Source of the DNA: Thermodesulfobacteriota bacterium
Lineage (GTDB): Bacteria > Desulfobacterota > Binatia > Bin18
Length of the DNA: 64,000 nucleotides
Assembly (NCBI GenBank): GCA_964291405.2
Contig: OZ219926.1
Coordinates: 2,432,001 to 2,496,000 of the forward strand
Direction of reading: 5' to 3'
Shown one piece after another: positions 1-64,000 of the stretch. Numbering within the stretch: the stretch's first letter is position 1; every line of letters starts with the position of its first letter. Under the pieces are notes generated by a model, which saw nothing but the letters and a program-made list of their open reading frames with translations, made no database searches and was not told the origin of the DNA. Both the position numbers and the translations under genes were made by a program.

Positions 1-1117
1 CGACGCGGCCCATGGCCTGCGAGTCCGACGCCATCATGCTGAAGGCACCCATATCGTGCAGCACGTCCTCGGCCGCAATCGTCTCCGGCCGAATACGCGA
101 TTCGGCAAACGCTACGTCTTCGGGAACCCCGGGGTCCAAATGGTGGCAGACCATCAGCATGTCGAGGTGTTCGTCTATGGTATTGACGGTGAAAGGGCGA
201 GTTGGATTTGTTGACGACGGCAGGACGTTTGGAAACCCGCACACCTTAATAATATCCGGTGCGTGCCCCCCGCCTGCCCCCTCGGTATGGTAGGTGTGGA
301 TGGCACGGCCCTTAAACGCCGCAATCGTATCCTCGACATAGCCGGTCTCGTTCAAGGTATCGGTGTGGATGGCGACCTGGACATCATAGTCGTCAGCCAC
401 GGAGAGCGCACAGTCAATCGCGGCGGGCGTCGAGCCCCAGTCTTCGTGGAGTTTGAGTCCCATGGCACCGGCTTCGAGTTGCTCACGTAGGGCCTCGGGA
501 CGAGAGGCGTTGCCCTTGCCCAGAAAACCCAGATTCATGGGGAAGTCCTCAATCGATTCGAGCATCCGAGCGATATTCCACGGCCCTGGCGTACAGGTGG
601 TTGCGTTAGTCCCGGTGGCCGGGCCGGTCCCACCGCCGAACATCGTAGTGATGCCGGACGCCAACGCTTCGGTGATCTGTTGGGGACAGATAAAATGAAT
701 ATGCGCATCAATGCCGCCCGCGGTCAGGATCTTGCCTTCGCCGGCTAGAATCTCCGTCCCAGGGCCAATGACCAGTTCTGGCGAAACGCTCTCCATCAGG
801 AGGGGATTGCCGGCTTTGCCGATCCCGCAAATCCGGCCGTCTTTCACCCCGACATCGGCTTTCACAATGCCCCAGTGGTCAACCACGGTCGCATTGGTAA
901 TCACCAAGTCCGGTGCACCTTGGGCCGAGGTCTGGACGGGCGACTGCCCCATACCGTCGCGAATGACTTTGCCACCGCCGAACTTCACCTCATCCCCAAG
1001 CTGCGTATAATCCTGCTCGACCTCAATCAGCAGGTCAGTATCGGCCAGCCGGACCCGGTCGCCAACGGTCGGCCCGAACATGGCGGCATACCGGCGGTGT
1101 TCAATCGTTCGACTCAT
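1..1117 (-). CDS. ureC: Urease subunit alpha (3' end runs off the window)
   Basis: Manual minus-strand translation from ATG 1117: [29 protein letters not shown]; later [14 protein letters not shown] and [26 protein letters not shown] urease motifs. Absent from the ORF track because there is no stop in the window. Confidence 0.96.
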
Positions 1118-1133
1118 CCGTCTCTCCTCATCT

Positions 1134-1184
1134 AAAGAGGGAACGTGTCTTTCAATAGACTAAAGATGGACACGTTTCCTCTTT
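1134..1184. repeat. Palindromic element copy 1 (ureA-ureC intergenic)
   Basis: AAAGAGGGAACGTGTC-TTTCAATAGACTAAAGATG-GACACGTTTCCTCTTT; abuts the ureA stop codon. Confidence 0.95.
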
Positions 1185-1487
1185 CTAGCGAATCGGCTGG
1201 TGGACGCTGACCAGCTTGGTCCCGTCCGGAAAGGTGGCCTCGACCTGTACCAGATCAATCATCTCAGCTACTCCGTCCATCACATCGTCCCGACGGAGGA
1301 TGGTCGCGCCGTACGACATTAGTTCCGACACGGATTGACCGTCCCGAGCTCCTTCCAGCACCGCGCTGGTAATCAGGGCCATGGCTTCGGGATAGTTCAG
1401 CTTCAAGCCGCGCGCCTGCCGTTCCCGGGCCAGTTGGGCGGCAAGATAGATCATCAGCTTCTCTTGTTCGTGCGGAGTAAAATGCAT
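1185..1487 (-). CDS. ureA: Urease subunit gamma
   Basis: [11 protein letters not shown]...GLKLNYPEA...[21 protein letters not shown]. Start placed at 1487; the upstream ATG at 1520 lies inside repeat copy 2. Confidence 0.96.
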
Positions 1488-1498
1488 ACCCGTTCTCC

Positions 1499-1552
1499 GA
1501 AGAGGAAACGTGTCCAGCATCTACACGCTGTTGGAGGACCCGTTTCCTCTTT
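1499..1552. repeat. Palindromic element copy 2 (urtE-ureA intergenic)
   Basis: GAAGAGGAAACGTGTCC-AGCATCTACACGCTGTTGGA-GGACCCGTTTCCTCTTT. Confidence 0.95.
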
Positions 1553-1568
1553 GTCGTCTAGCGAGACC

Positions 1569-2264
1569 CTAAACCGATAAATGCCGTTGGACAATATCAT
1601 CCGTCAAGGCGGCGATAGGTCCGTCGGCCACCACACTACCCTTTTCCATCACGGCAAAGGCATCCGCCACCCGGCGGGCAAAGGGGAGTTTCTGCTCGAC
1701 TAACAGAATGGTCAGGTTTTCCTCTTGGTTAAGCCGCAGCAGGATATCGCCGATCTCCTGGACGATATTGGGCTGAATGCCCTCGGTGGGCTCATCCAGA
1801 ATCAGCAGCTTCGGGTTCAGAGCCAGGGCACGGCCTATGGCCAACTGCTGCTGCTGTCCGCCGGACAGATCCCCGCCCCGCCGTCCGAGCATTTGCTCGA
1901 GCACGGGAAAGTAGTGGAACACCGACTCGGGGATCGTCCCAACCGCATCACGCCGCGCCGGCAGACCGATGCGCAGGTTTTCCTCAACGGTCAGTTGAGG
2001 AAAGATCTCGCGGCCCTGGGGAACATAGCCGATGCCGAGGCGCGCCCGCAGCGCCGCCGGACGACGCACCAGCTCGGCGTTCTCAAATTGGAGACTGCCG
2101 GAGGCGATGGGCAAGATGCCCATGATGGTCTTGAGCAGGGTGGTCTTGCCGACCCCGTTCCGACCCATCAGGCAGGTGCAGGACCCGGCTGGGATGTGGA
2201 GGTCAACATCCCATAAAATATGACTCTCGCCATAATATTGATTCAGGTTCTGAATGCGGATCAT
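1569..2264 (-). CDS. urtE: Urea ABC transporter ATP-binding subunit
   Basis: Walker A GRNGVGKTT, LSGGQQQQLAIGRAL, DEPTEGIQPNIV; urt context. Confidence 0.93.
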   Translation of the reverse strand: MIRIQNLNQYYGESHILWDVDLHIPAGSCTCLMGRNGVGKTTLLKTIMGILPIASGSLQFENAELVRRPAALRARLGIGYVPQGREIFPQLTVEENLRIGLPARRDAVGTIPESVFHYFPVLEQMLGRRGGDLSGGQQQQLAIGRALALNPKLLILDEPTEGIQPNIVQEIGDILLRLNQEENLTILLVEQKLPFARRVADAFAVMEKGSVVADGPIAALTDDIVQRHLSV

Positions 2265-2280
2265 CGTCGTCCTCGGCCCG

Positions 2281-3105
2281 CTAGGCTCCCAAATAGACCT
2301 CGACCACACGAGGGTCGCTCTGCACCTCTTCCATACTGCCTTCGGCCAGGACGCTCCCCTCGTGCAAGACCGTCACCGTCCGGGCCAGACTGCGGACAAA
2401 CTCCATGTCGTGTTCGACAACCACGACGGTATGTTTGCCGGCCAGCGACACCAGCAATTCGGCCGTTCGTTCCGTCTCCTGGTGGGTCATGCCGGCCACG
2501 GGCTCGTCCACCAACAATAACTGCGGATCTTGCATCAGCAGCATGCCGAGTTCCAACCACTGCTTTTGTCCGTGTGAGAGCAGCCCGGCGCGGGTGTAGA
2601 GCTGATCGAGGAGTCCGACCGTGTCAGCGGTCGAGGCAATGCGCTCGTGTTGCGTACGGCTCAGCCGGGCGAGCAGGCTATGCCACACCTTTTTATTCGC
2701 CTGCATGGCCAACTCCAGGTTTTCGAAGACGGTATGACCGTGGAAGACGGTCGGGCGCTGAAACTTCCGGCCGATTCCGGCCAGGGCGATGTCGTATTCC
2801 GAGAGTAGCGTCAGGTCCAGGTTGTTGCCAAAAAACACCGTCCCGGTATCCGGCCGGGTCTTGCCGGTGATGACATCCAGCAGAGTTGTTTTGCCGGCCC
2901 CGTTGGGGCCAATCAGACAGCGGAGCTCACCGGCGTTGAGATATAGCGTCAGCGCATTCAGGGCTTTCAGGCCATCGAAGCTCACCGTCACATCTTCAAC
3001 ATAGAGAATGACGCCGTGGCTGGTATCCAGTCCGGGCTGGGCCACATGGGCCATCGCCGGGCTGCCGCCCTGATCGATTGTTTCCTCCGGCATATCCCGA
3101 TTCAT
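2281..3105 (-). CDS. urtD: Urea ABC transporter ATP-binding subunit
   Basis: GPNGAGKTT, GIGRKFQRPTVF, LSHGQKQWLELGML; start estimated. Confidence 0.92.
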   Translation of the reverse strand: MNRDMPEETIDQGGSPAMAHVAQPGLDTSHGVILYVEDVTVSFDGLKALNALTLYLNAGELRCLIGPNGAGKTTLLDVITGKTRPDTGTVFFGNNLDLTLLSEYDIALAGIGRKFQRPTVFHGHTVFENLELAMQANKKVWHSLLARLSRTQHERIASTADTVGLLDQLYTRAGLLSHGQKQWLELGMLLMQDPQLLLVDEPVAGMTHQETERTAELLVSLAGKHTVVVVEHDMEFVRSLARTVTVLHEGSVLAEGSMEEVQSDPRVVEVYLGA

Positions 3106-3127
3106 GTTCTCGTCCCCGGTCCGGCAC

Positions 3128-4324
3128 CTATCCCGTCGTCTCACCAGTCTGCGGCTCAGCCTGCCGGCGCAATAAACCGGCCACACCACGAGGGAGAAAA
3201 AGAGTGACGACAATAAACATCCCTCCGAGAATATACAGCCACAGATAGGGAAACGCAGCAGTACACCAGCTTTTGATGCCATTGACCAAAAAAGCGCCAA
3301 GCAGGGCACCGGACAGGGTGCCACGTCCACCGACCGCGACCCAGATAGCCATCTCAATGGAATTGGCGGGCTGCATCTCGCTGGGGTTAATAATACCCAC
3401 CTGGGGGACGTACAGCGCGCCCGCCAAACCGCACAGCATCGCGGACAGGGTCCACAGGAAGAGTTTATAACCATGCGGGTTATAGCCGCAGAACATCAAA
3501 CGGCTCTCCGCATCGCGAACGGCCATGAGTACCCGTCCCAGCTTCGACATGACCAGATAGCGGCAGGCCAGATAGGCGAGTACGAGGACCACCACAGAGG
3601 TCACGTAGAGCCCCAGCTTGGTCGTCGGCTCTTGCAGCGAAAACCCGAGCAGGCGCTTAAAATCGGTCAGGCCGTTATTCCCGCCGAATCCCGTGTCGTT
3701 GCGGAAGAACAGCAGCATCAGCGCGTAGGTCATGGCCTGCGTAATGATAGAGAAGTAGACCCCACGAATCCGCGAGCGAAAGGCAAAAAAACCGAAGATA
3801 TAGGCCAGTATTCCAGGGACGATGAGGGCCATCCCCAGGGCAAAGCCAAAGTTGCTGAACCCATACCAGTACCACGGCAGTTCTTTCCAATCGAGAAAGA
3901 CCATGAAGTCGGGCAGTTCGCTCCGATAGACCCCCTCCGTCCCGATGGCCCGCATCAGGTGCATCCCCATGGCATAGCCGCCCAGCGCAAAGAACACGCC
4001 GTGCCCCAGGCTGAGAATGCCGGCATATCCCCAGATCAGATCCACGGCCAGGGCAACCAGGGCATAGCACATGAACTTGCCGAGCAGCGGGATGAGATAG
4101 TCCGGAAAGTGGAACGCCGAGTCGGCGGGCAGCAGATTCAGGCTGGGAATGACAATCACCCCAAGGAAGAAGAGCAGCCCGATCAGGCTCCACCCGCCTC
4201 GGGTATGAAGCCGCAGAATGGCCGTCAGCACGGAGTCAGACTGCTCAGGATGCTCCGCTAGCCGCGCCGGCTGGTCGGCGACCAGCGGCTCTGGAGAAGT
4301 CTCAGACAATGAGGAACTCACCAC
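3128..4324 (-). CDS. urtC: Urea ABC transporter permease
   Basis: DLIWGYAGILSLGHGVFFALGGYAMGM, LPDFMVFLDWKELPW, GFGGNNGLTDF; start estimated at GTG just after the urtB stop. Confidence 0.92.
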   Translation of the reverse strand: MVSSSLSETSPEPLVADQPARLAEHPEQSDSVLTAILRLHTRGGWSLIGLLFFLGVIVIPSLNLLPADSAFHFPDYLIPLLGKFMCYALVALAVDLIWGYAGILSLGHGVFFALGGYAMGMHLMRAIGTEGVYRSELPDFMVFLDWKELPWYWYGFSNFGFALGMALIVPGILAYIFGFFAFRSRIRGVYFSIITQAMTYALMLLFFRNDTGFGGNNGLTDFKRLLGFSLQEPTTKLGLYVTSVVVLVLAYLACRYLVMSKLGRVLMAVRDAESRLMFCGYNPHGYKLFLWTLSAMLCGLAGALYVPQVGIINPSEMQPANSIEMAIWVAVGGRGTLSGALLGAFLVNGIKSWCTAAFPYLWLYILGGMFIVVTLFLPRGVAGLLRRQAEPQTGETTG

Positions 4325-4328
4325 CGAC

Positions 4329-6008
4329 TTAGCTTTCCGCCAAGCGTCCCTTGAGCGCAAATAAGCCTTGGGGCCGCTGCTGGATGAATAAGACAATAAA
4401 AATGAGCACGCCAATTTTTCCCAATACCGCGCCGGCGACCGGTTCGAGCAGCTTATTGACCAAGCCCAGACTCAGCGCGCCTACCACTGTGCCAGCGATA
4501 TTCCCGACCCCGCCCAGCACCACGACCATAAACGAATCCACAATATACAGGCGGCCGAGTTCCGGCCCGACATTGCCAATCTGGGACAGCGCGACCCCAC
4601 CCAGGCCGGCAATGCCCGAACCCAAGCCAAAGGTCCACATATCAACCCGGCCCGCCGATATGCCCATGCAGGACGCCATGGGTCTGTTCTGGGTGACGGC
4701 TCGGACCTGTAAACCGAGGCGGGTCCGCTGGAGAATGAGCCAGACCAGGCCGACCACCAGCGCGACAAACAGAATAATGGCCAGCCGACTATACGGCAAA
4801 ACAACACCGTACAGGACTTCGGTGCCGCCCGACAGCCAGGACGGATTCGCTACCTGTACATTTTGGGCCCCGAAGATGAGACGCACACTCTGAATCAGAA
4901 CGAGGCTGATACCCCAGGTTGCGAGCAGAGTTTCCAAGGGGCGACCGTATAGAAAGCGGATCACCCCGCGCTCCAAGATCATCCCTGTCAGCAGACACAC
5001 CCCAAAAGCGGCCGGGATCGCGACCGCCAGATACCAGTCAAACCACGCCGGGAAACTCTCTTGAAAGATCCCCTGGACCACATAGCTGGCGTACGCGCCG
5101 AGCATTAACATCTCGCCGTGAGCCATGTTAATGACGCCCATTAGGCCAAACGTGATACCCAGGCCAAGGGCAGCCAGGAGCAATACACTGCCCAGACTCG
5201 TCCCATAGAAGAGATTCCCCAGGCTGTTGATCAGAAACTGAGTGCGTTCAAAGCTCGCTAGAGCGGCCGCGGCAGCTTCGCGTACCTCCGGGTCGGCCTC
5301 AACAAAAGAGCCATCTTCTTGGGTTGCGACCAGGGCTTCCAGTTGGGGTCGTAGCCCAAGGTTGCCCGACTCACCAATCATCCGAATAGCGGCGAGTCGC
5401 ACAGTTTGGTCTTCGCTCTGAAGCTGCATTTGCGCCACAGCGACGGCCAGGACATCCCGCACCGCAGCCTCGGTCTCGCGCTCCAGGACAGCTTGCAGAG
5501 GGCCCATCATCTCGGGCCGCGGACGCTTGGTCAGCTCTTCCGCCGCGGCCAGGCGTACGGCAGCGTCGGGAGCGTGTAACTCAAGTTGAGCAATAACCGG
5601 CCGTAACGCTCGCCGAATGGCATTGTTGATCCGAGGCGTCCGCAGCGCGGCCTCATCCAACTCCACGGTCTCCCCACTGAGCGCATCGCGCAGGCTGCCG
5701 TCTTCGGCTTTGATGTAGATGAGTCCGGCCTCATCGACCCGCAAACGCCGGTCGCCTAAAGCTTCAAGAGCGGGCAACGCGGCCGGGTCGTTCAGCGTGC
5801 CGAGCGCTGTTATTGCCTGCCGGACATCCCGACGACTCTTGGCTCCCAATCCCTGCAGGAGAGAGGTAAGGTCTCCCCCCGCAGCGGAGGCACCGGGGGG
5901 AGACGGGAGGCCGAGCAGCAGAATGAGAGACAGAAAGAGAAGGGAGATAGAGAGAAGGGGGTTCCTCTCTGTCTCAGTTCTCTGTCTCAATTCTCTGTCG
6001 CTCTTCAT
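4329..6008 (-). CDS. urtB: Urea ABC transporter permease with N-terminal periplasmic HEAT-like domain
   Basis: GLGITFGLMGVINMAHGE, YGRPLETLLATWG, RPQGLF motifs. Confidence 0.92.
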   Translation of the reverse strand: MKSDRELRQRTETERNPLLSISLLFLSLILLLGLPSPPGASAAGGDLTSLLQGLGAKSRRDVRQAITALGTLNDPAALPALEALGDRRLRVDEAGLIYIKAEDGSLRDALSGETVELDEAALRTPRINNAIRRALRPVIAQLELHAPDAAVRLAAAEELTKRPRPEMMGPLQAVLERETEAAVRDVLAVAVAQMQLQSEDQTVRLAAIRMIGESGNLGLRPQLEALVATQEDGSFVEADPEVREAAAAALASFERTQFLINSLGNLFYGTSLGSVLLLAALGLGITFGLMGVINMAHGEMLMLGAYASYVVQGIFQESFPAWFDWYLAVAIPAAFGVCLLTGMILERGVIRFLYGRPLETLLATWGISLVLIQSVRLIFGAQNVQVANPSWLSGGTEVLYGVVLPYSRLAIILFVALVVGLVWLILQRTRLGLQVRAVTQNRPMASCMGISAGRVDMWTFGLGSGIAGLGGVALSQIGNVGPELGRLYIVDSFMVVVLGGVGNIAGTVVGALSLGLVNKLLEPVAGAVLGKIGVLIFIVLFIQQRPQGLFALKGRLAES

Positions 6009-6119
6009 GCTGTTTCAGCCAGAAAATGCTTTACCGGGGAACGAATTCCCCGGCTATATGACGACACAAGGGGACTGGTGCCGACTCGCGCCAACACCAG
6101 TCCGTCACGGGCAGAGCCC

Positions 6120-7454
6120 CTAGTTTTTGAACTTGGGCTCGGTGCAGTTACCACACACCCAGGGATAGGTCCAGTCGGCAACCTTCTTGGCGCTATCCGG
6201 GATAAACGGACTCCAGGCCTGGGCCCGAATGGGTCCTTCGGTGTTCCAGACGATATCGAACTGGCCGTCTTCGCGGACTTCGGCAATCAGGACTGGTTTG
6301 TGCAGATGGTGGTTCTTGGCATCCATGCTGATGTCAAAGCCGGAGGGCGAGCGCACCACCTGGTTGCCGACGGCCTGGCGCACGGCATCAACCTCGGTTG
6401 TTTGGGCTTGTTCGACCGCCTGGGCCCACATCTGGATACCAATATAGGTGGCTTCCATCGGGTCGTTGGTCACCCGCTTATCGCCACCCGGCAGTTCATG
6501 TTTTTTCACATAGGCATTCCATTTGGCCACAAAGTCTTTGTTCTCGGGGGTCTCGACCGACATGAAATAATTCCAGGCCGCCAGATGACCGACCAGCGGG
6601 GCGGTATCGATACCCCGGAGTTCTTCCTCGCCAACCGAGAAGGCGACAACGGGAATGTCCTCAGCCTTCAGCCCCTGGTTGGCCAACTCTTTGTAGAACG
6701 GTACGTTCGAGTCGCCGTTAATCGTTGAAACAACCGCGGTTTGTTTGCCGACCGCGAATTTCTTGATATCGGCCACGATGGTCTGATAGTCGCTATGGCC
6801 GAAGGGCGTATAGAGCTCCATGATGTCTGCTTTGGCCACCCCTTTGGATTCCAGAAAATAGTTGAGAATCTTATTCGTCGTCCGGGGATAGACATAGTCC
6901 GTGCCCAGCAACACGAAGCGTTCCGCTCCGCCGCCGTCCTCGCTCATCAGATATTCGACGGCTGGAATCGCCTGCTGGTTTGGCGCGGCACCCGTGTAGA
7001 ACACATTGAAAGAAGACTCTTCGCCTTCGTACTGGACCGGATAGAAGAGCAAGCCGTTCAGCTCTTCAAAGACGGGTAAGACCGATTTGCGCGACACCGA
7101 GGTCCAGCAGCCGAAGACGACCGCGACTTTTTCCTGTTGGATCAACTCGCGCGCTTTTTCGGCAAAGAGCGGCCAGTCCGAGGCCGGGTCAACCACAACC
7201 GGCTCGACCGGACGGCCCAGCAGCCCACCGGCCTCGTTAATTTCTTCAATCGCCATCAAGGCCACATCCTTCAGCGACGTTTCGCTAATCGCCATCGTCC
7301 CGCTCAGCGAGTGCAGGATGCCAACCTTAATGGGGTCGGCCGCCTGGGCAGCCGGTAGCCAGGTGAGTAATCCGACCAGCAGGCCGACCGGAAGTATCAG
7401 GCGGGCGGCCACGAGCCGCGCGCGGCGGGGAACATAGGTCAATAAGGTCATCAT
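6120..7454 (-). CDS. urtA: Urea ABC transporter substrate-binding protein
   Basis: IKVGILHSLSGTMAISE, FGCWTSVSRKSVLPVFE, FYPVQYEGEE; signal peptide. Confidence 0.95.
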   Translation of the reverse strand: MMTLLTYVPRRARLVAARLILPVGLLVGLLTWLPAAQAADPIKVGILHSLSGTMAISETSLKDVALMAIEEINEAGGLLGRPVEPVVVDPASDWPLFAEKARELIQQEKVAVVFGCWTSVSRKSVLPVFEELNGLLFYPVQYEGEESSFNVFYTGAAPNQQAIPAVEYLMSEDGGGAERFVLLGTDYVYPRTTNKILNYFLESKGVAKADIMELYTPFGHSDYQTIVADIKKFAVGKQTAVVSTINGDSNVPFYKELANQGLKAEDIPVVAFSVGEEELRGIDTAPLVGHLAAWNYFMSVETPENKDFVAKWNAYVKKHELPGGDKRVTNDPMEATYIGIQMWAQAVEQAQTTEVDAVRQAVGNQVVRSPSGFDISMDAKNHHLHKPVLIAEVREDGQFDIVWNTEGPIRAQAWSPFIPDSAKKVADWTYPWVCGNCTEPKFKN

Positions 7455-7490
7455 TCGACTTCTCCTTTTCGTTATGCGGTTACTACATCC

Positions 7491-8777
7491 TTAGAACAGA
7501 ATCTGGGTTTGCACCCGGACTTGGTCGGCGCTCGTGGCCCGACCGAGAAACGGGTCGCCGTCCAGATAGCTGTAGTCCATCTGAAGCTTCACGTTGTGGC
7601 CGTACAGATAATAGTTAAGGCCGGCCGTGTACTCCCGGACATCACCGGCCGTTCTGACATAGTTGGCAAACTGAAAGTCCACCCCGGAGACGCGTGCGGC
7701 CAGCTCCAGCTTGTCGGTCAAGTAATAGCCAAGCTGTCCGTAATAACCCCAGTCGTGGCCGGTCTCGTCCCGGTGTTCATAATTGTTGCGCCGAAAATAG
7801 CCCGCAGCTTGGGCGGTAAAGCCCAGGTAGCGAAACCCGCCGTCCACAGTGACATTGGTCGTGCGGTCGCCGCGTCTGACGTTCTGAAAGCCGGAGGGGT
7901 CGTCCACCGGATTGAAGGCCGCGGCAATCCCGATGGATAGCTGCGGAGACAGGGCCGGAGTCGGCGAGCTTTCCAGGTACCCGTAGGCGTCCAGCAGGTC
8001 GTATTCCAGGCGTCCCTGCCAGGCGACTTCGCCCCCGGCGTTCTGCTGCCCGCCGGCGTCCAGCGCCCGGATGCTGTTGGTCACCACGCCGTGGTAGGAC
8101 AGCTTGCCGACCTTGCCGCTGACGTTGGCGCCGACCGCGCGCTGCAGGTTGAACGCATAGTCCGCCACGGACAGGTCGGGGAACAGCAGATTACCCGGAT
8201 GGGTGTAGAACTGGCGACTATAGGGCAGAATAAAACGACCGGCCTGCACATTCAGGTACTGAGAGTGGCTGTACTGCATCCACCAGTCGAGCATGGTGGC
8301 GTTATTGCTGTTGCCGAACGTCGTGGCCTCGTACTGGAAGAAATATTTGACTTTGGGATCAAAGACATTCCCGGAGAATGCCAGTCGTGCCAGAGCAACG
8401 TCGAAGTTGTTGCGGCTTTTCCCCTCGTTCGGCGCAGTCATGGTGTATCGGGCCTGAAGGAAACCATTCAGGTTGACCGAGTAACGCCCATCTTTACTGC
8501 GGATGAAAAACCCATTGTCATACACATCTTCCGCGGCAAAACCTTTCTTCCGCGTTCCCGCTGCGTAACCGAAATCGACTCCTTTCTCGGTCCGTTCCTT
8601 CTCCTTTGCTTCGAGTTCCATCATGCGGCTCTCAAGAGCCTGCATGACCTTGTGCTGCGCGGCGAGTTGTTGGCGTAACTCGCCGAGCTCATCGGCCAGC
8701 ACCGGGGTCGCCAGGGCGCTGATAACAAGGCCTGCAATCAGACGGGCCAGTGCGACGCGTCTCCCTCTTCCTCTCAT
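7491..8777 (-). CDS. Outer-membrane porin (OprO/OprP/FmdC-like)
   Basis: Signal peptide, short coiled-coil, amphipathic beta strands, GLNYYLYGHNVKLQMDY, C-terminal Phe; first gene of the urt operon. Confidence 0.8.
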   Translation of the reverse strand: MRGRGRRVALARLIAGLVISALATPVLADELGELRQQLAAQHKVMQALESRMMELEAKEKERTEKGVDFGYAAGTRKKGFAAEDVYDNGFFIRSKDGRYSVNLNGFLQARYTMTAPNEGKSRNNFDVALARLAFSGNVFDPKVKYFFQYEATTFGNSNNATMLDWWMQYSHSQYLNVQAGRFILPYSRQFYTHPGNLLFPDLSVADYAFNLQRAVGANVSGKVGKLSYHGVVTNSIRALDAGGQQNAGGEVAWQGRLEYDLLDAYGYLESSPTPALSPQLSIGIAAAFNPVDDPSGFQNVRRGDRTTNVTVDGGFRYLGFTAQAAGYFRRNNYEHRDETGHDWGYYGQLGYYLTDKLELAARVSGVDFQFANYVRTAGDVREYTAGLNYYLYGHNVKLQMDYSYLDGDPFLGRATSADQVRVQTQILF

Positions 8778-8834
8778 ATGCTTGTTTACTCCTTCCTTTC
8801 GACTGCGAGCGATTCAGACAGAGCTGAGGAAAGG

Positions 8835-8850
8835 AGCAAAATAGAGGCCA
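8835..8850 (-). promoter_or_regulatory. sigma54 (-24/-12) promoter for porin-urtABCDE-ureAC
   Basis: Minus strand TGGCCTCTATTTTGCT, GG-N10-GC spacing. Confidence 0.7.
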
Positions 8851-8977
8851 GACTGTGCGAGGCTATAGAAAATCTCTGGCTACGATGCGTTGAGGAATTG
8901 ACATATCAAGGAAAAACGGGGTGATGGGCAAAATTCATTGACCTGTTCAAGAATCATCAATTTGCCCTATTATTATA

Positions 8978-8990
8978 CAAAGTGTTGATT
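8978..8990 (-). promoter_or_regulatory. IHF-like binding site
   Basis: AATCAACACTTTG matches WATCAANNNNTTR and lies between two sigma54 promoters. Confidence 0.55.
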
Positions 8991-9061
8991 TTCAGGCTTA
9001 TAAATTCAGCATATTTTTCGTCAAACCTGAGCAAATCGGTTGACTCCCTCTTTCTATACCT

Positions 9062-9077
9062 CGGCAAGATTATTGCT
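9062..9077 (+). promoter_or_regulatory. sigma54 (-24/-12) promoter for ureBGDEF
   Basis: CGGCAAGATTATTGCT, GG-N10-GC spacing. Confidence 0.65.
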
Positions 9078-9135
9078 CTAAGAGTCCGTATATGGCAGAC
9101 AGAAGTGAGAGTCATGAAAGATACGAGGGGTGTAA

Positions 9136-9531
9136 ATGCCGACCGAAAAAACGGCTTCCACGCTGATTCCTGGGGAAATCCTTCCAGCTGAAGGTTCAAT
9201 CGTCTTGAATGCCGGGCGACCCGTGCAGTCCGTCACCGTTCTCAATACCGGAGACCGACCGATTCAGGTAGGTTCGCATTATCACTTCTTCGAAGCCAAT
9301 CGAGCGTTGCGTTTTCCTCGGGCCACAGCCTTTGGTCTTCGGCTTGATATTCCAGCCGGTACGGCTGTTCGCTTTGAGCCTGGAGAAGAGAAAGTGATAC
9401 AACTGGTCCCGTTCGGCGGACAACGGACGGTCTTAGGCTTGAACGGTTTGACTGAGGGCAATACAGAGAATGCAACCGTTCGGCAACGGGCGCTCCAAAA
9501 GGCGTCAGAGCAGGGCTTCCTGAAAGAGTAA
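9136..9531 (+). CDS. ureB: Urease subunit beta
   Basis: [34 protein letters not shown]. Confidence 0.96.
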
Positions 9532-9577
9532 ACGTGTCCTCCGATAAACACGCAAATGCTGGACACGTTTCCTCTTT
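9523..9577. repeat. Palindromic element copy 3 (contains the ureB stop codon)
   Basis: AAAGAGTAAACGTGTCC-TCCGATAAACACGCAAATGCT-GGACACGTTTCCTCTTT. Confidence 0.95.
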
Positions 9578-9623
9578 TCCTCAGACGAAGAAACTGAGCC
9601 GGCTTAACGGTAGATGAGGCTGT

Positions 9624-10241
9624 ATGACAGATTATGCTGAAGTTCCCCGTCTCGGGATTGGTGGACCAGTCGGCTCGGGCAAGACCGCGCTGATTGAACA
9701 GGTGGTTCCCTATCTTCAGCGGCAGGGGCGGCAGGTCGCGGTTATCACCAATGATATTCTGACCCAGGAGGACGCCCAACGCCTGCGCAATCGGGGCTTC
9801 CTCTCCCCGGAACGCATAGTCGGTGTTGAGACCGGCGCATGCCCACATACAGTCATTCGCGAAGACCCGACCATGAACCTGGAAGCGGTCCGTCAGCTAG
9901 AGGAGCAGTTTCCCGCCCTGGACCTCATTATCTTAGAAAGTGGCGGAGATAATCTGGCGTCAACGTATTCTCCAGAACTCGCCGACGCCTTTGTTTTTGT
10001 CATTGATGTGGCCGGGGGTGATGACATTCCACGCAAGCGGGGGCTGGGCATTACCCGCTCAGACCTCCTGGTTATCAACAAGGTCGATCTTGCCCCCTAT
10101 GTTGGCGCCAATCTTGAGGCGATGACGCAGGATGCCCACCACGCTCGTGGGCCGCGGCCCGTTCTGCTCACCAACTGTAAAACAGGGCTGGGGATTCAGG
10201 ACGTGGGCGAGTGGATTGAACACGAGTTGCTCTTTGTCTAG
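9624..10241 (+). CDS. ureG: Urease accessory GTPase
   Basis: [27 protein letters not shown]. Confidence 0.96.
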
Positions 10242-10249
10242 TTCCCCCT

Positions 10250-11200
10250 ATGACAGTGTCTGAGCATGACGCCTCCCGGCCGGACCGCTCTCTTGATGAC
10301 GCTTTCTGGCCACAATCGTTCCAGCCCTATCTGTCTGATGCGCTCAATCAACGGCCGGCTGGTTCGATTGGCAAATCGGGCGCGTGTAGGCTGACCTTTA
10401 CAGCAGGGTCAGGAAGGACCAAGCTGCAGCAATCGTTTGTTTCCCATCCTTTCCATCTGACCCGGCCCTGGTATTTGGACCCCGCCTTACCTGGCATGGC
10501 AGTGGTCTACGTCCAAACACCCGCGGGTGGCTTAATTCAGGGTGATCGTGCAACGCTCCAGTTCAACCTGGGCGACACGTCCCACGTCCACATTACCAAT
10601 CAGGCCGCAGAGAAGATCCACTCCATGACGGCCAACTGTGCACTGCAAAGCGTGTCATTTGTTTTGGGTACGGGGGCCTATGCAGAATACTGCCCCGAAC
10701 CCGTTATTCTCTTTCCCCGCGCGCGCTTCGGCCAACAACTACGCGTCCAACTCGGCCGACAGGCGAGCTTTTTCTTTTCCGAAATCTTTCTCATCCGGGG
10801 AGATGTGGCCCAGGAACCGTTTGAAGCACTCTCAACCAGCCTGACGGTCACTGACGCTACCGATGACCTCCTCATGCGAGAACACGGTGTCGCCCTGCCG
10901 CTCCAGCAGCGCCTCACCGGCCCTGGCGCCCTGGATCAATATCACGTCTGGGGCCAAGCCGTCCTCGTTGGCCGGTCGGTGACCGAGAGCTGGGCACAGG
11001 GAATCCAGGCTGAGATCCAAGAGGAATCATTCCCTGACACCGTTCTCGTGGCCGGGACAACCGTCCTCCCTGGGGAATATGGGGTCTGCGTGAAAGTTGT
11101 GGGAACACAGGTTCCAGCGGTTCGGCGGGTATTACGTAGAGCCTGGCACGGGCTACGTCTGCGCCACTTGGGTGTTCCCGCACCAGACCTGCCAAAATGA
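10250..11200 (+). CDS. ureD: Urease accessory protein UreD
   Basis: TPAGGLIQGD, NQAAEKIHSM, PEPVILF motifs; context. Confidence 0.88.
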   Translation: MTVSEHDASRPDRSLDDAFWPQSFQPYLSDALNQRPAGSIGKSGACRLTFTAGSGRTKLQQSFVSHPFHLTRPWYLDPALPGMAVVYVQTPAGGLIQGDRATLQFNLGDTSHVHITNQAAEKIHSMTANCALQSVSFVLGTGAYAEYCPEPVILFPRARFGQQLRVQLGRQASFFFSEIFLIRGDVAQEPFEALSTSLTVTDATDDLLMREHGVALPLQQRLTGPGALDQYHVWGQAVLVGRSVTESWAQGIQAEIQEESFPDTVLVAGTTVLPGEYGVCVKVVGTQVPAVRRVLRRAWHGLRLRHLGVPAPDLPK

Positions 11201-11216
11201 GAAAGGGAGGCCATGC

Positions 11217-11741
11217 ATGCTACGCATCAGTCATCGTCTCGGGAATATCCATCAGGATTCCGACCTTGCCGCTCGGGTCACGCAGTGGGAGCAGACTCAA
11301 CAACTGGAAGAAGTGACCATTAACGAGCGAGAGGCACAGAAGAGTCGACTTCGTCTCCAGACCTCGACAGGTCAGGACCTGGGACTCGTCCTGCCCCGTG
11401 GGACGGAAATCGCGGATGGCGACGTCTTTGCCTTCACCGATAGAGAAGGGGGCCTTGTCGTCCACCTCGCTCTTCAGGAGGTCATGGTGCTGACGCTGCG
11501 CCCAGGACTGCCCCCGCACGAACAACACCACTGGCTGGTTCGTCTCGGTCATGTGCTGGGCAATCAACACTGGCCGATCGCGAATGTCGACGACACGGTC
11601 CTTGTGCCGGTCACCCTCGACCGAGCAGTGATGGAAACCGTCCTGCGGACCCATCATCTTCTGGATCAATTTACGATTCGGTATGAGCGACGTTCCTGGC
11701 CGAAAGGCACCCAGAGCACATGGACGACACCGCATTCATAG
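11217..11741 (+). CDS. ureE: Urease accessory protein UreE
   Basis: KSRLRLQTSTGQDLGL, LGHVLGNQHWP; GGAGG RBS. Confidence 0.85.
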   Translation: MLRISHRLGNIHQDSDLAARVTQWEQTQQLEEVTINEREAQKSRLRLQTSTGQDLGLVLPRGTEIADGDVFAFTDREGGLVVHLALQEVMVLTLRPGLPPHEQHHWLVRLGHVLGNQHWPIANVDDTVLVPVTLDRAVMETVLRTHHLLDQFTIRYERRSWPKGTQSTWTTPHS

Positions 11742-12403
11742 CAGCCTTACAGCTGACGGACTCGTTCTTTCCCTCCGGCGCCGTCACCCTGTCTCACGGC
11801 CTGGAAACCTTTCTCAGTGTCCAGTCCGAGGCTATCGACCTGTCTCAGCTCCTGCACGATTATCTCGAAAGAAAAATCGCTCCCTGTGATCTAGTTGCCT
11901 ATGCGCACGCATATTGCGCCGCAGCAGAGGGAGATATTGAACGTTTGCAACAGATCGACCGCTATTTGCATGTTTCGCTCCTGCCGCAAGAGCTGCGGCA
12001 GGGCTCGCTGCGTTCGGGTCGGGGAACTCTGGAAACCCTGCGACGCGTAGTCGAGGAGCCACTCTTCCAGACCTTTCTGGCTGGCGTCAACGCGGGCAAG
12101 AGTAATGGTCATCTCCCCATTTGCCTGGCTCTCCTCCACTGCATATGGCGTATCCCCCAGCGCAGAGGCGGGTGTATGCTGCTGTACGCCTTCATGGTGA
12201 ACTTTCTCAGTGCCGCTATCCGCTTGGGCTGTCTTGGGCATCGGGAAGCCCAAGGGCTGCTCATTCATTTCCGGCCGCAGGTGATGCCACTGGTGGAGCA
12301 AGCGCTGGACAAACCGCTCGAAGAAATCGGCGCGTTCGTTCCGATCGCCGATATCCGAGCGATGCAACACGCCCATCTGTCTGTCCGACTCTTTAGTAGC
12401 TAG
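11720..12403 (+). CDS. ureF: Urease accessory protein UreF
   Basis: LQLTDSFFPSG..SHGLE, C-terminal RLFSS. Confidence 0.9.
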   Translation: MDDTAFIAALQLTDSFFPSGAVTLSHGLETFLSVQSEAIDLSQLLHDYLERKIAPCDLVAYAHAYCAAAEGDIERLQQIDRYLHVSLLPQELRQGSLRSGRGTLETLRRVVEEPLFQTFLAGVNAGKSNGHLPICLALLHCIWRIPQRRGGCMLLYAFMVNFLSAAIRLGCLGHREAQGLLIHFRPQVMPLVEQALDKPLEEIGAFVPIADIRAMQHAHLSVRLFSS

Positions 12404-12466
12404 TGCCTGTTCAGAGGCTTGTCTGACGGTCGGGCTATGGGGTAGTATCCCACCGTATTTTTTCGT

Positions 12467-12517
12467 AAAGAGGGAACGTGTCTTTCAATAGTCTGGAGTT
12501 GGACACGTTCCCTCTTT
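12467..12517. repeat. Palindromic element copy 4 (abuts tRNA 5' end)
   Basis: AAAGAGGGAACGTGTC-TTTCAATAGTCTGGAGTTG-GACACGTTCCCTCTTT. Confidence 0.95.
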
Positions 12518-12591
12518 GCCCCCGTAGCTCAGGAGGATAGAGCACCGGATTCCTAATCCGGGTGTCGTGCGTTCGAATCGCGCCGGGGGCA
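12518..12591 (+). tRNA. tRNA-Arg(CCU)
   Basis: GCCCCCG acceptor stem, TAGCTCAG D-arm, CCGGA-TTCCTAA-TCCGG anticodon arm, GTTCGAATC T-loop; CCA not encoded. Confidence 0.95.
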
Positions 12592-12614
12592 GTTTCCTGC
12601 TTAGTGCGAGAGAC

Positions 12615-13781
12615 ATGATGCATGAAAGTCGGCGGATGCAGGAGGTTCAGACGCCGATCATTCCGGTGATTGCCGAACTCATCCGTGCGCATCCCGGTAC
12701 GGTGTCTCTGGGCCAAGGGGTGGCCTACTACGGCCCGCCACCCGAGGCCCTAAAAGCGGTCCAGCAGTTTCAGGCCAATCCGGCCAACCATAAATACACC
12801 CTCGTCCAGGGTATTGACCCGCTCTTGGAGGTGATTCGCCATAAAATCTTGGAGGAGAACGGTATCGCGCTGACTGAAACGCAGCGTATCGTCGTGACGG
12901 CCGGGGGCAATATGGCGTTTATGAACGCGCTGCTGGCAATCACCGACCCAGGCGACCAAATTATTTTGCAACTGCCGTATTACTTCAACCATGAGATGGC
13001 GATCAGCATGGTCAACTGCGAGGCCGTGTGCGTGCCGACCGACGCGCACTATCAGCTTCAGCTCGACGCGATCAGAAACGCGATTACCGATCGTACGCGC
13101 GCCATTGTGACCATATCGCCCAATAACCCCGCTGGTGTGGTGTACGCCGAGTCAGACCTGCGTGCGGTCAATGCCCTCTGTCGGGAGGCCAGCTTGTATC
13201 ACATCAGTGACGAGGCCTATGAGTATTTCACCTACGACGGTGCACGCCATTTCTCGCCGGGGTCCATCGCGGACAGCAGCGAGTACACGATCTCCCTGTA
13301 CTCGCTGTCCAAGGCCTATGGGTTTGCGAGTTGGCGCATCGGCTGGATGGTCGCGCCGGACCACTTGTATACAGCAATCAAAAAGGCCCAGGATACGATC
13401 CTGATCTGTCCGCCGGTTGTCTCGCAATACGCCGCGGTCGCGGCGATGCAGGTCGGGTCAGCCTACTGTCGGGAAAAACTCAGGGCGATGACCACGACCC
13501 GTCATATCATACAGCGCGCACTCAACGAGTTGGGTGAGTTGATCACCCTGCCTCGGTCCGATGGCGCGTTCTACTTCCTGCTGCGGGTGCGCACCAATAT
13601 GGATGCCATGACCTTGGCTGAGCGCTTAATCCGAGAGCATCGCGTCGCAGTGATTCCCAGTACGGCCTTCGGTCTCACAACTGGCTGCTATCTGCGTCTC
13701 TCCTACGGCGCGCTGGACGAAGAGATAGCCGCCGAAGCGAGCCGACGGCTGGTACACGGGCTACGCTGCATTGTGCAATAG
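12615..13781 (+). CDS. PLP-dependent aminotransferase class I/II
   Basis: SPNNPAG, SDEAYEYF, SLSKAYGFASWRIG. Confidence 0.9.
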   Translation: MMHESRRMQEVQTPIIPVIAELIRAHPGTVSLGQGVAYYGPPPEALKAVQQFQANPANHKYTLVQGIDPLLEVIRHKILEENGIALTETQRIVVTAGGNMAFMNALLAITDPGDQIILQLPYYFNHEMAISMVNCEAVCVPTDAHYQLQLDAIRNAITDRTRAIVTISPNNPAGVVYAESDLRAVNALCREASLYHISDEAYEYFTYDGARHFSPGSIADSSEYTISLYSLSKAYGFASWRIGWMVAPDHLYTAIKKAQDTILICPPVVSQYAAVAAMQVGSAYCREKLRAMTTTRHIIQRALNELGELITLPRSDGAFYFLLRVRTNMDAMTLAERLIREHRVAVIPSTAFGLTTGCYLRLSYGALDEEIAAEASRRLVHGLRCIVQ

Positions 13782-13847
13782 CAGGCTGCCTGATACCGTT
13801 GCCGCGCGGTGTGATGAATTGAGAGATACCCAAGAGGACGAAGTGCT

Positions 13848-15008
13848 ATGCGATCAGGCTTTCATGTAATGGACAGCGATCTCCACGTTATTGAAAACGG
13901 CGAGGTGTACGAGAAATATCTTGACGAGCGATACCGCGATAAGAAACCCCGCTACCTGGGTTGGAGTCCGACCAATTTCCCGCATTGGGATGTCCAGGGA
14001 CAGATGATCCCGCCGTGGGCACAGTCCGCTGAGGTGGTCAAAGCCCAGGAGTATCTCGATAAACCCACCGAGCATATCTACAAATCAGTCCGCGAGCGAA
14101 AGTACGAACCCGCTTCCACGCTGGAGGCCATGGACGCCGAGGGTATTGACGTGGGGATCGTCTACCGCACTTTTGCGCACATGGTCGTTTCCATTGATGA
14201 TTTAGAACCCGCCTATGCCACGGCCTATTGCGCTGCGTTTAACGATTGGCTGGCCGATTACTGTCAGACCGACACGCGGCGTCTCAAGGCGGCCGCTATT
14301 GTCTCCTTACACGACCCTGAACTGGCAGCGGCAGAGGCACGCCGGGCCGTAGAAGACAAGGGCCACGTTGCCGTCGTTCTGCTGCCTATGCCCTGCAATG
14401 GACGCTATTTCAACGCGCCCGAGTGCGATGTGCTGTGGAAGGAAATCACCCGGCTGAACGTCCCTCTCGCTTTTCACGGGACGAGCGGCGGAGCCTCAAA
14501 AGATTACGCGACTAATCGGTATAGAGGCCATCCGAATTTCCGTACGCTGAATCACTCGTCCGCCTTTCCCATGGAGCTTATGCTGGCCATGGGTGCCATG
14601 ACTGTGGGCGGGGTGCTTGAGCGTTTTCCTGACCTGCGGGTCGGTTTTCTGGAAGGCAATTGTGGCTGGCTGCCGTGGTGGTTGGACCGACTCGACGACC
14701 AGTGGAAGAAGTATGGCGGCGGCGAGGAAATCAAACTCTCGGCCAAACCGAGTGAGTATTTTAAGCGTCGGTGCTTTATTGGGACGGATGTCGATGAGGA
14801 GTTGTTAGCGGTCACGGTTGATAAAATCGGCGACGAAAATATTGTCATGTCCGTCGATTATCCCCATGCTGACGGCCCTTTCCCGAACGGAATTAGAGAA
14901 TTTCTTGAACTGCCTGGGGTCGGACTAGACTCCAAGCGCAAAATTATGTGGGAGAACTGCCTTCGCTTGTACGACTTTGACGAAAAGAAAATTCTCGCTG
15001 GAGATTAA
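13848..15008 (+). CDS. Amidohydrolase_2 family protein
   Basis: DSDLH, GGVLERFPDLRVGFLEGNCGW, SVDYPHAD. Confidence 0.88.
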   Translation: MRSGFHVMDSDLHVIENGEVYEKYLDERYRDKKPRYLGWSPTNFPHWDVQGQMIPPWAQSAEVVKAQEYLDKPTEHIYKSVRERKYEPASTLEAMDAEGIDVGIVYRTFAHMVVSIDDLEPAYATAYCAAFNDWLADYCQTDTRRLKAAAIVSLHDPELAAAEARRAVEDKGHVAVVLLPMPCNGRYFNAPECDVLWKEITRLNVPLAFHGTSGGASKDYATNRYRGHPNFRTLNHSSAFPMELMLAMGAMTVGGVLERFPDLRVGFLEGNCGWLPWWLDRLDDQWKKYGGGEEIKLSAKPSEYFKRRCFIGTDVDEELLAVTVDKIGDENIVMSVDYPHADGPFPNGIREFLELPGVGLDSKRKIMWENCLRLYDFDEKKILAGD

Positions 15009-15033
15009 CCGCATACTCTCCGTTCTTCTCTCC

Positions 15034-15058
15034 ATGAGCCCTCTGGTGGGCTCATTTT
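15034..15058 (+). terminator. Intrinsic terminator
   Basis: ATGAGCCC-TCTGGT-GGGCTCAT-TTT. Confidence 0.6.
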
Positions 15059-15068
15059 CACTTTCCCC

Positions 15069-15172
15069 ACATAAATACTAATTGAATCTATATTAGTATT
15101 TATGTAGAATATAACTATTGATAACAACTCTTAAATACTAATTTTCAGTAAATCAATAGTAAATTAGTATTT
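15069..15172. promoter_or_regulatory. Two AT-rich inverted repeats sharing the half-site AAATACTAAT, upstream of fic
   Basis: ACATAAATACTAAT-N9-ATTAGTATTTATGT (15069-15105) and AAATACTAATTT-N16-AAATTAGTATTT (15133-15172). Confidence 0.65.
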
Positions 15173-15179
15173 CGGAAAA

Positions 15180-16526
15180 ATGAAAATTCCTGCCACTCCG
15201 CCAACCCTAGAGGAGATACTCTCGAAGTCAGACAAAAAGGCTCGCATGAGGCGGTTGGTGGAGATTTTTGCGAAAGGAATTTCTTCCTCCCCACAGGGCA
15301 AATATCGGCACTGGGAAACAGTGAAGAGACTCCAACCTCCAAACGGATTCTCTTCGAGAGAGTGGTGGGCAGGGATTAAATTTGCCCGCTTCCAGACACG
15401 GAGGGAAGTTCCTCTGCTACAGGACAAAGACGGGAAACCGTTTATATATTCCCTCGCTGATCCAGTACTGGAACTCCTGCATGAGATCGATCGAGACGTA
15501 AGCGGCAGACTAACCTCTCGCGACCAGATTACAAACCCAAAAATGAGGGACCGCTATATAGAACATTCTCTCATGGAGGAAGCCATCACCTCGAGTCAGC
15601 TTGAAGGCGCATTGACGCCGCGCGAAGTCGCAAAGGATATGATTCGCTCGGGGCGAGCCCCCAGTGATCAGAGCGAACTGATGATCCTCAATAATTACCA
15701 GGCAATTCGCCTGGTAGATCAATGGAAAGAGCAGCCACTCACTCGTCAACTGCTCTTCACCATACATGAGACGCTAATCCGCGGTACGCTAGAGAAGGGT
15801 ACTGAGAGGAACTATCTCAGAGCCCCCAGTGACCACATCGCGGTCTACGATGAGCGTGATAACACTCTCGTGTATGAGCCCCCGCCCGCCGAACAGCTTG
15901 CAAGTCGAATGGCTGCCATGTTCGACTTTGCGAATCAAACCCAGACAGGAGCCTTTCTTCATCCAATACTGAAAGCCATTATTCTCCATTTCTGGCTCGC
16001 TTATGACCACCCCTTTCTTGATGGCAATGGAAGAGCAGCAAGGGCACTCTTTTACTGGTCTGTACTCTCGCAGGGGTTCTGGATATTCGAGTTTCTTTCG
16101 ATTTCCAGCATTATTCGAAAGGCACCGGCAAAATACGTCCGATCTTTCCTCTATACGGAAACAGACGAGAATGACCTGACGTATTTTATTCTGGCCCAAC
16201 TTCGAGTCATCCAGCGAGCCATCAACGAATTATACGCCTATCTTGACAAGAAGGCCGACGAGATTCAGCAAACTGAGCAACTTCTCCGGTCTTCTATTGT
16301 TATCAACCCTCGCCAAGTCGCCCTGCTCGGGCATGCGCTCCACCACCCAGGGACGCGCTATACGATCGCATCACATAAGAAGAGCCAGGGAGTAACCTAC
16401 CAAACGGCACGGACCGACCTGCTTGGTCTTGCGGATCGAAAACTGCTCGGCAGGGCAAAAGCCGGGCGCGCTTTCGTCTTCATCGCCCCTCGCAACCTTC
16501 CAGAGAGGCTGCAAGCTCTTTCCTGA
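15180..16526 (+). CDS. Fic family protein (class II-like, probable C-terminal HTH)
   Basis: HPFLDGNGRAAR catalytic motif; SSQLEG inhibitory motif. Confidence 0.92.
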   Translation: MKIPATPPTLEEILSKSDKKARMRRLVEIFAKGISSSPQGKYRHWETVKRLQPPNGFSSREWWAGIKFARFQTRREVPLLQDKDGKPFIYSLADPVLELLHEIDRDVSGRLTSRDQITNPKMRDRYIEHSLMEEAITSSQLEGALTPREVAKDMIRSGRAPSDQSELMILNNYQAIRLVDQWKEQPLTRQLLFTIHETLIRGTLEKGTERNYLRAPSDHIAVYDERDNTLVYEPPPAEQLASRMAAMFDFANQTQTGAFLHPILKAIILHFWLAYDHPFLDGNGRAARALFYWSVLSQGFWIFEFLSISSIIRKAPAKYVRSFLYTETDENDLTYFILAQLRVIQRAINELYAYLDKKADEIQQTEQLLRSSIVINPRQVALLGHALHHPGTRYTIASHKKSQGVTYQTARTDLLGLADRKLLGRAKAGRAFVFIAPRNLPERLQALS

Positions 16527-16541
16527 GGCCCGACTGAGGCC

Positions 16542-17831
16542 CTAGTGACCGCTCCCCGGCTCGTCTTCATAGGCCAGAGCCAGCAGGTCCATAGTGTGCA
16601 CGGCTTTCATCGGGAGCCCACTCTGCCGTAATCCGGCCTGTATCTGCATTAAGCAGCCAGGGTTGCCGGTCACAACAACGTCGGCTTCGGTTGCCTGAAT
16701 ATTTCCGACTTTACGCTCCAGCAGCCGGGCCGCCATCTCGGGCTGGGTCAGATTATACGTACCGGCACTGCCACAGCACCAGTCTGACTCGGGTAAGTTG
16801 GTCAGCTTCAGCCCAGGGATAGCCTGCAGTAAAGCACGGGGTTGCTCGCGGACCCCTTGTCCGTGCGCCAAGTGGCAGGCGTCGTGGTAGGTCGCCTTGA
16901 CCCGCACTTCTCTGGTGGGCGTCCTGAGCGCGATACTGCCCACAAACTCGGCCGCATCCTTCATTTTTCCCGTAAGGCGAGCCGCCTTCTCTCGGTAGGC
17001 AGGATCGTCTTTGAACAGCTCGCCGTATTCCTTCATCATGGCTCCGCAACCGGCCGCGTTGATGATAAAGGCATCCAGATCGAGTTGGTCAAAGACGTCG
17101 ATATTCCGCTTGGCCAGCGCCAGGGCCGTCTGCTTGTCTCCGTTATGCAAGAGGAGGGCGCCGCAACAGGATTGGGCCCTGGGAATGAGGACTTCACAGC
17201 CGTTATGACGGAGGACCTTCACCGTGGACTGGTTGGTCGCTCCAAAGACCGCCGACATCACACAGCCCGACAGCACGCCAACGGTGTGACGTTTTTCACC
17301 AATGGCAGAATAGTGCTCCAAGAGGGGCTGGGAAGAAACGCTTCCACGCTCTGGCAAGAGCCCGAACCAATAGCGCAATGTGGCAGGCACGGCTTCAGAG
17401 CGGGCGAAACGAGCCAGGCCAAGGGCGGCCCCAAATTTGAGCAACAGAGCGAAAAGCCGCGCTCCCCAGGGATTGGGGAAGGTCTTGTTCATGAGCCAGC
17501 GCTTTCCGCGTTCCAGCATAGGACGGCGGTAGTACTGCTCAATAAAGGGCCGGGCGCCTTCGATGAGCTCTCCATACTGCACCCCGGACGGACAGGCGGT
17601 TTCACACGCCCGACACCCCAGGCAGAGATCAAGATGTCCAACGACCTCGTCGTTGAGCTGTGCGTGTCCCTCTTGCAGGGCGCGCAGCATAACGATGCGT
17701 CCCCGGGGGGAGTCCATCTCTGTACCTAATTCGACATAGGTTGGACACGAGGCCAGACACAATCCACAGTGTACGCAGTCAAAAAATTTCTCGTGGTCAA
17801 CAAAGGCGGTGTTTTCCATAGGGAGCGGCAA
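16542..17831 (-). CDS. glcF: Glycolate oxidase iron-sulfur subunit
   Basis: CVHCGLCLASCPTY, CLGCRACETACPSG, CCG domains. Confidence 0.9.
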   Translation of the reverse strand: MPLPMENTAFVDHEKFFDCVHCGLCLASCPTYVELGTEMDSPRGRIVMLRALQEGHAQLNDEVVGHLDLCLGCRACETACPSGVQYGELIEGARPFIEQYYRRPMLERGKRWLMNKTFPNPWGARLFALLLKFGAALGLARFARSEAVPATLRYWFGLLPERGSVSSQPLLEHYSAIGEKRHTVGVLSGCVMSAVFGATNQSTVKVLRHNGCEVLIPRAQSCCGALLLHNGDKQTALALAKRNIDVFDQLDLDAFIINAAGCGAMMKEYGELFKDDPAYREKAARLTGKMKDAAEFVGSIALRTPTREVRVKATYHDACHLAHGQGVREQPRALLQAIPGLKLTNLPESDWCCGSAGTYNLTQPEMAARLLERKVGNIQATEADVVVTGNPGCLMQIQAGLRQSGLPMKAVHTMDLLALAYEDEPGSGH

Positions 17832-17864
17832 GCCTTATCGTATGAGTTTCGTCAAATGTCTTTC

Positions 17865-19187
17865 CTATAGTCCACCAACAAAGCGACCGGGGTTCAAAAT
17901 ACCGTTGGGATCCAGGGTTTCTTTGAGTCGCTGCATAAGCGGAAACGCTTTGCCGACACTACCCCAGACATTCGCCCGTTCCTTGAGCGCCGCAGGGATC
18001 TCTTCCACAACGACAAATCCGTTGCTACCGGTTGCGTGGACACGTATCCAGTCAAAAAGGGACAAAATCTGGTCGTCGGGGACAGCCTCTCCTTCAAAAG
18101 CCGCGTACAGGATACCATTCCCGGCCCGGGCCAATAAACGGACTGGAGCATGGCGACGCTGGGATTCTGATTCCAGGTCGGCACAGAATGCCGCGAGCTG
18201 GGTTGGCTGAAGGCTGACTTTACACCGAAGCGTCGCCGGGCCGGACACAGGAAAATCCCGGAGGGCCTGAGAGAGCGTCTGCGCCTCGTCGACACTCAGC
18301 TCCTCAATATCACCTGCGTCATCCCCAAGAACATCACGCAGGTGATTCCGCTGGTCGTCGATTTCTTCCTGAATTCCAGCAAAGCCGACGAAAAGACGAT
18401 AGGCGTCTCCTCCTTGATCTCCGGAGGACGAAAGCGGAGAAAAATTGGCCAGTTCCAGGAAAAAGGGCTGCATGTCCGAGCCCGTCAATTTCAGCGCGGC
18501 TTCGCCAGCTTTTTCAGCCGAGGAGAATGTCAAGGCGAGCGTTGTTTGGGCTTCAGGTCGAGGACGGATCATAAAAGTCGCCTCGACGATAACGCCGAGC
18601 GTCCCAAACGACCCACAGTAGAGCTTTGGCAGGTCATAACCGGCCACGTTTTTCACGACTTGTCCACCACCCTTAATCAGCGTCCCATCCGCGCGCACGA
18701 CTTTTATGCCGATCAGAAAATCGCGGACCGTGCCTTGAGAGAAGCGGGCGGGACCGTTAAGATTGGCAGCAATGACTCCACCGACCGTGGCTCGCTCAGG
18801 ACACGGCGGGTCGAGCGGCAGCCATTGGCCATTTTCTCCAAGAATAGCCTGGAGTTGGGCCAGAGACATGCCGGCCCCAACGGTAATGGTCATATCGGTC
18901 GGCTGATAGTCGACAATCGCGCTCAGCCCTGTCGTACACAGCGCCTGCTCGTATCGTTTCGGTACGCCACCCAGGTGGAGAAACGCACCCTGTCCCACCG
19001 GGCTTATGGCGCAGCCGTTTTCATTTGCCTCTTTTAGCAGGCGAGAGACCTCTTCAATCGACGCGGGGTAGACTACCGTCTCGGGTGCTTGCCCGTCGAT
19101 GACGAACTGGGTGGACGGCGGATGACCTGCGGCCTGCGTCAAAGGAGTGAACGTGTCCTCCAGTGGTTTAGAAGAGATGCTGGACAC
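17865..19187 (-). CDS. glcE: Glycolate oxidase FAD-binding subunit GlcE-like
   Basis: GGQVVKNVAGYDLPKL, GSFGTLG, DPNGILNPGR; N-terminus derived from repeat copy 5. Confidence 0.85.
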   Translation of the reverse strand: MSSISSKPLEDTFTPLTQAAGHPPSTQFVIDGQAPETVVYPASIEEVSRLLKEANENGCAISPVGQGAFLHLGGVPKRYEQALCTTGLSAIVDYQPTDMTITVGAGMSLAQLQAILGENGQWLPLDPPCPERATVGGVIAANLNGPARFSQGTVRDFLIGIKVVRADGTLIKGGGQVVKNVAGYDLPKLYCGSFGTLGVIVEATFMIRPRPEAQTTLALTFSSAEKAGEAALKLTGSDMQPFFLELANFSPLSSSGDQGGDAYRLFVGFAGIQEEIDDQRNHLRDVLGDDAGDIEELSVDEAQTLSQALRDFPVSGPATLRCKVSLQPTQLAAFCADLESESQRRHAPVRLLARAGNGILYAAFEGEAVPDDQILSLFDWIRVHATGSNGFVVVEEIPAALKERANVWGSVGKAFPLMQRLKETLDPNGILNPGRFVGGL

Positions 19188-19199
19188 GTTTACTCCTTT
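19141..19199. repeat. Palindromic element copy 5 (overlaps glcE start)
   Basis: AAAGGAGTGAACGTGTCC-TCCAGTGGTTTAGAAGAGATGCT-GGACACGTTTACTCCTTT. Confidence 0.93.
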
Positions 19200-19225
19200 C
19201 GGTCTGGCTTTCTCTCTAATTCTCT

Positions 19226-20656
19226 CTATAGCGGGACTTGGCGGCGAGGCGTCGTCACGTCAATACAGCCACCGGGTGTCGGGATGATCTTATTGGGATT
19301 ACACAGGTTGTCCGGATTAAAAACGGACCGGAGCTGGGTCATGACCATCAAATCTTCGGGGCTAAAGATGAGCGGCATCTGTCCCATCTTTTCGACGCCA
19401 ATCCCGTGCTCGCCAGTCAGACTGCCCCCCAAGTCTACACAGGCGTTCAAGATTTCCTTCCCGGCTTGGACCACTCGCCGGGTTTCATCGGCATTACGCT
19501 CGTCGTACATCAGGATCGGATGGATGTTACCGTCCCCGGCGTGAAAAACATTGGCAATCCGCAGTTGATATTTTTCCGAAACTTCAGTAATCCGCTGCAA
19601 AATGTCCGGGACCTTAGTCCGCGGGACAACGCCATCCTGGGTGCAGTAATTGGGTGATAAACGGCCAATGGCGCCAAAGGCACGCTTACGGCTCTTCCAG
19701 AGCGCCATCCGTTCCGCATCATCCCGCGCGATCCGGACCTCGCGGGCCTTATTCTGTTTGCAAATCGCCTGAATCCGATCAGTTTGAGGATCGAGGCTGG
19801 CGGCGAGACCATCAATCTCAATAATCAAAACAGCCCCAGCGTCGGTTGGGAAGCCAAAGTGAAAGGCTTCTTCGATCGCTTGGATAATCAGCGTGTCCAT
19901 CATTTCCAGGGCTGCCGGAACAATACCGGAAGCAATAATGCCAGAGACGGTTTGGGTAGCGTGGTGGACCGACTCAAACACGGCCAAAAACGTGCGGTAG
20001 GCCTGTGGCTGACGGGTAAGCTTAAGGGCGGCCTGGGTCACTATCCCGAACGTGCCTTCCGCGCCTATGGTAATTCCCCGTAAGTCATAGCCGGGAACGT
20101 CCTCGACCGTCCCGCCTAAGGTGACGATTTCTCCGTCCGGCAGGACGACTTCCAGCCCGAGCACGTGATTGGTGGTCACGCCGTATTTGAGCGTATGCGG
20201 CCCGCCGGAATTTTCGGCGATATTGCCGCCAATGGTGCACGCCTGCTGGCTGGACGGGTCAGGAGCATACTGAAAGCCCTGATCTTTCACCGCATTACTG
20301 ACCCACAGATTCACCACGCCGGACTGAGCCACGACATAGCGGTTGAGCAGGTCTATATGGACAATCTTGTTGAGGCGACTGGTCCCGATCATGACCGGCG
20401 CTTCGACTGGCAGGCAGCCACCGCTGAGGCCGGTCCCGGCTCCGCGCGGGACAAAGGCGATCTTTTCCTTGTGAAGAAATTTAACGACCGCCGCCACTTC
20501 TTCCGTCGAGTGAGGCAGGACAACAATCTCAGGGACGGCCTTCTCCAAGGTATAGCCGTCACAGTCGTAGACGGAACGCGCACTCTTATGCGCGACCACC
20601 CCGTCAGGGCCAACGATATCATACAAGCGCTCAAGAATTTTCTGATCCATGCGCAC
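19226..20656 (-). CDS. glcD: Glycolate oxidase subunit GlcD
   Basis: PRGAGTGLSGG, APDPSSQQACTIGGN, HAGDGNIHP, GEHGIG. Confidence 0.9.
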   Translation of the reverse strand: MRMDQKILERLYDIVGPDGVVAHKSARSVYDCDGYTLEKAVPEIVVLPHSTEEVAAVVKFLHKEKIAFVPRGAGTGLSGGCLPVEAPVMIGTSRLNKIVHIDLLNRYVVAQSGVVNLWVSNAVKDQGFQYAPDPSSQQACTIGGNIAENSGGPHTLKYGVTTNHVLGLEVVLPDGEIVTLGGTVEDVPGYDLRGITIGAEGTFGIVTQAALKLTRQPQAYRTFLAVFESVHHATQTVSGIIASGIVPAALEMMDTLIIQAIEEAFHFGFPTDAGAVLIIEIDGLAASLDPQTDRIQAICKQNKAREVRIARDDAERMALWKSRKRAFGAIGRLSPNYCTQDGVVPRTKVPDILQRITEVSEKYQLRIANVFHAGDGNIHPILMYDERNADETRRVVQAGKEILNACVDLGGSLTGEHGIGVEKMGQMPLIFSPEDLMVMTQLRSVFNPDNLCNPNKIIPTPGGCIDVTTPRRQVPL

Positions 20657-20672
20657 TCCTTGTTCCCGTCGA

Positions 20673-21122
20673 CTACACCGGCCGGCGGCGGATCATGCGT
20701 TTAACGGTATACTCAAGGAGGACCGTATCAGCTTGATTAAGGACTTGGGTGAGCGAGGTGACGACCCCGCGGTCGGGCTTAGAGGTCTCACGTTTCCCGA
20801 GAATGCGGACTTTGACCCGAACGGTATCTCCGCAGTGCAGGGGAGCCGGGATGTTCATGTTTTCAATGCCGAGCAGGGCCATACCACCCTTGGCCATACC
20901 GGACTGCACGGTCAGGCCCTCGGCCAGGGCAAAGGTAAACGAGCCTGGCGAGATCCGGCCGTCAAATAAACTGTTGCTTTTGACAAACTCCATGTCCATG
21001 AACAAGGGCTCGTGAAAGCCGAACAGGTTCACGAAGTTGACGATGTCCGCTTCGGTGACTGTTCGCGCCTTGGTCTCAAACTCGGTGCCGACTTCATACT
21101 CTTCAAAGTACTCAAGTGCCAT
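20673..21122 (-). CDS. MaoC-like dehydratase
   Basis: YFEEYEVG, RTVTEADIVNF, PLHCGDTV. Confidence 0.85.
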   Translation of the reverse strand: MALEYFEEYEVGTEFETKARTVTEADIVNFVNLFGFHEPLFMDMEFVKSNSLFDGRISPGSFTFALAEGLTVQSGMAKGGMALLGIENMNIPAPLHCGDTVRVKVRILGKRETSKPDRGVVTSLTQVLNQADTVLLEYTVKRMIRRRPV

Positions 21123-21228
21123 ATGATTTCCTCGGGAAAGGCGTCAGCTAGGAGTCTGCGAGCTTGTGCCGGAGAAGTCAACAGCAGGGTGTTGACAATT
21201 GGTCCGCTCTCGCGTTGTTTTACCCGCT

Positions 21229-22308
21229 ATGAAAAAGCGTGTCGCCGTTGTTGGGGCAACCGGGATTGCGGGTCAGCAATTCCTCGTTGCGCTTCAGGAC
21301 CATCCCTGGTTTGAGGTTGCTTTGCTGGCCGCGTCAGAGCGCTCAGCGGGCAAAAGCTATGCAGAAGCTATCCGTGATCCCAAAACCGGGGCGCGGAGAT
21401 GGTGGTGTGAGGAGGAGCCCCCGCAGTCCGTGCTGCCGCTTCCGGTCCACGAAGCATCGTCTCTGAACCTGACGGGAGTCGATCTCGTCTTTACAGCCGT
21501 CGAATCAGGACCGGCACGGGAACTGGAGCCGGTGTACGCCAAAACAACGCCGGTGGTCAGCACGGCCTCGGCATTTCGGCAAGAGGCGGACGTTCCCCTG
21601 CTTATTCCGGGAGTCAATCTGGAGCATATCTATCTGATTGATACCCAAAGGAAAAATCGCGACTGGCAGGGCTATATTGCCACGCAGCCCAACTGTACCA
21701 CCATAGGTCTGGCGATTACCCTCCGACCGCTGTTTGACCAATTCGGTCTCAGAAAAGTCATCATGACCTCTATGCAGGGGCTGTCCGGGGCTGGTCGCTC
21801 GCCGGGTGTGATCGGAATGGACACCATAGACAACGTTATTCCCTTTATTGCCGGCGAGGAGGAGAAGGTCGAACGGGAAGGGCATAAAATTCTTGGCCGC
21901 CTCGACAATGGAGCCATTACCCCCGCCAATTTTCTGGTGAGTGCAACGTGTACGCGTGTACCGGTTCTTGAAGGCCATACCGAGGCTCTGTTGGTCTCCA
22001 TGGACACCTCCTGCTCGGTTGAGGATGTCCGGGCAGCAATGGTCGGGTTTGGCAAAGAGTTTATTGAAATGGGCCTGCCCTCTTCTCCGCAGCATATGAT
22101 CATCGTGCATGATGACCCATTTCGGCCCCAGCCACGCTTGGACCGTGATGCCGAAGACGGCATGGCAACATCGGTGGGTCGTCTGCGAGAGGATCAGACG
22201 CTTGAGAATGCCGTGAAATATCTTCTTGTCAGCCACAATACCAAGATGGGAGCGGCCAAGGGAGCGGTCCTGACGGCGGAGTATCTGTATCAGCAGGAGT
22301 ATGTGTAG
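21229..22308 (+). CDS. asd: Aspartate-semialdehyde dehydrogenase
   Basis: VGATGIAGQ, PNCTT, QGLSGAG, CTRVPVLEGH, SHNTKMGAAKGA. Confidence 0.92.
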   Translation: MKKRVAVVGATGIAGQQFLVALQDHPWFEVALLAASERSAGKSYAEAIRDPKTGARRWWCEEEPPQSVLPLPVHEASSLNLTGVDLVFTAVESGPARELEPVYAKTTPVVSTASAFRQEADVPLLIPGVNLEHIYLIDTQRKNRDWQGYIATQPNCTTIGLAITLRPLFDQFGLRKVIMTSMQGLSGAGRSPGVIGMDTIDNVIPFIAGEEEKVEREGHKILGRLDNGAITPANFLVSATCTRVPVLEGHTEALLVSMDTSCSVEDVRAAMVGFGKEFIEMGLPSSPQHMIIVHDDPFRPQPRLDRDAEDGMATSVGRLREDQTLENAVKYLLVSHNTKMGAAKGAVLTAEYLYQQEYV

Positions 22309-22344
22309 TTCCGTACGCTCGTCTTGATACAGTACACCGCAGAG

Positions 22345-22397
22345 AAGAGTAAACGTGTCCAGCATCTGCGTGTGTATTGGAGGACACGTTTACTCTT
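22345..22397. repeat. Palindromic element copy 6
   Basis: AAGAGTAAACGTGTCC-AGCATCTGCGTGTGTATTGGA-GGACACGTTTACTCTT, 1 nt before ATG 22399. Confidence 0.95.
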
Positions 22398-22398
22398 A

Positions 22399-23799
22399 AT
22401 GCCCACAGCCTTCACAACCGCAGACCTTCCACCAAAAGCGCAGGGCTTCTGGAAGCTCGCGGGGCCCGGGGCTGTCTTGGTCGGGCTCTCAATCGGCGCG
22501 GGTGAACTGATTGTCTGGCCGCGGAATACCGCGCAGTTTGGTGCCGGCATGACCTGGGCGGCACTGCTCGGCATCTTTCTTCAGTTCTGGATTAATTGCG
22601 AGATTGGCCGCTATACCCTAGCCACGGGAGAAAGTATTTATGCTGGATTCAGCCGAATCTCGCGCCACTTTGCCTGGATCTTTATTCTGCTCAACATCTT
22701 GGGCTGGATTCTTCCGGGATGGGCGCGGGCCTGCGGCGGAGCGCTCAAAGCACTCATGGTCGGCCCTCAGGGCTGGGGGGAGCCGTGGGTCTGGACAGCT
22801 ATTACCTTTGCCGGCGTTGCCTTTGTCTTATTCGGCCCTAAACGCGTGTATGCTTCGGTTGAGAAAACAACGGAACTGTTGGTCATTTTGGTAACGGTCG
22901 GTCTTATTCTGGTTGCCTGTGTTGTTGGCAATACGGAAACCTGGGCGGCGCTGGGACACGGGATGCTGAACTTTCCGTTCAAGCATCCCGATATGCCGAC
23001 GTATATTCTGTTCTCTTCGGTTGTTTTTGCTGGAGCCGGGGGAACGGCGAATCTTTTTTTCTCGTTCTATATCCGAGACAAGGGGTGGGGAATGGGCGCG
23101 CTAATGCCCAAGGTAGTCAATCCACTCCGGGCGCAGGAAGAGGTTGTTTCAGAGCGGGCCTTTCAGATTGCTGAGACTGAGTCGAACCTGGCGCGCTGGC
23201 GGGTATGGTTCAGACATTTGTCTGTGGACCAAATGCTCTTTTTCTGGCTCCTCAACACGTTCACCATTCTCTTGTTTATCTTTGGTGCGCTGGCGGTACT
23301 GCACCCACAAGGCATCGTTCCGAGCCAAGAGATGTTGGTCTGGGAGGAGGCCGAGATTTTAGGCAGCGTGGGGGGAGGTCTCGGAAAGATTCTTTTTCTT
23401 CTCGTGGGGATCGCGTGTTTGTTCAGCACCCAACTGACGCTTATCGACGGAGTCGCCCGGACAGGCGCAGATATCCTGCATACCAACTATGCCTGGGCAC
23501 AAGAGAAGCCGCTGAGTTGGTGGTACGGCGTCATTGCTGTGGGTTGGATCGTACTCGGGACTTTCTTGACCTACGTGTACGAAAGCCTGCCACCTATTCT
23601 TTTTTTGATGGGATCGGCGTTTTTTGGTGGGATTGCGATGGCCGTCTACACGCCGTTGACTCTGGTGATCAATCGAAAGCTGCTCCCGCCGGCACTACGA
23701 CCCGGCCCGGCGAAAACTGCGCTTCTTGTCGGAATCAGTTGTTTTTATGTTGTTTTCGCCGTCTTTTCGATTGTTCGGCTTGGACAGAAGCTCTTGTAA
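22399..23799 (+). CDS. Nramp-like/APC superfamily membrane transporter
   Basis: GPGAVLVGLSIGAGELIVWP, EIGRYTLATGES; about 11 hydrophobic segments. Confidence 0.78.
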   Translation: MPTAFTTADLPPKAQGFWKLAGPGAVLVGLSIGAGELIVWPRNTAQFGAGMTWAALLGIFLQFWINCEIGRYTLATGESIYAGFSRISRHFAWIFILLNILGWILPGWARACGGALKALMVGPQGWGEPWVWTAITFAGVAFVLFGPKRVYASVEKTTELLVILVTVGLILVACVVGNTETWAALGHGMLNFPFKHPDMPTYILFSSVVFAGAGGTANLFFSFYIRDKGWGMGALMPKVVNPLRAQEEVVSERAFQIAETESNLARWRVWFRHLSVDQMLFFWLLNTFTILLFIFGALAVLHPQGIVPSQEMLVWEEAEILGSVGGGLGKILFLLVGIACLFSTQLTLIDGVARTGADILHTNYAWAQEKPLSWWYGVIAVGWIVLGTFLTYVYESLPPILFLMGSAFFGGIAMAVYTPLTLVINRKLLPPALRPGPAKTALLVGISCFYVVFAVFSIVRLGQKLL

Positions 23800-23830
23800 A
23801 AAAGGGCGCCGTGTATGACGGCGCCCTTTT
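23800..23830. terminator. Bidirectional intrinsic terminator
   Basis: AAAAGGGCGCCGT-GTATG-ACGGCGCCCTTTT between convergent genes. Confidence 0.8.
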
Positions 23831-23849
23831 CTTCTTCCGAACTCAGCAA

Positions 23850-24167
23850 TTACACGCTGCCGGATAGCGTAAACGCAATAACCAGCGCGTAAATAGCCAG
23901 CGCCTCAATGAAGGCAATACCGATGATCATCGGGGTCTGGATGCGATCAGCCGAATTTGGGTTCCGGCCGATGGACTCCATAGCGGCAGCCACCGCCCGG
24001 CCCTGCCCCAAGCCTGCACCCACGGCAGCGATGCCGATACCGAGGCCAGCTGCCAGGGCGATCATGCCTCTTGAGGAATCGCCGTCTCCGTCAGCCGCGA
24101 GAGCAGCTCCGGCGGTGAGCAACATCATACAGACTGCCAGCACACCAGTTACACATAGTTTCTTCAT
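23850..24167 (-). CDS. atpE: ATP synthase F0 subunit c
   Basis: [27 protein letters not shown]; AAGGAG RBS. Confidence 0.95.
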
Positions 24168-24296
24168 ACGTCCTACTCCTTTCATGTCCCGATGGCGTCG
24201 TGTGGAGTCAGCCTCCTCTTATCCTCCTCGCCGCTTCGTACCCTCTCCGCCACCTGGACAATGGGTTTTATTGCACTCTTTTTCTTCTCTAGTCCC

Positions 24297-24998
24297 TTAG
24301 TGATGCTCATCATGGGCAACGGCCAAGGAGACGTACACCATGCTGAGCAGAGTAAAAACAAACGCTTGTACAAGAGAAACAAAAGCCCCAAGCGCATAAA
24401 AGACGACCGGAATCACAACTTTCGTCAGGTCCGTAAAGATCTCTAAAACAACATGGTCGCCCGTCATATTCCCAAAAAGTCGCAGGGAAAGAGAGAAGGG
24501 CCGGACAAAATTATCAATGAGTTCGAGCGGGACCATCAAAATGCCCAGCCACCAGATCGGCCCGACAAAATGCTTCAAATAAGCCAAGCCCTGTTCTTGG
24601 AAAGCGTAGAAATTATACGCGACAAAGGAAAGCACGCCTAAGGCGAGTGTCACATTGAAATCGCTGGTTGGGGGAGAAAATCCAGGTAAAAGCCCGGAGA
24701 GGTTTGCAACCAGGATGAACAGGAAGAAACTGCCATAGAGGTGGACGTATTTCTGTGCCCGGTCACCCAGTACACCCTCGGCCATATCAGAGATGCCCTG
24801 AGTGAGGAGTTCGGCCATGTTCCGACAGGTCAGCGAGTCATCAGGGACAGCCACATCATCTGCAGCGACCAACTGCCTCTTTGCCATATAAGCAAAGAGA
24901 ATAAGAGCGACAGAGACAATAAGGGAGGTCGCGATATGACCTGGGAGAAGGCTGAGCCCAGGAATATGATCGACCCAGAGAAAGATATGGTGTTCCAT
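24297..24998 (-). CDS. atpB: ATP synthase F0 subunit a
   Basis: RPFSLSLRLFGNM, VQAFVFTLLSMVY. Confidence 0.95.
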   Translation of the reverse strand: MEHHIFLWVDHIPGLSLLPGHIATSLIVSVALILFAYMAKRQLVAADDVAVPDDSLTCRNMAELLTQGISDMAEGVLGDRAQKYVHLYGSFFLFILVANLSGLLPGFSPPTSDFNVTLALGVLSFVAYNFYAFQEQGLAYLKHFVGPIWWLGILMVPLELIDNFVRPFSLSLRLFGNMTGDHVVLEIFTDLTKVVIPVVFYALGAFVSLVQAFVFTLLSMVYVSLAVAHDEHH

Positions 24999-25049
24999 GT
25001 TTTCAGTTCAGCACACTCACGCAGTAGGCTCGTAGCGCGCTCGCGCGTC

Positions 25050-25439
25050 TTAGTCTCCGGGACTGATTAGTGAAATACAAGGGTGCCGGTCCTTTGACTT
25101 GCCCAGGCCGATTATCATGCAGGCAATAAGCAGTAAAGGGACCCCGGCGACAAAGCTCTTGGCGTCAATGGGATACCGAATGAAAACAGCGCTTAAAAGG
25201 AATAAATAGAATCCGCCTTTGACAGTCAGCCACAGGGCAGCATGAATTTTACTGCGCGAATCGACCGGAGCGAGTGCGGTGCGGACCACTTTTTTGAGCA
25301 GCCAGAAGTTGGCCTGCATCACTCCACCGCCAAGTACAAAGCTGGGCACATGGATAAGTCCTGTTATCCAGCCGATAACGGCACCAGTCCCAACTAAAGC
25401 AAGGTTCAGGACTTCTATTCTCTCAATTGTCTTTGTCAC
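25050..25439 (-). CDS. atpI: ATP synthase protein I
   Basis: Four hydrophobic segments, position before atpB. Confidence 0.7.
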   Translation of the reverse strand: MTKTIERIEVLNLALVGTGAVIGWITGLIHVPSFVLGGGVMQANFWLLKKVVRTALAPVDSRSKIHAALWLTVKGGFYLFLLSAVFIRYPIDAKSFVAGVPLLLIACMIIGLGKSKDRHPCISLISPGD

Positions 25440-25647
25440 GGGCAGAAAGACGCTGGAGCACGATGATCAGACGATATATCGCTCCTGACATGCCAACGAT
25501 CACCCCGATGACCATCAGGAGGGGCGCTGTGTCAAACTGAGTGTCTGCATAGTGGCCAATCAAGAGGCCGGCGACAATAGCCCCAGCGAACTCGAACCCG
25601 AGCGCTCCATACTTTCCATAGGTGATGAGAGGACTTTCCTGAGCCAT
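25423..25647 (-). CDS. AtpZ/AtpI family protein
   Basis: GLLIGHYADTQFDTAP two-TM pattern; atp operon position. Confidence 0.75.
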   Translation of the reverse strand: MAQESPLITYGKYGALGFEFAGAIVAGLLIGHYADTQFDTAPLLMVIGVIVGMSGAIYRLIIVLQRLSARDKDN

Positions 25648-25653
25648 TTTGCC

Positions 25654-26937
25654 TCAGCCACCGAGGTTCTTCAGCGCCACTCTCGCCGCCCGTAGGGTTT
25701 CCTGGATTTCATCCTCGCCGTGCGCCAAGGAAATAAAGGCGGATTCGAATTGGGAGGGAGGAAGATATATGCCCTGCTCACTCATGCCCCGAAAGTAGCT
25801 GGCGAACATTTCAGTGTCGCTCTGGGTTGCTGACTCATAGTCGCGAACGTGGTCGACCCCAAAGAAGACGGTGAACATCGAACCTATTTGGTTCACACAG
25901 GCTTTAATGTCAGTCTCACGAATGACAGCGCGTAACCCCTCGGCCAGCATATCTCCGAGCATATTCAACCGCTCATAAGCTCCAGCGGCGTAAACAAGCT
26001 TTAAGGTTTCAATCCCAGCGGTCACAGCCAGCGGATTTCCAGACAGCGTCCCAGCTTGGTAGACTCCCCCCAAAGGGGCAAGTCCATCCATTATCATCGC
26101 CTTTCCGCCAACCGCGGCCAATGGCAGGCCACCACCCACGACTTTCCCGAGACAGGTGAGATCTGGGTCGATATGATAGAGCTCTTGAACTCCACCACGG
26201 GCGAGACGGCAACCGGTCATCACCTCGTCAAAGATGAGCACGACTCCAAACTCCCGGGTGAGTTCCCGAAGACCTTCAAGAAAGCCTTGCCCGGGTAGGA
26301 CGAGGCCCATATTTCCAGGAACAGGCTCCAGTATAACGGCGGCCACTCCTTCTGGGTCCGCCTCGAGGTATGCTCGTACGCTGGAGAGGCTGTTGTACTC
26401 AGCCACAAGCGTCAGGCTGCTAAAGGCCTCGGGAACACCTTGACTGTCCGGGGTACTCAACGTCAGCGCTCCGGACCCAGCTCTCACCAGAAGCGCATCA
26501 GTGTGACCGTGGTAGCAACCAGAGAACTTGATGATCTTCGCCCGACCAGTATAGCCACGGGCGAGACGCAGGGCGGTCATGGTCGCTTCTGTGCCCGAGG
26601 AGGTCAAGCGGACCTTCTCAATTGACGGAATGGTCTGAGTCAGCGTTCTTGCAAGCTCAATCTCTTTTGCCGTTGGGGCACCAAAGCTGGTCCCACTCTT
26701 CACCACTCGCTCAAGTGCCCCAACAACCTGCGGATGAGCATGTCCGGCTATTAACGGTCCCCAGGAACCAACATAGTCTATATACTCACGTCCATCCGCA
26801 TCGGTAATGCGGCATCCCTTCCCTCGGTGGACAAAAAGAGGTTCACCCCCAACAGCCCGCCATGCACGAACCGGACTGTTCACTCCCCCTGGAATATATT
26901 TCTGCGCTTCATTGAAGAGTTTTTGCGATGTTGACAT
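25654..26937 (-). CDS. hemL: Glutamate-1-semialdehyde 2,1-aminomutase
   Basis: PGGVNSPVRA, DYVGSWGP, FDEVMTG, YQAGTLSGNP. Confidence 0.96.
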   Translation of the reverse strand: MSTSQKLFNEAQKYIPGGVNSPVRAWRAVGGEPLFVHRGKGCRITDADGREYIDYVGSWGPLIAGHAHPQVVGALERVVKSGTSFGAPTAKEIELARTLTQTIPSIEKVRLTSSGTEATMTALRLARGYTGRAKIIKFSGCYHGHTDALLVRAGSGALTLSTPDSQGVPEAFSSLTLVAEYNSLSSVRAYLEADPEGVAAVILEPVPGNMGLVLPGQGFLEGLRELTREFGVVLIFDEVMTGCRLARGGVQELYHIDPDLTCLGKVVGGGLPLAAVGGKAMIMDGLAPLGGVYQAGTLSGNPLAVTAGIETLKLVYAAGAYERLNMLGDMLAEGLRAVIRETDIKACVNQIGSMFTVFFGVDHVRDYESATQSDTEMFASYFRGMSEQGIYLPPSQFESAFISLAHGEDEIQETLRAARVALKNLGG

Positions 26938-27454
26938 CTGAGTCCACCCACGTCTCAGTTGTGAGGATTCCCCCTGCTACCACCCGCCTATATGAGAGTC
27001 AAGACAAAGGAACTCTTCTTACACGGAGCATCCAAATATCTGGAATTACGAGCATACCCTCTCTCCTCTTAGATCCTCTTAGAGGAATGAATAACAATAT
27101 GTGATCTCATTCCATATCCTTTTACATGCGACGTGTTCAGAAACAATAAGAAAAATAAAGAGATACAAATCTGATTTTTCAATCCGCTGATTTCCTCTGA
27201 TTTTTACAACATCACATAATGTTATGTGTTCAATTTTGTGTAGTGATTTTCGCTGTTTTGGAAAAAGTTTGCTCTCTTTCTTGCATTCTGTGGGGAAAGA
27301 GTTTAAGACGCAGTGACACTATCCTCTCTGGCCTTATAAAATTTAAGCGGCACATTGATTCGGATAGACATGGGTCTTTATCTCGCCCCTCTGACTACGT
27401 GGTCGGTGAACGGGAACTTCCTGGGGCAGAAGGCGAGGCAGATAGACAAACGTG

Positions 27455-27532
27455 TGTGGATAACTTCGTCATCTGACGAATATTTTCTCAGTCAAGAGGG
27501 GAAGTTATCGAGTTATCCACAGGTGTGGATAA
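27455..27532. promoter_or_regulatory. DnaA boxes upstream of dnaA
   Basis: TGTGGATAA 27455, TTATCCACA 27513, TGTGGATAA 27524. Confidence 0.85.
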
Positions 27533-27560
27533 CCTTTGTTGAGTGGGGGAAGGACGCGGC

Positions 27561-28886
27561 ATGTATCGGGTGTGGGAACAAGTGTTGGGGATTGTTGAGG
27601 GACAAGTAGGAAAGACGAATAGTGAAACCTGGCTGAAACCGATTCGGCCCCTTGGGCTCCAAGACGACACGTTTCATCTTGAGGTCCCAAGTGCGCTCTT
27701 TAAGGATTGGCTACTCAGTAATCTCGTCGGCCCCCTGGAAAACGCATTGACTGAGGTTCTTGGTCAGCCAACGCACCTCATCTTGCATGTACAGGAAAAA
27801 CCCCAAGGAGAACTCTTTCCAGAAGAAGAGAAGGAACAGCCCGCCCAGGGAAAAGGGAGGGGAAAGAAAGACGGGCTGATTCAGAATTACACCTTCTCCT
27901 CCTTTGTGGTCGGTGGTGGCAATCAGTTTGCTCATGCTGCGGCCAAGGCGGTCAGTAAGCACCCGGGGAAAAGCTATAATCCATTATTCATCTATGGGGG
28001 GGTTGGGTTAGGAAAGACGCATCTCATTAATGCCATTGGCCACGAGACATCGGCAAAACAGGAAAAGGACAATATTGTCTATCTGTCCTCAGAGTCTTTT
28101 ACCAATGAATTGATTGCTCATTTACGAAAGAATCGGATGACGGAATTTAAAAATAGATTTCGTCGTGCAGATGTTCTTATTCTTGATGATGTGCAGTTTC
28201 TGTCCGGTCGCGAACGAACACAAGAAGAATTTTTTCACACCTTTAATTCCCTCCATGAGTCAAACAAGCAGATTATATTAACGTCCGATAAATTTCCTCA
28301 TGAGATCGGTGGACTCGAAGAGCGGTTACGAAACCGTTTCGAGTGGGGGTTGATCGCCGATATCCAGCCACCCGACCTCGAGACTCGGGTCGCAATTCTA
28401 CAAAAAAAATCACGTGCAAAACGTATCCCCCTCCCCGACGATGTTGCCCTTTTTATTGCCTCTCATGTAACGTCAAACGTCCGAGAGCTTGAGGGCGGTC
28501 TGACACGATTAGGAGCACTGGCCGCCTTGAATCAGGCTGATATCACTGTCAACTTTGCCCGACAGGTTCTCAAGAATTTGGTCACAGACCAGGAAAAGAA
28601 AGTCTCGATTGAGACTATACAGAGAACTGTGAGTAAGTATTTTGGTGTCAGCGTTGCCGATATAACTTCAAAGAAACGAACGAAGCTAGTTTCGTTTCCG
28701 AGGCAGATTGGCATGTTTCTCTGCCGTAAGCTTGCCGGCGCCTCCTACCCAATGATTGGAATGCGATTTGGAGGAAAAGATCACACGACGGTTCTGCATG
28801 CCTGTCACGCAATTGAAACTCGGTTCAAAAAAGACGAAGAGCTTCGCGATATTATCAATAGAATAGAGATCATGATTTATGAGTAG
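27561..28886 (+). CDS. dnaA: Chromosomal replication initiator DnaA
   Basis: YNPLFIYGGVGLGKTHL, DDVQF, QEEFFHTFN, FGGKDHTTVLHA. Confidence 0.98.
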   Translation: MYRVWEQVLGIVEGQVGKTNSETWLKPIRPLGLQDDTFHLEVPSALFKDWLLSNLVGPLENALTEVLGQPTHLILHVQEKPQGELFPEEEKEQPAQGKGRGKKDGLIQNYTFSSFVVGGGNQFAHAAAKAVSKHPGKSYNPLFIYGGVGLGKTHLINAIGHETSAKQEKDNIVYLSSESFTNELIAHLRKNRMTEFKNRFRRADVLILDDVQFLSGRERTQEEFFHTFNSLHESNKQIILTSDKFPHEIGGLEERLRNRFEWGLIADIQPPDLETRVAILQKKSRAKRIPLPDDVALFIASHVTSNVRELEGGLTRLGALAALNQADITVNFARQVLKNLVTDQEKKVSIETIQRTVSKYFGVSVADITSKKRTKLVSFPRQIGMFLCRKLAGASYPMIGMRFGGKDHTTVLHACHAIETRFKKDEELRDIINRIEIMIYE

Positions 28887-28889
28887 GCT

Positions 28890-29190
28890 CTTCTCCCTGT
28901 GGATAACCTGTGGATAACCTGTGGATAACCTGTGGATAACCTGTGGATAACCTGTGGATGGATAAGAACTCGGGATGATAAGAATTATGAGAGAGAGATG
29001 GAAAAAGTTATCCACAGTTATCCACACCCCCCCCGAAGTTATCCACACCCCCCTGTGGATAACTTTTGTACTATAAACAGATGCTTAACCCACTTATCCA
29101 CATATCCACAGGCCCTACTACTACTATTATTATCTATTTATATATAAATATAAAAAATAAGTAGTAGTAAGTAGAAGAAGAGAAGAAGGG
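28890..29190. other. Replication origin oriC (dnaA-dnaN intergenic)
   Basis: Ten perfect TTATCCACA boxes in either orientation, GGCCC plus TAC/TAT trios at 29111-29133, AT-rich DUE 29134-29160. Confidence 0.92.
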
Positions 29191-29198
29191 AGGAGGAT

Positions 29199-30350
29199 AT
29201 GGAATTCAGTGTCGGCAAGGAAGACCTCCTTCAATGTTTATATCTGGTCCAGGGTGTTGTTGAGAGGCGATCTTCTCTCCCCATGCTCTCCCATGTTCTT
29301 ATCGAATCAAACTCTACGGGAGAGAGCGAAGGGATTATTTCCCTTGGGGCAACAGACCTCGAAATTGGAATCCGTCAGCAGTGCCAGGCAGAAGTGAAAG
29401 CGTCAGGATCAATGACCGCGGATGCACGAAAGTTGTACGAGATCATTCGTGAGCTGCCGTCTGGTCCGATCCGTTTACGCTCAGGTGGAAATGGCTGGGT
29501 GGACGTCACTAGTGGAAAGTCCCGCTTCAGAATCGCCAGTCTAGATCCTAAAGAATTTCCCACAATAACTGGGCAAAAAGAAAAGAAGGAGGAATCCTCC
29601 TCTTCTGATCAATTCATATCTTTGCCTGGACCGACCCTGCGGGAGATGATTGAAAAAACCCTCTTTGCAACCTCACCTGACGAAACGCGACTGAACCTCA
29701 GCGGTGTCTATCTCGAGACCCAGAAAGAGGGGAAAGTGCGTATGGTTGCCAGTGATGGACATCGTCTGTCTCTCATAGAGCGGGAGGTCGATACCTCCTC
29801 GCTGCCAGATTGGCCGAGCGTCATACTTCCGAAAAAAGGCTTGGTTGAAACACGAAAACTCCTTGAGAAGAGCGAGGGAACAATAGACGTTTCCGTCAAC
29901 GATTCGGTTGTCAACCTCAAGAAGGAGACAACCGAACTCTTTATGCGTCTGATTGAGGGTGACTTTCCTGACTATCAGCAAGTTGTTCCAAAAGAGCATA
30001 CGCATCAGATTGAGTTTCCCCGCGATGAATTACTCAGTGCTCTCCGTCGTATCTTGATTCTCACGACAGAACGGTCTCGGGGGATAAAATTACAGTTTGA
30101 AAAAGACAAGATCGAGGTTTCCGTCAATACTCCAGATGTGGGCGAGGGAACCGAGGAGATTGCAGCCTCATACGCTGGAGACGGATTATCAATTGGGTTT
30201 AATGGAAGATATCTGACCGAGGCATTAAATGTCATGAATGAGGGGGATTCTGTCATCCTTTTCCTGAAAGACGAAATGAGCCCAGGACTCCTTCAGCAAA
30301 AGGAGAGCCATGAATTTTCCTACGTTATAATGCCTATGAAAATAAATTAA
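29199..30350 (+). CDS. dnaN: DNA polymerase III beta clamp
   Basis: ATDLEIG, ASDGHRL, RLIEGDFPDY, IGFNGRYL, VIMPM. Confidence 0.97.
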   Translation: MEFSVGKEDLLQCLYLVQGVVERRSSLPMLSHVLIESNSTGESEGIISLGATDLEIGIRQQCQAEVKASGSMTADARKLYEIIRELPSGPIRLRSGGNGWVDVTSGKSRFRIASLDPKEFPTITGQKEKKEESSSSDQFISLPGPTLREMIEKTLFATSPDETRLNLSGVYLETQKEGKVRMVASDGHRLSLIEREVDTSSLPDWPSVILPKKGLVETRKLLEKSEGTIDVSVNDSVVNLKKETTELFMRLIEGDFPDYQQVVPKEHTHQIEFPRDELLSALRRILILTTERSRGIKLQFEKDKIEVSVNTPDVGEGTEEIAASYAGDGLSIGFNGRYLTEALNVMNEGDSVILFLKDEMSPGLLQQKESHEFSYVIMPMKIN

Positions 30351-30411
30351 TAGAAAGATGTTTTATTTTTGTCCGTGGTTTACGTAACGTAAAGAAAATG
30401 CTAAGCTTTGA

Positions 30412-32859
<2,448 letters not shown>

Positions 32860-32903
32860 GCCCACCACGCTCCCTGTTGTAATCAAAAAGGAATCTCCTC
32901 TGT

Positions 32904-35396
32904 ATGGAAGACTATTCTGACTCCCACCCCCTTCCCTCTGTCAATATCGAGCAGGAGATGCGGCAGTCCTATATGGACTACGCCATGAGTGTGATTATTG
33001 GTCGAGCGCTGCCCGATGTCCGTGACGGATTGAAGCCGGTACACCGACGCGTCCTGTACGCCATGCATGACCTCGGGAATGAATGGAATCGTCCATATAA
33101 GAAATCTGCCCGTGTCGTGGGCGACGTAATTGGCAAATACCACCCGCATGGAGATTCGGCCGTCTATGACACCCTTGTGCGTATGGCGCAGGATTTTTCG
33201 TTACGCTATCCGCTCATTGATGGCCAGGGAAACTTTGGCTCTGTTGATGGCGACCCTCCCGCCGCCATGCGGTATACCGAAGTCCGCATGACCCGAATTA
33301 CCTCGGAGTTGCTTGCCGACATTGATCGAGAGACCATTAATTTCATCCCGAACTATGACGATACCAGCCACGAACCAGCTGTTCTCCCAAGTAAATTTCC
33401 CAATCTACTGGTAAACGGCTCTTCTGGAATTGCTGTGGGGATGTCAACCAATATTCCTCCTCACAACCTTGGCGAGGTGATTGATGCCCTCCTGGCTCTG
33501 ATCGAGAACATAGACCTCAAAAACCGTGACCTCATGGAGTACATCCCTGGTCCAGACTTTCCTACTGGAGCCTACATCCACGGACGCTCAGGAGTACGCA
33601 GCGCCTATGAAACTGGGCGGGGCATCATTCAGATGCGGGCTCGGACCTCTATAGAAGAAGATGAGAAGACCGGAAAAAGTCGTATTATTGCACATGAGAT
33701 TCCGTACCAGGTGAATAAGGCCCGTCTGATTGAGCGTATTGCTGATCTGGTCAACGAGAAACGCATTATCGGAATCTCCGACCTGCGTGACGAGTCCGAC
33801 AGGGAGGGCATGCGCATCGTTGTCGAGCTGAAAAGGGATGTTGTCCCACATGTCGTCCTTAATCAGCTGTATAAAATGACCCCTCTTCAGGATTCGTTTG
33901 GGGTCATTCTTCTGGCTATCGTCGATGGCCGCCCTCGCCTCCTGACCCTCAAAGACACTCTCCTGCACTTTCTTGAACATCGCCGAGAGGTGGTCCGCCG
34001 CCGGACTGCCTTTGATCTGCAGAAAGCCAACGAACGCCTCCACCTGCTTGAAGGGCTCAAAAGTGCGCTGGATAATCTCGATCCTGTGCTTCACACCATT
34101 CGTCACGGGCAGAATCCAGCGAGTGTGCGGCAAGCCCTTAAGGACCAATTTGCGCTGACTGAGACACAGGCACAGGCTATTCTTGATATGCGCTTGCAGC
34201 GACTCACCCAACTCGAACAGGAAAAAATTCTCTCCGAGCACAGGGAAACGCTCGGTGTTATTGATTCGCTGCAAAGTATTCTGGCCAGTCCGGAGAAAAT
34301 CGACGGCGTGATCAAAGAAGAGCTGACTGATCTCCGGAGCCGATTTTCCGACGAGCGGAGGACACAGATCCAGTCTGCCAGCGCAGATCTCTCAGACGAA
34401 GACTTGATTGCTGAAGAAGATGTCGTGGTCACCATCTCCCACGCCGGCTACATCAAGAGAAATCCTTTGACCGAATACCGATCGCAGCGGCGGGGAGGAA
34501 AAGGGGTTGTTGGCGCAACAACCCGAGAAGAAGATTTTGTTGAGCATCTCTTTATCTCCTCCACGCATGCCTTCCTGTTATTTTTCTCCTCAATCGGTAA
34601 AGTGTACTGGGTCAAAGTTCATGAAATTCCTCAGGGCAGCCGCATGGCAAAGGGAAAAGCGATAGTCAATCTTCTGCCGCTGCAAGAAGGAGAGAAAATT
34701 TCAGCCTTTCTCCCTATCCGAGAGTTCCGGGACGACGGTTTTATTGTCTTTGCGACCCGTAAAGGGCAGGTCAAGAAAACGAAACTTATGGCCTATGCTA
34801 ATCCTCGTCGCGGTGGAATCATTGCCATTACTCTTGGGGCCGGCGATGAGGTTATAGGCGTCCAACTCACGGACGGTAAACAAGAGATCCTCCTTTCGAC
34901 CAGAAACGGAAAAGCGATTCGATTTGGAGAAGATGAGGTCCGAGCAACCGGCCGCGGCACATCTGGCGTTCGAGGGATGACACTGGAAAAGGGAGACGGC
35001 CTCGTCTCCCTTGAAATCCTCAACCAAGAAGCCACCCTTCTCACAGTGTCGTCCCAAGGGTATGGGAAGCGGAGCAGGATAGAGGACTATCGGCTACAGT
35101 CGCGTGGGGGGAAAGGAATCAGTACAATGCGCACCACGGACAAGACTGGAGCGGTCTGTGGTGCGCGACAGGTGAAGGAGGACGACGACTTGATGCTCGT
35201 GACGGATAGCGGCAAGATAATACGGATTCGGCTTGCTGAGTTGCGGGTGATCGGCAGGAATACCCAAGGTGTTAAACTCTTTAACGTTGGCGCAGATGGA
35301 TACGTCTCCAGTATCGCCTTGGTCGCAGAAGAGGGGAGAGTCGAAAACGGAGAAGCAGTTCTCAATTCACACAGTATGGAGGAGCAACAGCTATGA
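32904..35396 (+). CDS. gyrA: DNA gyrase subunit A
   Basis: [30 protein letters not shown], GyrA-box QRRGGKG. Confidence 0.98.
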
Positions 35397-35863
35397 GCAT
35401 TCAGGTAGGCCAAACAGCCCCGGATTTTACACTCAAGACCAATAAGATGCAGGATTTTGCACTCAGTGAGGCGAAGGGGAAGAAGAATACCGTCATCCTT
35501 TTTGTTCCCTTCGCCTTTACCGGTGGGTGAACGAAGGAATTGTGCTCGGTTCGAGACAATATCAACACGTTGCAGAATGACGATACTCAGGTTGTGGCCA
35601 TTAGCGTGGACAGCCCTTTCTCGCTTGACGCATGGGCGGCGAAAGAAGGCTATGATTTTCCACTGCTGAGTGACTTTGGGAAAGAAGTCTCTCAGGCGTA
35701 CGGGTCGTTCTATGAAGACTTGATTGGTTTCAAAGGCGTCTCCAAACGTTCGGCCTTTGTCGTAGACAAGAGCGGGACGGTCCGGTACGCTTGGATTACA
35801 GAAGACGCCAGCCAGCTTCCTGACCTGGACCCCATACGGGACTGTCTCCAGAATTGCGGATAA
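35393..35863 (+). CDS. Peroxiredoxin (AhpC/TSA, AhpE/BCP-like), probable selenoprotein with UGA at codon 46
   Basis: [15 protein letters not shown]...[18 protein letters not shown]...AISVDSPF...FPLLSDF...KRSAFVVDK; in-frame TGA at 35528-35530 at the peroxidatic Cys position. Confidence 0.85.
35539..35560 (+). promoter_or_regulatory. Putative bacterial SECIS hairpin
   Basis: ATTGT-G-CTCG-GTT-CGAG-ACAAT stem-loop starting 8 nt after the UGA, with G at the start of the apical loop. Confidence 0.65.
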
Positions 35864-35900
35864 GATGACCTCGCATACTGAAGGGCGGGGCTCACTCAGC

Positions 35901-35951
35901 AAAGAGTAAACGTGCCTAGCTTCTTTGAATTGGAGGGCACGTTTACTCTTT
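35901..35951. repeat. Palindromic element copy 7 (contains stop of the 84-aa ORF)
   Basis: AAAGAGTAAACGTGCC-TAGCTTCTTTGAATTGGAG-GGCACGTTTACTCTTT. Confidence 0.95.
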
Positions 35952-36197
35952 CTCGCCTTTCCTTCCCTTCCCCCGTATCACCAGGAGAATGAGTAGCGTG
36001 AGGGCCCATATGCCAAACAGCAGCCCACTCACGACCCAGGGGTAGAGTGGCCGGTTATTTCTTTTGGCCATGAGGCCACAGGCAATCCCGTCAAGAAAGT
36101 GAATAAAGAGCGTCGTCCCAACAAGCGCCGGAAAGGTAATGGTCTCGTCGAGGAAACGTAAGCCGGTGAAATACCCAAGAAAGACTGCGAAATCCAC
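35943..36197 (-). CDS. Small membrane protein
   Basis: Hydrophobic; W..GLLFGIWAL pattern; GGAG RBS. Confidence 0.65.
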   Translation of the reverse strand: MDFAVFLGYFTGLRFLDETITFPALVGTTLFIHFLDGIACGLMAKRNNRPLYPWVVSGLLFGIWALTLLILLVIRGKGRKGEKE

Positions 36198-36265
36198 ATG
36201 ATCTCCCTATTGCTGACCGGGTTGTTCCTGTCGGATTTTCCTGAACAGCATCTTACTCCCTGAGT

Positions 36266-36604
36266 ATGGACGAAGAGAAAACGGTTTTCGAGAAGCTCTA
36301 CGAGGCAAATAGAGAGAACTTTACAAATCTTGTAAAGGACCTCTTGGCACAGGGCTGCATGCACGACGTTATGGAGAAGACGTTTCGGGACACTGTTCAG
36401 GCGAGGGAAGAAGTCGCCCGCAATATGGAGGCGATACTCTCTCTGCTGAATATACCCTCCAGGACAGATTACGAGCATCTAGTGGAAAGGGTTGAAGAAG
36501 TCCAAGGCAATCTGCTCAACCTCAATATGAAGCTTGACCGTTTACTCGCGAAAAAAGACAAGACGCACCGACGTTCCACTGGTAAAAAAAAGAAGAAAAA
36601 ATAG
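36266..36604 (+). CDS. Phasin/PhaE-like coiled-coil protein
   Basis: LLNIPSRTDYEHLVERVE resembles the PHA granule-associated NLPSR motif; basic tail. Confidence 0.5.
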   Translation: MDEEKTVFEKLYEANRENFTNLVKDLLAQGCMHDVMEKTFRDTVQAREEVARNMEAILSLLNIPSRTDYEHLVERVEEVQGNLLNLNMKLDRLLAKKDKTHRRSTGKKKKKK

Positions 36605-36643
36605 GAAAGGCTGCAATCACCGCGTGGTGGTAAGCCCCCAATC

Positions 36644-37336
36644 ATGGCGTCGCCCATCCACACTTGGCCCGAATCTGACCGACCGCGTGAGAAACTGATC
36701 GAGCACGGGGCGGCAGCCCTCTCCAATGCAGAACTCCTTGCTATTATCCTCCGTACCGGCGATGCAAGTTCAGGACAGAGCGCGCTTGACCACGGTCGGG
36801 CGCTTGTCTCCCGTTTTGGGGACTCTTTCCGAAAACTGGAAGAGGCGAGCACGGCCGAACTGTGCGAGGTCAAAGGTATCGGGCCGGCAAAAGCCGCACA
36901 GATAAAAGCCTCATTGGAGATTGCGAAGCGCTTCTCACAAGAAGAAATTCGACGGGGCGATTCGTTTAGCTCAAGTGCTGATGTCTTCAATCACTACCGT
37001 GAACAACTCGGCAGTCTCAAAAAAGAAGAATTTCACGTGCTTCTCCTGGACGCCAAAAACCGAAAACTCAAAGACGTGCGTGTATCGGAGGGCTCTTTGA
37101 CCTCCTCCTTGGTCCACCCCCGTGAGGTTTTTCAGCCCATCATCCGCGAGTCGGCCGCGGCCGCGATCTTGGTGCATAACCACCCCAGTGGCGATCCGAT
37201 GCCGAGCCAGGAAGACCTCAAAATCACCCAGCGCCTCAGGGAGGTCGGAGAAGTGATGGGCATCCACATTCTGGACCACCTGATTATTGGCAAAGGCCGC
37301 TATATTAGTTTTGTCGATGATGGGTACTGGGATTAA
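36644..37336 (+). CDS. radC: RadC/JAB domain protein
   Basis: DRPREKL, VHPREVF, VHNHPSGDPMPS..D, LDHLIIG. Confidence 0.95.
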   Translation: MASPIHTWPESDRPREKLIEHGAAALSNAELLAIILRTGDASSGQSALDHGRALVSRFGDSFRKLEEASTAELCEVKGIGPAKAAQIKASLEIAKRFSQEEIRRGDSFSSSADVFNHYREQLGSLKKEEFHVLLLDAKNRKLKDVRVSEGSLTSSLVHPREVFQPIIRESAAAAILVHNHPSGDPMPSQEDLKITQRLREVGEVMGIHILDHLIIGKGRYISFVDDGYWD

Positions 37337-37386
37337 AGAGTAAATGTGTCCTCCAATAAACATGATGCTGGACACGTTTACTCTTT
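37335..37386. repeat. Palindromic element copy 8 (overlaps radC stop)
   Basis: AAAGAGTAAATGTGTCC-TCCAATAAACATGATGCT-GGACACGTTTACTCTTT. Confidence 0.95.
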
Positions 37387-37393
37387 AGAGGCC

Positions 37394-38240
37394 ATGGGAC
37401 TCAATAGGAGCCTGCTTGGCAAGGAGTACGACCCGCAGTCGTATGTCGTCAGCGCCGAGGCAATCATGGCCTACGCGCGTGCGTATAATGAGGATAACGC
37501 TTGGTTTTTTGACGCAGACAGACCCGAAGGCATTCTTGCGCCACCGATGTTTGGTGCTGTGACAAGCTGGCTCTCGCTGATGATGGTCGTGACTGACGCC
37601 GAGCTGAATGTCGATGTCCTCCGCCTGGTTCACAGTCGGCAAGACATGCGCTTCCTCCATCCGATTGTTCCGGGAGACACTATCAACAGCACGGCACGAA
37701 TTGTCGCTGTTGAGGAGCAGCCTGGAGGGGAGTCTCTTGCCGTTGATATTGACTGTTGTAATCAGACGGGCGAGACCGTTCAGCACATCACATTTACCGC
37801 CTTTATCCGAGACCAGGGACATCGCCCCCGGAAGAGAACAGCGGCCAACGAGACTCCCGATAGCGAACCCCTGTATCGTATCTCCCAGACCATCGACGCG
37901 GATCAAACATTTCGCTATGCGAAAGCGTCAGGAGATCACAATCCCATTCACATCGATGAAAACGTCGCCAAGCTGGCAGGACTGCCGGGCATTATCGTCC
38001 ACGGCCTGTGCACCTTGGCGTTTGCATCCAAAGCCATTATTGACAGCGTATGCGAGAAAGGACCCCCGCCGCCTCAAGCGGCTCAGCGCCGGATTCGCTC
38101 GACCGGTGCTCCCCGGTCAGACGATTACCACAGCCATATGGCCGGATACAAATCCAGGCTCCTATCGATATGAGACGGTCAATCCCAACGGGCGAGCCGT
38201 CATCAAGCCCGGCTATGCGGAGATTAGAGAGGTTTTGTAG
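37394..38240 (+). CDS. Double hot-dog MaoC dehydratase with apparent +1 frameshift near 38055-38066
   Basis: YAKASGDHNPIHIDE, IVHGLCTLAF in one frame; DPRRLKRLSAGFARPVLPGQTI continues in another frame; span 847 nt = 3n+1. Confidence 0.75.
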
Positions 38241-38253
38241 AAACCTGAGGTGG

Positions 38254-38692
38254 CTAGAACGGCACGTCATCATCCGGGGGAACTGAGCCCGCCCCAGCAT
38301 CATCAAAACCGCCGCTTGGCCCGTCATCAAACGACTGCCCCGAACGTGCTCCTCCGCCGTCACGACCGCCGAGGAACGTCACGTTGCTGAGCGTTGATCT
38401 CAGTAAAATACCGTTTATTCCCTTCCCTGTCCTCGTAACTGCGTGGACGGATGGACCCCTCAATATACACTTGTCGGCCTTTGGAGAGATATTGGCCGCA
38501 CGTCTCAGCTTGTTTGCCCCACACCACAATATTGTGCCAGTCTGTGCGTTCCTGCCGGTCGCTTTCCCGGCCTGTCCAGGTCTCTGTCGTGGCCACGGTG
38601 AAACTTGCCACGGCCTGCCCACTCTGCGTGTAGCGCACCTCTGGATCTCTGCCGAGATTTCCAACAATAATCGCTTTGTTCACCGAAGCCAT
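38254..38692 (-). CDS. ssb: Single-stranded DNA-binding protein with apparent +1 frameshift near 38387
   Basis: MASVNKAIIVGNLGRDPEVRY OB fold; NVTFLGG...DDDVPF tail is in a different frame; span 439 nt = 3n+1. Confidence 0.88.
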
Positions 38693-38847
38693 GGCGTTTC
38701 CTCCCTGTCCTGAGCCTATTGAAGGGCCTGACGGGAACCGTACCAACCCCGTCTTTTGAAGTCAATCTGACCGGCCAGAGGGGCATGGGGATTGTTGCTC
38801 TTCTCTTGCTCGCTTATATTCGTTCCCGTCTGCATGAGGAAAACATA

Positions 38848-40626
38848 ATGCTAAAGGCTCGTATTGTCCAAAGAGGAAAGCGTATTCTCTTGTTGCTGGT
38901 CGTACTCATCCCCTTTACCGGAATGGCGTATGGCGCGGATACGCCTGGCCTTGGAGAAAATTCTCCATTCGTCTCAACCTCCCGGCACGGTATGGTCGTT
39001 GCCGCGAACGCGCCAGCGAGCGAAGCCGGTGCCGCCATGCTCCGCCGGGGAGGCAATGCGGTTGATGCGGCGGTTGCCACATCCTTTGCCATCAGCGTGC
39101 TCAGGCCACAGTCAACCGGAATAGGCGGCGGCGGTTTTCTGCTGCTCTATCTGGCGAAGGAAGGAAAAACCCTGGCGATTGATTTCCGCGAGCGGGCGCC
39201 GCTCAAAGCTACCCGAGACATGTTTGTCCGGGACGGAGAAGCCGTCCCCTCCCTGAGCCGCACCGGACCGCTGGCCGTCGCCGTGCCCGGTATCGTTGCC
39301 GGACTGGTGGAGGTCCAGCAACGATACGGCAGCTTATCGCTCGCAGAGGTCATGCAACCCGCCATTCGTCTGGCAGACGAGGGATTTCCGGTCTATCCGC
39401 ATTTGGCCCGCGCCATAGCCTACCGAGCCGAGGTCTTAGGGGAATCCAACGCAACCCGTGCGGTGTATTACCGGAACGATCAACCGCTCAAACAGGACGA
39501 CCTCTTTGTCCAAAAAGACTTGGCCAATACCCTGCGGGCTATTGCCAAGGACGGTAAGGCTGCCTTCTACACCGGCCGGGTGGCAGAGGCAATTGTCACG
39601 GAAATGCAACGGATAGGCGGCTTGCTGACCCAGGAAGATTTGGATCAGTATAGCGTGATTGACCGTACGCCGGTGACGGGAACCTTCCAGGGGGCGCGCA
39701 TCTATTCCATGCCGCTGCCGAGCTCTGGAGGCATTCTGCTTGTCCAGATGCTGAATGTCTTGTCAGGATTTCCTCTGCAAAAGCTCGGATTCCAGACTCC
39801 CGGACCTACGCATATCCTGACAGAAACCATGCGCAGGGCCTTTCGTGACCGAGCCCGTTACCTGGGCGATACGGATTTTGTGTCCGTTCCCGTTGAGCGT
39901 CTCGTCTCTCCCGCATACGCAGAAGACGTACGGGCGAATATAGATGTCTCCAAAGCCACGCCCAGCCAGGGCATTCCGCAAACACCAACAGGCCGGATAG
40001 AGTCGACGAGCACGACTCATCTGTCCGTCACTGACAAAGATGGCAACGCCGTGGCCACAACCCAGACGGTGAACCTGTATTTCGGCAGTGGGGTCATGGT
40101 TCCCGGAACCGGTATTATGCTCAACGACGAGATGGACGATTTCAACGCCCAGCCCGACCATCCCAACGCCTTTGGCCTGATTGGCAATACGGACGCGAAT
40201 GCTATCGCCCCTCGGAAGACGCCACTGAGCAGCATGAGTCCAACCATTGTGGCCCGGGACGGAAAAGTCGAACTCGTAATTGGCGGACCCGGCGGGTCGC
40301 GCATAATCAGCTCGGTTCTGCAAGTCATGCTCAATGTCCTCGCCTACCAGATGTCCTTGCCGGATGCCATGTTTGCCACGCGCATTCATCATCAGTGGTA
40401 TCCGGACCGGCTGAACCTGGAAGTCCAAACGGGCAGTGAACCGAACGGGCTCATCGAAAAGCTTCAGGCTATGGGCCACACTGTGAAGGTCGTGGAATGG
40501 GGCCCCGGCAAGCGTTCCCGCTTTGGTAACATCCAGGCGATTCATGTTGACCAAGAGTCCGGACTGATAACCGGGGTCTCCGATCCCCGCGGAGAAGGAC
40601 AACCGCGCGGCCTGGACGCCGGGTAG
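38848..40626 (+). CDS. ggt: Gamma-glutamyltransferase
   Basis: GGNAVDAAVA, GIGGGGF, IDFRERAP, TTHLSV, PLSSMSPT, GGPGGSRI. Confidence 0.94.
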   Translation: MLKARIVQRGKRILLLLVVLIPFTGMAYGADTPGLGENSPFVSTSRHGMVVAANAPASEAGAAMLRRGGNAVDAAVATSFAISVLRPQSTGIGGGGFLLLYLAKEGKTLAIDFRERAPLKATRDMFVRDGEAVPSLSRTGPLAVAVPGIVAGLVEVQQRYGSLSLAEVMQPAIRLADEGFPVYPHLARAIAYRAEVLGESNATRAVYYRNDQPLKQDDLFVQKDLANTLRAIAKDGKAAFYTGRVAEAIVTEMQRIGGLLTQEDLDQYSVIDRTPVTGTFQGARIYSMPLPSSGGILLVQMLNVLSGFPLQKLGFQTPGPTHILTETMRRAFRDRARYLGDTDFVSVPVERLVSPAYAEDVRANIDVSKATPSQGIPQTPTGRIESTSTTHLSVTDKDGNAVATTQTVNLYFGSGVMVPGTGIMLNDEMDDFNAQPDHPNAFGLIGNTDANAIAPRKTPLSSMSPTIVARDGKVELVIGGPGGSRIISSVLQVMLNVLAYQMSLPDAMFATRIHHQWYPDRLNLEVQTGSEPNGLIEKLQAMGHTVKVVEWGPGKRSRFGNIQAIHVDQESGLITGVSDPRGEGQPRGLDAG

Positions 40627-40673
40627 CGGAAGGGGCTAGGATCAAGCCAGTTTCTTTGCGAAGGGAGTCTGCC

Positions 40674-41855
40674 GTGGCGGATTTTATAGACACCGATTTC
40701 TATCTCATTGAAGAACTGTTGAGTGAAGAAGAACGCCTGGTACGTGATGTGGCGCGCCGCTTCGTGGATGAGGAGTTCCTACCCAGGGTGCAGCAGTGTT
40801 TCCGCGAAGGCTCTTTTCCCATGGAGCTTGTCCCCCGACTGGCCGAGCTGGGCTTTCTGGGAGTGACGGTGCCAACCGAGTACGGCGGTGCCGGTATGAA
40901 CAGCGTCGTCTACGGCCTGATCAGCCAGGAGCTCGAGCGCGGGGATAGTGGGTTGCGTTCATTCGCCAGCGTGCAGTCGTCCTTGGTGATGTATCCGATT
41001 CTGACGTTTGGCTCGGAGGAGCAAAAGAAATTCTGGCTGCCCCGCCTGGCGCGGGCCGAGGCTATTGGGTGCTTTGGCCTGACCGAACCGGACTTTGGCT
41101 CGAATCCGGGTGGGATGATAACCCGCGCGCGGCGGGAAAACGGGGGTTACCTGCTCAACGGAACCAAGCGCTGGATCACCAACGGCTCAATCTCTGATGT
41201 GGCTGTGGTGTGGGCCAAGCTCGAAGAGGACGGCACGGATGTGATTCGTGGCTTCCTGGTTGAAAAAGAACGCGCAGGTTTCACCCGGCAAAACATTGAC
41301 GGAAAATTCAGTTTTCGGGCGTCCGTGACTTCGGAGTTGATTTTCGAGGATTGCTGGATTCCTGAAGACAATCTGCTGCCGAAGACCGGTGGCCTCAAAT
41401 CCCCGCTCATGTGCCTGACCCAGGCGCGTTACGGAATCTCCTGGGGTGCGACCGGGGCGGCCATAGCCTGCTATGAGTGCGCGGTCGATTACGCCCAAAA
41501 CCGCAAGATGTTCTCGCGCCCGATCGGCGGCTATCAGCTCGTACAGGCCAAACTCGTGACCATGCTGACCGAGATCACGAAAGCGCAGCTTTTGGCCTAC
41601 CGGCTGGGCCGACTCAAGGACGCGGGCAAGATGCGGCCGGACCAAGTCAGTATGGCCAAGATGAATAATGTTTCGACCGCGTTGCACACCACGCGGCTCG
41701 CTCGGGACATTCTCGGCGGGAACGGCATCACGGATGAGTATCCGATTATTCGCCATCTCCTCAACCTTGAGACGGTCAATACCTACGAAGGCACCGAGGA
41801 TATCCACCGCCTGACGCTTGGCCGCTATATTACCGGGTTGAGTGCGTTTGAGTGA
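40674..41855 (+). CDS. Acyl-CoA dehydrogenase, glutaryl-CoA dehydrogenase-like
   Basis: ELERGDSGLRSFASVQSSLVMYPI, GCFGLTEPDFGSNP, NLETVNTYEGTEDIH. Confidence 0.9.
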   Translation: MADFIDTDFYLIEELLSEEERLVRDVARRFVDEEFLPRVQQCFREGSFPMELVPRLAELGFLGVTVPTEYGGAGMNSVVYGLISQELERGDSGLRSFASVQSSLVMYPILTFGSEEQKKFWLPRLARAEAIGCFGLTEPDFGSNPGGMITRARRENGGYLLNGTKRWITNGSISDVAVVWAKLEEDGTDVIRGFLVEKERAGFTRQNIDGKFSFRASVTSELIFEDCWIPEDNLLPKTGGLKSPLMCLTQARYGISWGATGAAIACYECAVDYAQNRKMFSRPIGGYQLVQAKLVTMLTEITKAQLLAYRLGRLKDAGKMRPDQVSMAKMNNVSTALHTTRLARDILGGNGITDEYPIIRHLLNLETVNTYEGTEDIHRLTLGRYITGLSAFE

Positions 41856-42520
41856 ACGCCTTAGTCTATGAGGTTGAGCCTACCGAGGTGGTCATAGGCT
41901 CACGTTCGCTGACTCTGCTCCGGGTAAAAGATCTTGAGCGGCTGGTTGACCGCGAGGCCCTGCTGCGCGACAACACGGAGGAGCCACCGTACTGGGCGCA
42001 CCTGTGGACCGGGGCGCTGACCCTGGCCCGCTATCTAGATAGTTTTATCGATGTTCGCGATCAGACTGTGCTCGACCTCGGCTGTGGACTTGGGTTGACC
42101 GGTATCGTCGCCGCGCAAAAAGGGGGGCGGGTTACCTTTGCCGACAAGGAAGTTGCCGCGGTGTCTTTTGCGCGGGAGAACGCGCGGTTAAACGGATGTG
42201 CGCGATACGGGGTGCAGCAAATCGACTTTACCCAGGATATATTGGAGACAGATTTCGCGCTCATCCTTGGCGCGGAGATTTTATACGACAGGCCAACCTT
42301 CCCCGCCTTGGTGCGTTTTCTCGCCAGGCACCTCTCCCCCGCTGGGCGGGCTATCCTTGCCGACGCCAAACGGACGAATACCCAAGATTTTTATCAGCGG
42401 CTTGACCAAGCAGGCCTGCAATGGACCCAGGAAGAAGTGCGCGAGCGGGAAGACCACTTGCCCCTGCCCGTCGCTATTGTCACCATACAGAGAGGAGTAG
42501 GGAGGGTAAAGCAGTGGTGA
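41852..42520 (+). CDS. Class I SAM-dependent methyltransferase (Methyltransf_16 / METTL20-21-like)
   Basis: PPYWAHLW, VLDLGCGLG, GAEILYD. Confidence 0.82.
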   Translation: MNALVYEVEPTEVVIGSRSLTLLRVKDLERLVDREALLRDNTEEPPYWAHLWTGALTLARYLDSFIDVRDQTVLDLGCGLGLTGIVAAQKGGRVTFADKEVAAVSFARENARLNGCARYGVQQIDFTQDILETDFALILGAEILYDRPTFPALVRFLARHLSPAGRAILADAKRTNTQDFYQRLDQAGLQWTQEEVREREDHLPLPVAIVTIQRGVGRVKQW

Positions 42521-43173
42521 CGAATAGAACAATTTCTCGGGTTATTGGCATCCTGCGTCGCGCATCCGAGGGCTGGAACGCGCCTGTGGTGACGGAAATG
42601 GCGGGGTTTTCACGTGACCCCTACCAGGTGTTGATCGCCTGTCTCCTGAGTTTGCGGACCAAGGATGAAACAACCGGCCCGGCGGCCCGGCGGTTGTTTG
42701 CCCTGGCCGATACGCCTGAAAGAATGGTGACCCTGACAACCGCTCAGGTGAAGAAGGCGATTTATCCGGTTGGGTTTTATAAAACCAAAGCACAAACCGT
42801 ACTCGACGTCTCACAGCGGTTGCTCGATATCTATGCGGGTCGTGTCCCTGACGATATAGACGAACTCCTGACCTTTAAGGGCGTGGGCCGGAAAACCGCA
42901 AACTTGGTTGTGACCTTGGGCTTCCAGAAACCAGGCATCTGTGTAGACACGCACGTCCACCGCATCTCTAACCGTTGGGGCTATGTTGCAACGGAAAACC
43001 CGGAACAGACAGAAATGGCCCTGCGCGAAAGCCTGCCCAAGCGTTTCTGGATCGGCTATAACGACCTGCTGGTCGCGTTTGGACAAACCCTGTGTCATCC
43101 CACCTCACCCAAGTGCAGTGAGTGCCCGATTGAACGGTTTTGCGAAAAAATCGGAGTCGAGCGGAGTCGGTAA
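42514..43173 (+). CDS. nth: Endonuclease III
   Basis: LLSLRTKD, GVGRKTANLV, VDTHVHRI, C-terminal 4Fe-4S Cys cluster. Confidence 0.94.
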   Translation: MVTNRTISRVIGILRRASEGWNAPVVTEMAGFSRDPYQVLIACLLSLRTKDETTGPAARRLFALADTPERMVTLTTAQVKKAIYPVGFYKTKAQTVLDVSQRLLDIYAGRVPDDIDELLTFKGVGRKTANLVVTLGFQKPGICVDTHVHRISNRWGYVATENPEQTEMALRESLPKRFWIGYNDLLVAFGQTLCHPTSPKCSECPIERFCEKIGVERSR

Positions 43174-43179
43174 GCAGGG

Positions 43180-44457
43180 GTGGATCTGAAACCCATCACA
43201 ACCCGAACGAAACTGCTGTGGGTGGCCCTGCTGTATTTTGCCGAGGGTTTTCCATTCGGGCTGCTGTTCGACGCGTTTCCGGTGTATTTCCGGATACATG
43301 GGATGAGCCTGACGGAAATTGGTCTGCTGAGCGTGGTGGGCTTGCCGTGGACGCTGAAATTTCTGTGGGCTCCGTTGGTTGACATATGGGGGTCGCGGCG
43401 AAGCTGGATTGTGACCTGCCAGGGCCTGCTCGCTCTCGACCTGGGCTTACTCCTTTTTCTCGACCCAACCGCGAGCGGCAGTCTGGTCTGGGGCGGACTG
43501 ATTGTGCTTGCCGTACTGGCGGCAACCCAGGATATCGCCATTGACGCCTATACGATTGAACTCCTGGATCAAGAAGAAATGGGACCCGCCAATGGGCTCC
43601 GCGTGAGTACCTATCGGGTCGCACTGATCATTGCCGGGGGAGTGTTTGTTGGAGCGGCCGGTCTCGTCGGTTGGCAGGTGGCATTTCTGACTGCGGCTGG
43701 CCTCTTAGCCATCCTGGCACTGATCTCAAGCCACATGCCTCGGATTGCGCCGGGACCACAACGGGTGCCGGCGACGCAACCCTGGTCCACGGCGCTCGCC
43801 CATGGGTTCCTTAACCCGCTCACAAGCTTGTGGCGGCGGCCGGGTGTTATTGCGGTCCTTCTTTTTGTGTTGCTGTTCAAACTCGGGGACATGGCATTGG
43901 GGCCGATGGTCCGGCCGTTCTGGGTAGACCGGGAGTTTACCCCGCTCCAGATAGGCATCATTCCGGGAACCGTTGGCGTCGTCAGTACGATTCTCGGTGC
44001 GTTGCTCGGCGGTCGTCTGACAAAACAATGGGGACTTTTTCGCGCATTGTGGGTATTGGGCATTGCTCAAGCCAGCTCCAACCTGTTCTACGCCGTGACC
44101 GCCGCCCTCCCCCGTTCCGACCTGCTGATGTATTGCGCTTCGATTGTCGAGTCGTTTTGTGGCGGGTTGGGGACCGCGCCATTCTTAGCTTTTTTGATGA
44201 GTATCTGTGATAAACGCCAAGCCGCCACCCAGTACGCCCTGCTGAGCGCGCTCTTTGGCCTGGGGCGGTCGCTGTCAGGAGCCTTTTCCGGGGTACTCAC
44301 CCAGAGTATCGGCTATGCCACGTATTTCACCCTGACCTTTTTTCTGGCCTGGCCGGCTTTTGTCCTCTTGCCGTGGGTCCGTATGTGGATCGCTCAGGCA
44401 GAGGAGAACCAGTCTGCCCTCCAGACCAAAATAAGTCCTTCAGCCCAGGAAACGTGA
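43180..44457 (+). CDS. AmpG-like MFS permease
   Basis: LPWTLKFLWAPLVD, ATQDIAIDAY, ATQYALLSAL. Confidence 0.85.
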   Translation: MDLKPITTRTKLLWVALLYFAEGFPFGLLFDAFPVYFRIHGMSLTEIGLLSVVGLPWTLKFLWAPLVDIWGSRRSWIVTCQGLLALDLGLLLFLDPTASGSLVWGGLIVLAVLAATQDIAIDAYTIELLDQEEMGPANGLRVSTYRVALIIAGGVFVGAAGLVGWQVAFLTAAGLLAILALISSHMPRIAPGPQRVPATQPWSTALAHGFLNPLTSLWRRPGVIAVLLFVLLFKLGDMALGPMVRPFWVDREFTPLQIGIIPGTVGVVSTILGALLGGRLTKQWGLFRALWVLGIAQASSNLFYAVTAALPRSDLLMYCASIVESFCGGLGTAPFLAFLMSICDKRQAATQYALLSALFGLGRSLSGAFSGVLTQSIGYATYFTLTFFLAWPAFVLLPWVRMWIAQAEENQSALQTKISPSAQET

Positions 44458-44480
44458 GCGATACGAGAGGCAGTTTTGCC

Positions 44481-45281
44481 CTAGAGCGTGTAGAAGGTGT
44501 AGCGCAGGGATACCCATACTCCGTGGCTCGACAGGTGGGCGCGTGTTTGACCCACATTGAGCGGAACCAGGACATCTCCGGCCCGATTAACGACCCGCGC
44601 GATTCCCTCGTCGGTTTCGACCGAGCCGGAATCCGTGTAGCGATACGCGAGATCAAGCGTCAGTCTATCGGTCAGTGATGTACCGACACCGGCCGTTAGC
44701 ATCCAGGCGAAATTGACCTGGTGTCCACCCGGAACGATAGTCCGCGTTCGCGTGAACTTCATGCGGGTTTTGCCGATATCGATATACGAAGCGCCGGCGC
44801 CACCACCGATGAATGGGCTGAACGGCCCGAGCCGCGGCAGACCCAACTGCGGCAGGTCCACATAGGCGGCAAACATGCCGGACAGGGAGGACACTCTTGC
44901 CGAGACCTCCTGCCGACCTTGAGTTTGCAAAAAGTTGGCGTGACCGGTGAGAGTGAATCTCGGACGGTATTGAACCAGCGCCTCAATTCGCAAGGCAGGC
45001 ATGACGGCGTGGCCGAGCCCGAGCTCGAAGCCGGCCGGTGCGCTGAAATCGCCGTGCGTGCTCAGGGGTGCTCCATCGTTCCCTGGCCCACAGCCATACA
45101 AGGCGTATATGGCTGGCGGGGAGTGGTTCACACAGTCCTTATCCTTGAACCGCGTGTCCTCAGACCAATCAAGACCGACCCCGGCCCGCACATAGACATC
45201 GTTCGCCCAAGCCCCGGCTCCGAAAAGCAAAGATATGGCTGCGGCGACCGCAAAAATCGTGTGGAGTTGCCACCCCTTCAT
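44481..45281 (-). CDS. Outer-membrane beta-barrel protein (opacity/OmpW-like)
   Basis: Signal peptide, FSPFIGGGAG, LDLAYRYTDSG, terminal LRYTF. Confidence 0.78.
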   Translation of the reverse strand: MKGWQLHTIFAVAAAISLLFGAGAWANDVYVRAGVGLDWSEDTRFKDKDCVNHSPPAIYALYGCGPGNDGAPLSTHGDFSAPAGFELGLGHAVMPALRIEALVQYRPRFTLTGHANFLQTQGRQEVSARVSSLSGMFAAYVDLPQLGLPRLGPFSPFIGGGAGASYIDIGKTRMKFTRTRTIVPGGHQVNFAWMLTAGVGTSLTDRLTLDLAYRYTDSGSVETDEGIARVVNRAGDVLVPLNVGQTRAHLSSHGVWVSLRYTFYTL

Positions 45282-45425
45282 GTACGCTTCCGAAACGCTT
45301 GCATCTGCAGGAAGTGTATAGCTATTGGGGGATACGTCAATTCACCTCCAATGGATATTGCGCCGGACAAGGGCGCGGCATAAGACAGGGGGGGTCGCTA
45401 AAACGTTCTTTGGACAGGAGACACT

Positions 45426-46451
45426 ATGGCAACCGACCATGAAACCTGGCTCACACTGACCTCAGAAGAAGCGCTTGATCCGGACCTCCCTATTTGCGAT
45501 CCCCATCATCATCTCTGGGACTATCCCAATAATCGATATTTGCTGGAAGAGTTGCTTCAAGACCTCGGAGGTGGGCATCGGGTGACTCAGACGATTTTTG
45601 TCGAGTGTGTGTCCATGTACCGCAAAGACGGTCCCGAAGAGATGAAGCCGGTCGGGGAGACCGAATTTGTGCAGGGTATTGCCGCCCAGAGTGCCAGTGG
45701 AAACTACGGGCCGACAGCGGTCGCCGCCGGCATTGTCAGCCTGGCCAACCTCGCTCTCGGTCCAGCGGTCGAACCGATCCTCGAAGCGCATATGGCAGCC
45801 AGCCGCAACCGGTTTCGTGGGATTCGACACGCGTCAAGCTGGCATACGCATGAGAAGATCAGGAATGCGCATACGCACCCGCCGGAAGGACTCCTGTTGG
45901 ACGCAACCTTCAGACAAGGATTTGCCTGTTTACACAAGCTTGGCCTGAGTTTTGACGCCTGGATGTATCATACCCAGCTTGCCGACCTGGTTGATCTGGC
46001 CCACGCGTTTCCTGATGCAACCATCATTCTGGATCATATTGGCGGACCGCTCGGTATTGGTCCGTATGCGGGCAAGCAGGACGAAGTCATGCAGGTCTGG
46101 AAAAAGGGCATGGCCGATCTCTCACACTGTCAGAATGTGGTGGTCAAGCTCGGTGGTGTCACCATGCCGATGTGTGGCTTCGGCTGGCACAAGTGGGAAA
46201 AACCGCCGACTTCGGAGGAAGTTGCTCGGGCCACCGCCCCGTATTACCTCTTTTGTATTGAGCAATTCGGCGTAGACCGTTGTATGTTCGAGAGTAATTT
46301 CCCGGTTGATAAAGCGTCGTGCTCTTACACAGTGCTGTGGAATTCGTTTAAGCGCATCGTCCAAGACTTCTCACCTGACGAGCGAGTGGCGCTCTTCCAT
46401 GATACGGCTGCGCGAGCCTATAAAATACAACCCGCCGCCCAACTCCTGTAG
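45426..46451 (+). CDS. Amidohydrolase_2 family protein
   Basis: CDPHHHLW, LDHIGGP, FESNFPVD. Confidence 0.88.
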   Translation: MATDHETWLTLTSEEALDPDLPICDPHHHLWDYPNNRYLLEELLQDLGGGHRVTQTIFVECVSMYRKDGPEEMKPVGETEFVQGIAAQSASGNYGPTAVAAGIVSLANLALGPAVEPILEAHMAASRNRFRGIRHASSWHTHEKIRNAHTHPPEGLLLDATFRQGFACLHKLGLSFDAWMYHTQLADLVDLAHAFPDATIILDHIGGPLGIGPYAGKQDEVMQVWKKGMADLSHCQNVVVKLGGVTMPMCGFGWHKWEKPPTSEEVARATAPYYLFCIEQFGVDRCMFESNFPVDKASCSYTVLWNSFKRIVQDFSPDERVALFHDTAARAYKIQPAAQLL

Positions 46452-46457
46452 CGGCTC

Positions 46458-47246
46458 TCAGGCCGCTCCCGGCAGGGCCTGGTAAAAGCCATTGGTCTGA
46501 ACCAGCTCGACCGGTGTTTCAAACAGAGCACTGAGCCGTGGGCTGGTGAGGATCTCTTTCTTTTCGCCGTCCGCGATAACCTTGCCCTGTTTCAACAGGA
46601 CAACGCGTGAGACCTCTGGTGGTATTTCGTGAATGTGGTGGGTCACCAGAGCTACCGTCTTACCGGCCTGCATCAGATGCCGAATGGTTGCTATGTATTG
46701 AAAACACGCTTGCAGGTCGAGGCCGCTGGTGGGTTCGTCCAAGACCAGGGTTTCAGGATCGTTAATCAGCGCTCGTCCCAGGAGAAAGCGCCGCTGCTCA
46801 CCCGTAGACATGGTCGCATAGGTTTTCTCTTGCAGCGTGCTGATCCCGAGGGTGTCCAGGACTTTTTGCGCGCGCGCCGTATCGTCGTCACTAAAGCTGT
46901 GGTGCCAGGCGATATCTATGCTCGAATAGAAGCCCGATAAAATAATATTCAACCCGCGGGCATTACCGACATACTGTTGCTGCAAATCGTGGGACACCAG
47001 GCCAAAGCGGGAGCGCAGTTCCCACACATCCCAGCGCTCCTGCCCATACAAACGTACGTAGCTCTCTGCTTGGGCAACCGGATAGAGGTCGCGAGACAGG
47101 AGTTTGAGCAAGGTTGATTTACCTGCGCCATTAGGGCCAAGGATGACCGTGTTTTGGCCCTCGGTCAGGTCGAGGGAGAAATTCTCGAACACGCAGGTTT
47201 GACCACGATAGACGGTTGCATTTTTTATCTCGATAATTTTTTGCAT
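46458..47246 (-). CDS. ABC ATP-binding protein (ModF-like)
   Basis: GPNGAGKST, STGEQRR, LDEPTSGLD, VTHH. Confidence 0.85.
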   Translation of the reverse strand: MQKIIEIKNATVYRGQTCVFENFSLDLTEGQNTVILGPNGAGKSTLLKLLSRDLYPVAQAESYVRLYGQERWDVWELRSRFGLVSHDLQQQYVGNARGLNIILSGFYSSIDIAWHHSFSDDDTARAQKVLDTLGISTLQEKTYATMSTGEQRRFLLGRALINDPETLVLDEPTSGLDLQACFQYIATIRHLMQAGKTVALVTHHIHEIPPEVSRVVLLKQGKVIADGEKKEILTSPRLSALFETPVELVQTNGFYQALPGAA

Positions 47247-47327
47247 AGAGTTTTCCAGACGGATGCGCAAATGCCTACTAGCTCATCAGGCGGCATAAAT
47301 GAGAAACGGCTCGTACGCAAGGGCAAT

Positions 47328-47669
47328 CTATTCGAGTCGTATCCAGAGGCAGTCCACTCCATCCAGAAACATGTGAATGACCAGTCCCAGGGCGATCAGT
47401 CTCAGCCAGTTTACCCGGGGGATCACGAGCAGGAGCAGATAGACTGCAATGGCCGGGTAGGAATGGAGCGGATGAAAGCCGATGCCACAGCGATTCGGGT
47501 CGTAAATGGGGTCGGCGAGCAGATGATCAATATCAACGATCATCGTTCCGAGCATGATCAGGAAAGCCCACCGCCAGCGATCACCATAGAATGTCCGGGC
47601 GACCAGCGCCGGAACAGCGAAATGGAGAATCATATGAATAAGCGGACGCATGGCGTTGAGGAGACTCAT
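47328..47669 (-). CDS. Small membrane protein (DUF6122-like)
   Basis: DIDHLLADPIYDPNRCGIGFHPLHS motif. Confidence 0.72.
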   Translation of the reverse strand: MSLLNAMRPLIHMILHFAVPALVARTFYGDRWRWAFLIMLGTMIVDIDHLLADPIYDPNRCGIGFHPLHSYPAIAVYLLLLVIPRVNWLRLIALGLVIHMFLDGVDCLWIRLE

Positions 47670-47722
47670 ACAGCGGAGAATAGCGTATAGCGTATCGGCG
47701 CTGAGTCTCTAAGCAGAAGGAA

Positions 47723-48826
47723 CTAGGATTTCCCGAGCTTGAGATAGGGACGCGGGGAGTACGGCTCTCTGGCCCCTCGGGTCGCTAGGTCCTGGAGCAG
47801 GGCGTCGCCGAGAATAAGGGCCAGCATGGCCTCGGCCATTGGCACGCCGCGAATGGCAACACAGGGGTCGTGTCTGCCCTTGGTGCTGATTGTCCTGGGC
47901 TGTAACTGCGTGTTGAGCGTCTGTTGCTCGCGGGGTATCGAAGACGTCGGTTTCACCACGACACGAGCCACAATAGGTGCGCCAGACGAAATGCCGCCCA
48001 GAATACCGCCATGATTATTGCTGCGAAAACCATCAACGTCCATTTCGTCGTTCATCTCACTGCCCCGCATGGCCGCGGCGGCAAAACCAGCTCCAATCTC
48101 TACGCCCTTTACTGCGGGAAGAGACATGAGAGCGCTCACAATGGCGGAGTCAAGTTTACCAAAGACCGGCTCGCCCAGACCGGGCGGAACGCCGGTGGCG
48201 ACCACCTCAATAATTCCGCCAACCGAATCACGATCTTTTCGAGCCTGTTCGACTTCCTCGCGCATGGCCGATACAGTGTCCGGGTCAACGCTGCGCAGTT
48301 CATTCCGTTCCACCTGTTCCCACACATAGCGCTGCGCTCGAACGCGGCCGACTTGGACGACACCACCAACTATCGCTATACCAAATTTCGCGAGGAGCTG
48401 TTTTGCCAGGGCCCCGGCAATCACGCGACCCACCGACTCGCGGGCTGATGCCCTCCCCCCACCACGATAATCGCGATGGCCGTATTTGGCAAAATACGTA
48501 AAGTCTGCGTGGCCGGGACGAAAGAGGTCTTTGATATCCGCATAGTCTTTTGAGCGGGTGTCTTCGTTGAAGACCATGATCATCATGGGTGTCCCGGTGG
48601 TTTTGCCTTCATAGACGCCAGAGAAAATTTCAAACTGTTCTCTTTCTTGACGCTGTGTCACTAGCTTGGACTGGCCAGGCCGGCGCCGTTGCAGCTCGGT
48701 ATGAATACCGGCCTCATCGATCTCGAAGTCAGCCGGAAAACCATCGATCACGACGCCGACCGCCCTGCCATGGCTCTCACCAAAGGTTGTGACGCGCAAG
48801 CTGGTGCCGAAAGTATTGCCTGTCAT
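47723..48826 (-). CDS. aroC: Chorismate synthase
   Basis: TFGESHG, RPGHAD, GGGRASARES, NNHGGILGGIS, RHDPCV. Confidence 0.97.
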   Translation of the reverse strand: MTGNTFGTSLRVTTFGESHGRAVGVVIDGFPADFEIDEAGIHTELQRRRPGQSKLVTQRQEREQFEIFSGVYEGKTTGTPMMIMVFNEDTRSKDYADIKDLFRPGHADFTYFAKYGHRDYRGGGRASARESVGRVIAGALAKQLLAKFGIAIVGGVVQVGRVRAQRYVWEQVERNELRSVDPDTVSAMREEVEQARKDRDSVGGIIEVVATGVPPGLGEPVFGKLDSAIVSALMSLPAVKGVEIGAGFAAAAMRGSEMNDEMDVDGFRSNNHGGILGGISSGAPIVARVVVKPTSSIPREQQTLNTQLQPRTISTKGRHDPCVAIRGVPMAEAMLALILGDALLQDLATRGAREPYSPRPYLKLGKS

Positions 48827-48906
48827 CGATTCACCTTAAAAGAGACGAATATTTCTTCTTCAGCACGCCTCTCATCACAGGTGATACTACCACGTGTGCC
48901 GCAACG

Positions 48907-48933
48907 AAAAAGGGGCCGATCCATCGGCCCCTT
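48907..48933 (-). terminator. Intrinsic terminator after atpC
   Basis: AAGGGGCCGAT-GG-ATCGGCCCCTTTTT on the minus strand. Confidence 0.75.
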
Positions 48934-48969
48934 GTCGAACATACAGCGTTTGAGTGAAGTTGGGCGGTT

Positions 48970-49377
48970 TTATCCGTTAGACGCCACATCCAAACGGGCC
49001 TGAGCAAGACGGAGCGTATTTTGCGCGTCCTCAAAGCTGGCGTCGGTTGGCGAAAGATTGCCGAGGGCGGCTTCTGCCTCGCGAATCGCCTCCTGTGCTT
49101 GCGCCGCGTCAATTTCGTTGGCGTATGCGGCCTCCGTACACAGGACGGTCATCAGGTTGTCCACCACCTCAGCGAAGCCGTCACTCACCGCTAATGACCG
49201 GGTTTGTCCGTTTTGCTTATAGGATAAGCGCCCAGGCTGGAGAGAAGACAGAAACGTGGCGTGGTCGGGGAATACGCCAAACTCCCCTACTGTGCCAGGA
49301 GCGGTGACTTCATCGACCTCCTCGTCAAGCAGGAGCCGCTCTGGGGTGACTAAACGCAGACGCAGGATATCGGCCAT
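48970..49377 (-). CDS. atpC: ATP synthase epsilon
   Basis: LVTPER, GEFGVFPDH, GFAEV. Confidence 0.94.
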   Translation of the reverse strand: MADILRLRLVTPERLLLDEEVDEVTAPGTVGEFGVFPDHATFLSSLQPGRLSYKQNGQTRSLAVSDGFAEVVDNLMTVLCTEAAYANEIDAAQAQEAIREAEAALGNLSPTDASFEDAQNTLRLAQARLDVASNG

Positions 49378-49391
49378 AATACTCGTCTTGC

Positions 49392-50846
<1,455 letters not shown>

Positions 50847-51707
50847 TCATCCCTTCAACGATTCGCCAGTCGCAACGATCTCTAATAATTCTCGTGTAAT
50901 CCCGGCTTGACGAGCCCGGTTCATATCCAAGGTCAGGCGGTCAATCATTTCAACGGCGTTAGTGGTCGCATTATCCATAGCCGTCATCCGCGCCCCGTGC
51001 TCGCTCGCAACCGATTCCAGCATGGCCCGATAGATCAGCATGTCGATGTAGCGTTCTAACAGGCTGGCTAATAAGGTCTGTGGAGCGGGTTCATACAGAT
51101 AATCCAAAGCGCTCTGGTCTTCCGTCTGCTGCGTTGACGCAACGGGGAGAATTTTATCCAGGGTCGGGACCTGAACAAGAGCCGACCGAAACTTGGCGTA
51201 CAAGACATAAAAGCTGTCGGTCTCCCCACTCAGGAACTGCTCGCCAACCCGCCGGCCAATATCGTGGGCCAGGTCTGCGGACAACCGCCCGTACAGATTG
51301 ATATGCTCCTCCGCAATGGTGACGTCTCGACGCTTAAAATGGTCATAGGCGCGGCGGCCGACAAGAATCAGACTCACTTTTTGTTCGGAGCGTTGACGCA
51401 TGAAGGCTTCGGCTTCACGGATTAAAGAAGAGTTAAACCCGCCGCACAGCCCGCGATCAGAAGTCATCACAATTAGTGTGATATTGTTTTCTGCGCGTTC
51501 GGTGAGAAAGGGGTGGGCGAGTTCCTCTCCTTGGGCTGCCAGGTTCTGCAAGACGGCTTCCAGCTTCTCCGCGTAGGGACGCGCGGCCAGCGCAGCTTCC
51601 TGCGCCCGTCGCAGCCGCGCCGCTGAGACCATCTTCATGGCCTTGGTAATCTGCTGGATATTTTGGACGGACGAGACGCGTTTCCGGATTTCTTTCAGAG
51701 TCGCCAT
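50847..51707 (-). CDS. atpG: ATP synthase gamma
   Basis: ITKAMKMVSA, DRGLCGGFN, NRARQAGIT. Confidence 0.97.
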   Translation of the reverse strand: MATLKEIRKRVSSVQNIQQITKAMKMVSAARLRRAQEAALAARPYAEKLEAVLQNLAAQGEELAHPFLTERAENNITLIVMTSDRGLCGGFNSSLIREAEAFMRQRSEQKVSLILVGRRAYDHFKRRDVTIAEEHINLYGRLSADLAHDIGRRVGEQFLSGETDSFYVLYAKFRSALVQVPTLDKILPVASTQQTEDQSALDYLYEPAPQTLLASLLERYIDMLIYRAMLESVASEHGARMTAMDNATTNAVEMIDRLTLDMNRARQAGITRELLEIVATGESLKG

Positions 51708-51714
51708 AGTTCAA

Positions 51715-53223
51715 CTATACGGAAAAGCTCCCGTTGAATTCCTTTATCACGGTGTCCAGCCGTCCGGTGAGATCGTCGTCCAGCGCTCCCCTAGCGAGAA
51801 TATCAGCGTAGATGTCAGGGTGAGTATTCTCGATGAAGCGGGCGAGTTCCGGCTCATACTGGGCAATCGCCGTGTCGGGAATATCGTCCAGGTGGCCATT
51901 GGTACCGGCGTAAATAATGGCAATTTGGCGTTCGACCGGAAGCGGCTCGTACTGTCCCTGTTTGAGGACCTCAACCAGGCGCGTGCCGCGGGCCAACATC
52001 CGCTGTGTGGCCACATCCAGGTCAGACCCGAATTGGGCAAAGGCCGCCATCTCACGATACTGCGCCAGGTCAAGGCGTAGCGACCCGGCGACCTGTTTCA
52101 TGGCCTTGATTTGCGCATTGCCACCTACCCGGGAGACCGAGATACCAACGTTGACCGCTGGCCGTACGCCGGAGAAGAAGAGATCTGACTCCAGGAAGAT
52201 CTGTCCGTCGGTAATGGAAATAACGTTGGTCGGAATATAGGCCGAGACGTCGCCGGCCTGGGTTTCAATCACTGGCAGGGCGGTCAACGATCCGCCGCCC
52301 TGAGCGTCACTCATTTTTGCGGCGCGTTCCAACAAGCGGGAATGGAGATAGAACACATCACCGGGAAAGGCTTCACGACCGGGCGGGCGGCGCAGCAGAA
52401 GGGAAAGCTGGCGGTAGGCAACGGCGTGCTTTGACAGGTCGTCATAGACCACTAGGGCGTGCTGCCCGTTATCGCGGAAGTATTCGCCAATGGCAGTCCC
52501 AGAGTAAGGCGCAATAAATTGTAGCGGCGCTGCATCGGAGGCGGACGCGACCACAATGGTCGTATAATCCATTGCTCCGGCCCGGGTCAGTCGCTCCACG
52601 ACCTGAGCAATGGTTGACTGCTTCTGGCCAATGGCGACATAGATACAGGAAACATCGCCACCTTTCTGATTGATAATCGTATCGATAATGATGGCGGTTT
52701 TTCCGGTTTGGCGGTCACCGATAATCAGCTCCCGTTGTCCGCGACCAATCGGGATCATGGAATCAATCGCCTTGATCCCGGTTTGCAACGGTTCCGTGAC
52801 CGGTTGACGGAGGACGATACCCGGCGCTTTGACTTCGATGCGACGCGTTTCCGTTGTTGAAATAGGACCTTTGCCGTCAAGCGGTTGGCCCAAGGAGTTG
52901 ACCACGCGACCCCGCATGGCATCGCCAACAGGAACCTCGGCAATGCGCCCGGTGCGGCGGACCTCGTCGCCTTCTTTAATCGACTGAACCTCACCAAAGA
53001 CGGCAGCACCGACGTTGTCCTCTTCAAGGTTCAGCGCCAGACCATACAAATCGCCCGGAAACTGGAGCAGCTCCCCCGAGGCGACTCGGTCGAGACCGTG
53101 AATGCGAGCGATCCCATCTCCAGCTGAGAGTACGGTGCCTGTCTCGCGTTGCTCAACTTGTTGGTCGTAGCCTTGGATCTGTTGCTTGATGATTTCGCTG
53201 ATTTCAGCGGCGCGTAGTTCCAT
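51715..53223 (-). CDS. atpA: ATP synthase alpha
   Basis: [27 protein letters not shown]. Confidence 0.98.
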
Positions 53224-53268
53224 TCGTTCCTCTCGCAATATTTAATATTATCCTGTAAATTCAAACAC

Positions 53269-53811
53269 TTATGTCTGTTGTGCTAATTGATCGCCTAGCC
53301 GGGCAAGCTGTGTTTTGAGGCTGGCATCATACACCCGACCTTCCACCTCAACGACAACGCCACCTAAGAGTGTCGCGTCTGTCTCAAATGTAGGTTCGAC
53401 CGTCTTCTCCGTGAGTTGGCTGAATGTATTCACAAGAAGCAACTTTTCCTCTTCCTCCAACTCGACCGCCGAGCGAACCCGCGCACGAACCCGCCCCAAA
53501 GCTTTATCAAGCAGTTGTTGGTATGCCTCGTTAATCGCGCCGATGTCCTGGAGTCGGTCACTGTCCGCAAGGACGCGCAGAAACTTCTCAACAATCTCGT
53601 GTGGAGAGCCTTGGGCTACCAACTGGGCTACCATGTGCTGGCGTACGCTGGTCGGAAGCGCCGGAAGTGCAAGTATTTTTGCCAACTCTGGATCGGTAAA
53701 GAACTCGGCGACCTGGCCGAGCTGAGTTCCGATCGTTTCTCCTTCCCCCTGCTCTTGCGCGAGACTCAGGAGGGCTTTGGCATACCGTCTAGCTGCCTGT
53801 GTTCTCGGCAC
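53269..53811 (-). CDS. atpH: ATP synthase delta
   Basis: ARRYAKAL, LLGGVVV, YDASLKTQL. Confidence 0.92.
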   Translation of the reverse strand: MPRTQAARRYAKALLSLAQEQGEGETIGTQLGQVAEFFTDPELAKILALPALPTSVRQHMVAQLVAQGSPHEIVEKFLRVLADSDRLQDIGAINEAYQQLLDKALGRVRARVRSAVELEEEEKLLLVNTFSQLTEKTVEPTFETDATLLGGVVVEVEGRVYDASLKTQLARLGDQLAQQT

Positions 53812-54388
53812 TCCTCACCTCTTGAACCAGTTGTTCCACGAGTCGGTAGTTATCACCTCTCGTCACGCTTTTTTGGATCAGTTCGGTCGCAATCGCTACG
53901 GCCTGTGTTGCGACTTCTTGTCGAAGGAGACGCCGTGCCTCCTCAACCTCACGTTGGGCAATAAGTTGTGCCTCAGTCTTCGCCCTCTCTGCCATCTGTT
54001 GGGCCTCTTCCATCAGGCGCTGGCGCTCGCGTTCGGCTGCCTCAACGGCCTGACTCCGTAATTCTTCTTCCTCGGCGGCGAGGTTGGCCAGCCTGGTATC
54101 ATACTCTTGGCGCAGTGTATCGGCTTCCTCCTTGGCCCTTTTTGCTTCCTCAAGCGCTTGAACGACAGTCTCGTGGCGCTCTTTGAGCTTGCGGCGAATA
54201 AGGTCTCGGGTGAATCTCCGGATGACAAAGGCAAAAATAAGAAAATTAATGGCAAAAAAGCCTAAAGTGAGGAGAGAAGAGCCACCCCCATGCGCGTCAC
54301 TTGCGGCCCACGACAGGTCGGAACAGGAAAGAGAGAGAAAAAGGCTGCTGAGGGTGAAACCTAGGAGGGGAAGTATACGTTGTACCAT
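53789..54388 (-). CDS. atpF: ATP synthase subunit b
   Basis: INFLIF TM segment plus coiled coil; position. Confidence 0.85.
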   Translation of the reverse strand: MVQRILPLLGFTLSSLFLSLSCSDLSWAASDAHGGGSSLLTLGFFAINFLIFAFVIRRFTRDLIRRKLKERHETVVQALEEAKRAKEEADTLRQEYDTRLANLAAEEEELRSQAVEAAERERQRLMEEAQQMAERAKTEAQLIAQREVEEARRLLRQEVATQAVAIATELIQKSVTRGDNYRLVEQLVQEVRSAENTGS

Positions 54389-54389
54389 A

Positions 54390-54824
54390 CTAGGAGAGGG
54401 GTCTTTCCAAGAGTTTTTCGCTTATTTCATCGGCAAATTGACCAACCTGCGCTTCAAGGCTTTGGCGGGTGCGCTGTATATCCTCAGAGAGGCTGGCTCG
54501 GACGTTGGCAATGGATTGTTCGGCTTCTTTCCGTGCTGCCTCAACCACTGAACGCGCTTGGTCTTCCGCGTCTTTATAGATAGCGTCGACACGCTGCCGT
54601 GCTTCTGCCCGGGAGGTGGCGAGTCGGGTTTGATACTGTTTGTCCATGGCTTGGGCTTCTGCCTTAACCGTCACCGCTTCTCGCATTGCCCCCTCCGTCC
54701 GCTGTGCCCGCGTTTTGAGTACCGCAAGGTTGGGTTCGAACAGAAAACGGCGTAAACAGACCCAAACAATAAGAAAAAGAATGATTTGGGCTATAAAGGT
54801 CCAGTCTGGCGGGAAAGAAAGCAC
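54390..54824 (-). CDS. ATP synthase subunit b'
   Basis: QIILFL..LRRFLFEP TM plus coiled coil; tandem with atpF. Confidence 0.85.
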   Translation of the reverse strand: MLSFPPDWTFIAQIILFLIVWVCLRRFLFEPNLAVLKTRAQRTEGAMREAVTVKAEAQAMDKQYQTRLATSRAEARQRVDAIYKDAEDQARSVVEAARKEAEQSIANVRASLSEDIQRTRQSLEAQVGQFADEISEKLLERPLS

Positions 54825-54916
54825 TAAAAAAGGTCTCCTATCAATAGAAATTCAAAGTCAAAACTGGATCAAATGCCATGTAGAGGAACAATAGGGATTT
54901 TGCGCTCCTTTTCTTT

Positions 54917-55804
54917 TCATCCTTTTAAGCGCTGTACAAGCCCCTCTAGCTCGTCATTGGAATAATATTCAATTTCTATCTTTCCCCCCTTTTTCCGAGA
55001 AACGAGTCTCACCTTGGTTCCCAGGGCACGGGTCAGGTCTTCTTCAACCGCCTTCAGGTAAACATCCGTCCTTTGGATAACCGTCGGTTTCTCCGGAGCG
55101 GACGACTCAACCGATGGCTCCTCGATAATATTGGACTGTGAGACAAGGGTTTCTGTCGCGCGTACAGAAAGACCATCTGCCATAATACGCCGGGACATTT
55201 CCAGTTGCTGCTCTGGCATATTCAACGCGAGCAGGGCGCGCGCATGGCCCACCGTGAGGGTCCCTTTGTCGACGTTTTCTTTTATTTCCTCAGGAAGATT
55301 CAAAACGCGCAGAAGATTGGTCACGACAGGGCGGCTTTTGCCAACGCGCTGCGCAACCTGCTCTTGAGTGAGATGAAACTCCTCCATAAGCTGCCGGTAG
55401 GCAAGAGCCTCTTCTATAGGGGTGAGTTCCTCGCGCTGAATATTTTCGACCAGCGCCATTTCGAGACTTTCTGCGTCGCTGACCTCCTTAACGATGACTG
55501 GAACACGTTCCAACTGGGCATGCTGTGCTGCACGAAATCGTCTTTCCCCAAGGATTAACTCATATCCCTGCGGTATTTTTCTGACCACCAGCGGTTGCAA
55601 AATGCCTTGGTTGCGGATGGATTCCGAAAGCTCCGCAATCTTCGCTTCATTAAAATAGCGTCGCGGCTGTCTGGGATTCGGTCGGATTTCGGAAATGGGA
55701 ACCTGACGCTCGGCTGGAGTATCGAGTGATGTCCCCTTGGGAATCAGTGCACCCAAACCCCTGCCAAGGGGACGCCTTTTTACGTGTACGGCAACGTCAC
55801 TCAT
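54917..55804 (-). CDS. parB: Chromosome partitioning protein ParB
   Basis: LGRGLGAL, PNPRQPR, GERRFRA, ENIQRE, HTH. Confidence 0.96.
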   Translation of the reverse strand: MSDVAVHVKRRPLGRGLGALIPKGTSLDTPAERQVPISEIRPNPRQPRRYFNEAKIAELSESIRNQGILQPLVVRKIPQGYELILGERRFRAAQHAQLERVPVIVKEVSDAESLEMALVENIQREELTPIEEALAYRQLMEEFHLTQEQVAQRVGKSRPVVTNLLRVLNLPEEIKENVDKGTLTVGHARALLALNMPEQQLEMSRRIMADGLSVRATETLVSQSNIIEEPSVESSAPEKPTVIQRTDVYLKAVEEDLTRALGTKVRLVSRKKGGKIEIEYYSNDELEGLVQRLKG

Positions 55805-56682
55805 CCTTCACCACCCTCTTCCTCTCCCAGTGAGCGAACGCTCATTGTTGTGTGAGTATCTGGTGTTGCTGCAACCGTTGTTGTGGAACCAAAATCTCTC
55901 TCCGCACGAATCCACTCTTCGGGCTCTCGCCTGAGCATCTCCTGAGCAAGGTCCATATAACTCTTCGCACCACGGCAAGATGGATCGTACAAGAGAATAG
56001 GAAGACCGTGGCTGGGACTCTCACTTAACCGGACATTGCGGGGGATAACAGACTCAAAGACGTATTGAGGAAAGAATTCCCGGATTTCTTCGGCGACTTG
56101 GTGGCAGAGCCGATTGCGCGCGTCGAACATTGTCAGCAGGAGACCTTCGATGGCAAGGTCCGGATTGAGTCTCTCACGAATGATGTCGAGTGTCTCTATC
56201 AGTGACCGTAGCCCCTCAAGGGCGTAGTACTCACACTGGAGAGGTATGAGGACGCTATCTGCCGCGGTCAGAGAATTCACAGTGAGGAGGCCGAGCGAGG
56301 GTGGACAATCGAGAAAAATATAGCGATAGGCAGAGCCATATTGCCGAATAAGGGTCCGCAGGCGATATTCTCTGTCTTCGATGTTGAGGAGTTCAACTTC
56401 CGCTCCTATCAGGTCATGATTGGCGGGAAGAACGTCAAGTTTTTCAATGGCTGTCTTCTGAACCACTTCCTGGAGCGTACACTCCCCGAGGAGGAGCTGA
56501 TAAACGGTCGCCGCATTCTCGTCAGGACGAGCACCTACACCACTGGAAGCATTCCCTTGAGGATCACAGTCAATAAGGAGGGTTTTTGCTCCAGATATAC
56601 CTATGGCAGCCGAAAGGTTGATAGCAGTCGTGGTCTTCCCAACCCCACCCTTCCGATTCGCTATACAAATGGTCCTGGCCAC
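55801..56682 (-). CDS. parA: Chromosome partitioning ATPase ParA/Soj
   Basis: KGGVGKTT, DCDPQGNA, DCPPSLG, IPRNVRLSESPSHG. Confidence 0.96.
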   Translation of the reverse strand: MARTICIANRKGGVGKTTTAINLSAAIGISGAKTLLIDCDPQGNASSGVGARPDENAATVYQLLLGECTLQEVVQKTAIEKLDVLPANHDLIGAEVELLNIEDREYRLRTLIRQYGSAYRYIFLDCPPSLGLLTVNSLTAADSVLIPLQCEYYALEGLRSLIETLDIIRERLNPDLAIEGLLLTMFDARNRLCHQVAEEIREFFPQYVFESVIPRNVRLSESPSHGLPILLYDPSCRGAKSYMDLAQEMLRREPEEWIRAERDFGSTTTVAATPDTHTTMSVRSLGEEEGGEG

Positions 56683-56768
56683 AAGGCTCAGTAGCACATT
56701 CCCGGAAACAAGGGAAGATTATAGAGAATGTCGTGTATCTTCTGTTGGTTGGGGAAGGATCTGAGCCA

Positions 56769-56809
56769 TGTGTCACGTGAAACATGACGGAAATGTGTCA
56801 CGTGAAACA
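56769..56809. promoter_or_regulatory. Two parS sites
   Basis: TGTGTCACGTGAAACA at 56769-56784 and 56794-56809, each one mismatch from TGTTTCACGTGAAACA. Confidence 0.88.
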
Positions 56810-57466
56810 TTTCTTTCTGAAAAAAAGAGCATATCTGTCTCCTTCACCAAAGGGGAGTTGGTATTTATCTACGGTCTCCTGTACGAAGCCGTCATGAGGG
56901 GAGTGATCTTCTCCTGCGGTTCCGCCGCCTTTCTTGTGGGGACCTCGCATTGCTACCGCATAGCCCCCTTTTTTCACAATCGGAAGGCAGAGGGTCAGGA
57001 AGTGAGCCATATCCCAGGTCGCCCGTGTGACAACAGTATCGAACCAAGCGGGCCTCCTATCCTGTAGAGCGAACTCTTCGGCTCTCCCTTCAAACACGCG
57101 TATATTCTCTACGCCCGTCATTCTGACTACCTGTCTCAGAAAGTTTGCTCTTTTTCTTCGGGCCTCGATGAGAAAAATCTCTCTTTTCTGCCCGGCTACG
57201 CCAAGTACCAATCCTGGAAACCCGGCTCCACTCCCAAGGTCGGCAAAAACACCCTGCCCCGGAAGAATGTACGAAAAGGCAAGAGAGTCAAGAATATGCT
57301 TTCGAATAATTGTTTTTACATCAGGCTGGCCGACGAGATTGAAGACCTGAGCCCAGCGCTGAAGTTCATCTATGTACAGGGATAGAGTGTGGAACGACTG
57401 TGGAGCAAGCGATATTCGTAACGCCCTCGTGCCCTGCTCTAAGAGAGAAAGGCTCTCTTTATCCAT
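56798..57466 (-). CDS. rsmG: 16S rRNA m7G527 methyltransferase
   Basis: KHILDSL, DLGSGAGFPGL, VTRA; follows mnmG. Confidence 0.92.
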   Translation of the reverse strand: MDKESLSLLEQGTRALRISLAPQSFHTLSLYIDELQRWAQVFNLVGQPDVKTIIRKHILDSLAFSYILPGQGVFADLGSGAGFPGLVLGVAGQKREIFLIEARRKRANFLRQVVRMTGVENIRVFEGRAEEFALQDRRPAWFDTVVTRATWDMAHFLTLCLPIVKKGGYAVAMRGPHKKGGGTAGEDHSPHDGFVQETVDKYQLPFGEGDRYALFFRKKCFT

Positions 57467-59385
57467 TACACGGCGGCTCCCGTGCGTTTCAGGTGAATGG
57501 CCAGTAACGATACGGCTGCGGGCGTTACCCCGGGGATACGCGACGCTTGACCCAGCGAGCGGGGGCGCAAGGTCAGGAGTTTTTCTTTGACTTCGTTTGA
57601 GAGACCTTGGACATCCGTGTAATCAATCTCATTCGGAATAAGGGCCTCTTCCATATGCCGGACCCTGTTTACTCCCTCTTCCTGACGGCGTATGTAGCCA
57701 GAATACTTTACTTCTATCTCCACCTCGGCCCCAACTCCTGTGGAGAGGGGAGTGGGTGACAGGCTGATGGACTGGACATCTCCGAAGGACAGTTCAGGGC
57801 GGCGAAGCAATTTTGCAAGCGATGTCGGCGTTTTAATCTCTGCCGTACCTAAAGCCGATAATTGGGTATTCACTGTGTCGTTTGGGGTTAGTATAGTGTC
57901 CTCTAGACGTTGAACCTCCTGTGCAATTTCTTCTTTTTTCCTCAGCGTCCGCTCGGCCAATCTTCCATCTATGAGTCCGATTCTCCGTCCGAATTCGCTC
58001 AGCCTCACATCTGCATTGTCTTCCCTGAGTAACAGCCGATGCTCAGCACGAGAAGTAAACATCCGGTAGGGCTCTCCTCCTACTCCTTTCGTGACCAAAT
58101 CGTCTATAAGAACGCCAATATAGGCTTGATCTCGGGAAAAAATGAGGGGGTTATCACCTTGAACCTTCATTGTGGCGTTAATTCCGGCCATTATTCCTTG
58201 TGCCGCAGCCTCCTCATAGCCCGTTGTCCCGTTAATCTGACCGGCGAAGTAGAGGCCCGATACCAGCTTGGTTTCCAAAGTCTGCGTGAGTTGGGTCGGG
58301 TCGGCATAGTCATATTCAATGGCATAGCCGGGGCGCATGATCTCTGCATCCTCTAACCCTTGTATTGAACGGACCACGGCGAGCTGCACATCCAGTGGCA
58401 GACTTGTCGAAAGGCCATTTGGATAGACTTCGACTGTATCTCGCCCTTCTGGTTCGAGAAAAATCTGGTGACGAGGTTTCTCCTTAAAACGAATGACTTT
58501 ATCCTCAATCGATGGACAATAACGCGGCCCTCTGCCTTCAATCACACCGGAATACAGGGGTGAGCGGTCAAGTCCTGCGGCAATGGTCTGGTGCGTTTTC
58601 TCATTCGTATACGTCATATGACACGGCAATTGTTCCTGGGTGATTGCCTCCGTTGAAAAGGATAAGGCCGGTGGAGGGGTATCCCCGTACTGTGGCTCCA
58701 AAATGTCATAATTGATCGTTCGATTGTCCAAGCGCGGACAGGTGCCGGTTTTGAGCCGACCAATATGAAAACCAAGTTCGCTCAGATGGCTGCTTAATCC
58801 TTCAACGGCAAAGTCCCCCGCTCGTCCTGCTGCGTAATTTTTAAGGCCAACGTGTATGAGACCCTTGAGAAAGGTTCCGGTCGTCAGAATAACGGTCTGT
58901 GCTGAGAAGGACTCACCTATCTGAGTGATCACTCCTCTGACTCTGCTGTTCTGAAGAGGAAACGTGTCCAGCATATCATGTCTATTGGAGGAAACGTTTC
59001 CTCTTTCAACCCTGAGGCGTTCCACACTGCCCTGGCGCAGGGTGAGATTGGGCGTGGTTTCAACCACTCTCTTCATACGCTGCCGATAGAGGGCCTTGTC
59101 CGCTTGCGCACGCGTCGCGCGAACGGCCGGCCCTTTGCGTGTGTTCAAGACACGGAACTGAATGCCTGTCTCATCAATGGCGCGGGCCATTTCCCCACCA
59201 AGCGCATCAATCTCCCGCACCAAATGGCTTTTGCCCATCCCTCCAATAGCCGGATTGCATGACATCTGACCGATGTGATCAAGGTTCAGCGTCAGCATCA
59301 GAGTCTTACTGCCAAGACGTGCCGCCGCCAGAGCCGCCTCGATCCCGGCATGGCCAGCGCCAACAACGATAACATCATAGTCCAT
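57466..59385 (-). CDS. mnmG: tRNA modification enzyme MnmG/GidA with 18-aa repeat-derived insertion
   Basis: [41 protein letters not shown]. Confidence 0.97.
58953..59006. repeat. Palindromic element copy 9, in frame within mnmG
   Basis: GAAGAGGAAACGTGTCC-AGCATATCATGTCTATTGGA-GGAAACGTTTCCTCTTT (54 nt). Confidence 0.95.
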
Positions 59386-59395
59386 GGGTCTTCAC

Positions 59396-60847
59396 CTATT
59401 TCCCGATACAGAAATCTTGAAACACGCGGTCGAGTATCTCCTCGCTGCTGACCTGGCCCGTTATTGCGCCAATATGGTCAAGGCTTGCGCGAAGATCAAC
59501 AGCGATCAGGTCAAGGGGGAGGCCTGCCGCCAACCCCTGCTCTGCACCCTTTAGGCTTTCCACAGCTTTTTCAAGGGCAACTTTATGCCGTATTTTCGTA
59601 ATCATAACACCCCTATACGGACCTTCGCCTTCCCCTCCAGGTTGCTGCTTCCCCAGAGCGACCTCTTGTATTCTGTCTCCCAAGTCGTCAACCCCAGTCC
59701 CGTACAGCGCAGCCATGTGAAGAAGAGGAAACGTGTCAATAGCCTTGTATGATTTGGAGGGCACGCTTCCTCTTTGAGGCGCTTCAGTATCCAGACGGTC
59801 TAACAGATCGGTCACATCAAATTTCTGAGGGAGATCACTCTTATTCCCCACCAGGACAAACTTCTTTCCTTGAATCTTTTCACAGATGAGAGCGTCATCC
59901 GCATCGAACGGTCGGGAGAGGTCGAAAAGTGCTAAAATAATCTCTGCTTGTTCAATGCTGGACAGGCTGCGCTCAATGCCGATCTTCTCAATCTCATCCG
60001 TTGTCCGACGAATCCCAGCGGTGTCCCGCACGACGAGGGGAATCTCGTTCACGAGCACGGATTCCTCGAGCACATCTCGTGTCGTCCCAGGGACCTGGGT
60101 GACAATGGCTCGCTCTGTGTCTGCCAGCAGGTTGAGCAGGCTCGACTTACCGACATTCGGCTTCCCAATAATAGCGGTCACGATCCCGTCGCGATAGACT
60201 TTTCCTTGGGAGAAGGTCGCTGCGAGGGCCTCTATATCGATCCGAATTGAAGAGAAAGCTGAGCTGAGCTCCTTTTGGTTGTGTTCAGGGATATCGTCTT
60301 CAGGGAAATCGATAAACGCTTCCAGGTAGGCCGTCTGGGTAATGAGGCGGTCCCGAATGGCCGAGCACGCCTGGGAGAGTCGGCCTGATAAATCCCTCCA
60401 GGCAAGATGTAAGCCCGTCTCATTATTCGCGTGAATGAGGTCGAGTACAGCCTCAGCCTGTATGAGATCGAGGCGACCGTTGAGAAATGCACGTTTTGTA
60501 AACTCACCTGGCTGGGCGGGACGAGCCCCCTGATTGAGGATCGCTTCCAATATCCGACGAGTCAGGAAACTGCCGCCATGGAGATGTAGCTCAGCGATGT
60601 GTTCCCCAGTATAGCTGTGAGGGGAGCGCATCAGGATCAGGCCGGCGTGGTCAATTGGCTGGCCGTTCGGCTGATCCAGAATCTTGCCAAGATAGAAATG
60701 GTGGGAATGGAGTTTTTCCCAAGACGGCCGGGGGAGAAAAAGCTGTCTAACTATTCTTTCTGCGTCCGCGCCACTGACTCGGATAACGGCGATCCCGCCC
60801 TGGCCTGAGGGAGTCGCAATAGCAGCAATCGTATCATGCTCGTACAC
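59396..60847 (-). CDS. mnmE: tRNA modification GTPase MnmE with 18-aa repeat-derived insertion
   Basis: DTIAAIATP, GKPNVGKSS, GTTRD, DTAG, NKSD, FCIGK. Confidence 0.97.
   Translation of the reverse strand: MYEHDTIAAIATPSGQGGIAVIRVSGADAERIVRQLFLPRPSWEKLHSHHFYLGKILDQPNGQPIDHAGLILMRSPHSYTGEHIAELHLHGGSFLTRRILEAILNQGARPAQPGEFTKRAFLNGRLDLIQAEAVLDLIHANNETGLHLAWRDLSGRLSQACSAIRDRLITQTAYLEAFIDFPEDDIPEHNQKELSSAFSSIRIDIEALAATFSQGKVYRDGIVTAIIGKPNVGKSSLLNLLADTERAIVTQVPGTTRDVLEESVLVNEIPLVVRDTAGIRRTTDEIEKIGIERSLSSIEQAEIILALFDLSRPFDADDALICEKIQGKKFVLVGNKSDLPQKFDVTDLLDRLDTEAPQRGSVPSKSYKAIDTFPLLHMAALYGTGVDDLGDRIQEVALGKQQPGGEGEGPYRGVMITKIRHKVALEKAVESLKGAEQGLAAGLPLDLIAVDLRASLDHIGAITGQVSSEEILDRVFQDFCIGK
59722..59775. 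repeat. Palindromic element copy 10, in frame within mnmE
   Basis: GAAGAGGAAACGTGTC-AATAGCCTTGTATGATTTGGAG-GGCACGCTTCCTCTTT (54 nt). Confidence 0.93.
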
Positions 60848-60855
60848 AACTCTTC

Positions 60856-60908
60856 AAAGAGTAAACATGTCCTCCAATAGATACAAGTTGTTGACACGTT
60901 TACTCTTT
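60856..60908. repeat. Palindromic element copy 11 (jag-mnmE intergenic)
   Basis: AAAGAGTAAACATGTC-CTCCAATAGATACAAGTTGTT-GACACGTTTACTCTTT. Confidence 0.95.
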
Positions 60909-60918
60909 ATGCCACGGG

Positions 60919-61713
60919 TCACGAGCGAGCCGCCCGCCGGTCTCGATCCCGACGAGGACTGCCGGTTTCCTCAGGAACAATAGAGAGACGACGGAAATAC
61001 CCACGCCCCATGCTTTTTGTCACAACAAGCGGGTCGTCTTCGAGCACCAAATGGACGACACGACGGTCTCGAGGACTCAGCGGATTCAGGGTAACCGTTT
61101 TTCGTCGCCGCTTCGCCCGCTCGCTCAAACGAAGGGCCAAGCTTTCAAGACTCTGGCGGCGACGTTCACGATAGCCCTCGGCGTCCAAGATGATATGCGC
61201 CTCTTCCTCTTCTCCACGGGCGACCATGCGGTTGAGAAGATATTCGAGGGCATCAAGCGTTTGCCCCTTCCGTCCAATGAGTAAGCCATCGACGGTATCT
61301 TCAAGATTAATAACGGCTTCTGTCCCTTGGACGTCGAGTGAGACGGGGGCCTCTACACCCATAAGACGTAGGGTTTCTGAGAGTATCTGACGGGCATTTT
61401 CTCTTGTCTCCTTGGAAACGGGAACGGGCTGGACGACTGATTCTCCAGAAGGAGCACGACGTCGCGCTGTTCTCCCTCTCTCCTGAGGAGATTCATCAAT
61501 ACTGGCCGGAGCCGCAGATGCAGGCTCCTGAACCGAAACAGGATTTCTCAACGTCGCTCGGACGCGCGCCTTCCTCCCGCCAATACCGAGGAAACCCTTT
61601 GTAGCCTGAGCGAGGACTTCTATTTCCACCTGCTCTCTGTCTGCTTGGAGTTGGGTTAGGGCTGCTGCAACCGCCGCTTCTATAGTCGATCCTTCCGCTT
61701 CAATTGCACTCAT
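60919..61713 (-). CDS. jag: Jag/EloR (KhpB) RNA-binding protein
   Basis: Jag_N GFLGIG, KH LIGRKGQTLDALEYL, R3H RRVVH. Confidence 0.92.
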   Translation of the reverse strand: MSAIEAEGSTIEAAVAAALTQLQADREQVEIEVLAQATKGFLGIGGRKARVRATLRNPVSVQEPASAAPASIDESPQERGRTARRRAPSGESVVQPVPVSKETRENARQILSETLRLMGVEAPVSLDVQGTEAVINLEDTVDGLLIGRKGQTLDALEYLLNRMVARGEEEEAHIILDAEGYRERRRQSLESLALRLSERAKRRRKTVTLNPLSPRDRRVVHLVLEDDPLVVTKSMGRGYFRRLSIVPEETGSPRRDRDRRAARS

Positions 61714-61731
61714 TGTGTCTTTCCTCTTTGA

Positions 61732-61785
61732 AAAGAGTAAACGCGTCCTCCAATAACATGCAGATGCTGGACACGTTTACTCTTT
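61732..61785. repeat. Palindromic element copy 12 (yidC-jag intergenic, abuts yidC stop)
   Basis: AAAGAGTAAACGCGTCC-TCCAATAACATGCAGATGCT-GGACACGTTTACTCTTT. Confidence 0.95.
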
Positions 61786-63471
61786 TTATCCATATGTTCT
61801 CGTATACCAGTGCTGCTGGGCGACACTCAGGACATTATTGATAAGCCAGTACAGCACCAGTCCGGCTGGAAAATTAATGAACATCACCGTAAAGATGACC
61901 GGCATGAGGAGCATCATCTTCTGCTGGATCGGATCTCCGGTGGTTGGCATCATCATCTGCTGGATGATCATCGACCCCCCCATAAGTAAGGTCAGCACCG
62001 GGATACCTGGAGGATCAACGAAAGGAATGGCAAGCGCGCCCAAGCGGTCTGGCTGAGACAGGTCTTCAATCCAGCCGAAAAATGGAGCTTGTCTCAATTC
62101 AATGGCGTACAAAAGCCCCTGATACAGGCCGATGAACACCGGGAGCTGTACAATCATGGGGAGACACCCACCGAGCGGATTCACTTCGTACCGCTTATAC
62201 AGTTCCATCATTTCCTGGTTCAGCTTTTGTCGGTCCTCCTTATATTGCTCACGGAGTCTTTCTATCTGCGGCTGGAGTTTCTTCATCGCTGACATGGACT
62301 TGAAGCTCTTATTACTGAGCGGGAAGAATACCAGTTTAACCAGGACAGTGAGTAAGATAATAGCAATGCCGTAGTTCCCGGTCACCCCATACAGGAGTCT
62401 CAGAAGAGAGACTAACGGCCGGGCAATAAAGTGGGACCAGCCAAAATCGATGGCCCGGTCAAAGGCCGGGTCAACCGCATTCAGGGCATCCGTATCCTTC
62501 GGACCAACATACAGGGTGTAGGAGACCGCCTCCCCGCTCCAGGGAGTCGAGAGGCGTGTTTCTAGGGTCTTGTCTTCATCACGAAAGAAGAGCTGGGCCG
62601 TTTCAATATCTCGAGGCATTATGCCGGCCAAGAAATAACTGTTTGTGAATCCTGCCCAACGAACATCCCCCGGCCCGTATGAGTCTCCGGCTTCCCAATC
62701 CCAGGCGTTTTCATATTCAAAGGTCCGGCCCATCAGCGCAACCGGCCCGTAGACGTCATAATAGGTAGATTTCCCTTCTGAACGTGAGCCTTCGAGCCAG
62801 GATATAGAGAGGGTCGAAGCCTGAAAAGGAACCTGCGTGACATCGACGCTGAGACCTATGCCATACCCTTCGCCGGAAAAAGTAAAGGTTTTGGTAAAAG
62901 TTGCCCCATTCGCCAGCGACCCTCTAAACACGAGATCCTTATCAGATCCCGCCGGCACAAAGAGCCGTTCTCCTGCGGGGACCCCCTTCACGGTATACGG
63001 CAGTGTATCATCACTGAGAGTGATATCTTTGCCGCTCAGGCTCAGGACGAAGGGCAGCTCTCCATAGGTCCCGGCGATGACCATTTCCAATAGCGGACTG
63101 TCTGGACTAAGCGTCACCGGATACTGTTTGAGGCGGAAGCTTTTGATACGTCCGCCCACGGAAGTAAAAACAGCAATATACGTGTCTGTTTCAACTGTTA
63201 TGTCCTGTTCCACGGGAGCGGGGGAAACTCTTGAGGTGGGCTGGGGCATACCGGAAGTCTGTTCTTCTTGTTGTTCAACATCGGTCCGGCGGCGCTCCGA
63301 AAGGAGTTGGGGCTGTTGATCTGAAGGAGTGGCTGATTCCGAGTCGACCAATGGCTGTTGAGTCTGGGGCTGGAGAGGGTCAGGCGGTGGGTAAAGATAG
63401 GAGATCAGTGACTGATACCCGATAAGAATGAGGATACAGAGGACAATAGCGAGGAGACTCTTGTTATCCAT
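61786..63471 (-). CDS. yidC: Membrane protein insertase YidC
   Basis: NYGIAIILLT, NPLGGCLP, FPAGLVLYW. Confidence 0.96.
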   Translation of the reverse strand: MDNKSLLAIVLCILILIGYQSLISYLYPPPDPLQPQTQQPLVDSESATPSDQQPQLLSERRRTDVEQQEEQTSGMPQPTSRVSPAPVEQDITVETDTYIAVFTSVGGRIKSFRLKQYPVTLSPDSPLLEMVIAGTYGELPFVLSLSGKDITLSDDTLPYTVKGVPAGERLFVPAGSDKDLVFRGSLANGATFTKTFTFSGEGYGIGLSVDVTQVPFQASTLSISWLEGSRSEGKSTYYDVYGPVALMGRTFEYENAWDWEAGDSYGPGDVRWAGFTNSYFLAGIMPRDIETAQLFFRDEDKTLETRLSTPWSGEAVSYTLYVGPKDTDALNAVDPAFDRAIDFGWSHFIARPLVSLLRLLYGVTGNYGIAIILLTVLVKLVFFPLSNKSFKSMSAMKKLQPQIERLREQYKEDRQKLNQEMMELYKRYEVNPLGGCLPMIVQLPVFIGLYQGLLYAIELRQAPFFGWIEDLSQPDRLGALAIPFVDPPGIPVLTLLMGGSMIIQQMMMPTTGDPIQQKMMLLMPVIFTVMFINFPAGLVLYWLINNVLSVAQQHWYTRTYG

Positions 63472-63498
63472 AGAAACTTCAAATGCCCGCAAAATGAG

Positions 63499-63777
63499 TT
63501 AGGGGACGAGATCGACTCCGCCCGGATGCCATGGGTGGCATTTGGCGAGACGTCGAATCGTGAGAATCAGCCCCCTAAGCGTCCCATGCTTGCGTACGGC
63601 GTGCAGAGCGTACTGAGAGCAGCTGGGATAGAAGCGACAGGCCGGACCGATCAGCGGAGAGATGAAGAGGCGATAGCCCTTGAGTCCGCCCACAACTAAC
63701 AACTGGCCTAGACGAGAGACTGCTGTGACGCATGACGGGCCGGAAAAGTGAGAGATTTCACTGCGTGCGTTGAGCAA
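63499..63777 (-). CDS. yidD: Membrane protein insertion efficiency factor
   Basis: ISPLIGPACRFYPSCSQY, KCHPWHPGGVD; start uncertain. Confidence 0.92.
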   Translation of the reverse strand: MLNARSEISHFSGPSCVTAVSRLGQLLVVGGLKGYRLFISPLIGPACRFYPSCSQYALHAVRKHGTLRGLILTIRRLAKCHPWHPGGVDLVP

Positions 63778-64000
63778 TGGGAAGCACCCTCTCTAGTTCG
63801 GTAACGATCTGGGCAAAAGTTAACTCCTGCGCGCGTGATTTGGGAATAATAAGAATATCTCGTGTCGGGGATATACGCGCCTGCCGGACTCGAAAAAACT
63901 CGCGCAACCTTCTCTTCATTTGATTCCGCATGACCGCCTTGCCATAGCGCCGTGAGGCTGTCACCCCAAGGCGCGGACGGGCGGTACGGGCGGGCGAGGT
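63758..64000 (-). CDS. rnpA: Ribonuclease P protein (5' part off the window)
   Basis: PRLGVTASRRYGKAVMRNQMKRRLRE RNR-like motif; position before yidD. Confidence 0.9.
   Translation of the reverse strand, partial: TSPARTARPRLGVTASRRYGKAVMRNQMKRRLREFFRVRQARISPTRDILIIPKSRAQELTFAQIVTELERVLPIAQRTQ

Follow-up and report, generated by a model that had tools for sequence, protein, structure and literature searches.

How small palindromic repeats such as the CGTC REPs and the RPEs move without a linked transposase has been an open question since these elements were first described. According to the account of Di Nocera et al. 2013 (PMC3733652), GTAG REPs have a stem of 5-13 bp and a loop of 2-20 nt, and CGTC REPs have a stem of 8-9 bp, a loop of 4-5 nt, a terminal CGTC tag and a 3-nt CCA tail. 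The CGTC super-family of intragenic REPs, as delimited there, includes RPE-4 and RPE-6 of Rickettsia. RPE-1 (Ogata et al. 2000), as summarized in a review of MITEs (PMC10969869), is about 150 bp long and adds about 45-50 residues to the proteins concerned. The same review gives bacterial MITEs such as Correia, ERIC and Chunjie as usually 100-400 bp long, with target-site duplications and a parent IS.

The twelve palindromes described here are very probably copies of a real, mobile, non-autonomous and selfish palindromic element of about 54 bp. New are the copies lying in frame at ten sites in conserved genes, a loop that flips in place and an approximately ten-fold density peak at oriC. The family fits no named REP, REPIN, MITE or RPE family, although it is set apart from the RPEs by description, not by sequence. 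Rfam gave no match over the window at gathering score, nor over positions 58800-62000 at E≤1, searches of plasmids and phages gave no match to the element, and a literature search found no named family, in line with the initial annotation, which had recognised none. With many closed genomes of related species and scar-free filled and empty sites, the family is unusually clean material for the question of movement.

The palindromes of the window and their family

The window is the whole stretch of DNA analyzed (64,000 nt), which belongs to a 4.95-Mb Binatia genome. A paired-arm search of the window located all 12 of the copies listed by the initial annotation (12/12). They are given below together with the oriC region.

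1134..1184, + strand, copy 1 (51 nt): urease operon, in the spacer from the ureA stop codon to the ureC ribosome-binding site; carried by G004 and G001, orthologous site empty in G011, G006 and G014
1499..1552, - strand, copy 2: in the gap separating an ABC-transporter ATPase gene from ureA; empty site in G006 exactly 54 nt shorter, absent also from G001, G011 and G014
9523..9577, + strand, copy 3: between ureB and ureG; occupied in G004, G005 and G017, other genomes with a remnant or an empty site
12467..12517, + strand, copy 4 (51 nt): last base is the first base of tRNA-Arg(CCT) (12517-12592); empty in G011, G006, G005 and G017
19142..19198, + strand, copy 5 (57 nt; arm variant AAGGAG/CTCCTT): flanked by a pair of FAD-linked oxidase genes; occupied in G000 and G002 alone, clean 57-nt difference to G004
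22344..22398, - strand, copy 6: lies downstream of the gene for aspartate-semialdehyde dehydrogenase; occupied in G000 and G004 alone
27455..29110, no strand, oriC region: 13 perfect DnaA boxes flanking dnaA (27543-28886) on both sides
35901..35951, - strand, copy 7 (arms with the compensated variant GTGCC/GGCAC): lies downstream of an AhpC/TSA ORF that is truncated; filled in 5/8 genomes of the syntenic block described below
37335..37386, + strand, copy 8: between radC and a MaoC-dehydratase gene; loop inverted in place in G001/G005, as the exact reverse complement of the G004/G011 loop variant
58953..59006, - strand, copy 9: in frame within mnmG/gidA (57466-59385, - strand), predicted product with 18 extra residues (aa 127-144); the 54 nt are absent in G001
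59722..59775, - strand, copy 10: in frame within mnmE (59396-60847, - strand), aa 358-375; net 48 nt absent in G001
60856..60908, + strand, copy 11: between mnmE and jag; present in G000 only, of three genomes covering the site
61732..61785, + strand, copy 12: between jag and yidC; of all 12 the one most like the family consensus, occupied in G004 and G001

In the whole genome the family comprises 157 loci by nhmmer, every one on contig C3, and model R1 gives at least 149 matches. The unit is non-coding and has a modal length of 54 nt (range 51-57 nt). It consists of two complementary arms with the consensus AAAGAG[T/G]AAACGTGTCC / GGACACGTTT[A/C]CTCTTT, separated by an asymmetric loop of about 20 nt. 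Each arm has 17 bp, within the 16-18 bp assigned beforehand, and the spacer polarity and the two orientations noted at the same time are genuine (7 '+' and 5 '-' in the window). The copies are single, without head-to-head dimers. The 10-mer arm core, with up to one mismatch, occurs 25 times in the window compared to 3.63 expected and a maximum of 10 in 100 shuffles. As 156/157 copies are distinct in sequence, the family does not stem from a recent burst. About 139/157 loci are located outside coding sequence and about 10/157 are internal to genes; the initial annotation had missed that the coding sequences of mnmG and mnmE contain copies 9 and 10, respectively, and that copy 4 abuts tRNA-Arg(CCT).

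The arms of each copy stay complementary. In the 12 window copies 93.6% of the stem cells pair, compared to 35-61% with the partner arm slid, and 4/17 stem pairs show changes on both sides, which bears out the arm covariation claimed earlier. Over all 157 copies 88.6% of the stem cells are Watson-Crick pairs versus 82.9 +/- 0.35% with partner arms shuffled between copies; stem position 7, for instance, is T-A in 97 copies and G-C in 41. Folds predicted for five copies as single-stranded DNA have energies of -12.8 to -15.3 kcal/mol (z -5.5 to -7.6) and form one continuous 17-bp stem, in which the ends of the element pair to the last base. A single arm has no self-complementarity beyond ACGT. 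In orthologous copies the arms are kept somewhat better than loops and flanks (93% and 90.5% conservation in the arms versus 88.5% in the flanks). Since the arms exceed the flanks in conservation by so little, selection on the hairpin is modest.

The loop can invert in place. It is flipped, as an exact reverse complement, in 14/59 orthologous pairs, which fall at 2/16 shared sites, and the length of the loop A-run of copy 11 varies between strains. Small loop inversions, in which the segment separating two short inverted repeats turns round in place, are familiar from chloroplast hairpins, and in quasi-palindromes template switching makes arms complementary without need of a transposase. These processes fit both the flips at 2/16 shared sites and the arm covariation observed here. 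However, they are a property of any hairpin-forming DNA and not of a mobile family, and account for the upkeep of copies but not for their insertion. Arm correction and loop flipping may proceed via template switching or via recombination between the arms.

Occupancy and mode of insertion

The repeat is restricted to two genera within a single family of uncultured Binatia, as expected for the lineage-specific element proposed initially. With model R1 at E≤1e-6 it was detected in 20/27 genomes of genus g1 and in 7/8 genomes of genus g16, but in 0/20 genomes from the nine other genera searched, and is therefore present in 2/11 genera of this Binatia family. In the same survey R1 counts per genome range from 0 to at least 103. 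Genomes of one genus harbor 0, 2, 28 and more than 100 copies, so that phylogenetic profiling could lead to the mobiliser.

Occupancy turns over between species and is stable within the species sampled. A syntenic block of 64-71 kb in eight same-genus genomes contains 23 insertion sites, of which 16 are common to at least two genomes, seven occur in one genome only and none (0/23) is filled in all eight. Relatives also carry insertions where the window has none between 40000 and 44000. Among 27 genomes with a match to alaS, six carry the copy in this gene, 15 have a gene shorter by exactly 54 nt, and six give alignments split around the site. Within the same species, contigs from three other runs bridge copies 9-11, and none among the joints listed skips the element alone. 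Identical occupancy, named beforehand as an argument against mobility if it held in distant relatives, was not encountered among the relatives compared; occupancy differs widely, and orthologous loci with and without a copy are set apart by a clean step of about 54 nt. This shows that the family is mobile on a between-species time scale.

Insertion is seamless and concerns a unit of about 54 nt, without target duplication and without a clear target consensus. In 19 clean filled/empty pairs the insert measures 54 nt in 10 (range 48-58), and none has a target-site duplication. The ends are not always exact, as copies 1, 10 and 11 have a few extra or replaced bases with respect to the empty site. 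Direct repeats of 4 nt flank 1/137 full copies compared to 0.5 expected, in agreement with the earlier statement that no clear duplication is visible, and repeats of 2 to 9 nt occur at chance level. No conserved base was found beside the element ends, either in 137 copies or in the 19 empty sites.

These data bear on a derivation from a DDE-type IS by deletion, in which a very short MITE would be moved by the transposase of that IS via its terminal inverted repeats. The 17-bp arms could act as such repeats, copy number varies between genomes as in MITEs, and the element shares with them, as reviewed in PMC10969869, that it is non-autonomous and sometimes located in operons or in frame in genes. 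However, neither the 2- to 9-nt repeats nor the 19 filled/empty pairs reveal a duplication, and the 11 weak matches to solo arms in the genome (10 places) frame no IS. The window's genome has one DDE_Tnp_1 match and one rve match, neither of which adjoins an arm, and no IS110 or TnpB. This origin is highly improbable. Membership in the MITEs was rejected on the absence of a target-site duplication, on the absence of a parent IS with the same arms in the window's genome and on the shortness of the unit.

Relation to REP systems and the search for a mobiliser

Like the GTAG and CGTC REPs described in PMC3733652, the element is a short palindrome that is mostly extragenic and varies widely in copy number between relatives. 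That account places REP units in uvrA, tRNA synthetases and tRNA-modifying enzymes; here uvrA-like, mfd, alaS, mnmE, mnmG and miaB-like genes are affected. The lack of a dedicated transposase and the intragenic position of some units, both given there for CGTC REPs, recur as well. However, the family has neither the tags nor the CCA tail: its ends AAAGAG/CTCTTT pair, the stem has 17 bp and the loop about 20 nt. Head-to-head dimers occur among those REPs, whereas the copies here are single, and REPs are reported in PMC3733652 to favor convergent-gene sites, in which this element is depleted. With the REP/REPIN-RAYT systems of Pseudomonas and enterobacteria it shares hairpin repeats, high copy number, the absence of target duplication and lineage-specific families, and its 157 loci agree with the general description of a REP or REPIN as a short imperfect palindrome of high copy number and mostly extragenic position. 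Assignment to the GTAG REPs or REPINs was nevertheless rejected, as there is no GTAG/GTRG tag at the ends and no GTAG in the flank profile, no REPtron, no RAYT tracking and no doublet architecture. Palindrome-associated elements derived from IS200/IS605 were likewise dismissed: no fixed tetra- or pentanucleotide stands beside the ends, and the unit is a single symmetric hairpin instead of having different end hairpins.

A REP or REPIN mobilised by a RAYT, an HUH Y1 transposase acting on single-stranded hairpins, would explain seamless insertion without duplication in a short, abundant and mostly extragenic palindrome, provided that the RAYT has been lost or goes undetected in most genomes. A RAYT-like gene is present in the window's genome, and G.T mismatches exceed A.C mismatches on the '+' loop strand (about 127 versus 90, with the six commonest pairs per position tallied). 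Orientation is weakly biased on the right replichore (48 '+' versus 21 '-', p=0.0016), but the left replichore shows no mirrored bias (46 versus 40). The Y1 domain PF01797, moreover, occurs in 13/28 genomes of the genus, with no relation to the presence of the element: G002, G004, G006, G010, G011 and G015 have at least 129 R1 matches and no Y1, whereas Y1 matches are found despite few elements in G008 and G016 (0 R1 matches) and in G014 (2). The sole Y1 match of the window's genome appears to contain a frameshift, and the repeat flanking it is a different one. The unpaired GTAG tag is missing while the ends pair to the last base, and the arms are not palindromes themselves and thus do not constitute a REP doublet. 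None of 12 Y1 loci checked (0/12) holds an R1 match at E≤1 and no DDE gene of the window's genome lies beside the arms, so the check proposed earlier, for a RAYT/HUH or DDE transposase flanked by the same arms, revealed none. Mobilisation by a RAYT is unlikely.

The element is non-autonomous, as proposed initially, being a non-coding unit of 54 nt. The scan of 58 window ORFs detected no transposase or integrase domains, which confirms the earlier view of the window. No copy is linked to a transposase gene, and a cognate RAYT, DDE, TnpB or IS110 was not found. Movement might proceed via an extruded or single-stranded hairpin, with catalysis in trans by an enzyme without a linked gene or by a host replication or repair activity; this mechanism is possible but tentative. 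Rather doubtful is the more specific proposal of a hairpin transposon without a transposase of known family, inserted by a novel enzyme or by replication/repair machinery on extruded hairpins, with integration or retention coupled to origin proximity.

Density around oriC, gene context and in-frame copies

Element density peaks approximately ten-fold around oriC, which lies within the window, in three genomes. Per 100 kb from oriC outwards it declines from 13 to 1-2 in G000, from 11 to 1 in G006 and from 8.5 to 1 or less in G039. Such a peak is not predicted for a purely selfish, random inserter and might point to a host function. If the hairpin transposon without a transposase of known family were real, the gradient would be a signature of its mechanism or of a host use organising the origin region. 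The origin-centred density ties a mobile repeat to chromosome organisation in a way that can be tested.

A structural site used by the host, such as a site for gyrase or a nucleoid protein or a cruciform, could have been selected around the origin, its spread by insertion being secondary. The gradient recurs in three genomes though the sites of insertion vary from species to species, arm sequence is retained somewhat better than that of loops and flanks, and partner arms covary; E. coli REPs, as presented in PMC4820846, bind gyrase and are densest near the origin. However, 0/23 sites are filled in all eight genomes, seven same-genus genomes are without any match, copies inside coding sequences have no obvious role as a binding site and there is no known binding protein. 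The gradient could also result from local hopping out of origin-proximal founders or from accumulation in old core DNA, which is argued in PMC3390384 to gather more copies of Pseudomonas REPs. A host-used site is thus improbable as the primary explanation.

Insertions are located in intergenic DNA including intra-operon spacers and the 5' edge of a tRNA gene. One quarter of the copies abut the upstream stop codon (median distance 35 nt). This position within operons and near gene ends, together with a stem that tolerates G.T pairs, would suit an element acting at the RNA level, as a terminator, a stabiliser of mRNA or a processing hairpin under selection for what it does to neighboring genes. 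However, orientation is independent of transcription (48 copies in gene direction versus 38 opposite in tandem contexts), no T run follows the stem and Rfam has no match. Convergent-gene spacers are depleted (13/142 copies versus 26 expected) and divergent-gene spacers are common (43), the opposite of terminators and of REPs as characterized in PMC3733652. Contigs of one RNA run bridged no copy (0). An RNA-level element is very unlikely, and the selfish element remains the preferred reading.

Stop-free in-frame copies survive in conserved genes; their frame stays open and, judged from the translations, they would add 16-19 residues. Ten such copies were found, including those in mnmG, mnmE, alaS, mfd and a uvrA-like gene. 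The predicted 18-aa insert from copy 9 falls in a gap opposite E. coli MnmG 3CP2, AlaRS has an 18-aa insert with respect to 1RIQ, and MnmE has extra residues compared to 3GEH. Pfam domains flank the copies in the UvrA-like, Mfd, MiaB-like (two copies), FAD-monooxygenase and HEAT proteins; in an APH kinase the Pfam domain extends up to the copy. The copies account for odd 18-residue inserts and for ORF starts extended too far in the annotation of Binatia genomes.

The initial annotation had likened the family to REPINs, MITEs and RPEs. Membership in the first two does not hold, and of the three comparisons the one with RPEs fits best, since copies lie in frame within genes. As outlined for RPE-1 in PMC10969869, palindromic selfish DNA is found in frame in unrelated housekeeping genes, where it adds an extra peptide, and has no known transposase. 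Here, too, MnmG, AlaRS and MnmE have extra residues whose DNA is missing in orthologues. R. conorii has 44 RPE integrations in genes according to that review, compared to about 10/157 copies internal to genes in this genome. The comparison with RPE-1, drawn by description and not by sequence, differs in taxon, which is unrelated, and in size, with 54 bp and 16-19 residues here. RPE-1 itself was rejected on size, as the unit of 51-57 nt falls below about 100-150 bp. On the evidence of the gene sequences, essential enzymes outside Rickettsia (AlaRS, MnmE, MnmG and Mfd) would contain protein sequence derived from selfish DNA. The lineage is uncultured and occurs in sponge and coral metagenome runs. 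A near-identical strain is present in a run labelled sponge metagenome, and thus the bacterium may be host-associated, like Rickettsia.

The hairpin repeat family in the source genome and its relatives

All 12 copies described in the initial annotation, and no others, were recovered in the window by a paired search for arm cores lying 10-40 nt apart. The 10-mer arm core occurs 25 times with at most one mismatch, compared with 3.63 expected occurrences and a maximum of 10 in 100 shuffles. In the aligned window copies the arms, originally given as 16-18 bp around a spacer, have a length of 17 bp and enclose a loop of about 20 nt. The proposed polarity of this loop, with TCCAATA on one side and GATGCT on the other, is constant among the aligned window copies. 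Pairing is found in 93.6% of their stem cells, but only in 35-61% if the partner arm is slid, and 4 of the 17 stem pairs are altered on both sides, in agreement with the covariation reported for the arms. Five copies folded as single-stranded DNA reached -12.8 to -15.3 kcal/mol (z -5.5 to -7.6).

A profile derived from the genome's own copies identified 157 loci in the source genome (G000; 4.95 Mb, 57.8% G+C, three contigs), all of them on the large contig C3, whose positions 2432001-2496000 form the window. Most of these copies measure 54 nt (88) or 55 nt (37), with a range of 51-57 nt, and both orientations occur as initially described, 96 copies showing one loop orientation and 61 the other. 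Watson-Crick pairs occupy 88.6% of the stem cells in the 157 copies versus 82.9 +/- 0.35% when partner arms are dealt among copies, and at stem position 7 the pair is mostly T-A (97 copies) or G-C (41), with few mixed pairs. Thus, both arms of one copy stay matched. The copies appear to be old, because 156 of the 157 are distinct, as are 153 of the loops, and the 54-mers are on average only 72% identical.

Several minor features were observed among the genome copies. The only two identical copies (G000:C3:2091886-2092040) share one orientation and have start points separated by 101 nt, which speaks for tandem duplication of one copy together with its flank at this place rather than for two insertions. 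At G000:C3:2812972-2812991 the outer halves of the arms meet at ACGT in a perfect palindrome of 20 nt, which looks like a copy with the inner stem and loop deleted. On the '+' loop strand G.T stem mismatches number about 127 versus about 90 A.C mismatches (tally of per-position counts, 157 copies), and an excess of '+' polarity is confined to the right replichore (48 to 21 in G000, 46 to 30 in the related genome G006); both asymmetries between the strands are weak.

The covariance model built on the 12 window copies (R1) matched 20 of 27 genomes of the Binatia genus g1 and 7 of 8 genomes of the genus g16, but none of the 20 genomes from nine other genera of the order, as expected for the lineage-specific element that had been postulated. 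The number of matches per genome varies widely (0, 2, 28, up to at least 150). In a search of contig collections, 71 of the 80 loci listed belong to records of 'Candidatus Binatia bacterium'. The nine non-Binatia loci among those listed scored 18-29 bits with R1 versus 69-82 bits for two Binatia control loci, and were taken as chance palindromes. No match to the element was obtained in plasmid and phage collections.

Occupancy of orthologous sites

The window was compared with the syntenic 69-71 kb of eight genomes of the same genus, seven of which are 84-93% and one 72% identical to it. The block contains 23 insertion sites, 16 of which are common to at least two genomes while seven are filled in a single genome. 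None is filled in all genomes compared, so that occupancy is not identical among relatives and the mobility assumed in the initial annotation is upheld. Comparison of empty with filled sites in 19 pairs revealed a difference of one clean unit, with an inserted length of 54 nt in 10 pairs and a range of 48-58 nt; no target bases were duplicated or deleted at these pairs. Likewise, a 4-nt direct repeat was located at only 1 of 137 full copies genome-wide versus 0.5 expected, which matches the lack of a target-site duplication noted before. At copies 1, 10 and 11 some bases are extra or replaced relative to the empty site. The empty sites share a C at +6 (13 of 19) and no other target consensus, and in the genome copies the only preference is a weak one for G near -5/-6 and C near +5/+6. 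In the region 40000-44000 of the window, which is free of copies in G000, extra bases occur at a single point in the related genomes G006 (56) and G005 (about 54).

These alignments show a mobile element whose insertion leaves no scar. Copies 9-11 are bridged by contigs from three DNA sequencing runs (X2, X3 and X4), whose long pieces differ from the window by <1%, and no element-only skip was found among the joints listed, which places the observed mobility between, and not within, the species sampled. The contigs of an RNA run (X17) bridged none of the copies. The differences seen within the species are a changed length of the loop A-run at 60884 and, in copy 10, two substitutions whose positions carry the consensus arm in all three DNA runs. 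Run X4 is labelled as a sponge metagenome and contributed a contig piece of 3583 nt with 21 differences from the window, and thus contains a near-identical strain.

Relatedness to G000 depends on the locus: G004 is 95% identical in the urease region (window 300-2400) and 88% in the alaS region (locus L187), and the corresponding values for G013 are 64% and 88%. Species of the genus have therefore probably recombined with one another, which complicates the dating of insertions.

Two of the 16 shared sites, and 14 of 59 orthologous pairs, have loops of opposite polarity in different species. At the site of copy 8, between radC and a gene for a MaoC-type dehydratase, the loop in G001 and G005 is the exact reverse complement of the variant in G004 and G011, and the inversion therefore took place in situ. 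At block coordinate 43385 of G004 the position is the same and the loop sub-types differ by species, which suggests repeated insertion or conversion between copies.

Candidate mobilisers and known repeat families

A Pfam search of every called ORF in the window (58 in total) revealed no integrase domain and, in agreement with the initial annotation, no transposase domain. The transposase flanked by the same arms that was envisaged there was not found elsewhere in G000 either. A Y1 transposase domain (PF01797) matches once in this genome, in an apparently frameshifted gene amid a different, G+C-rich hairpin repeat, and this gene was rejected as the mobiliser on both grounds. In the genus, PF01797 is present in 13 of 28 genomes and its presence does not track the element; none of 12 Y1 loci carries element copies. 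TnpB (PF07282), IS110 (PF01548) and DUF559 (PF04480) gave no match in G000, and Y2_Tnp (PF04986) matched neither G000 nor the control genomes. DDE_Tnp_1 and rve match once each, neither adjoining an arm. The single full-length RVT_1 match (G000:C3:3702979-3703632, 164 bits, in an open frame of 578 aa), possibly a group II intron protein, has no copy nearby.

Genes framed by two copies were also considered, based on 38 pairs of adjacent copies less than 3 kb apart. The seven ORFs scanned encode a PHP-associated protein, two enoyl-CoA hydratases, RecR, a SLOG-family protein, ThiS and one protein without a match. No nuclease or recombinase was found among them; those with a match are housekeeping genes.

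The RAYT-like Y1 gene (locus L001, G000:C3:980603-983833) is apparently split by the frameshift into ORFs at 1016-1423 and 1468-1800 and is flanked on both sides by the G+C-rich hairpin repeat with the core GCGGGCTKCCAGCCCGC. Of the 48 genomic matches to this core, 16 fall at 0.5-1.0 Mb, the same interval as the gene. Gene and repeat together resemble a REPtron and would form a second system that has no relation to the 54-nt element.

Rfam yielded no match for the copies, either in the whole window at the gathering score or in 58800-62000 at E<=1, and no description of the element was found in the open-access literature searched. The defining features of four known families are likewise missing. 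The element lacks the tag, the RAYT and the doublet of GTAG REPs and REPINs; it differs from CGTC REPs, as described in PMC3733652, in the sizes of stem and loop and has neither tag nor tail; unlike MITEs, it has no duplication and no parent IS in G000; and it reaches only about one third of the size of RPE-1. Of the comparisons with REPINs, MITEs and RPEs made in the initial annotation, those with REP-like and RPE-like elements hold for behaviour, but the defining features of REPIN, MITE and RPE-1 are missing. The annotation's view of an unrecognised family stands: the repeat is a real, undescribed family of small mobile repeat that behaves as a REP-like or RPE-like selfish palindrome. Di Nocera et al. 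(2013, PMC3733652) described REP families without a transposase as well as REPs that lie inside uvrA and the genes for tRNA synthetases and tRNA-modifying enzymes, and PMC10969869 summarises RPEs inserted in frame.

Copies inside genes and around the origin

In-frame copies within genes had escaped the first inspection. Among the 157 copies of G000, 10 well-supported internal copies are spread over nine genes.

Internal copies in G000, by gene
mnmG: copy 9; end-to-end alignment with E. coli MnmG (3CP2) is interrupted only by an insert of exactly 18 residues (aa 127-144), and the G001 orthologue lacks the 54 nt
mnmE: copy 10, aa 358-375; extra residues relative to Nostoc MnmE, net 48 nt absent in G001
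alaS: one copy; insert of exactly 18 residues compared with Aquifex AlaRS (1RIQ)
mfd: one copy; solved Mfd structures align only flanking a variable linker, so that the alignment does not show the insert
UvrA-like gene (1931 aa): one copy
MiaB-like gene: two copies
FAD monooxygenase gene: one copy
APH-family kinase gene: one copy
HEAT-repeat gene: one copy

The internal status of a further copy, close to the N-terminal end of a histidine kinase, is uncertain. An OEP gene and an FtsQ-like gene contain two copies and one copy, respectively, in their C-terminal tails, and four copies provide the final codons and the stop codon of genes. As about 86% of the genome is coding, random insertion would place about 135 of the 157 copies in genes, and the small number of internal copies therefore indicates that disruptive insertions were removed. 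The alaS copy is polymorphic, being present in 6 of 27 matching genomes; in 15 others alaS lacks exactly 54 nt of this length, and in 6 the alignments are split around the site.

The copies show no link to the direction of transcription (48 tandem contexts with the gene direction, 38 against). They are scarce between convergent genes (13 of 142 versus 26 expected) and frequent between divergent genes (43). This pattern is opposite to the gene-context preference given for REPs in PMC3733652.

The density of copies is highest around dnaA in G000 and in the related genomes G006 and G039, and the coding fraction is alike in the regions compared.

Copies per 100 kb by distance from dnaA
G000: 13 within 100 kb; 1-2 beyond 1 Mb
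G006: 11 within 100 kb; about 1 far off
G039: 8.5 within 100 kb; at most 1 far off

In G039, 43 of 78 loci lie <400 kb from dnaA. E. coli REPs are likewise reported to be most dense near the origin (PMC4820846), and for Pseudomonas REPs it is stated that they stay away from the origin proper and are a sign of old core DNA (PMC3390384). The window spans oriC, because 13 perfect DnaA boxes (TTATCCACA) at 27455-27532 and 28898-29110 flank dnaA (27543-28886) in the part of the window with the lowest G+C content (47-52%). No hairpin copies occur between 22398 and 35901, across dnaA-dnaN-gyrB-gyrA. Besides these four genes, the Pfam matches in the window include urease genes, a urea-type ABC transporter and the ATP synthase operon; tRNA-Arg, parA, parB, mnmG, mnmE, jag and yidC are also present.

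An Rfam match to 5_ureB_sRNA (86 bits, window 667-965, plus strand) lies opposite to the gene for the urease alpha subunit; conservation of the urease coding sequence is the probable source of the match, which is therefore no proof of an sRNA. In window 1-12403 the urease genes form two groups: ureC and ureA are located on the minus strand beside genes for an ABC-transporter ATPase, permease and binding protein, and ureB, ureG, ureD and ureF on the plus strand about 8 kb from ureC/ureA. Hairpin copies flank ureA on both sides.

What the first reader, a model, noticed from the sequence alone, without database searches (positions are those of the whole stretch)
58953..59006. Palindromic element translated as an 18-aa in-frame insertion in MnmG
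Seen: the 54-nt copy adds [18 protein letters not shown]. Deleting exactly 58953-59006 gives RLRVENSRVRGV, which fits the usual MnmG FAD-domain segment (E. coli-like LIVENDRVVGA). The gene is otherwise intact. This is a DNA repeat creating new peptide sequence in a conserved housekeeping enzyme, as described for Rickettsia palindromic elements.
Basis: partly seen in the sequence, partly recalled or inferred. Interest (0 to 1): 0.85.

Follow-up and report, generated by a model that had tools for sequence, protein, structure and literature searches.

The report
Translated palindromic repeat inside MnmG
A 54-base palindromic repeat that is scattered through this uncultured Binatia genome sits in frame inside the tRNA-modification gene mnmG and several other housekeeping genes, adding 18-residue loops much as the palindromic elements of Rickettsia do.

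Summary
Window 58953-59006 is a 54-nt palindrome with perfect 12-nt arms. It lies in frame in an otherwise intact mnmG and adds [18 protein letters not shown]. Removing it restores RLRVENSRVRGV. E. coli MnmG has an 18-residue gap at exactly that place.

The element belongs to a family with 157 loci in this 4.95-Mb Ca. Binatia genome, 12 of them in the window. Strict-pattern copies occur in 12 of 18 congeners searched and in 0 of 12 genomes outside the genus.

The mnmG copy is recent. It is present in 2 of 19 informative orthologous loci, one more keeps a 12-nt remnant, and 15 are empty. Independent metagenome contigs span it, so it is not an assembly error.

Since the insertion, mnmG has stayed under strong purifying selection (dN/dS 0.05). 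A structure model places the insert at a beta-hairpin tip of the FAD domain.

The case is not isolated. Ten of ten in-frame sites tested are lineage-specific insertions of 48-57 nt (eight exactly 54) without target duplication: mnmG, mnmE, a MiaB-like gene (twice), alaS, mfd, pgeF, a uvrA-like gene, an FAD oxidoreductase and a HEAT protein.

Translation is inferred, not shown, and the way the element moves is unknown. This is a new family of a known kind, the RPE-like protein-coding palindromes.

The parts
58953..59006 (-). 54-nt palindromic element inserted in frame in mnmG. It encodes [18 protein letters not shown] (residues 128-145 of the 639-aa protein).
   Evidence: There is an exact 54-nt gap in 15 related loci, and the repeat borders are confirmed by contig pile-up.
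57466..59385 (-). mnmG (gidA), 639 aa, intact.
   Evidence: PF01134 E 1.3e-169, PF21680, PF13932; E. coli MnmG E 1e-219; dN/dS 0.051 against the sister genome that shares the insert.
59721..59776 (-). Second copy of the same element, in frame in mnmE. It encodes ...QRGSVPSKSYKAIDTFPLL..., a net gain of 48 nt / 16 aa, and its arms have decayed more.
   Evidence: It is present in 3 of 18 loci (G000, G004, G010). One search shows a gap at the same place against Nostoc MnmE (3geh), between the NKxD motif and the last G-domain strand.
59396..60847 (-). mnmE (trmE), 483 aa, intact.
   Evidence: (TrmE_N, MMR_HSR1, MnmE_helical), and (dN/dS 0.16-0.20).
60855..60909 (.). Intergenic copy just upstream of the mnmE start.
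   Evidence: nhmmer 48.1 bits.
61730..61786 (.). Intergenic copy just upstream of the 264-aa ORF 60919..61713.
1133..1185 (.). Family copy.
1499..1553 (.). Family copy.
9522..9578 (.). Family copy. It lies in a 188-aa open frame that has no Pfam hit, so it is not shown to be coding.
12466..12518 (.). Family copy that abuts the 5' end of tRNA-Arg (window 12517-12592).
19141..19200 (.). Family copy.
22343..22397 (.). Family copy.
35900..35952 (.). Family copy.
37334..37387 (.). Family copy.

Best explanation
The 54 nt are one copy of a genus-restricted, dispersed palindromic repeat. Its consensus is AAAGAG(T/G)AAACGTGTCC - about 14-nt loop - GGACACGTTT(A/C)CTCTTT, and the modal length is 54 nt. 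The element behaves as selfish, mobile or formerly mobile DNA. A copy entered mnmG in the recent ancestor of this genome and its sister. Its length is a multiple of three and the frame it landed in has no stop codon, so ordinary translation reads through it and adds an 18-residue loop. The loop sits at the tip of a beta-hairpin in the FAD-binding domain, outside the published MnmE-MnmG contact residues. The enzyme tolerates it there, and the insertion persists as neutral or slightly harmful baggage. The same thing has happened in mnmE and in at least seven other housekeeping genes. Shown here: membership of the repeat family, the exact insertion, its lineage specificity, independent read support, continued purifying selection on the host gene, and the hairpin-tip position in a model. 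Inferred: that the insert is translated, that it is functionally neutral, and that it arrived by transposition. The mechanism of movement is unknown.
For: Repeat family:
- 61 strict copies and 157 profile loci, 12 of them in the window.
- Strict-pattern copies are found in 12 of 18 congeners searched and 0 of 12 genomes outside the genus; the reversed-pattern control gives 0 everywhere.
- In the public genome scan, all matches with strong profile scores that I could name are Ca. Binatia records.

Exact, recent insertion:
- Among 19 informative orthologous loci, 2 carry it (G000, G004).
- One (G010) keeps only 12 nt of one arm, a net gain of 3 nt.
- One (G013) has an unrelated 8-aa insert at the same loop.
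- The other 15 are empty, with a gap of exactly 54 nt.
- E. coli MnmG has an 18-aa gap between V130 and E131. The numbering is tied to C47 of the paper.

Not an artefact:
- A 3098-nt contig of run X4 spans 58600-59900 with 6 differences and no gap.
- A contig of X3 spans 58868-59269.
- 21 metagenomic MnmG clusters match the insert-bearing segment at 91-100% identity and full coverage. I aligned 12 of these and all 12 carry the insert.

Host gene still functional: mnmG of G000 and G004 differ at 94 nt but only 14 aa, giving dN/dS 0.051.

Position in the protein:
- In the AlphaFold2 model, strands 121-127 and 147-154 flank the insert, and residues 132-141 have pLDDT below 50.
- The site falls in FAD-domain segment 100-160 and is not among the interface residues listed in PMC12397908 (passages read).

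Generality:
- All 10 in-frame sites tested against relatives are lineage-specific insertions of 48-57 nt, eight of them exactly 54 nt. In the seven whose junctions I read base by base (mnmG, mnmE, both MiaB-like sites, AlaRS, Mfd, PgeF) there is no target duplication.
- Three reading frames are used: RGNVSS..DTFPL, KSKRVLQS..AGHVYSF and KEET..PSF.
Against: - No protein or peptide data exist, so translation of the insert is an inference.
- The only RNA-library contig that reaches the element (X17, 93% identical) ends inside it at 59002. It may also be DNA carried over in the library.
- The structure model is moderate (mean pLDDT 70.8) and gave me no coordinates, so distances to FAD or tRNA were not measured.
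- No transposase is linked to the family. No longer element carries the same arms, and the single Y1_Tnp homologue lies 15-19 kb from the nearest copy.
- Intragenic copies were found by asking for an open frame across the element. Copies that broke a gene would therefore have been missed, and '3n and stop-free' is partly built into the search.
- Neutrality is assumed. A small cost or benefit cannot be told from sequence.
Confidence: 0.85

Rival explanations
1. The hairpin is present in the gene but does not end up in the protein. Either the ribosome hops over it, as in programmed bypassing at T4 gene 60 or the 'byp' inserts of Magnusiomyces mitochondria (both recalled, not read here), or it is cut out of the mRNA.
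For: The insert folds into a strong hairpin: -24.8 kcal/mol for 81 nt, z -2.6, with 2 of 200 shuffles folding as well. Nothing in my data shows the peptide itself.
Against: All ten tested sites keep the reading frame and are stop-free in the frame used. This is unnecessary for a bypassed insert, though my search was biased towards such cases. Partial deletions of the element also keep the frame: +3, +6 and -21 nt in G010. Loop residues drift and even invert while the frame stays open. No joint skipping the element appears in any run laid (table 5).
Confidence: 0.04
2. The insertion has been taken over for a function. It could be an mRNA hairpin that tunes mnmE-mnmG expression or stability, or a new surface loop that alters the MnmEG complex.
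For: Both partners of one enzyme complex carry a copy, and two more copies flank the operon. The insert has been kept across 21 metagenomic clusters down to 91% local identity, and one lineage has gained a second copy in the helical domain. There are 0 differences in the 54 nt between G000 and G004, against about 2.6 expected from the gene-wide rate.
Against: The region is simply dense in copies: 42 of 157 loci lie in 300 kb. G010 has lost most of the mnmG copy and keeps an intact gene. The same element sits in unrelated genes in different frames. Zero differences against 2.6 expected is not significant. The site is not among the published interface residues.
Confidence: 0.08
3. The insertion is an assembly or binning artefact: a repeat wrongly placed in mnmG.
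For: Repeats do break short-read assemblies; several contigs end at the element borders.
Against: Contigs from two other studies bridge it without gaps. The sister genome G004 has it at the same place. Twelve aligned metagenomic proteins from separate contigs have it.
Confidence: 0.01

Closest known systems
Rickettsia palindromic elements (RPE; Ogata et al. 2000 and 2002, known to me through passages of PMC10969869 and PMC2229807)
   Same: Both are dispersed palindromic repeats with terminal inverted arms, found between genes and also fused in frame into conserved housekeeping genes. Both show lineage-specific presence or absence, and the host genes stay intact.
   Different: RPEs are 105-146 bp; this element is 54 nt. 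RPEs are confined to Rickettsia; this family is confined to one genus of Ca. Binatia. Each RPE family is described as encoding one conserved peptide, whereas here three frames and both loop orientations are read. RPEs also occur in tmRNA and RNase P RNA, and none was found there here. I did not compare the sequences directly.
Bacterial MITEs with ORF fusions (107-bp Correia/NEMIS, ERIC; PMC2229807 passages)
   Same: Small non-autonomous repeats with inverted termini and hairpin transcripts, sometimes fused in frame to host ORFs.
   Different: Those are about 100-200 bp and most make target-site duplications, often TA. Here the seven filled/empty junctions I read show no duplication, and no parent element with the same arms was found.
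REP / REPIN sequences with RAYT transposases (recalled)
   Same: Short hairpin-forming palindromes, mostly extragenic, in tens to hundreds of copies, without target duplication.
   Different: REPs flank their RAYT gene, and in-frame insertion in genes is not a known feature of theirs. The one Y1_Tnp homologue here is not flanked by this element.
Coding palindromes in Nematomorpha mitochondrial genes (PMC6649704, abstract seen in the listing)
   Same: Inverted repeats embedded in protein-coding sequence, with both arms translated.
   Different: Those are long (up to 284 bp), mitochondrial, and not described there as a dispersed mobile family.

Membership tests
MnmG/GidA (host gene) | GIDA FAD domain plus the two C-terminal helical domains, full length, no stops | tested here: met
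   PF01134 E 1.3e-169, PF21680, PF13932. E. coli MnmG E 1e-219 over residues 3-636; the model matches 9hip_C at E 2.9e-56.
Rickettsia palindromic elements | Dispersed palindromic repeat with terminal inverted arms | tested here: met
Rickettsia palindromic elements | In-frame insertion into conserved protein genes that stay intact | tested here: met
   Ten of ten tested sites; dN/dS 0.05 for mnmG.
Rickettsia palindromic elements | Size 105-146 bp and restriction to Rickettsia (PMC2229807) | tested here: not met
   The modal length is 54 nt (65 of 144 delimited copies). The hosts are Ca. Binatia.
Rickettsia palindromic elements | Sequence similarity to an RPE family | not tested
   No RPE sequence was fetched. 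Rfam has no matching family.
MITE (transposase-derived) | Terminal inverted repeats | tested here: met
   Perfect 12-nt arms here, and about 17-20 nt in the consensus.
MITE (transposase-derived) | Target-site duplication | tested here: not met
   None is visible at the seven junctions I read base by base: mnmG, mnmE, MiaB-like sites 1 and 2, alaS, mfd, pgeF. At alaS the junction can slide by 1-3 nt.
MITE (transposase-derived) | Parent insertion sequence with the same termini | tested here: not met
   no pair of arms encloses a longer element in this genome. Other genomes were not searched.
REP/REPIN-RAYT | RAYT (Y1 transposase) gene flanked by the repeats | tested here: not met
   There is one PF01797 match, at C3:982103-982333. 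The nearest copies are 15-19 kb away.

The most novel reading that the evidence does not exclude
The family is a still-active 54-nt mobile hairpin that has adapted to living inside open reading frames. Its modal length is a multiple of three, and a mean of 3.6 of its 6 frames are stop-free. It inserts without target duplication and can leave again, either precisely or with a small in-frame footprint. Its loop can flip in place, which would swap six residues of an essential enzyme in one step. If so, it would be a natural generator of surface-loop variation in housekeeping proteins, moved by an unidentified enzyme that may work on single-stranded hairpins.
Probability: 0.25. Interest if true: 0.7.

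Novelty: new member of a known kind. Interest (0 to 1): 0.55.

Why it matters
In-frame 'protein-coding palindromes' at high frequency have essentially been a Rickettsia speciality. The 2024 MITE review (PMC10969869, passages read) only says it is conceivable that the same thing happens in other prokaryotes.

Here is a clear second case, in an uncultured lineage (Ca. Binatia) whose public run labels are sponge and coral metagenomes. It has at least ten verified insertions in nine conserved genes: MnmG, MnmE, AlaRS, Mfd, a UvrA-like protein, PgeF, a MiaB-like enzyme and others.

Close relatives offer filled sites, empty sites, footprints and flipped loops at the same positions. That makes the system a natural experiment on two questions: how essential enzymes tolerate 18-residue loop insertions, and how such elements come and go.

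There is also a practical side. These inserts inflate protein lengths, break short-read assemblies at their borders, and could be mistaken for lineage-specific functional loops.

Tried and rejected
- **Rfam.** The scan of 58800-59900 at E up to 1 gave only a chance lncRNA match at 16 bits, so the element is not a known RNA family.
- **Earlier findings of this scan.** The sequence look-up found nothing alike. The place look-up gave only an unrelated selenoprotein note on the same genome.
- **Parent transposon.** I searched for arm pairs 70-6000 nt apart and for solo arms. I found only neighbouring copies and decayed partners.
- **RAYT link.** The one Y1_Tnp homologue is not flanked by the element.
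- **RNA genes, by analogy with RPEs.** No copy lies in tmRNA or RNase P RNA.
- **Replication origin.** The cumulative GC skew has a flat trough from 1.8 to 3.0 Mb, too flat to place the origin, so I make no claim that copies cluster at the origin.
- **RNA evidence.** X16 left 58776-59326 and the mnmE copy uncovered. X17 stops at 59002 inside the element and does not cover the mnmE copy. Neither bridges an element.
- **Candidate ORFs with no Pfam support.** Of the 40 ORFs scanned, 18 had no Pfam hit. In several others (Mur ligase, acyl-CoA dehydrogenase, histidine phosphatase, FAS1-like dehydratase) the element lies upstream of the first domain and is probably before the true start. I do not count these as intragenic.
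- **Split genes.** Looking for copies between two long same-strand frames gave 67 rows, mostly ordinary neighbouring genes. I did not resolve them.
- **3n length as a test.** Only 78 of 144 delimited copies are 3n genome-wide. The all-3n result for intragenic copies is biased by how they were found, so I do not use it as a test.
- **Literature search.** 'Binatota' plus 'palindromic' gave 2 papers, neither about repeats by title or abstract. A wider search listed no Binatia paper among its 12 rows.

Full report
**The observation**

The window carries a 639-aa minus-strand ORF at 57466..59385. It is a full-length MnmG/GidA: PF01134 at E 1.3e-169 plus both C-terminal domains, and E. coli MnmG at E 1e-219.

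Positions 58953-59006 are a 54-nt palindrome. Its outer arms are perfect 12-mers, a pattern found once in the window and in 0 of 100 shuffles. As RNA, the 81 nt around it fold at -24.8 kcal/mol (z -2.6; 2 of 200 shuffles fold as well).

In the gene's frame the insert reads [18 protein letters not shown]. Removing exactly these 54 nt in silico leaves one open frame reading ...RLRVENSRVRGV.... The alignment to E. coli MnmG has a single 18-residue gap at precisely this place.

**A repeat family**

- The 10-mer core occurs 29 times in the window against 4.7 expected.
- A strict regular expression finds 61 copies in the 4.95-Mb genome.
- A profile built from those copies finds 294 strand hits, which merge into 157 loci. 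Each palindrome hits on both strands. All loci are on the large contig, and twelve lie in the window.
- The consensus is AAAGAG(T/G)AAACGTGTCC, a loop of about 14 nt, then GGACACGTTT(A/C)CTCTTT.
- Of 144 copies I could delimit, 65 are 54 nt long, and 78 have a length that is a multiple of three.
- Copies have a mean of 3.6 stop-free frames out of 6, against 2.0 for shuffles. All copies share ancestry, so this is description, not a test.
- Rfam has no such family.

**Host range**

- A strict two-arm pattern is found in 13 of 31 genomes searched. These are G000 and 12 of 18 congeners; 0 of 12 genomes of other genera in the class have it, and the reversed-pattern control gives zero everywhere.
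- The congeners without copies are the ones whose MnmG is 82% identical or less.
Titles were shown for 80 of these, and 54 of the 80 are Ca. Binatia records.
- With the family profile, 93 of the 122 stretches score. The six non-Binatia titled records that score at all reach only 15-18 bits, which is what the search pattern itself contributes. The median score is 56 bits.
- Public runs that hold this stretch are labelled sponge, coral or plain metagenomes.

**The mnmG copy is a recent insertion**

MnmG was found in 31 of 31 genomes. Twenty loci were fetched, and one of them is cut off before the site. Of the 19 informative loci:
- G000 and its closest relative G004 (98% identical) carry the insert.
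- G010 carries RGNV, one extra residue.
- G013 has an unrelated 8-residue insert (RAGLEPGR) at the same loop.
- The other 15 have nothing there.

At the DNA level the empty sites differ from G000 by a gap of exactly 54 nt. G010 retains 12 nt of one arm, followed by a deletion that also removed 9-10 nt of flank, for a net gain of 3 nt. The copy was therefore probably present in the common ancestor of G000, G004 and G010 and was later mostly deleted in G010.

A search of metagenomic proteins with residues 95-180 gave 2490 hits. The top 21 clusters match the insert-bearing segment at 91-100% identity. I aligned 17 hits:
- Twelve carry the insert.
- Two carry the G010-type remnant.
- Two are empty.
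- One has the G013-type insert.

**It is not an assembly error**

A 3098-nt contig from run X4 covers all of 58600-59900 with 6 differences and no gap, so it confirms both the mnmG and the mnmE copies. A 402-nt contig from run X3 bridges the mnmG copy. Many other contigs pile up on 58954-59006 and run off unlike at both borders, as expected of a dispersed repeat.

**The host gene still works, as far as sequence can tell**

G000 and G004 both carry the insert. Their mnmG genes differ at 94 of 1917 nt but at only 14 residues, giving dN 0.0097, dS 0.192 and dN/dS 0.051. None of the 94 differences falls in the 54 nt. About 2.6 would be expected, so this is not significant.

**Where the loop sits**

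An AlphaFold2 model built from a 58-sequence alignment has mean pLDDT 70.8 and pTM 0.63. It has strands at 121-127 and 147-154. The insert between them is mostly coil, and residues 132-141 have pLDDT below 50. The model matches MnmG structures (9hip_C, E 2.9e-56).

In E. coli numbering the site lies between V130 and E131. I fixed the 20-residue offset of chain 3cp2 by matching C47 of the paper. This is within FAD-binding-domain segment 100-160. It is not among the residues that PMC12397908 lists for the MnmE-MnmG contact surfaces: 53-55, 82-92, 273-296, 427-437, 516-517, 547-567 and 608-622 (passages read).

The independent 8-residue insert of G013 at the same loop shows that the loop tolerates length changes. 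I had no coordinates, so I measured no distance to FAD or tRNA.

**A second copy next door, and more elsewhere**

The mnmE ORF (59396..60847) carries a copy at 59721-59776, read in the same frame of the element (QRGSVPSKSYKAIDTFPLL). It is present in G000, G004 and G010 and absent from the other 15 loci that reach that far. The net gain is 48 nt, and the arms have decayed more. It lies between the NKxD motif and the last strand of the G domain.

Genome-wide, 77 loci are spanned by an open frame of at least 90 codons. I scanned the 40 best of these against Pfam and then compared selected sites with five relatives: G004, G010, G002, G005 and G012.

| Site | Carry the insert | Lack it or show another state |
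|---|---|---|
| MiaB-like methylthiotransferase, site 1 | G000, G005 | G004 and G002 empty; G010 has an AAATTT footprint |
| MiaB-like methylthiotransferase, site 2 | G000, G004, G005 | G002 empty; G010 has lost 21 nt of the element |
| AlaRS | G000, G002 | the other four empty |
| Mfd | G000 only | G004, G010, G002 and G012 empty; G005 has an unrelated sequence there |
| PgeF (Cu-oxidase_4) | G000, G004, G010 | G002 and G005 empty |
| UvrA-like protein (1931 aa) | G000, G005 | the other four empty |
| FAD_binding_3 oxidoreductase | G000, G004, G010 | G002 empty |
| HEAT-repeat protein | G000 and four relatives | G012 empty |

With mnmG and mnmE, that makes ten of ten tested sites. Each differs from an empty allele by 48-57 nt. 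Eight of them, counting the HEAT site by its 18-residue gap in G012, differ by exactly 54. None of the seven junctions I read shows a target duplication.

Further Pfam-supported candidates were not compared with relatives and are not counted. These are an APH kinase, an AddB-like nuclease, an OEP protein, a YceD tail and a histidine kinase.

Three frames of the element are used: RGNVSS...DTFPL, KSKRVLQS...AGHVYSF and KEET...PSF.

**How it gets in and out**

The presence of each site among close relatives is patchy and does not follow one tree. This implies loss, recombination with empty alleles, or repeated gain. The footprints in G010 show that loss does happen.

I found no parent element with the same arms. 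The only Y1 transposase homologue is not flanked by copies. The mechanism of movement is therefore open. Hairpin shape, no duplication and clean loss would fit a single-strand (HUH-type) mechanism, but that is conjecture.

**Rivals**

- Bypassing or RNA-level removal of the hairpin is not excluded by direct data. It is unnecessary, because the frame is open. It is also disfavoured by frame-keeping footprints and by loop sequences that change while staying open.
- A take-over for function (a regulatory hairpin or a new loop) is possible but unsupported. G010 has largely lost the mnmG copy without harm to the gene.
- An assembly artefact is excluded.

**Comparison with what is known**

The closest analogue is the Rickettsia palindromic element. 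According to the passages I read, RPEs are 105-146 bp with about 12-bp terminal repeats. They are fused in frame into 19 or more protein genes. One host protein (Gmk) has been shown to be translated and active. Copies also occur in tmRNA and RNase P RNA (PMC2229807; PMC10969869).

The present family works like an RPE but is not one. It is 54 nt long, lives in another phylum and is read in three frames. It is absent from tmRNA and RNase P RNA here. It also fails two MITE criteria (target duplication, parent IS) and the REP-RAYT criterion.

Two searches found no paper on such repeats in Binatia or Binatota. This covers only the held library, and I did not see supplements.

**Verdict**

The finding is one instance of a genome-wide phenomenon: a new family of protein-coding palindromic repeats. 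The kind is known and the member is new. Interest is moderate to good, because filled, empty, footprint and flipped-loop states exist side by side in natural relatives.

Noticed in passing
window 59721-59776 (in mnmE, 59396..60847, minus strand): A second copy of the same element sits in frame in the neighbouring gene mnmE, whose product is the partner of MnmG. It is shared by G000, G004 and G010 only.
   Followed up: yes
proteins P0020 and P0021, compared with window 58953-59006: Two metagenomic MnmG clusters have [18 protein letters not shown] at the same site. Reverse-complementing only the central part of G000's element, between arms of 14-17 nt, reproduces that peptide exactly. Each flipped allele groups with a different unflipped allele by nearby substitutions. 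This suggests the loop inverted in place, twice.
   Followed up: partly
proteins P0001-P0010: The five 657-aa MnmG clusters I aligned (P0001, P0002, P0006, P0008, P0010) carry a second copy ([18 protein letters not shown]) in the C-terminal helical domain. The other five have the same length and were not aligned. Three of the aligned proteins end in ...KR(K/R)RVLQ, which looks like a third copy read in another frame at the stop codon.
   Followed up: partly
G000 contig C3, 2.2-2.5 Mb (the window is 2,432,001-2,496,000): 42 of the 157 loci lie in 300 kb, about 6% of the genome, around the mnmG-mnmE region. The GC skew is too flat to say whether this is the replication origin.
   Followed up: partly
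G000 C3, 19 loci listed (for example 1010394, 2160930, 3348267): An upstream open frame of at least 150 codons runs two codons into the element and ends at the element's own TAA (...K-E-stop). The repeat appears to supply the last residues and the stop codon of about 19 genes.
   Followed up: partly
window 12466-12518 with tRNA-Arg at 12517-12592; also C3:2343069, 2346267 and 3280090: Four copies end within about 20 nt upstream of a tRNA gene (Arg, Ser, Asn, Val). The window copy overlaps the tRNA by 2 nt.
   Followed up: no
L012 (G013) MnmG, same loop: An unrelated 8-residue insert (RAGLEPGR) occupies the same hairpin tip in another congener, and also appears in P0026. The loop is a natural hot spot for length change.
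   Followed up: no
G010 loci L186 and L003: Three decayed copies in one genome all keep the reading frame. An AAATTT footprint is left where the 48-nt core is gone (MiaB-like site 1). A 21-nt internal deletion sits at MiaB-like site 2. A 12-nt arm remnant remains in mnmG.
   Followed up: partly
G000 C3:2812972: A collapsed copy consists of the two arms joined without the centre (AAGAGTAAACGT|TTACTCTT).
   Followed up: no
L201 (G005 pgeF region): G005 lacks the pgeF insert of G000 but has two other family copies in or just before the 5' part of the same gene, and the search flagged one in-frame TAG there.
   Followed up: no
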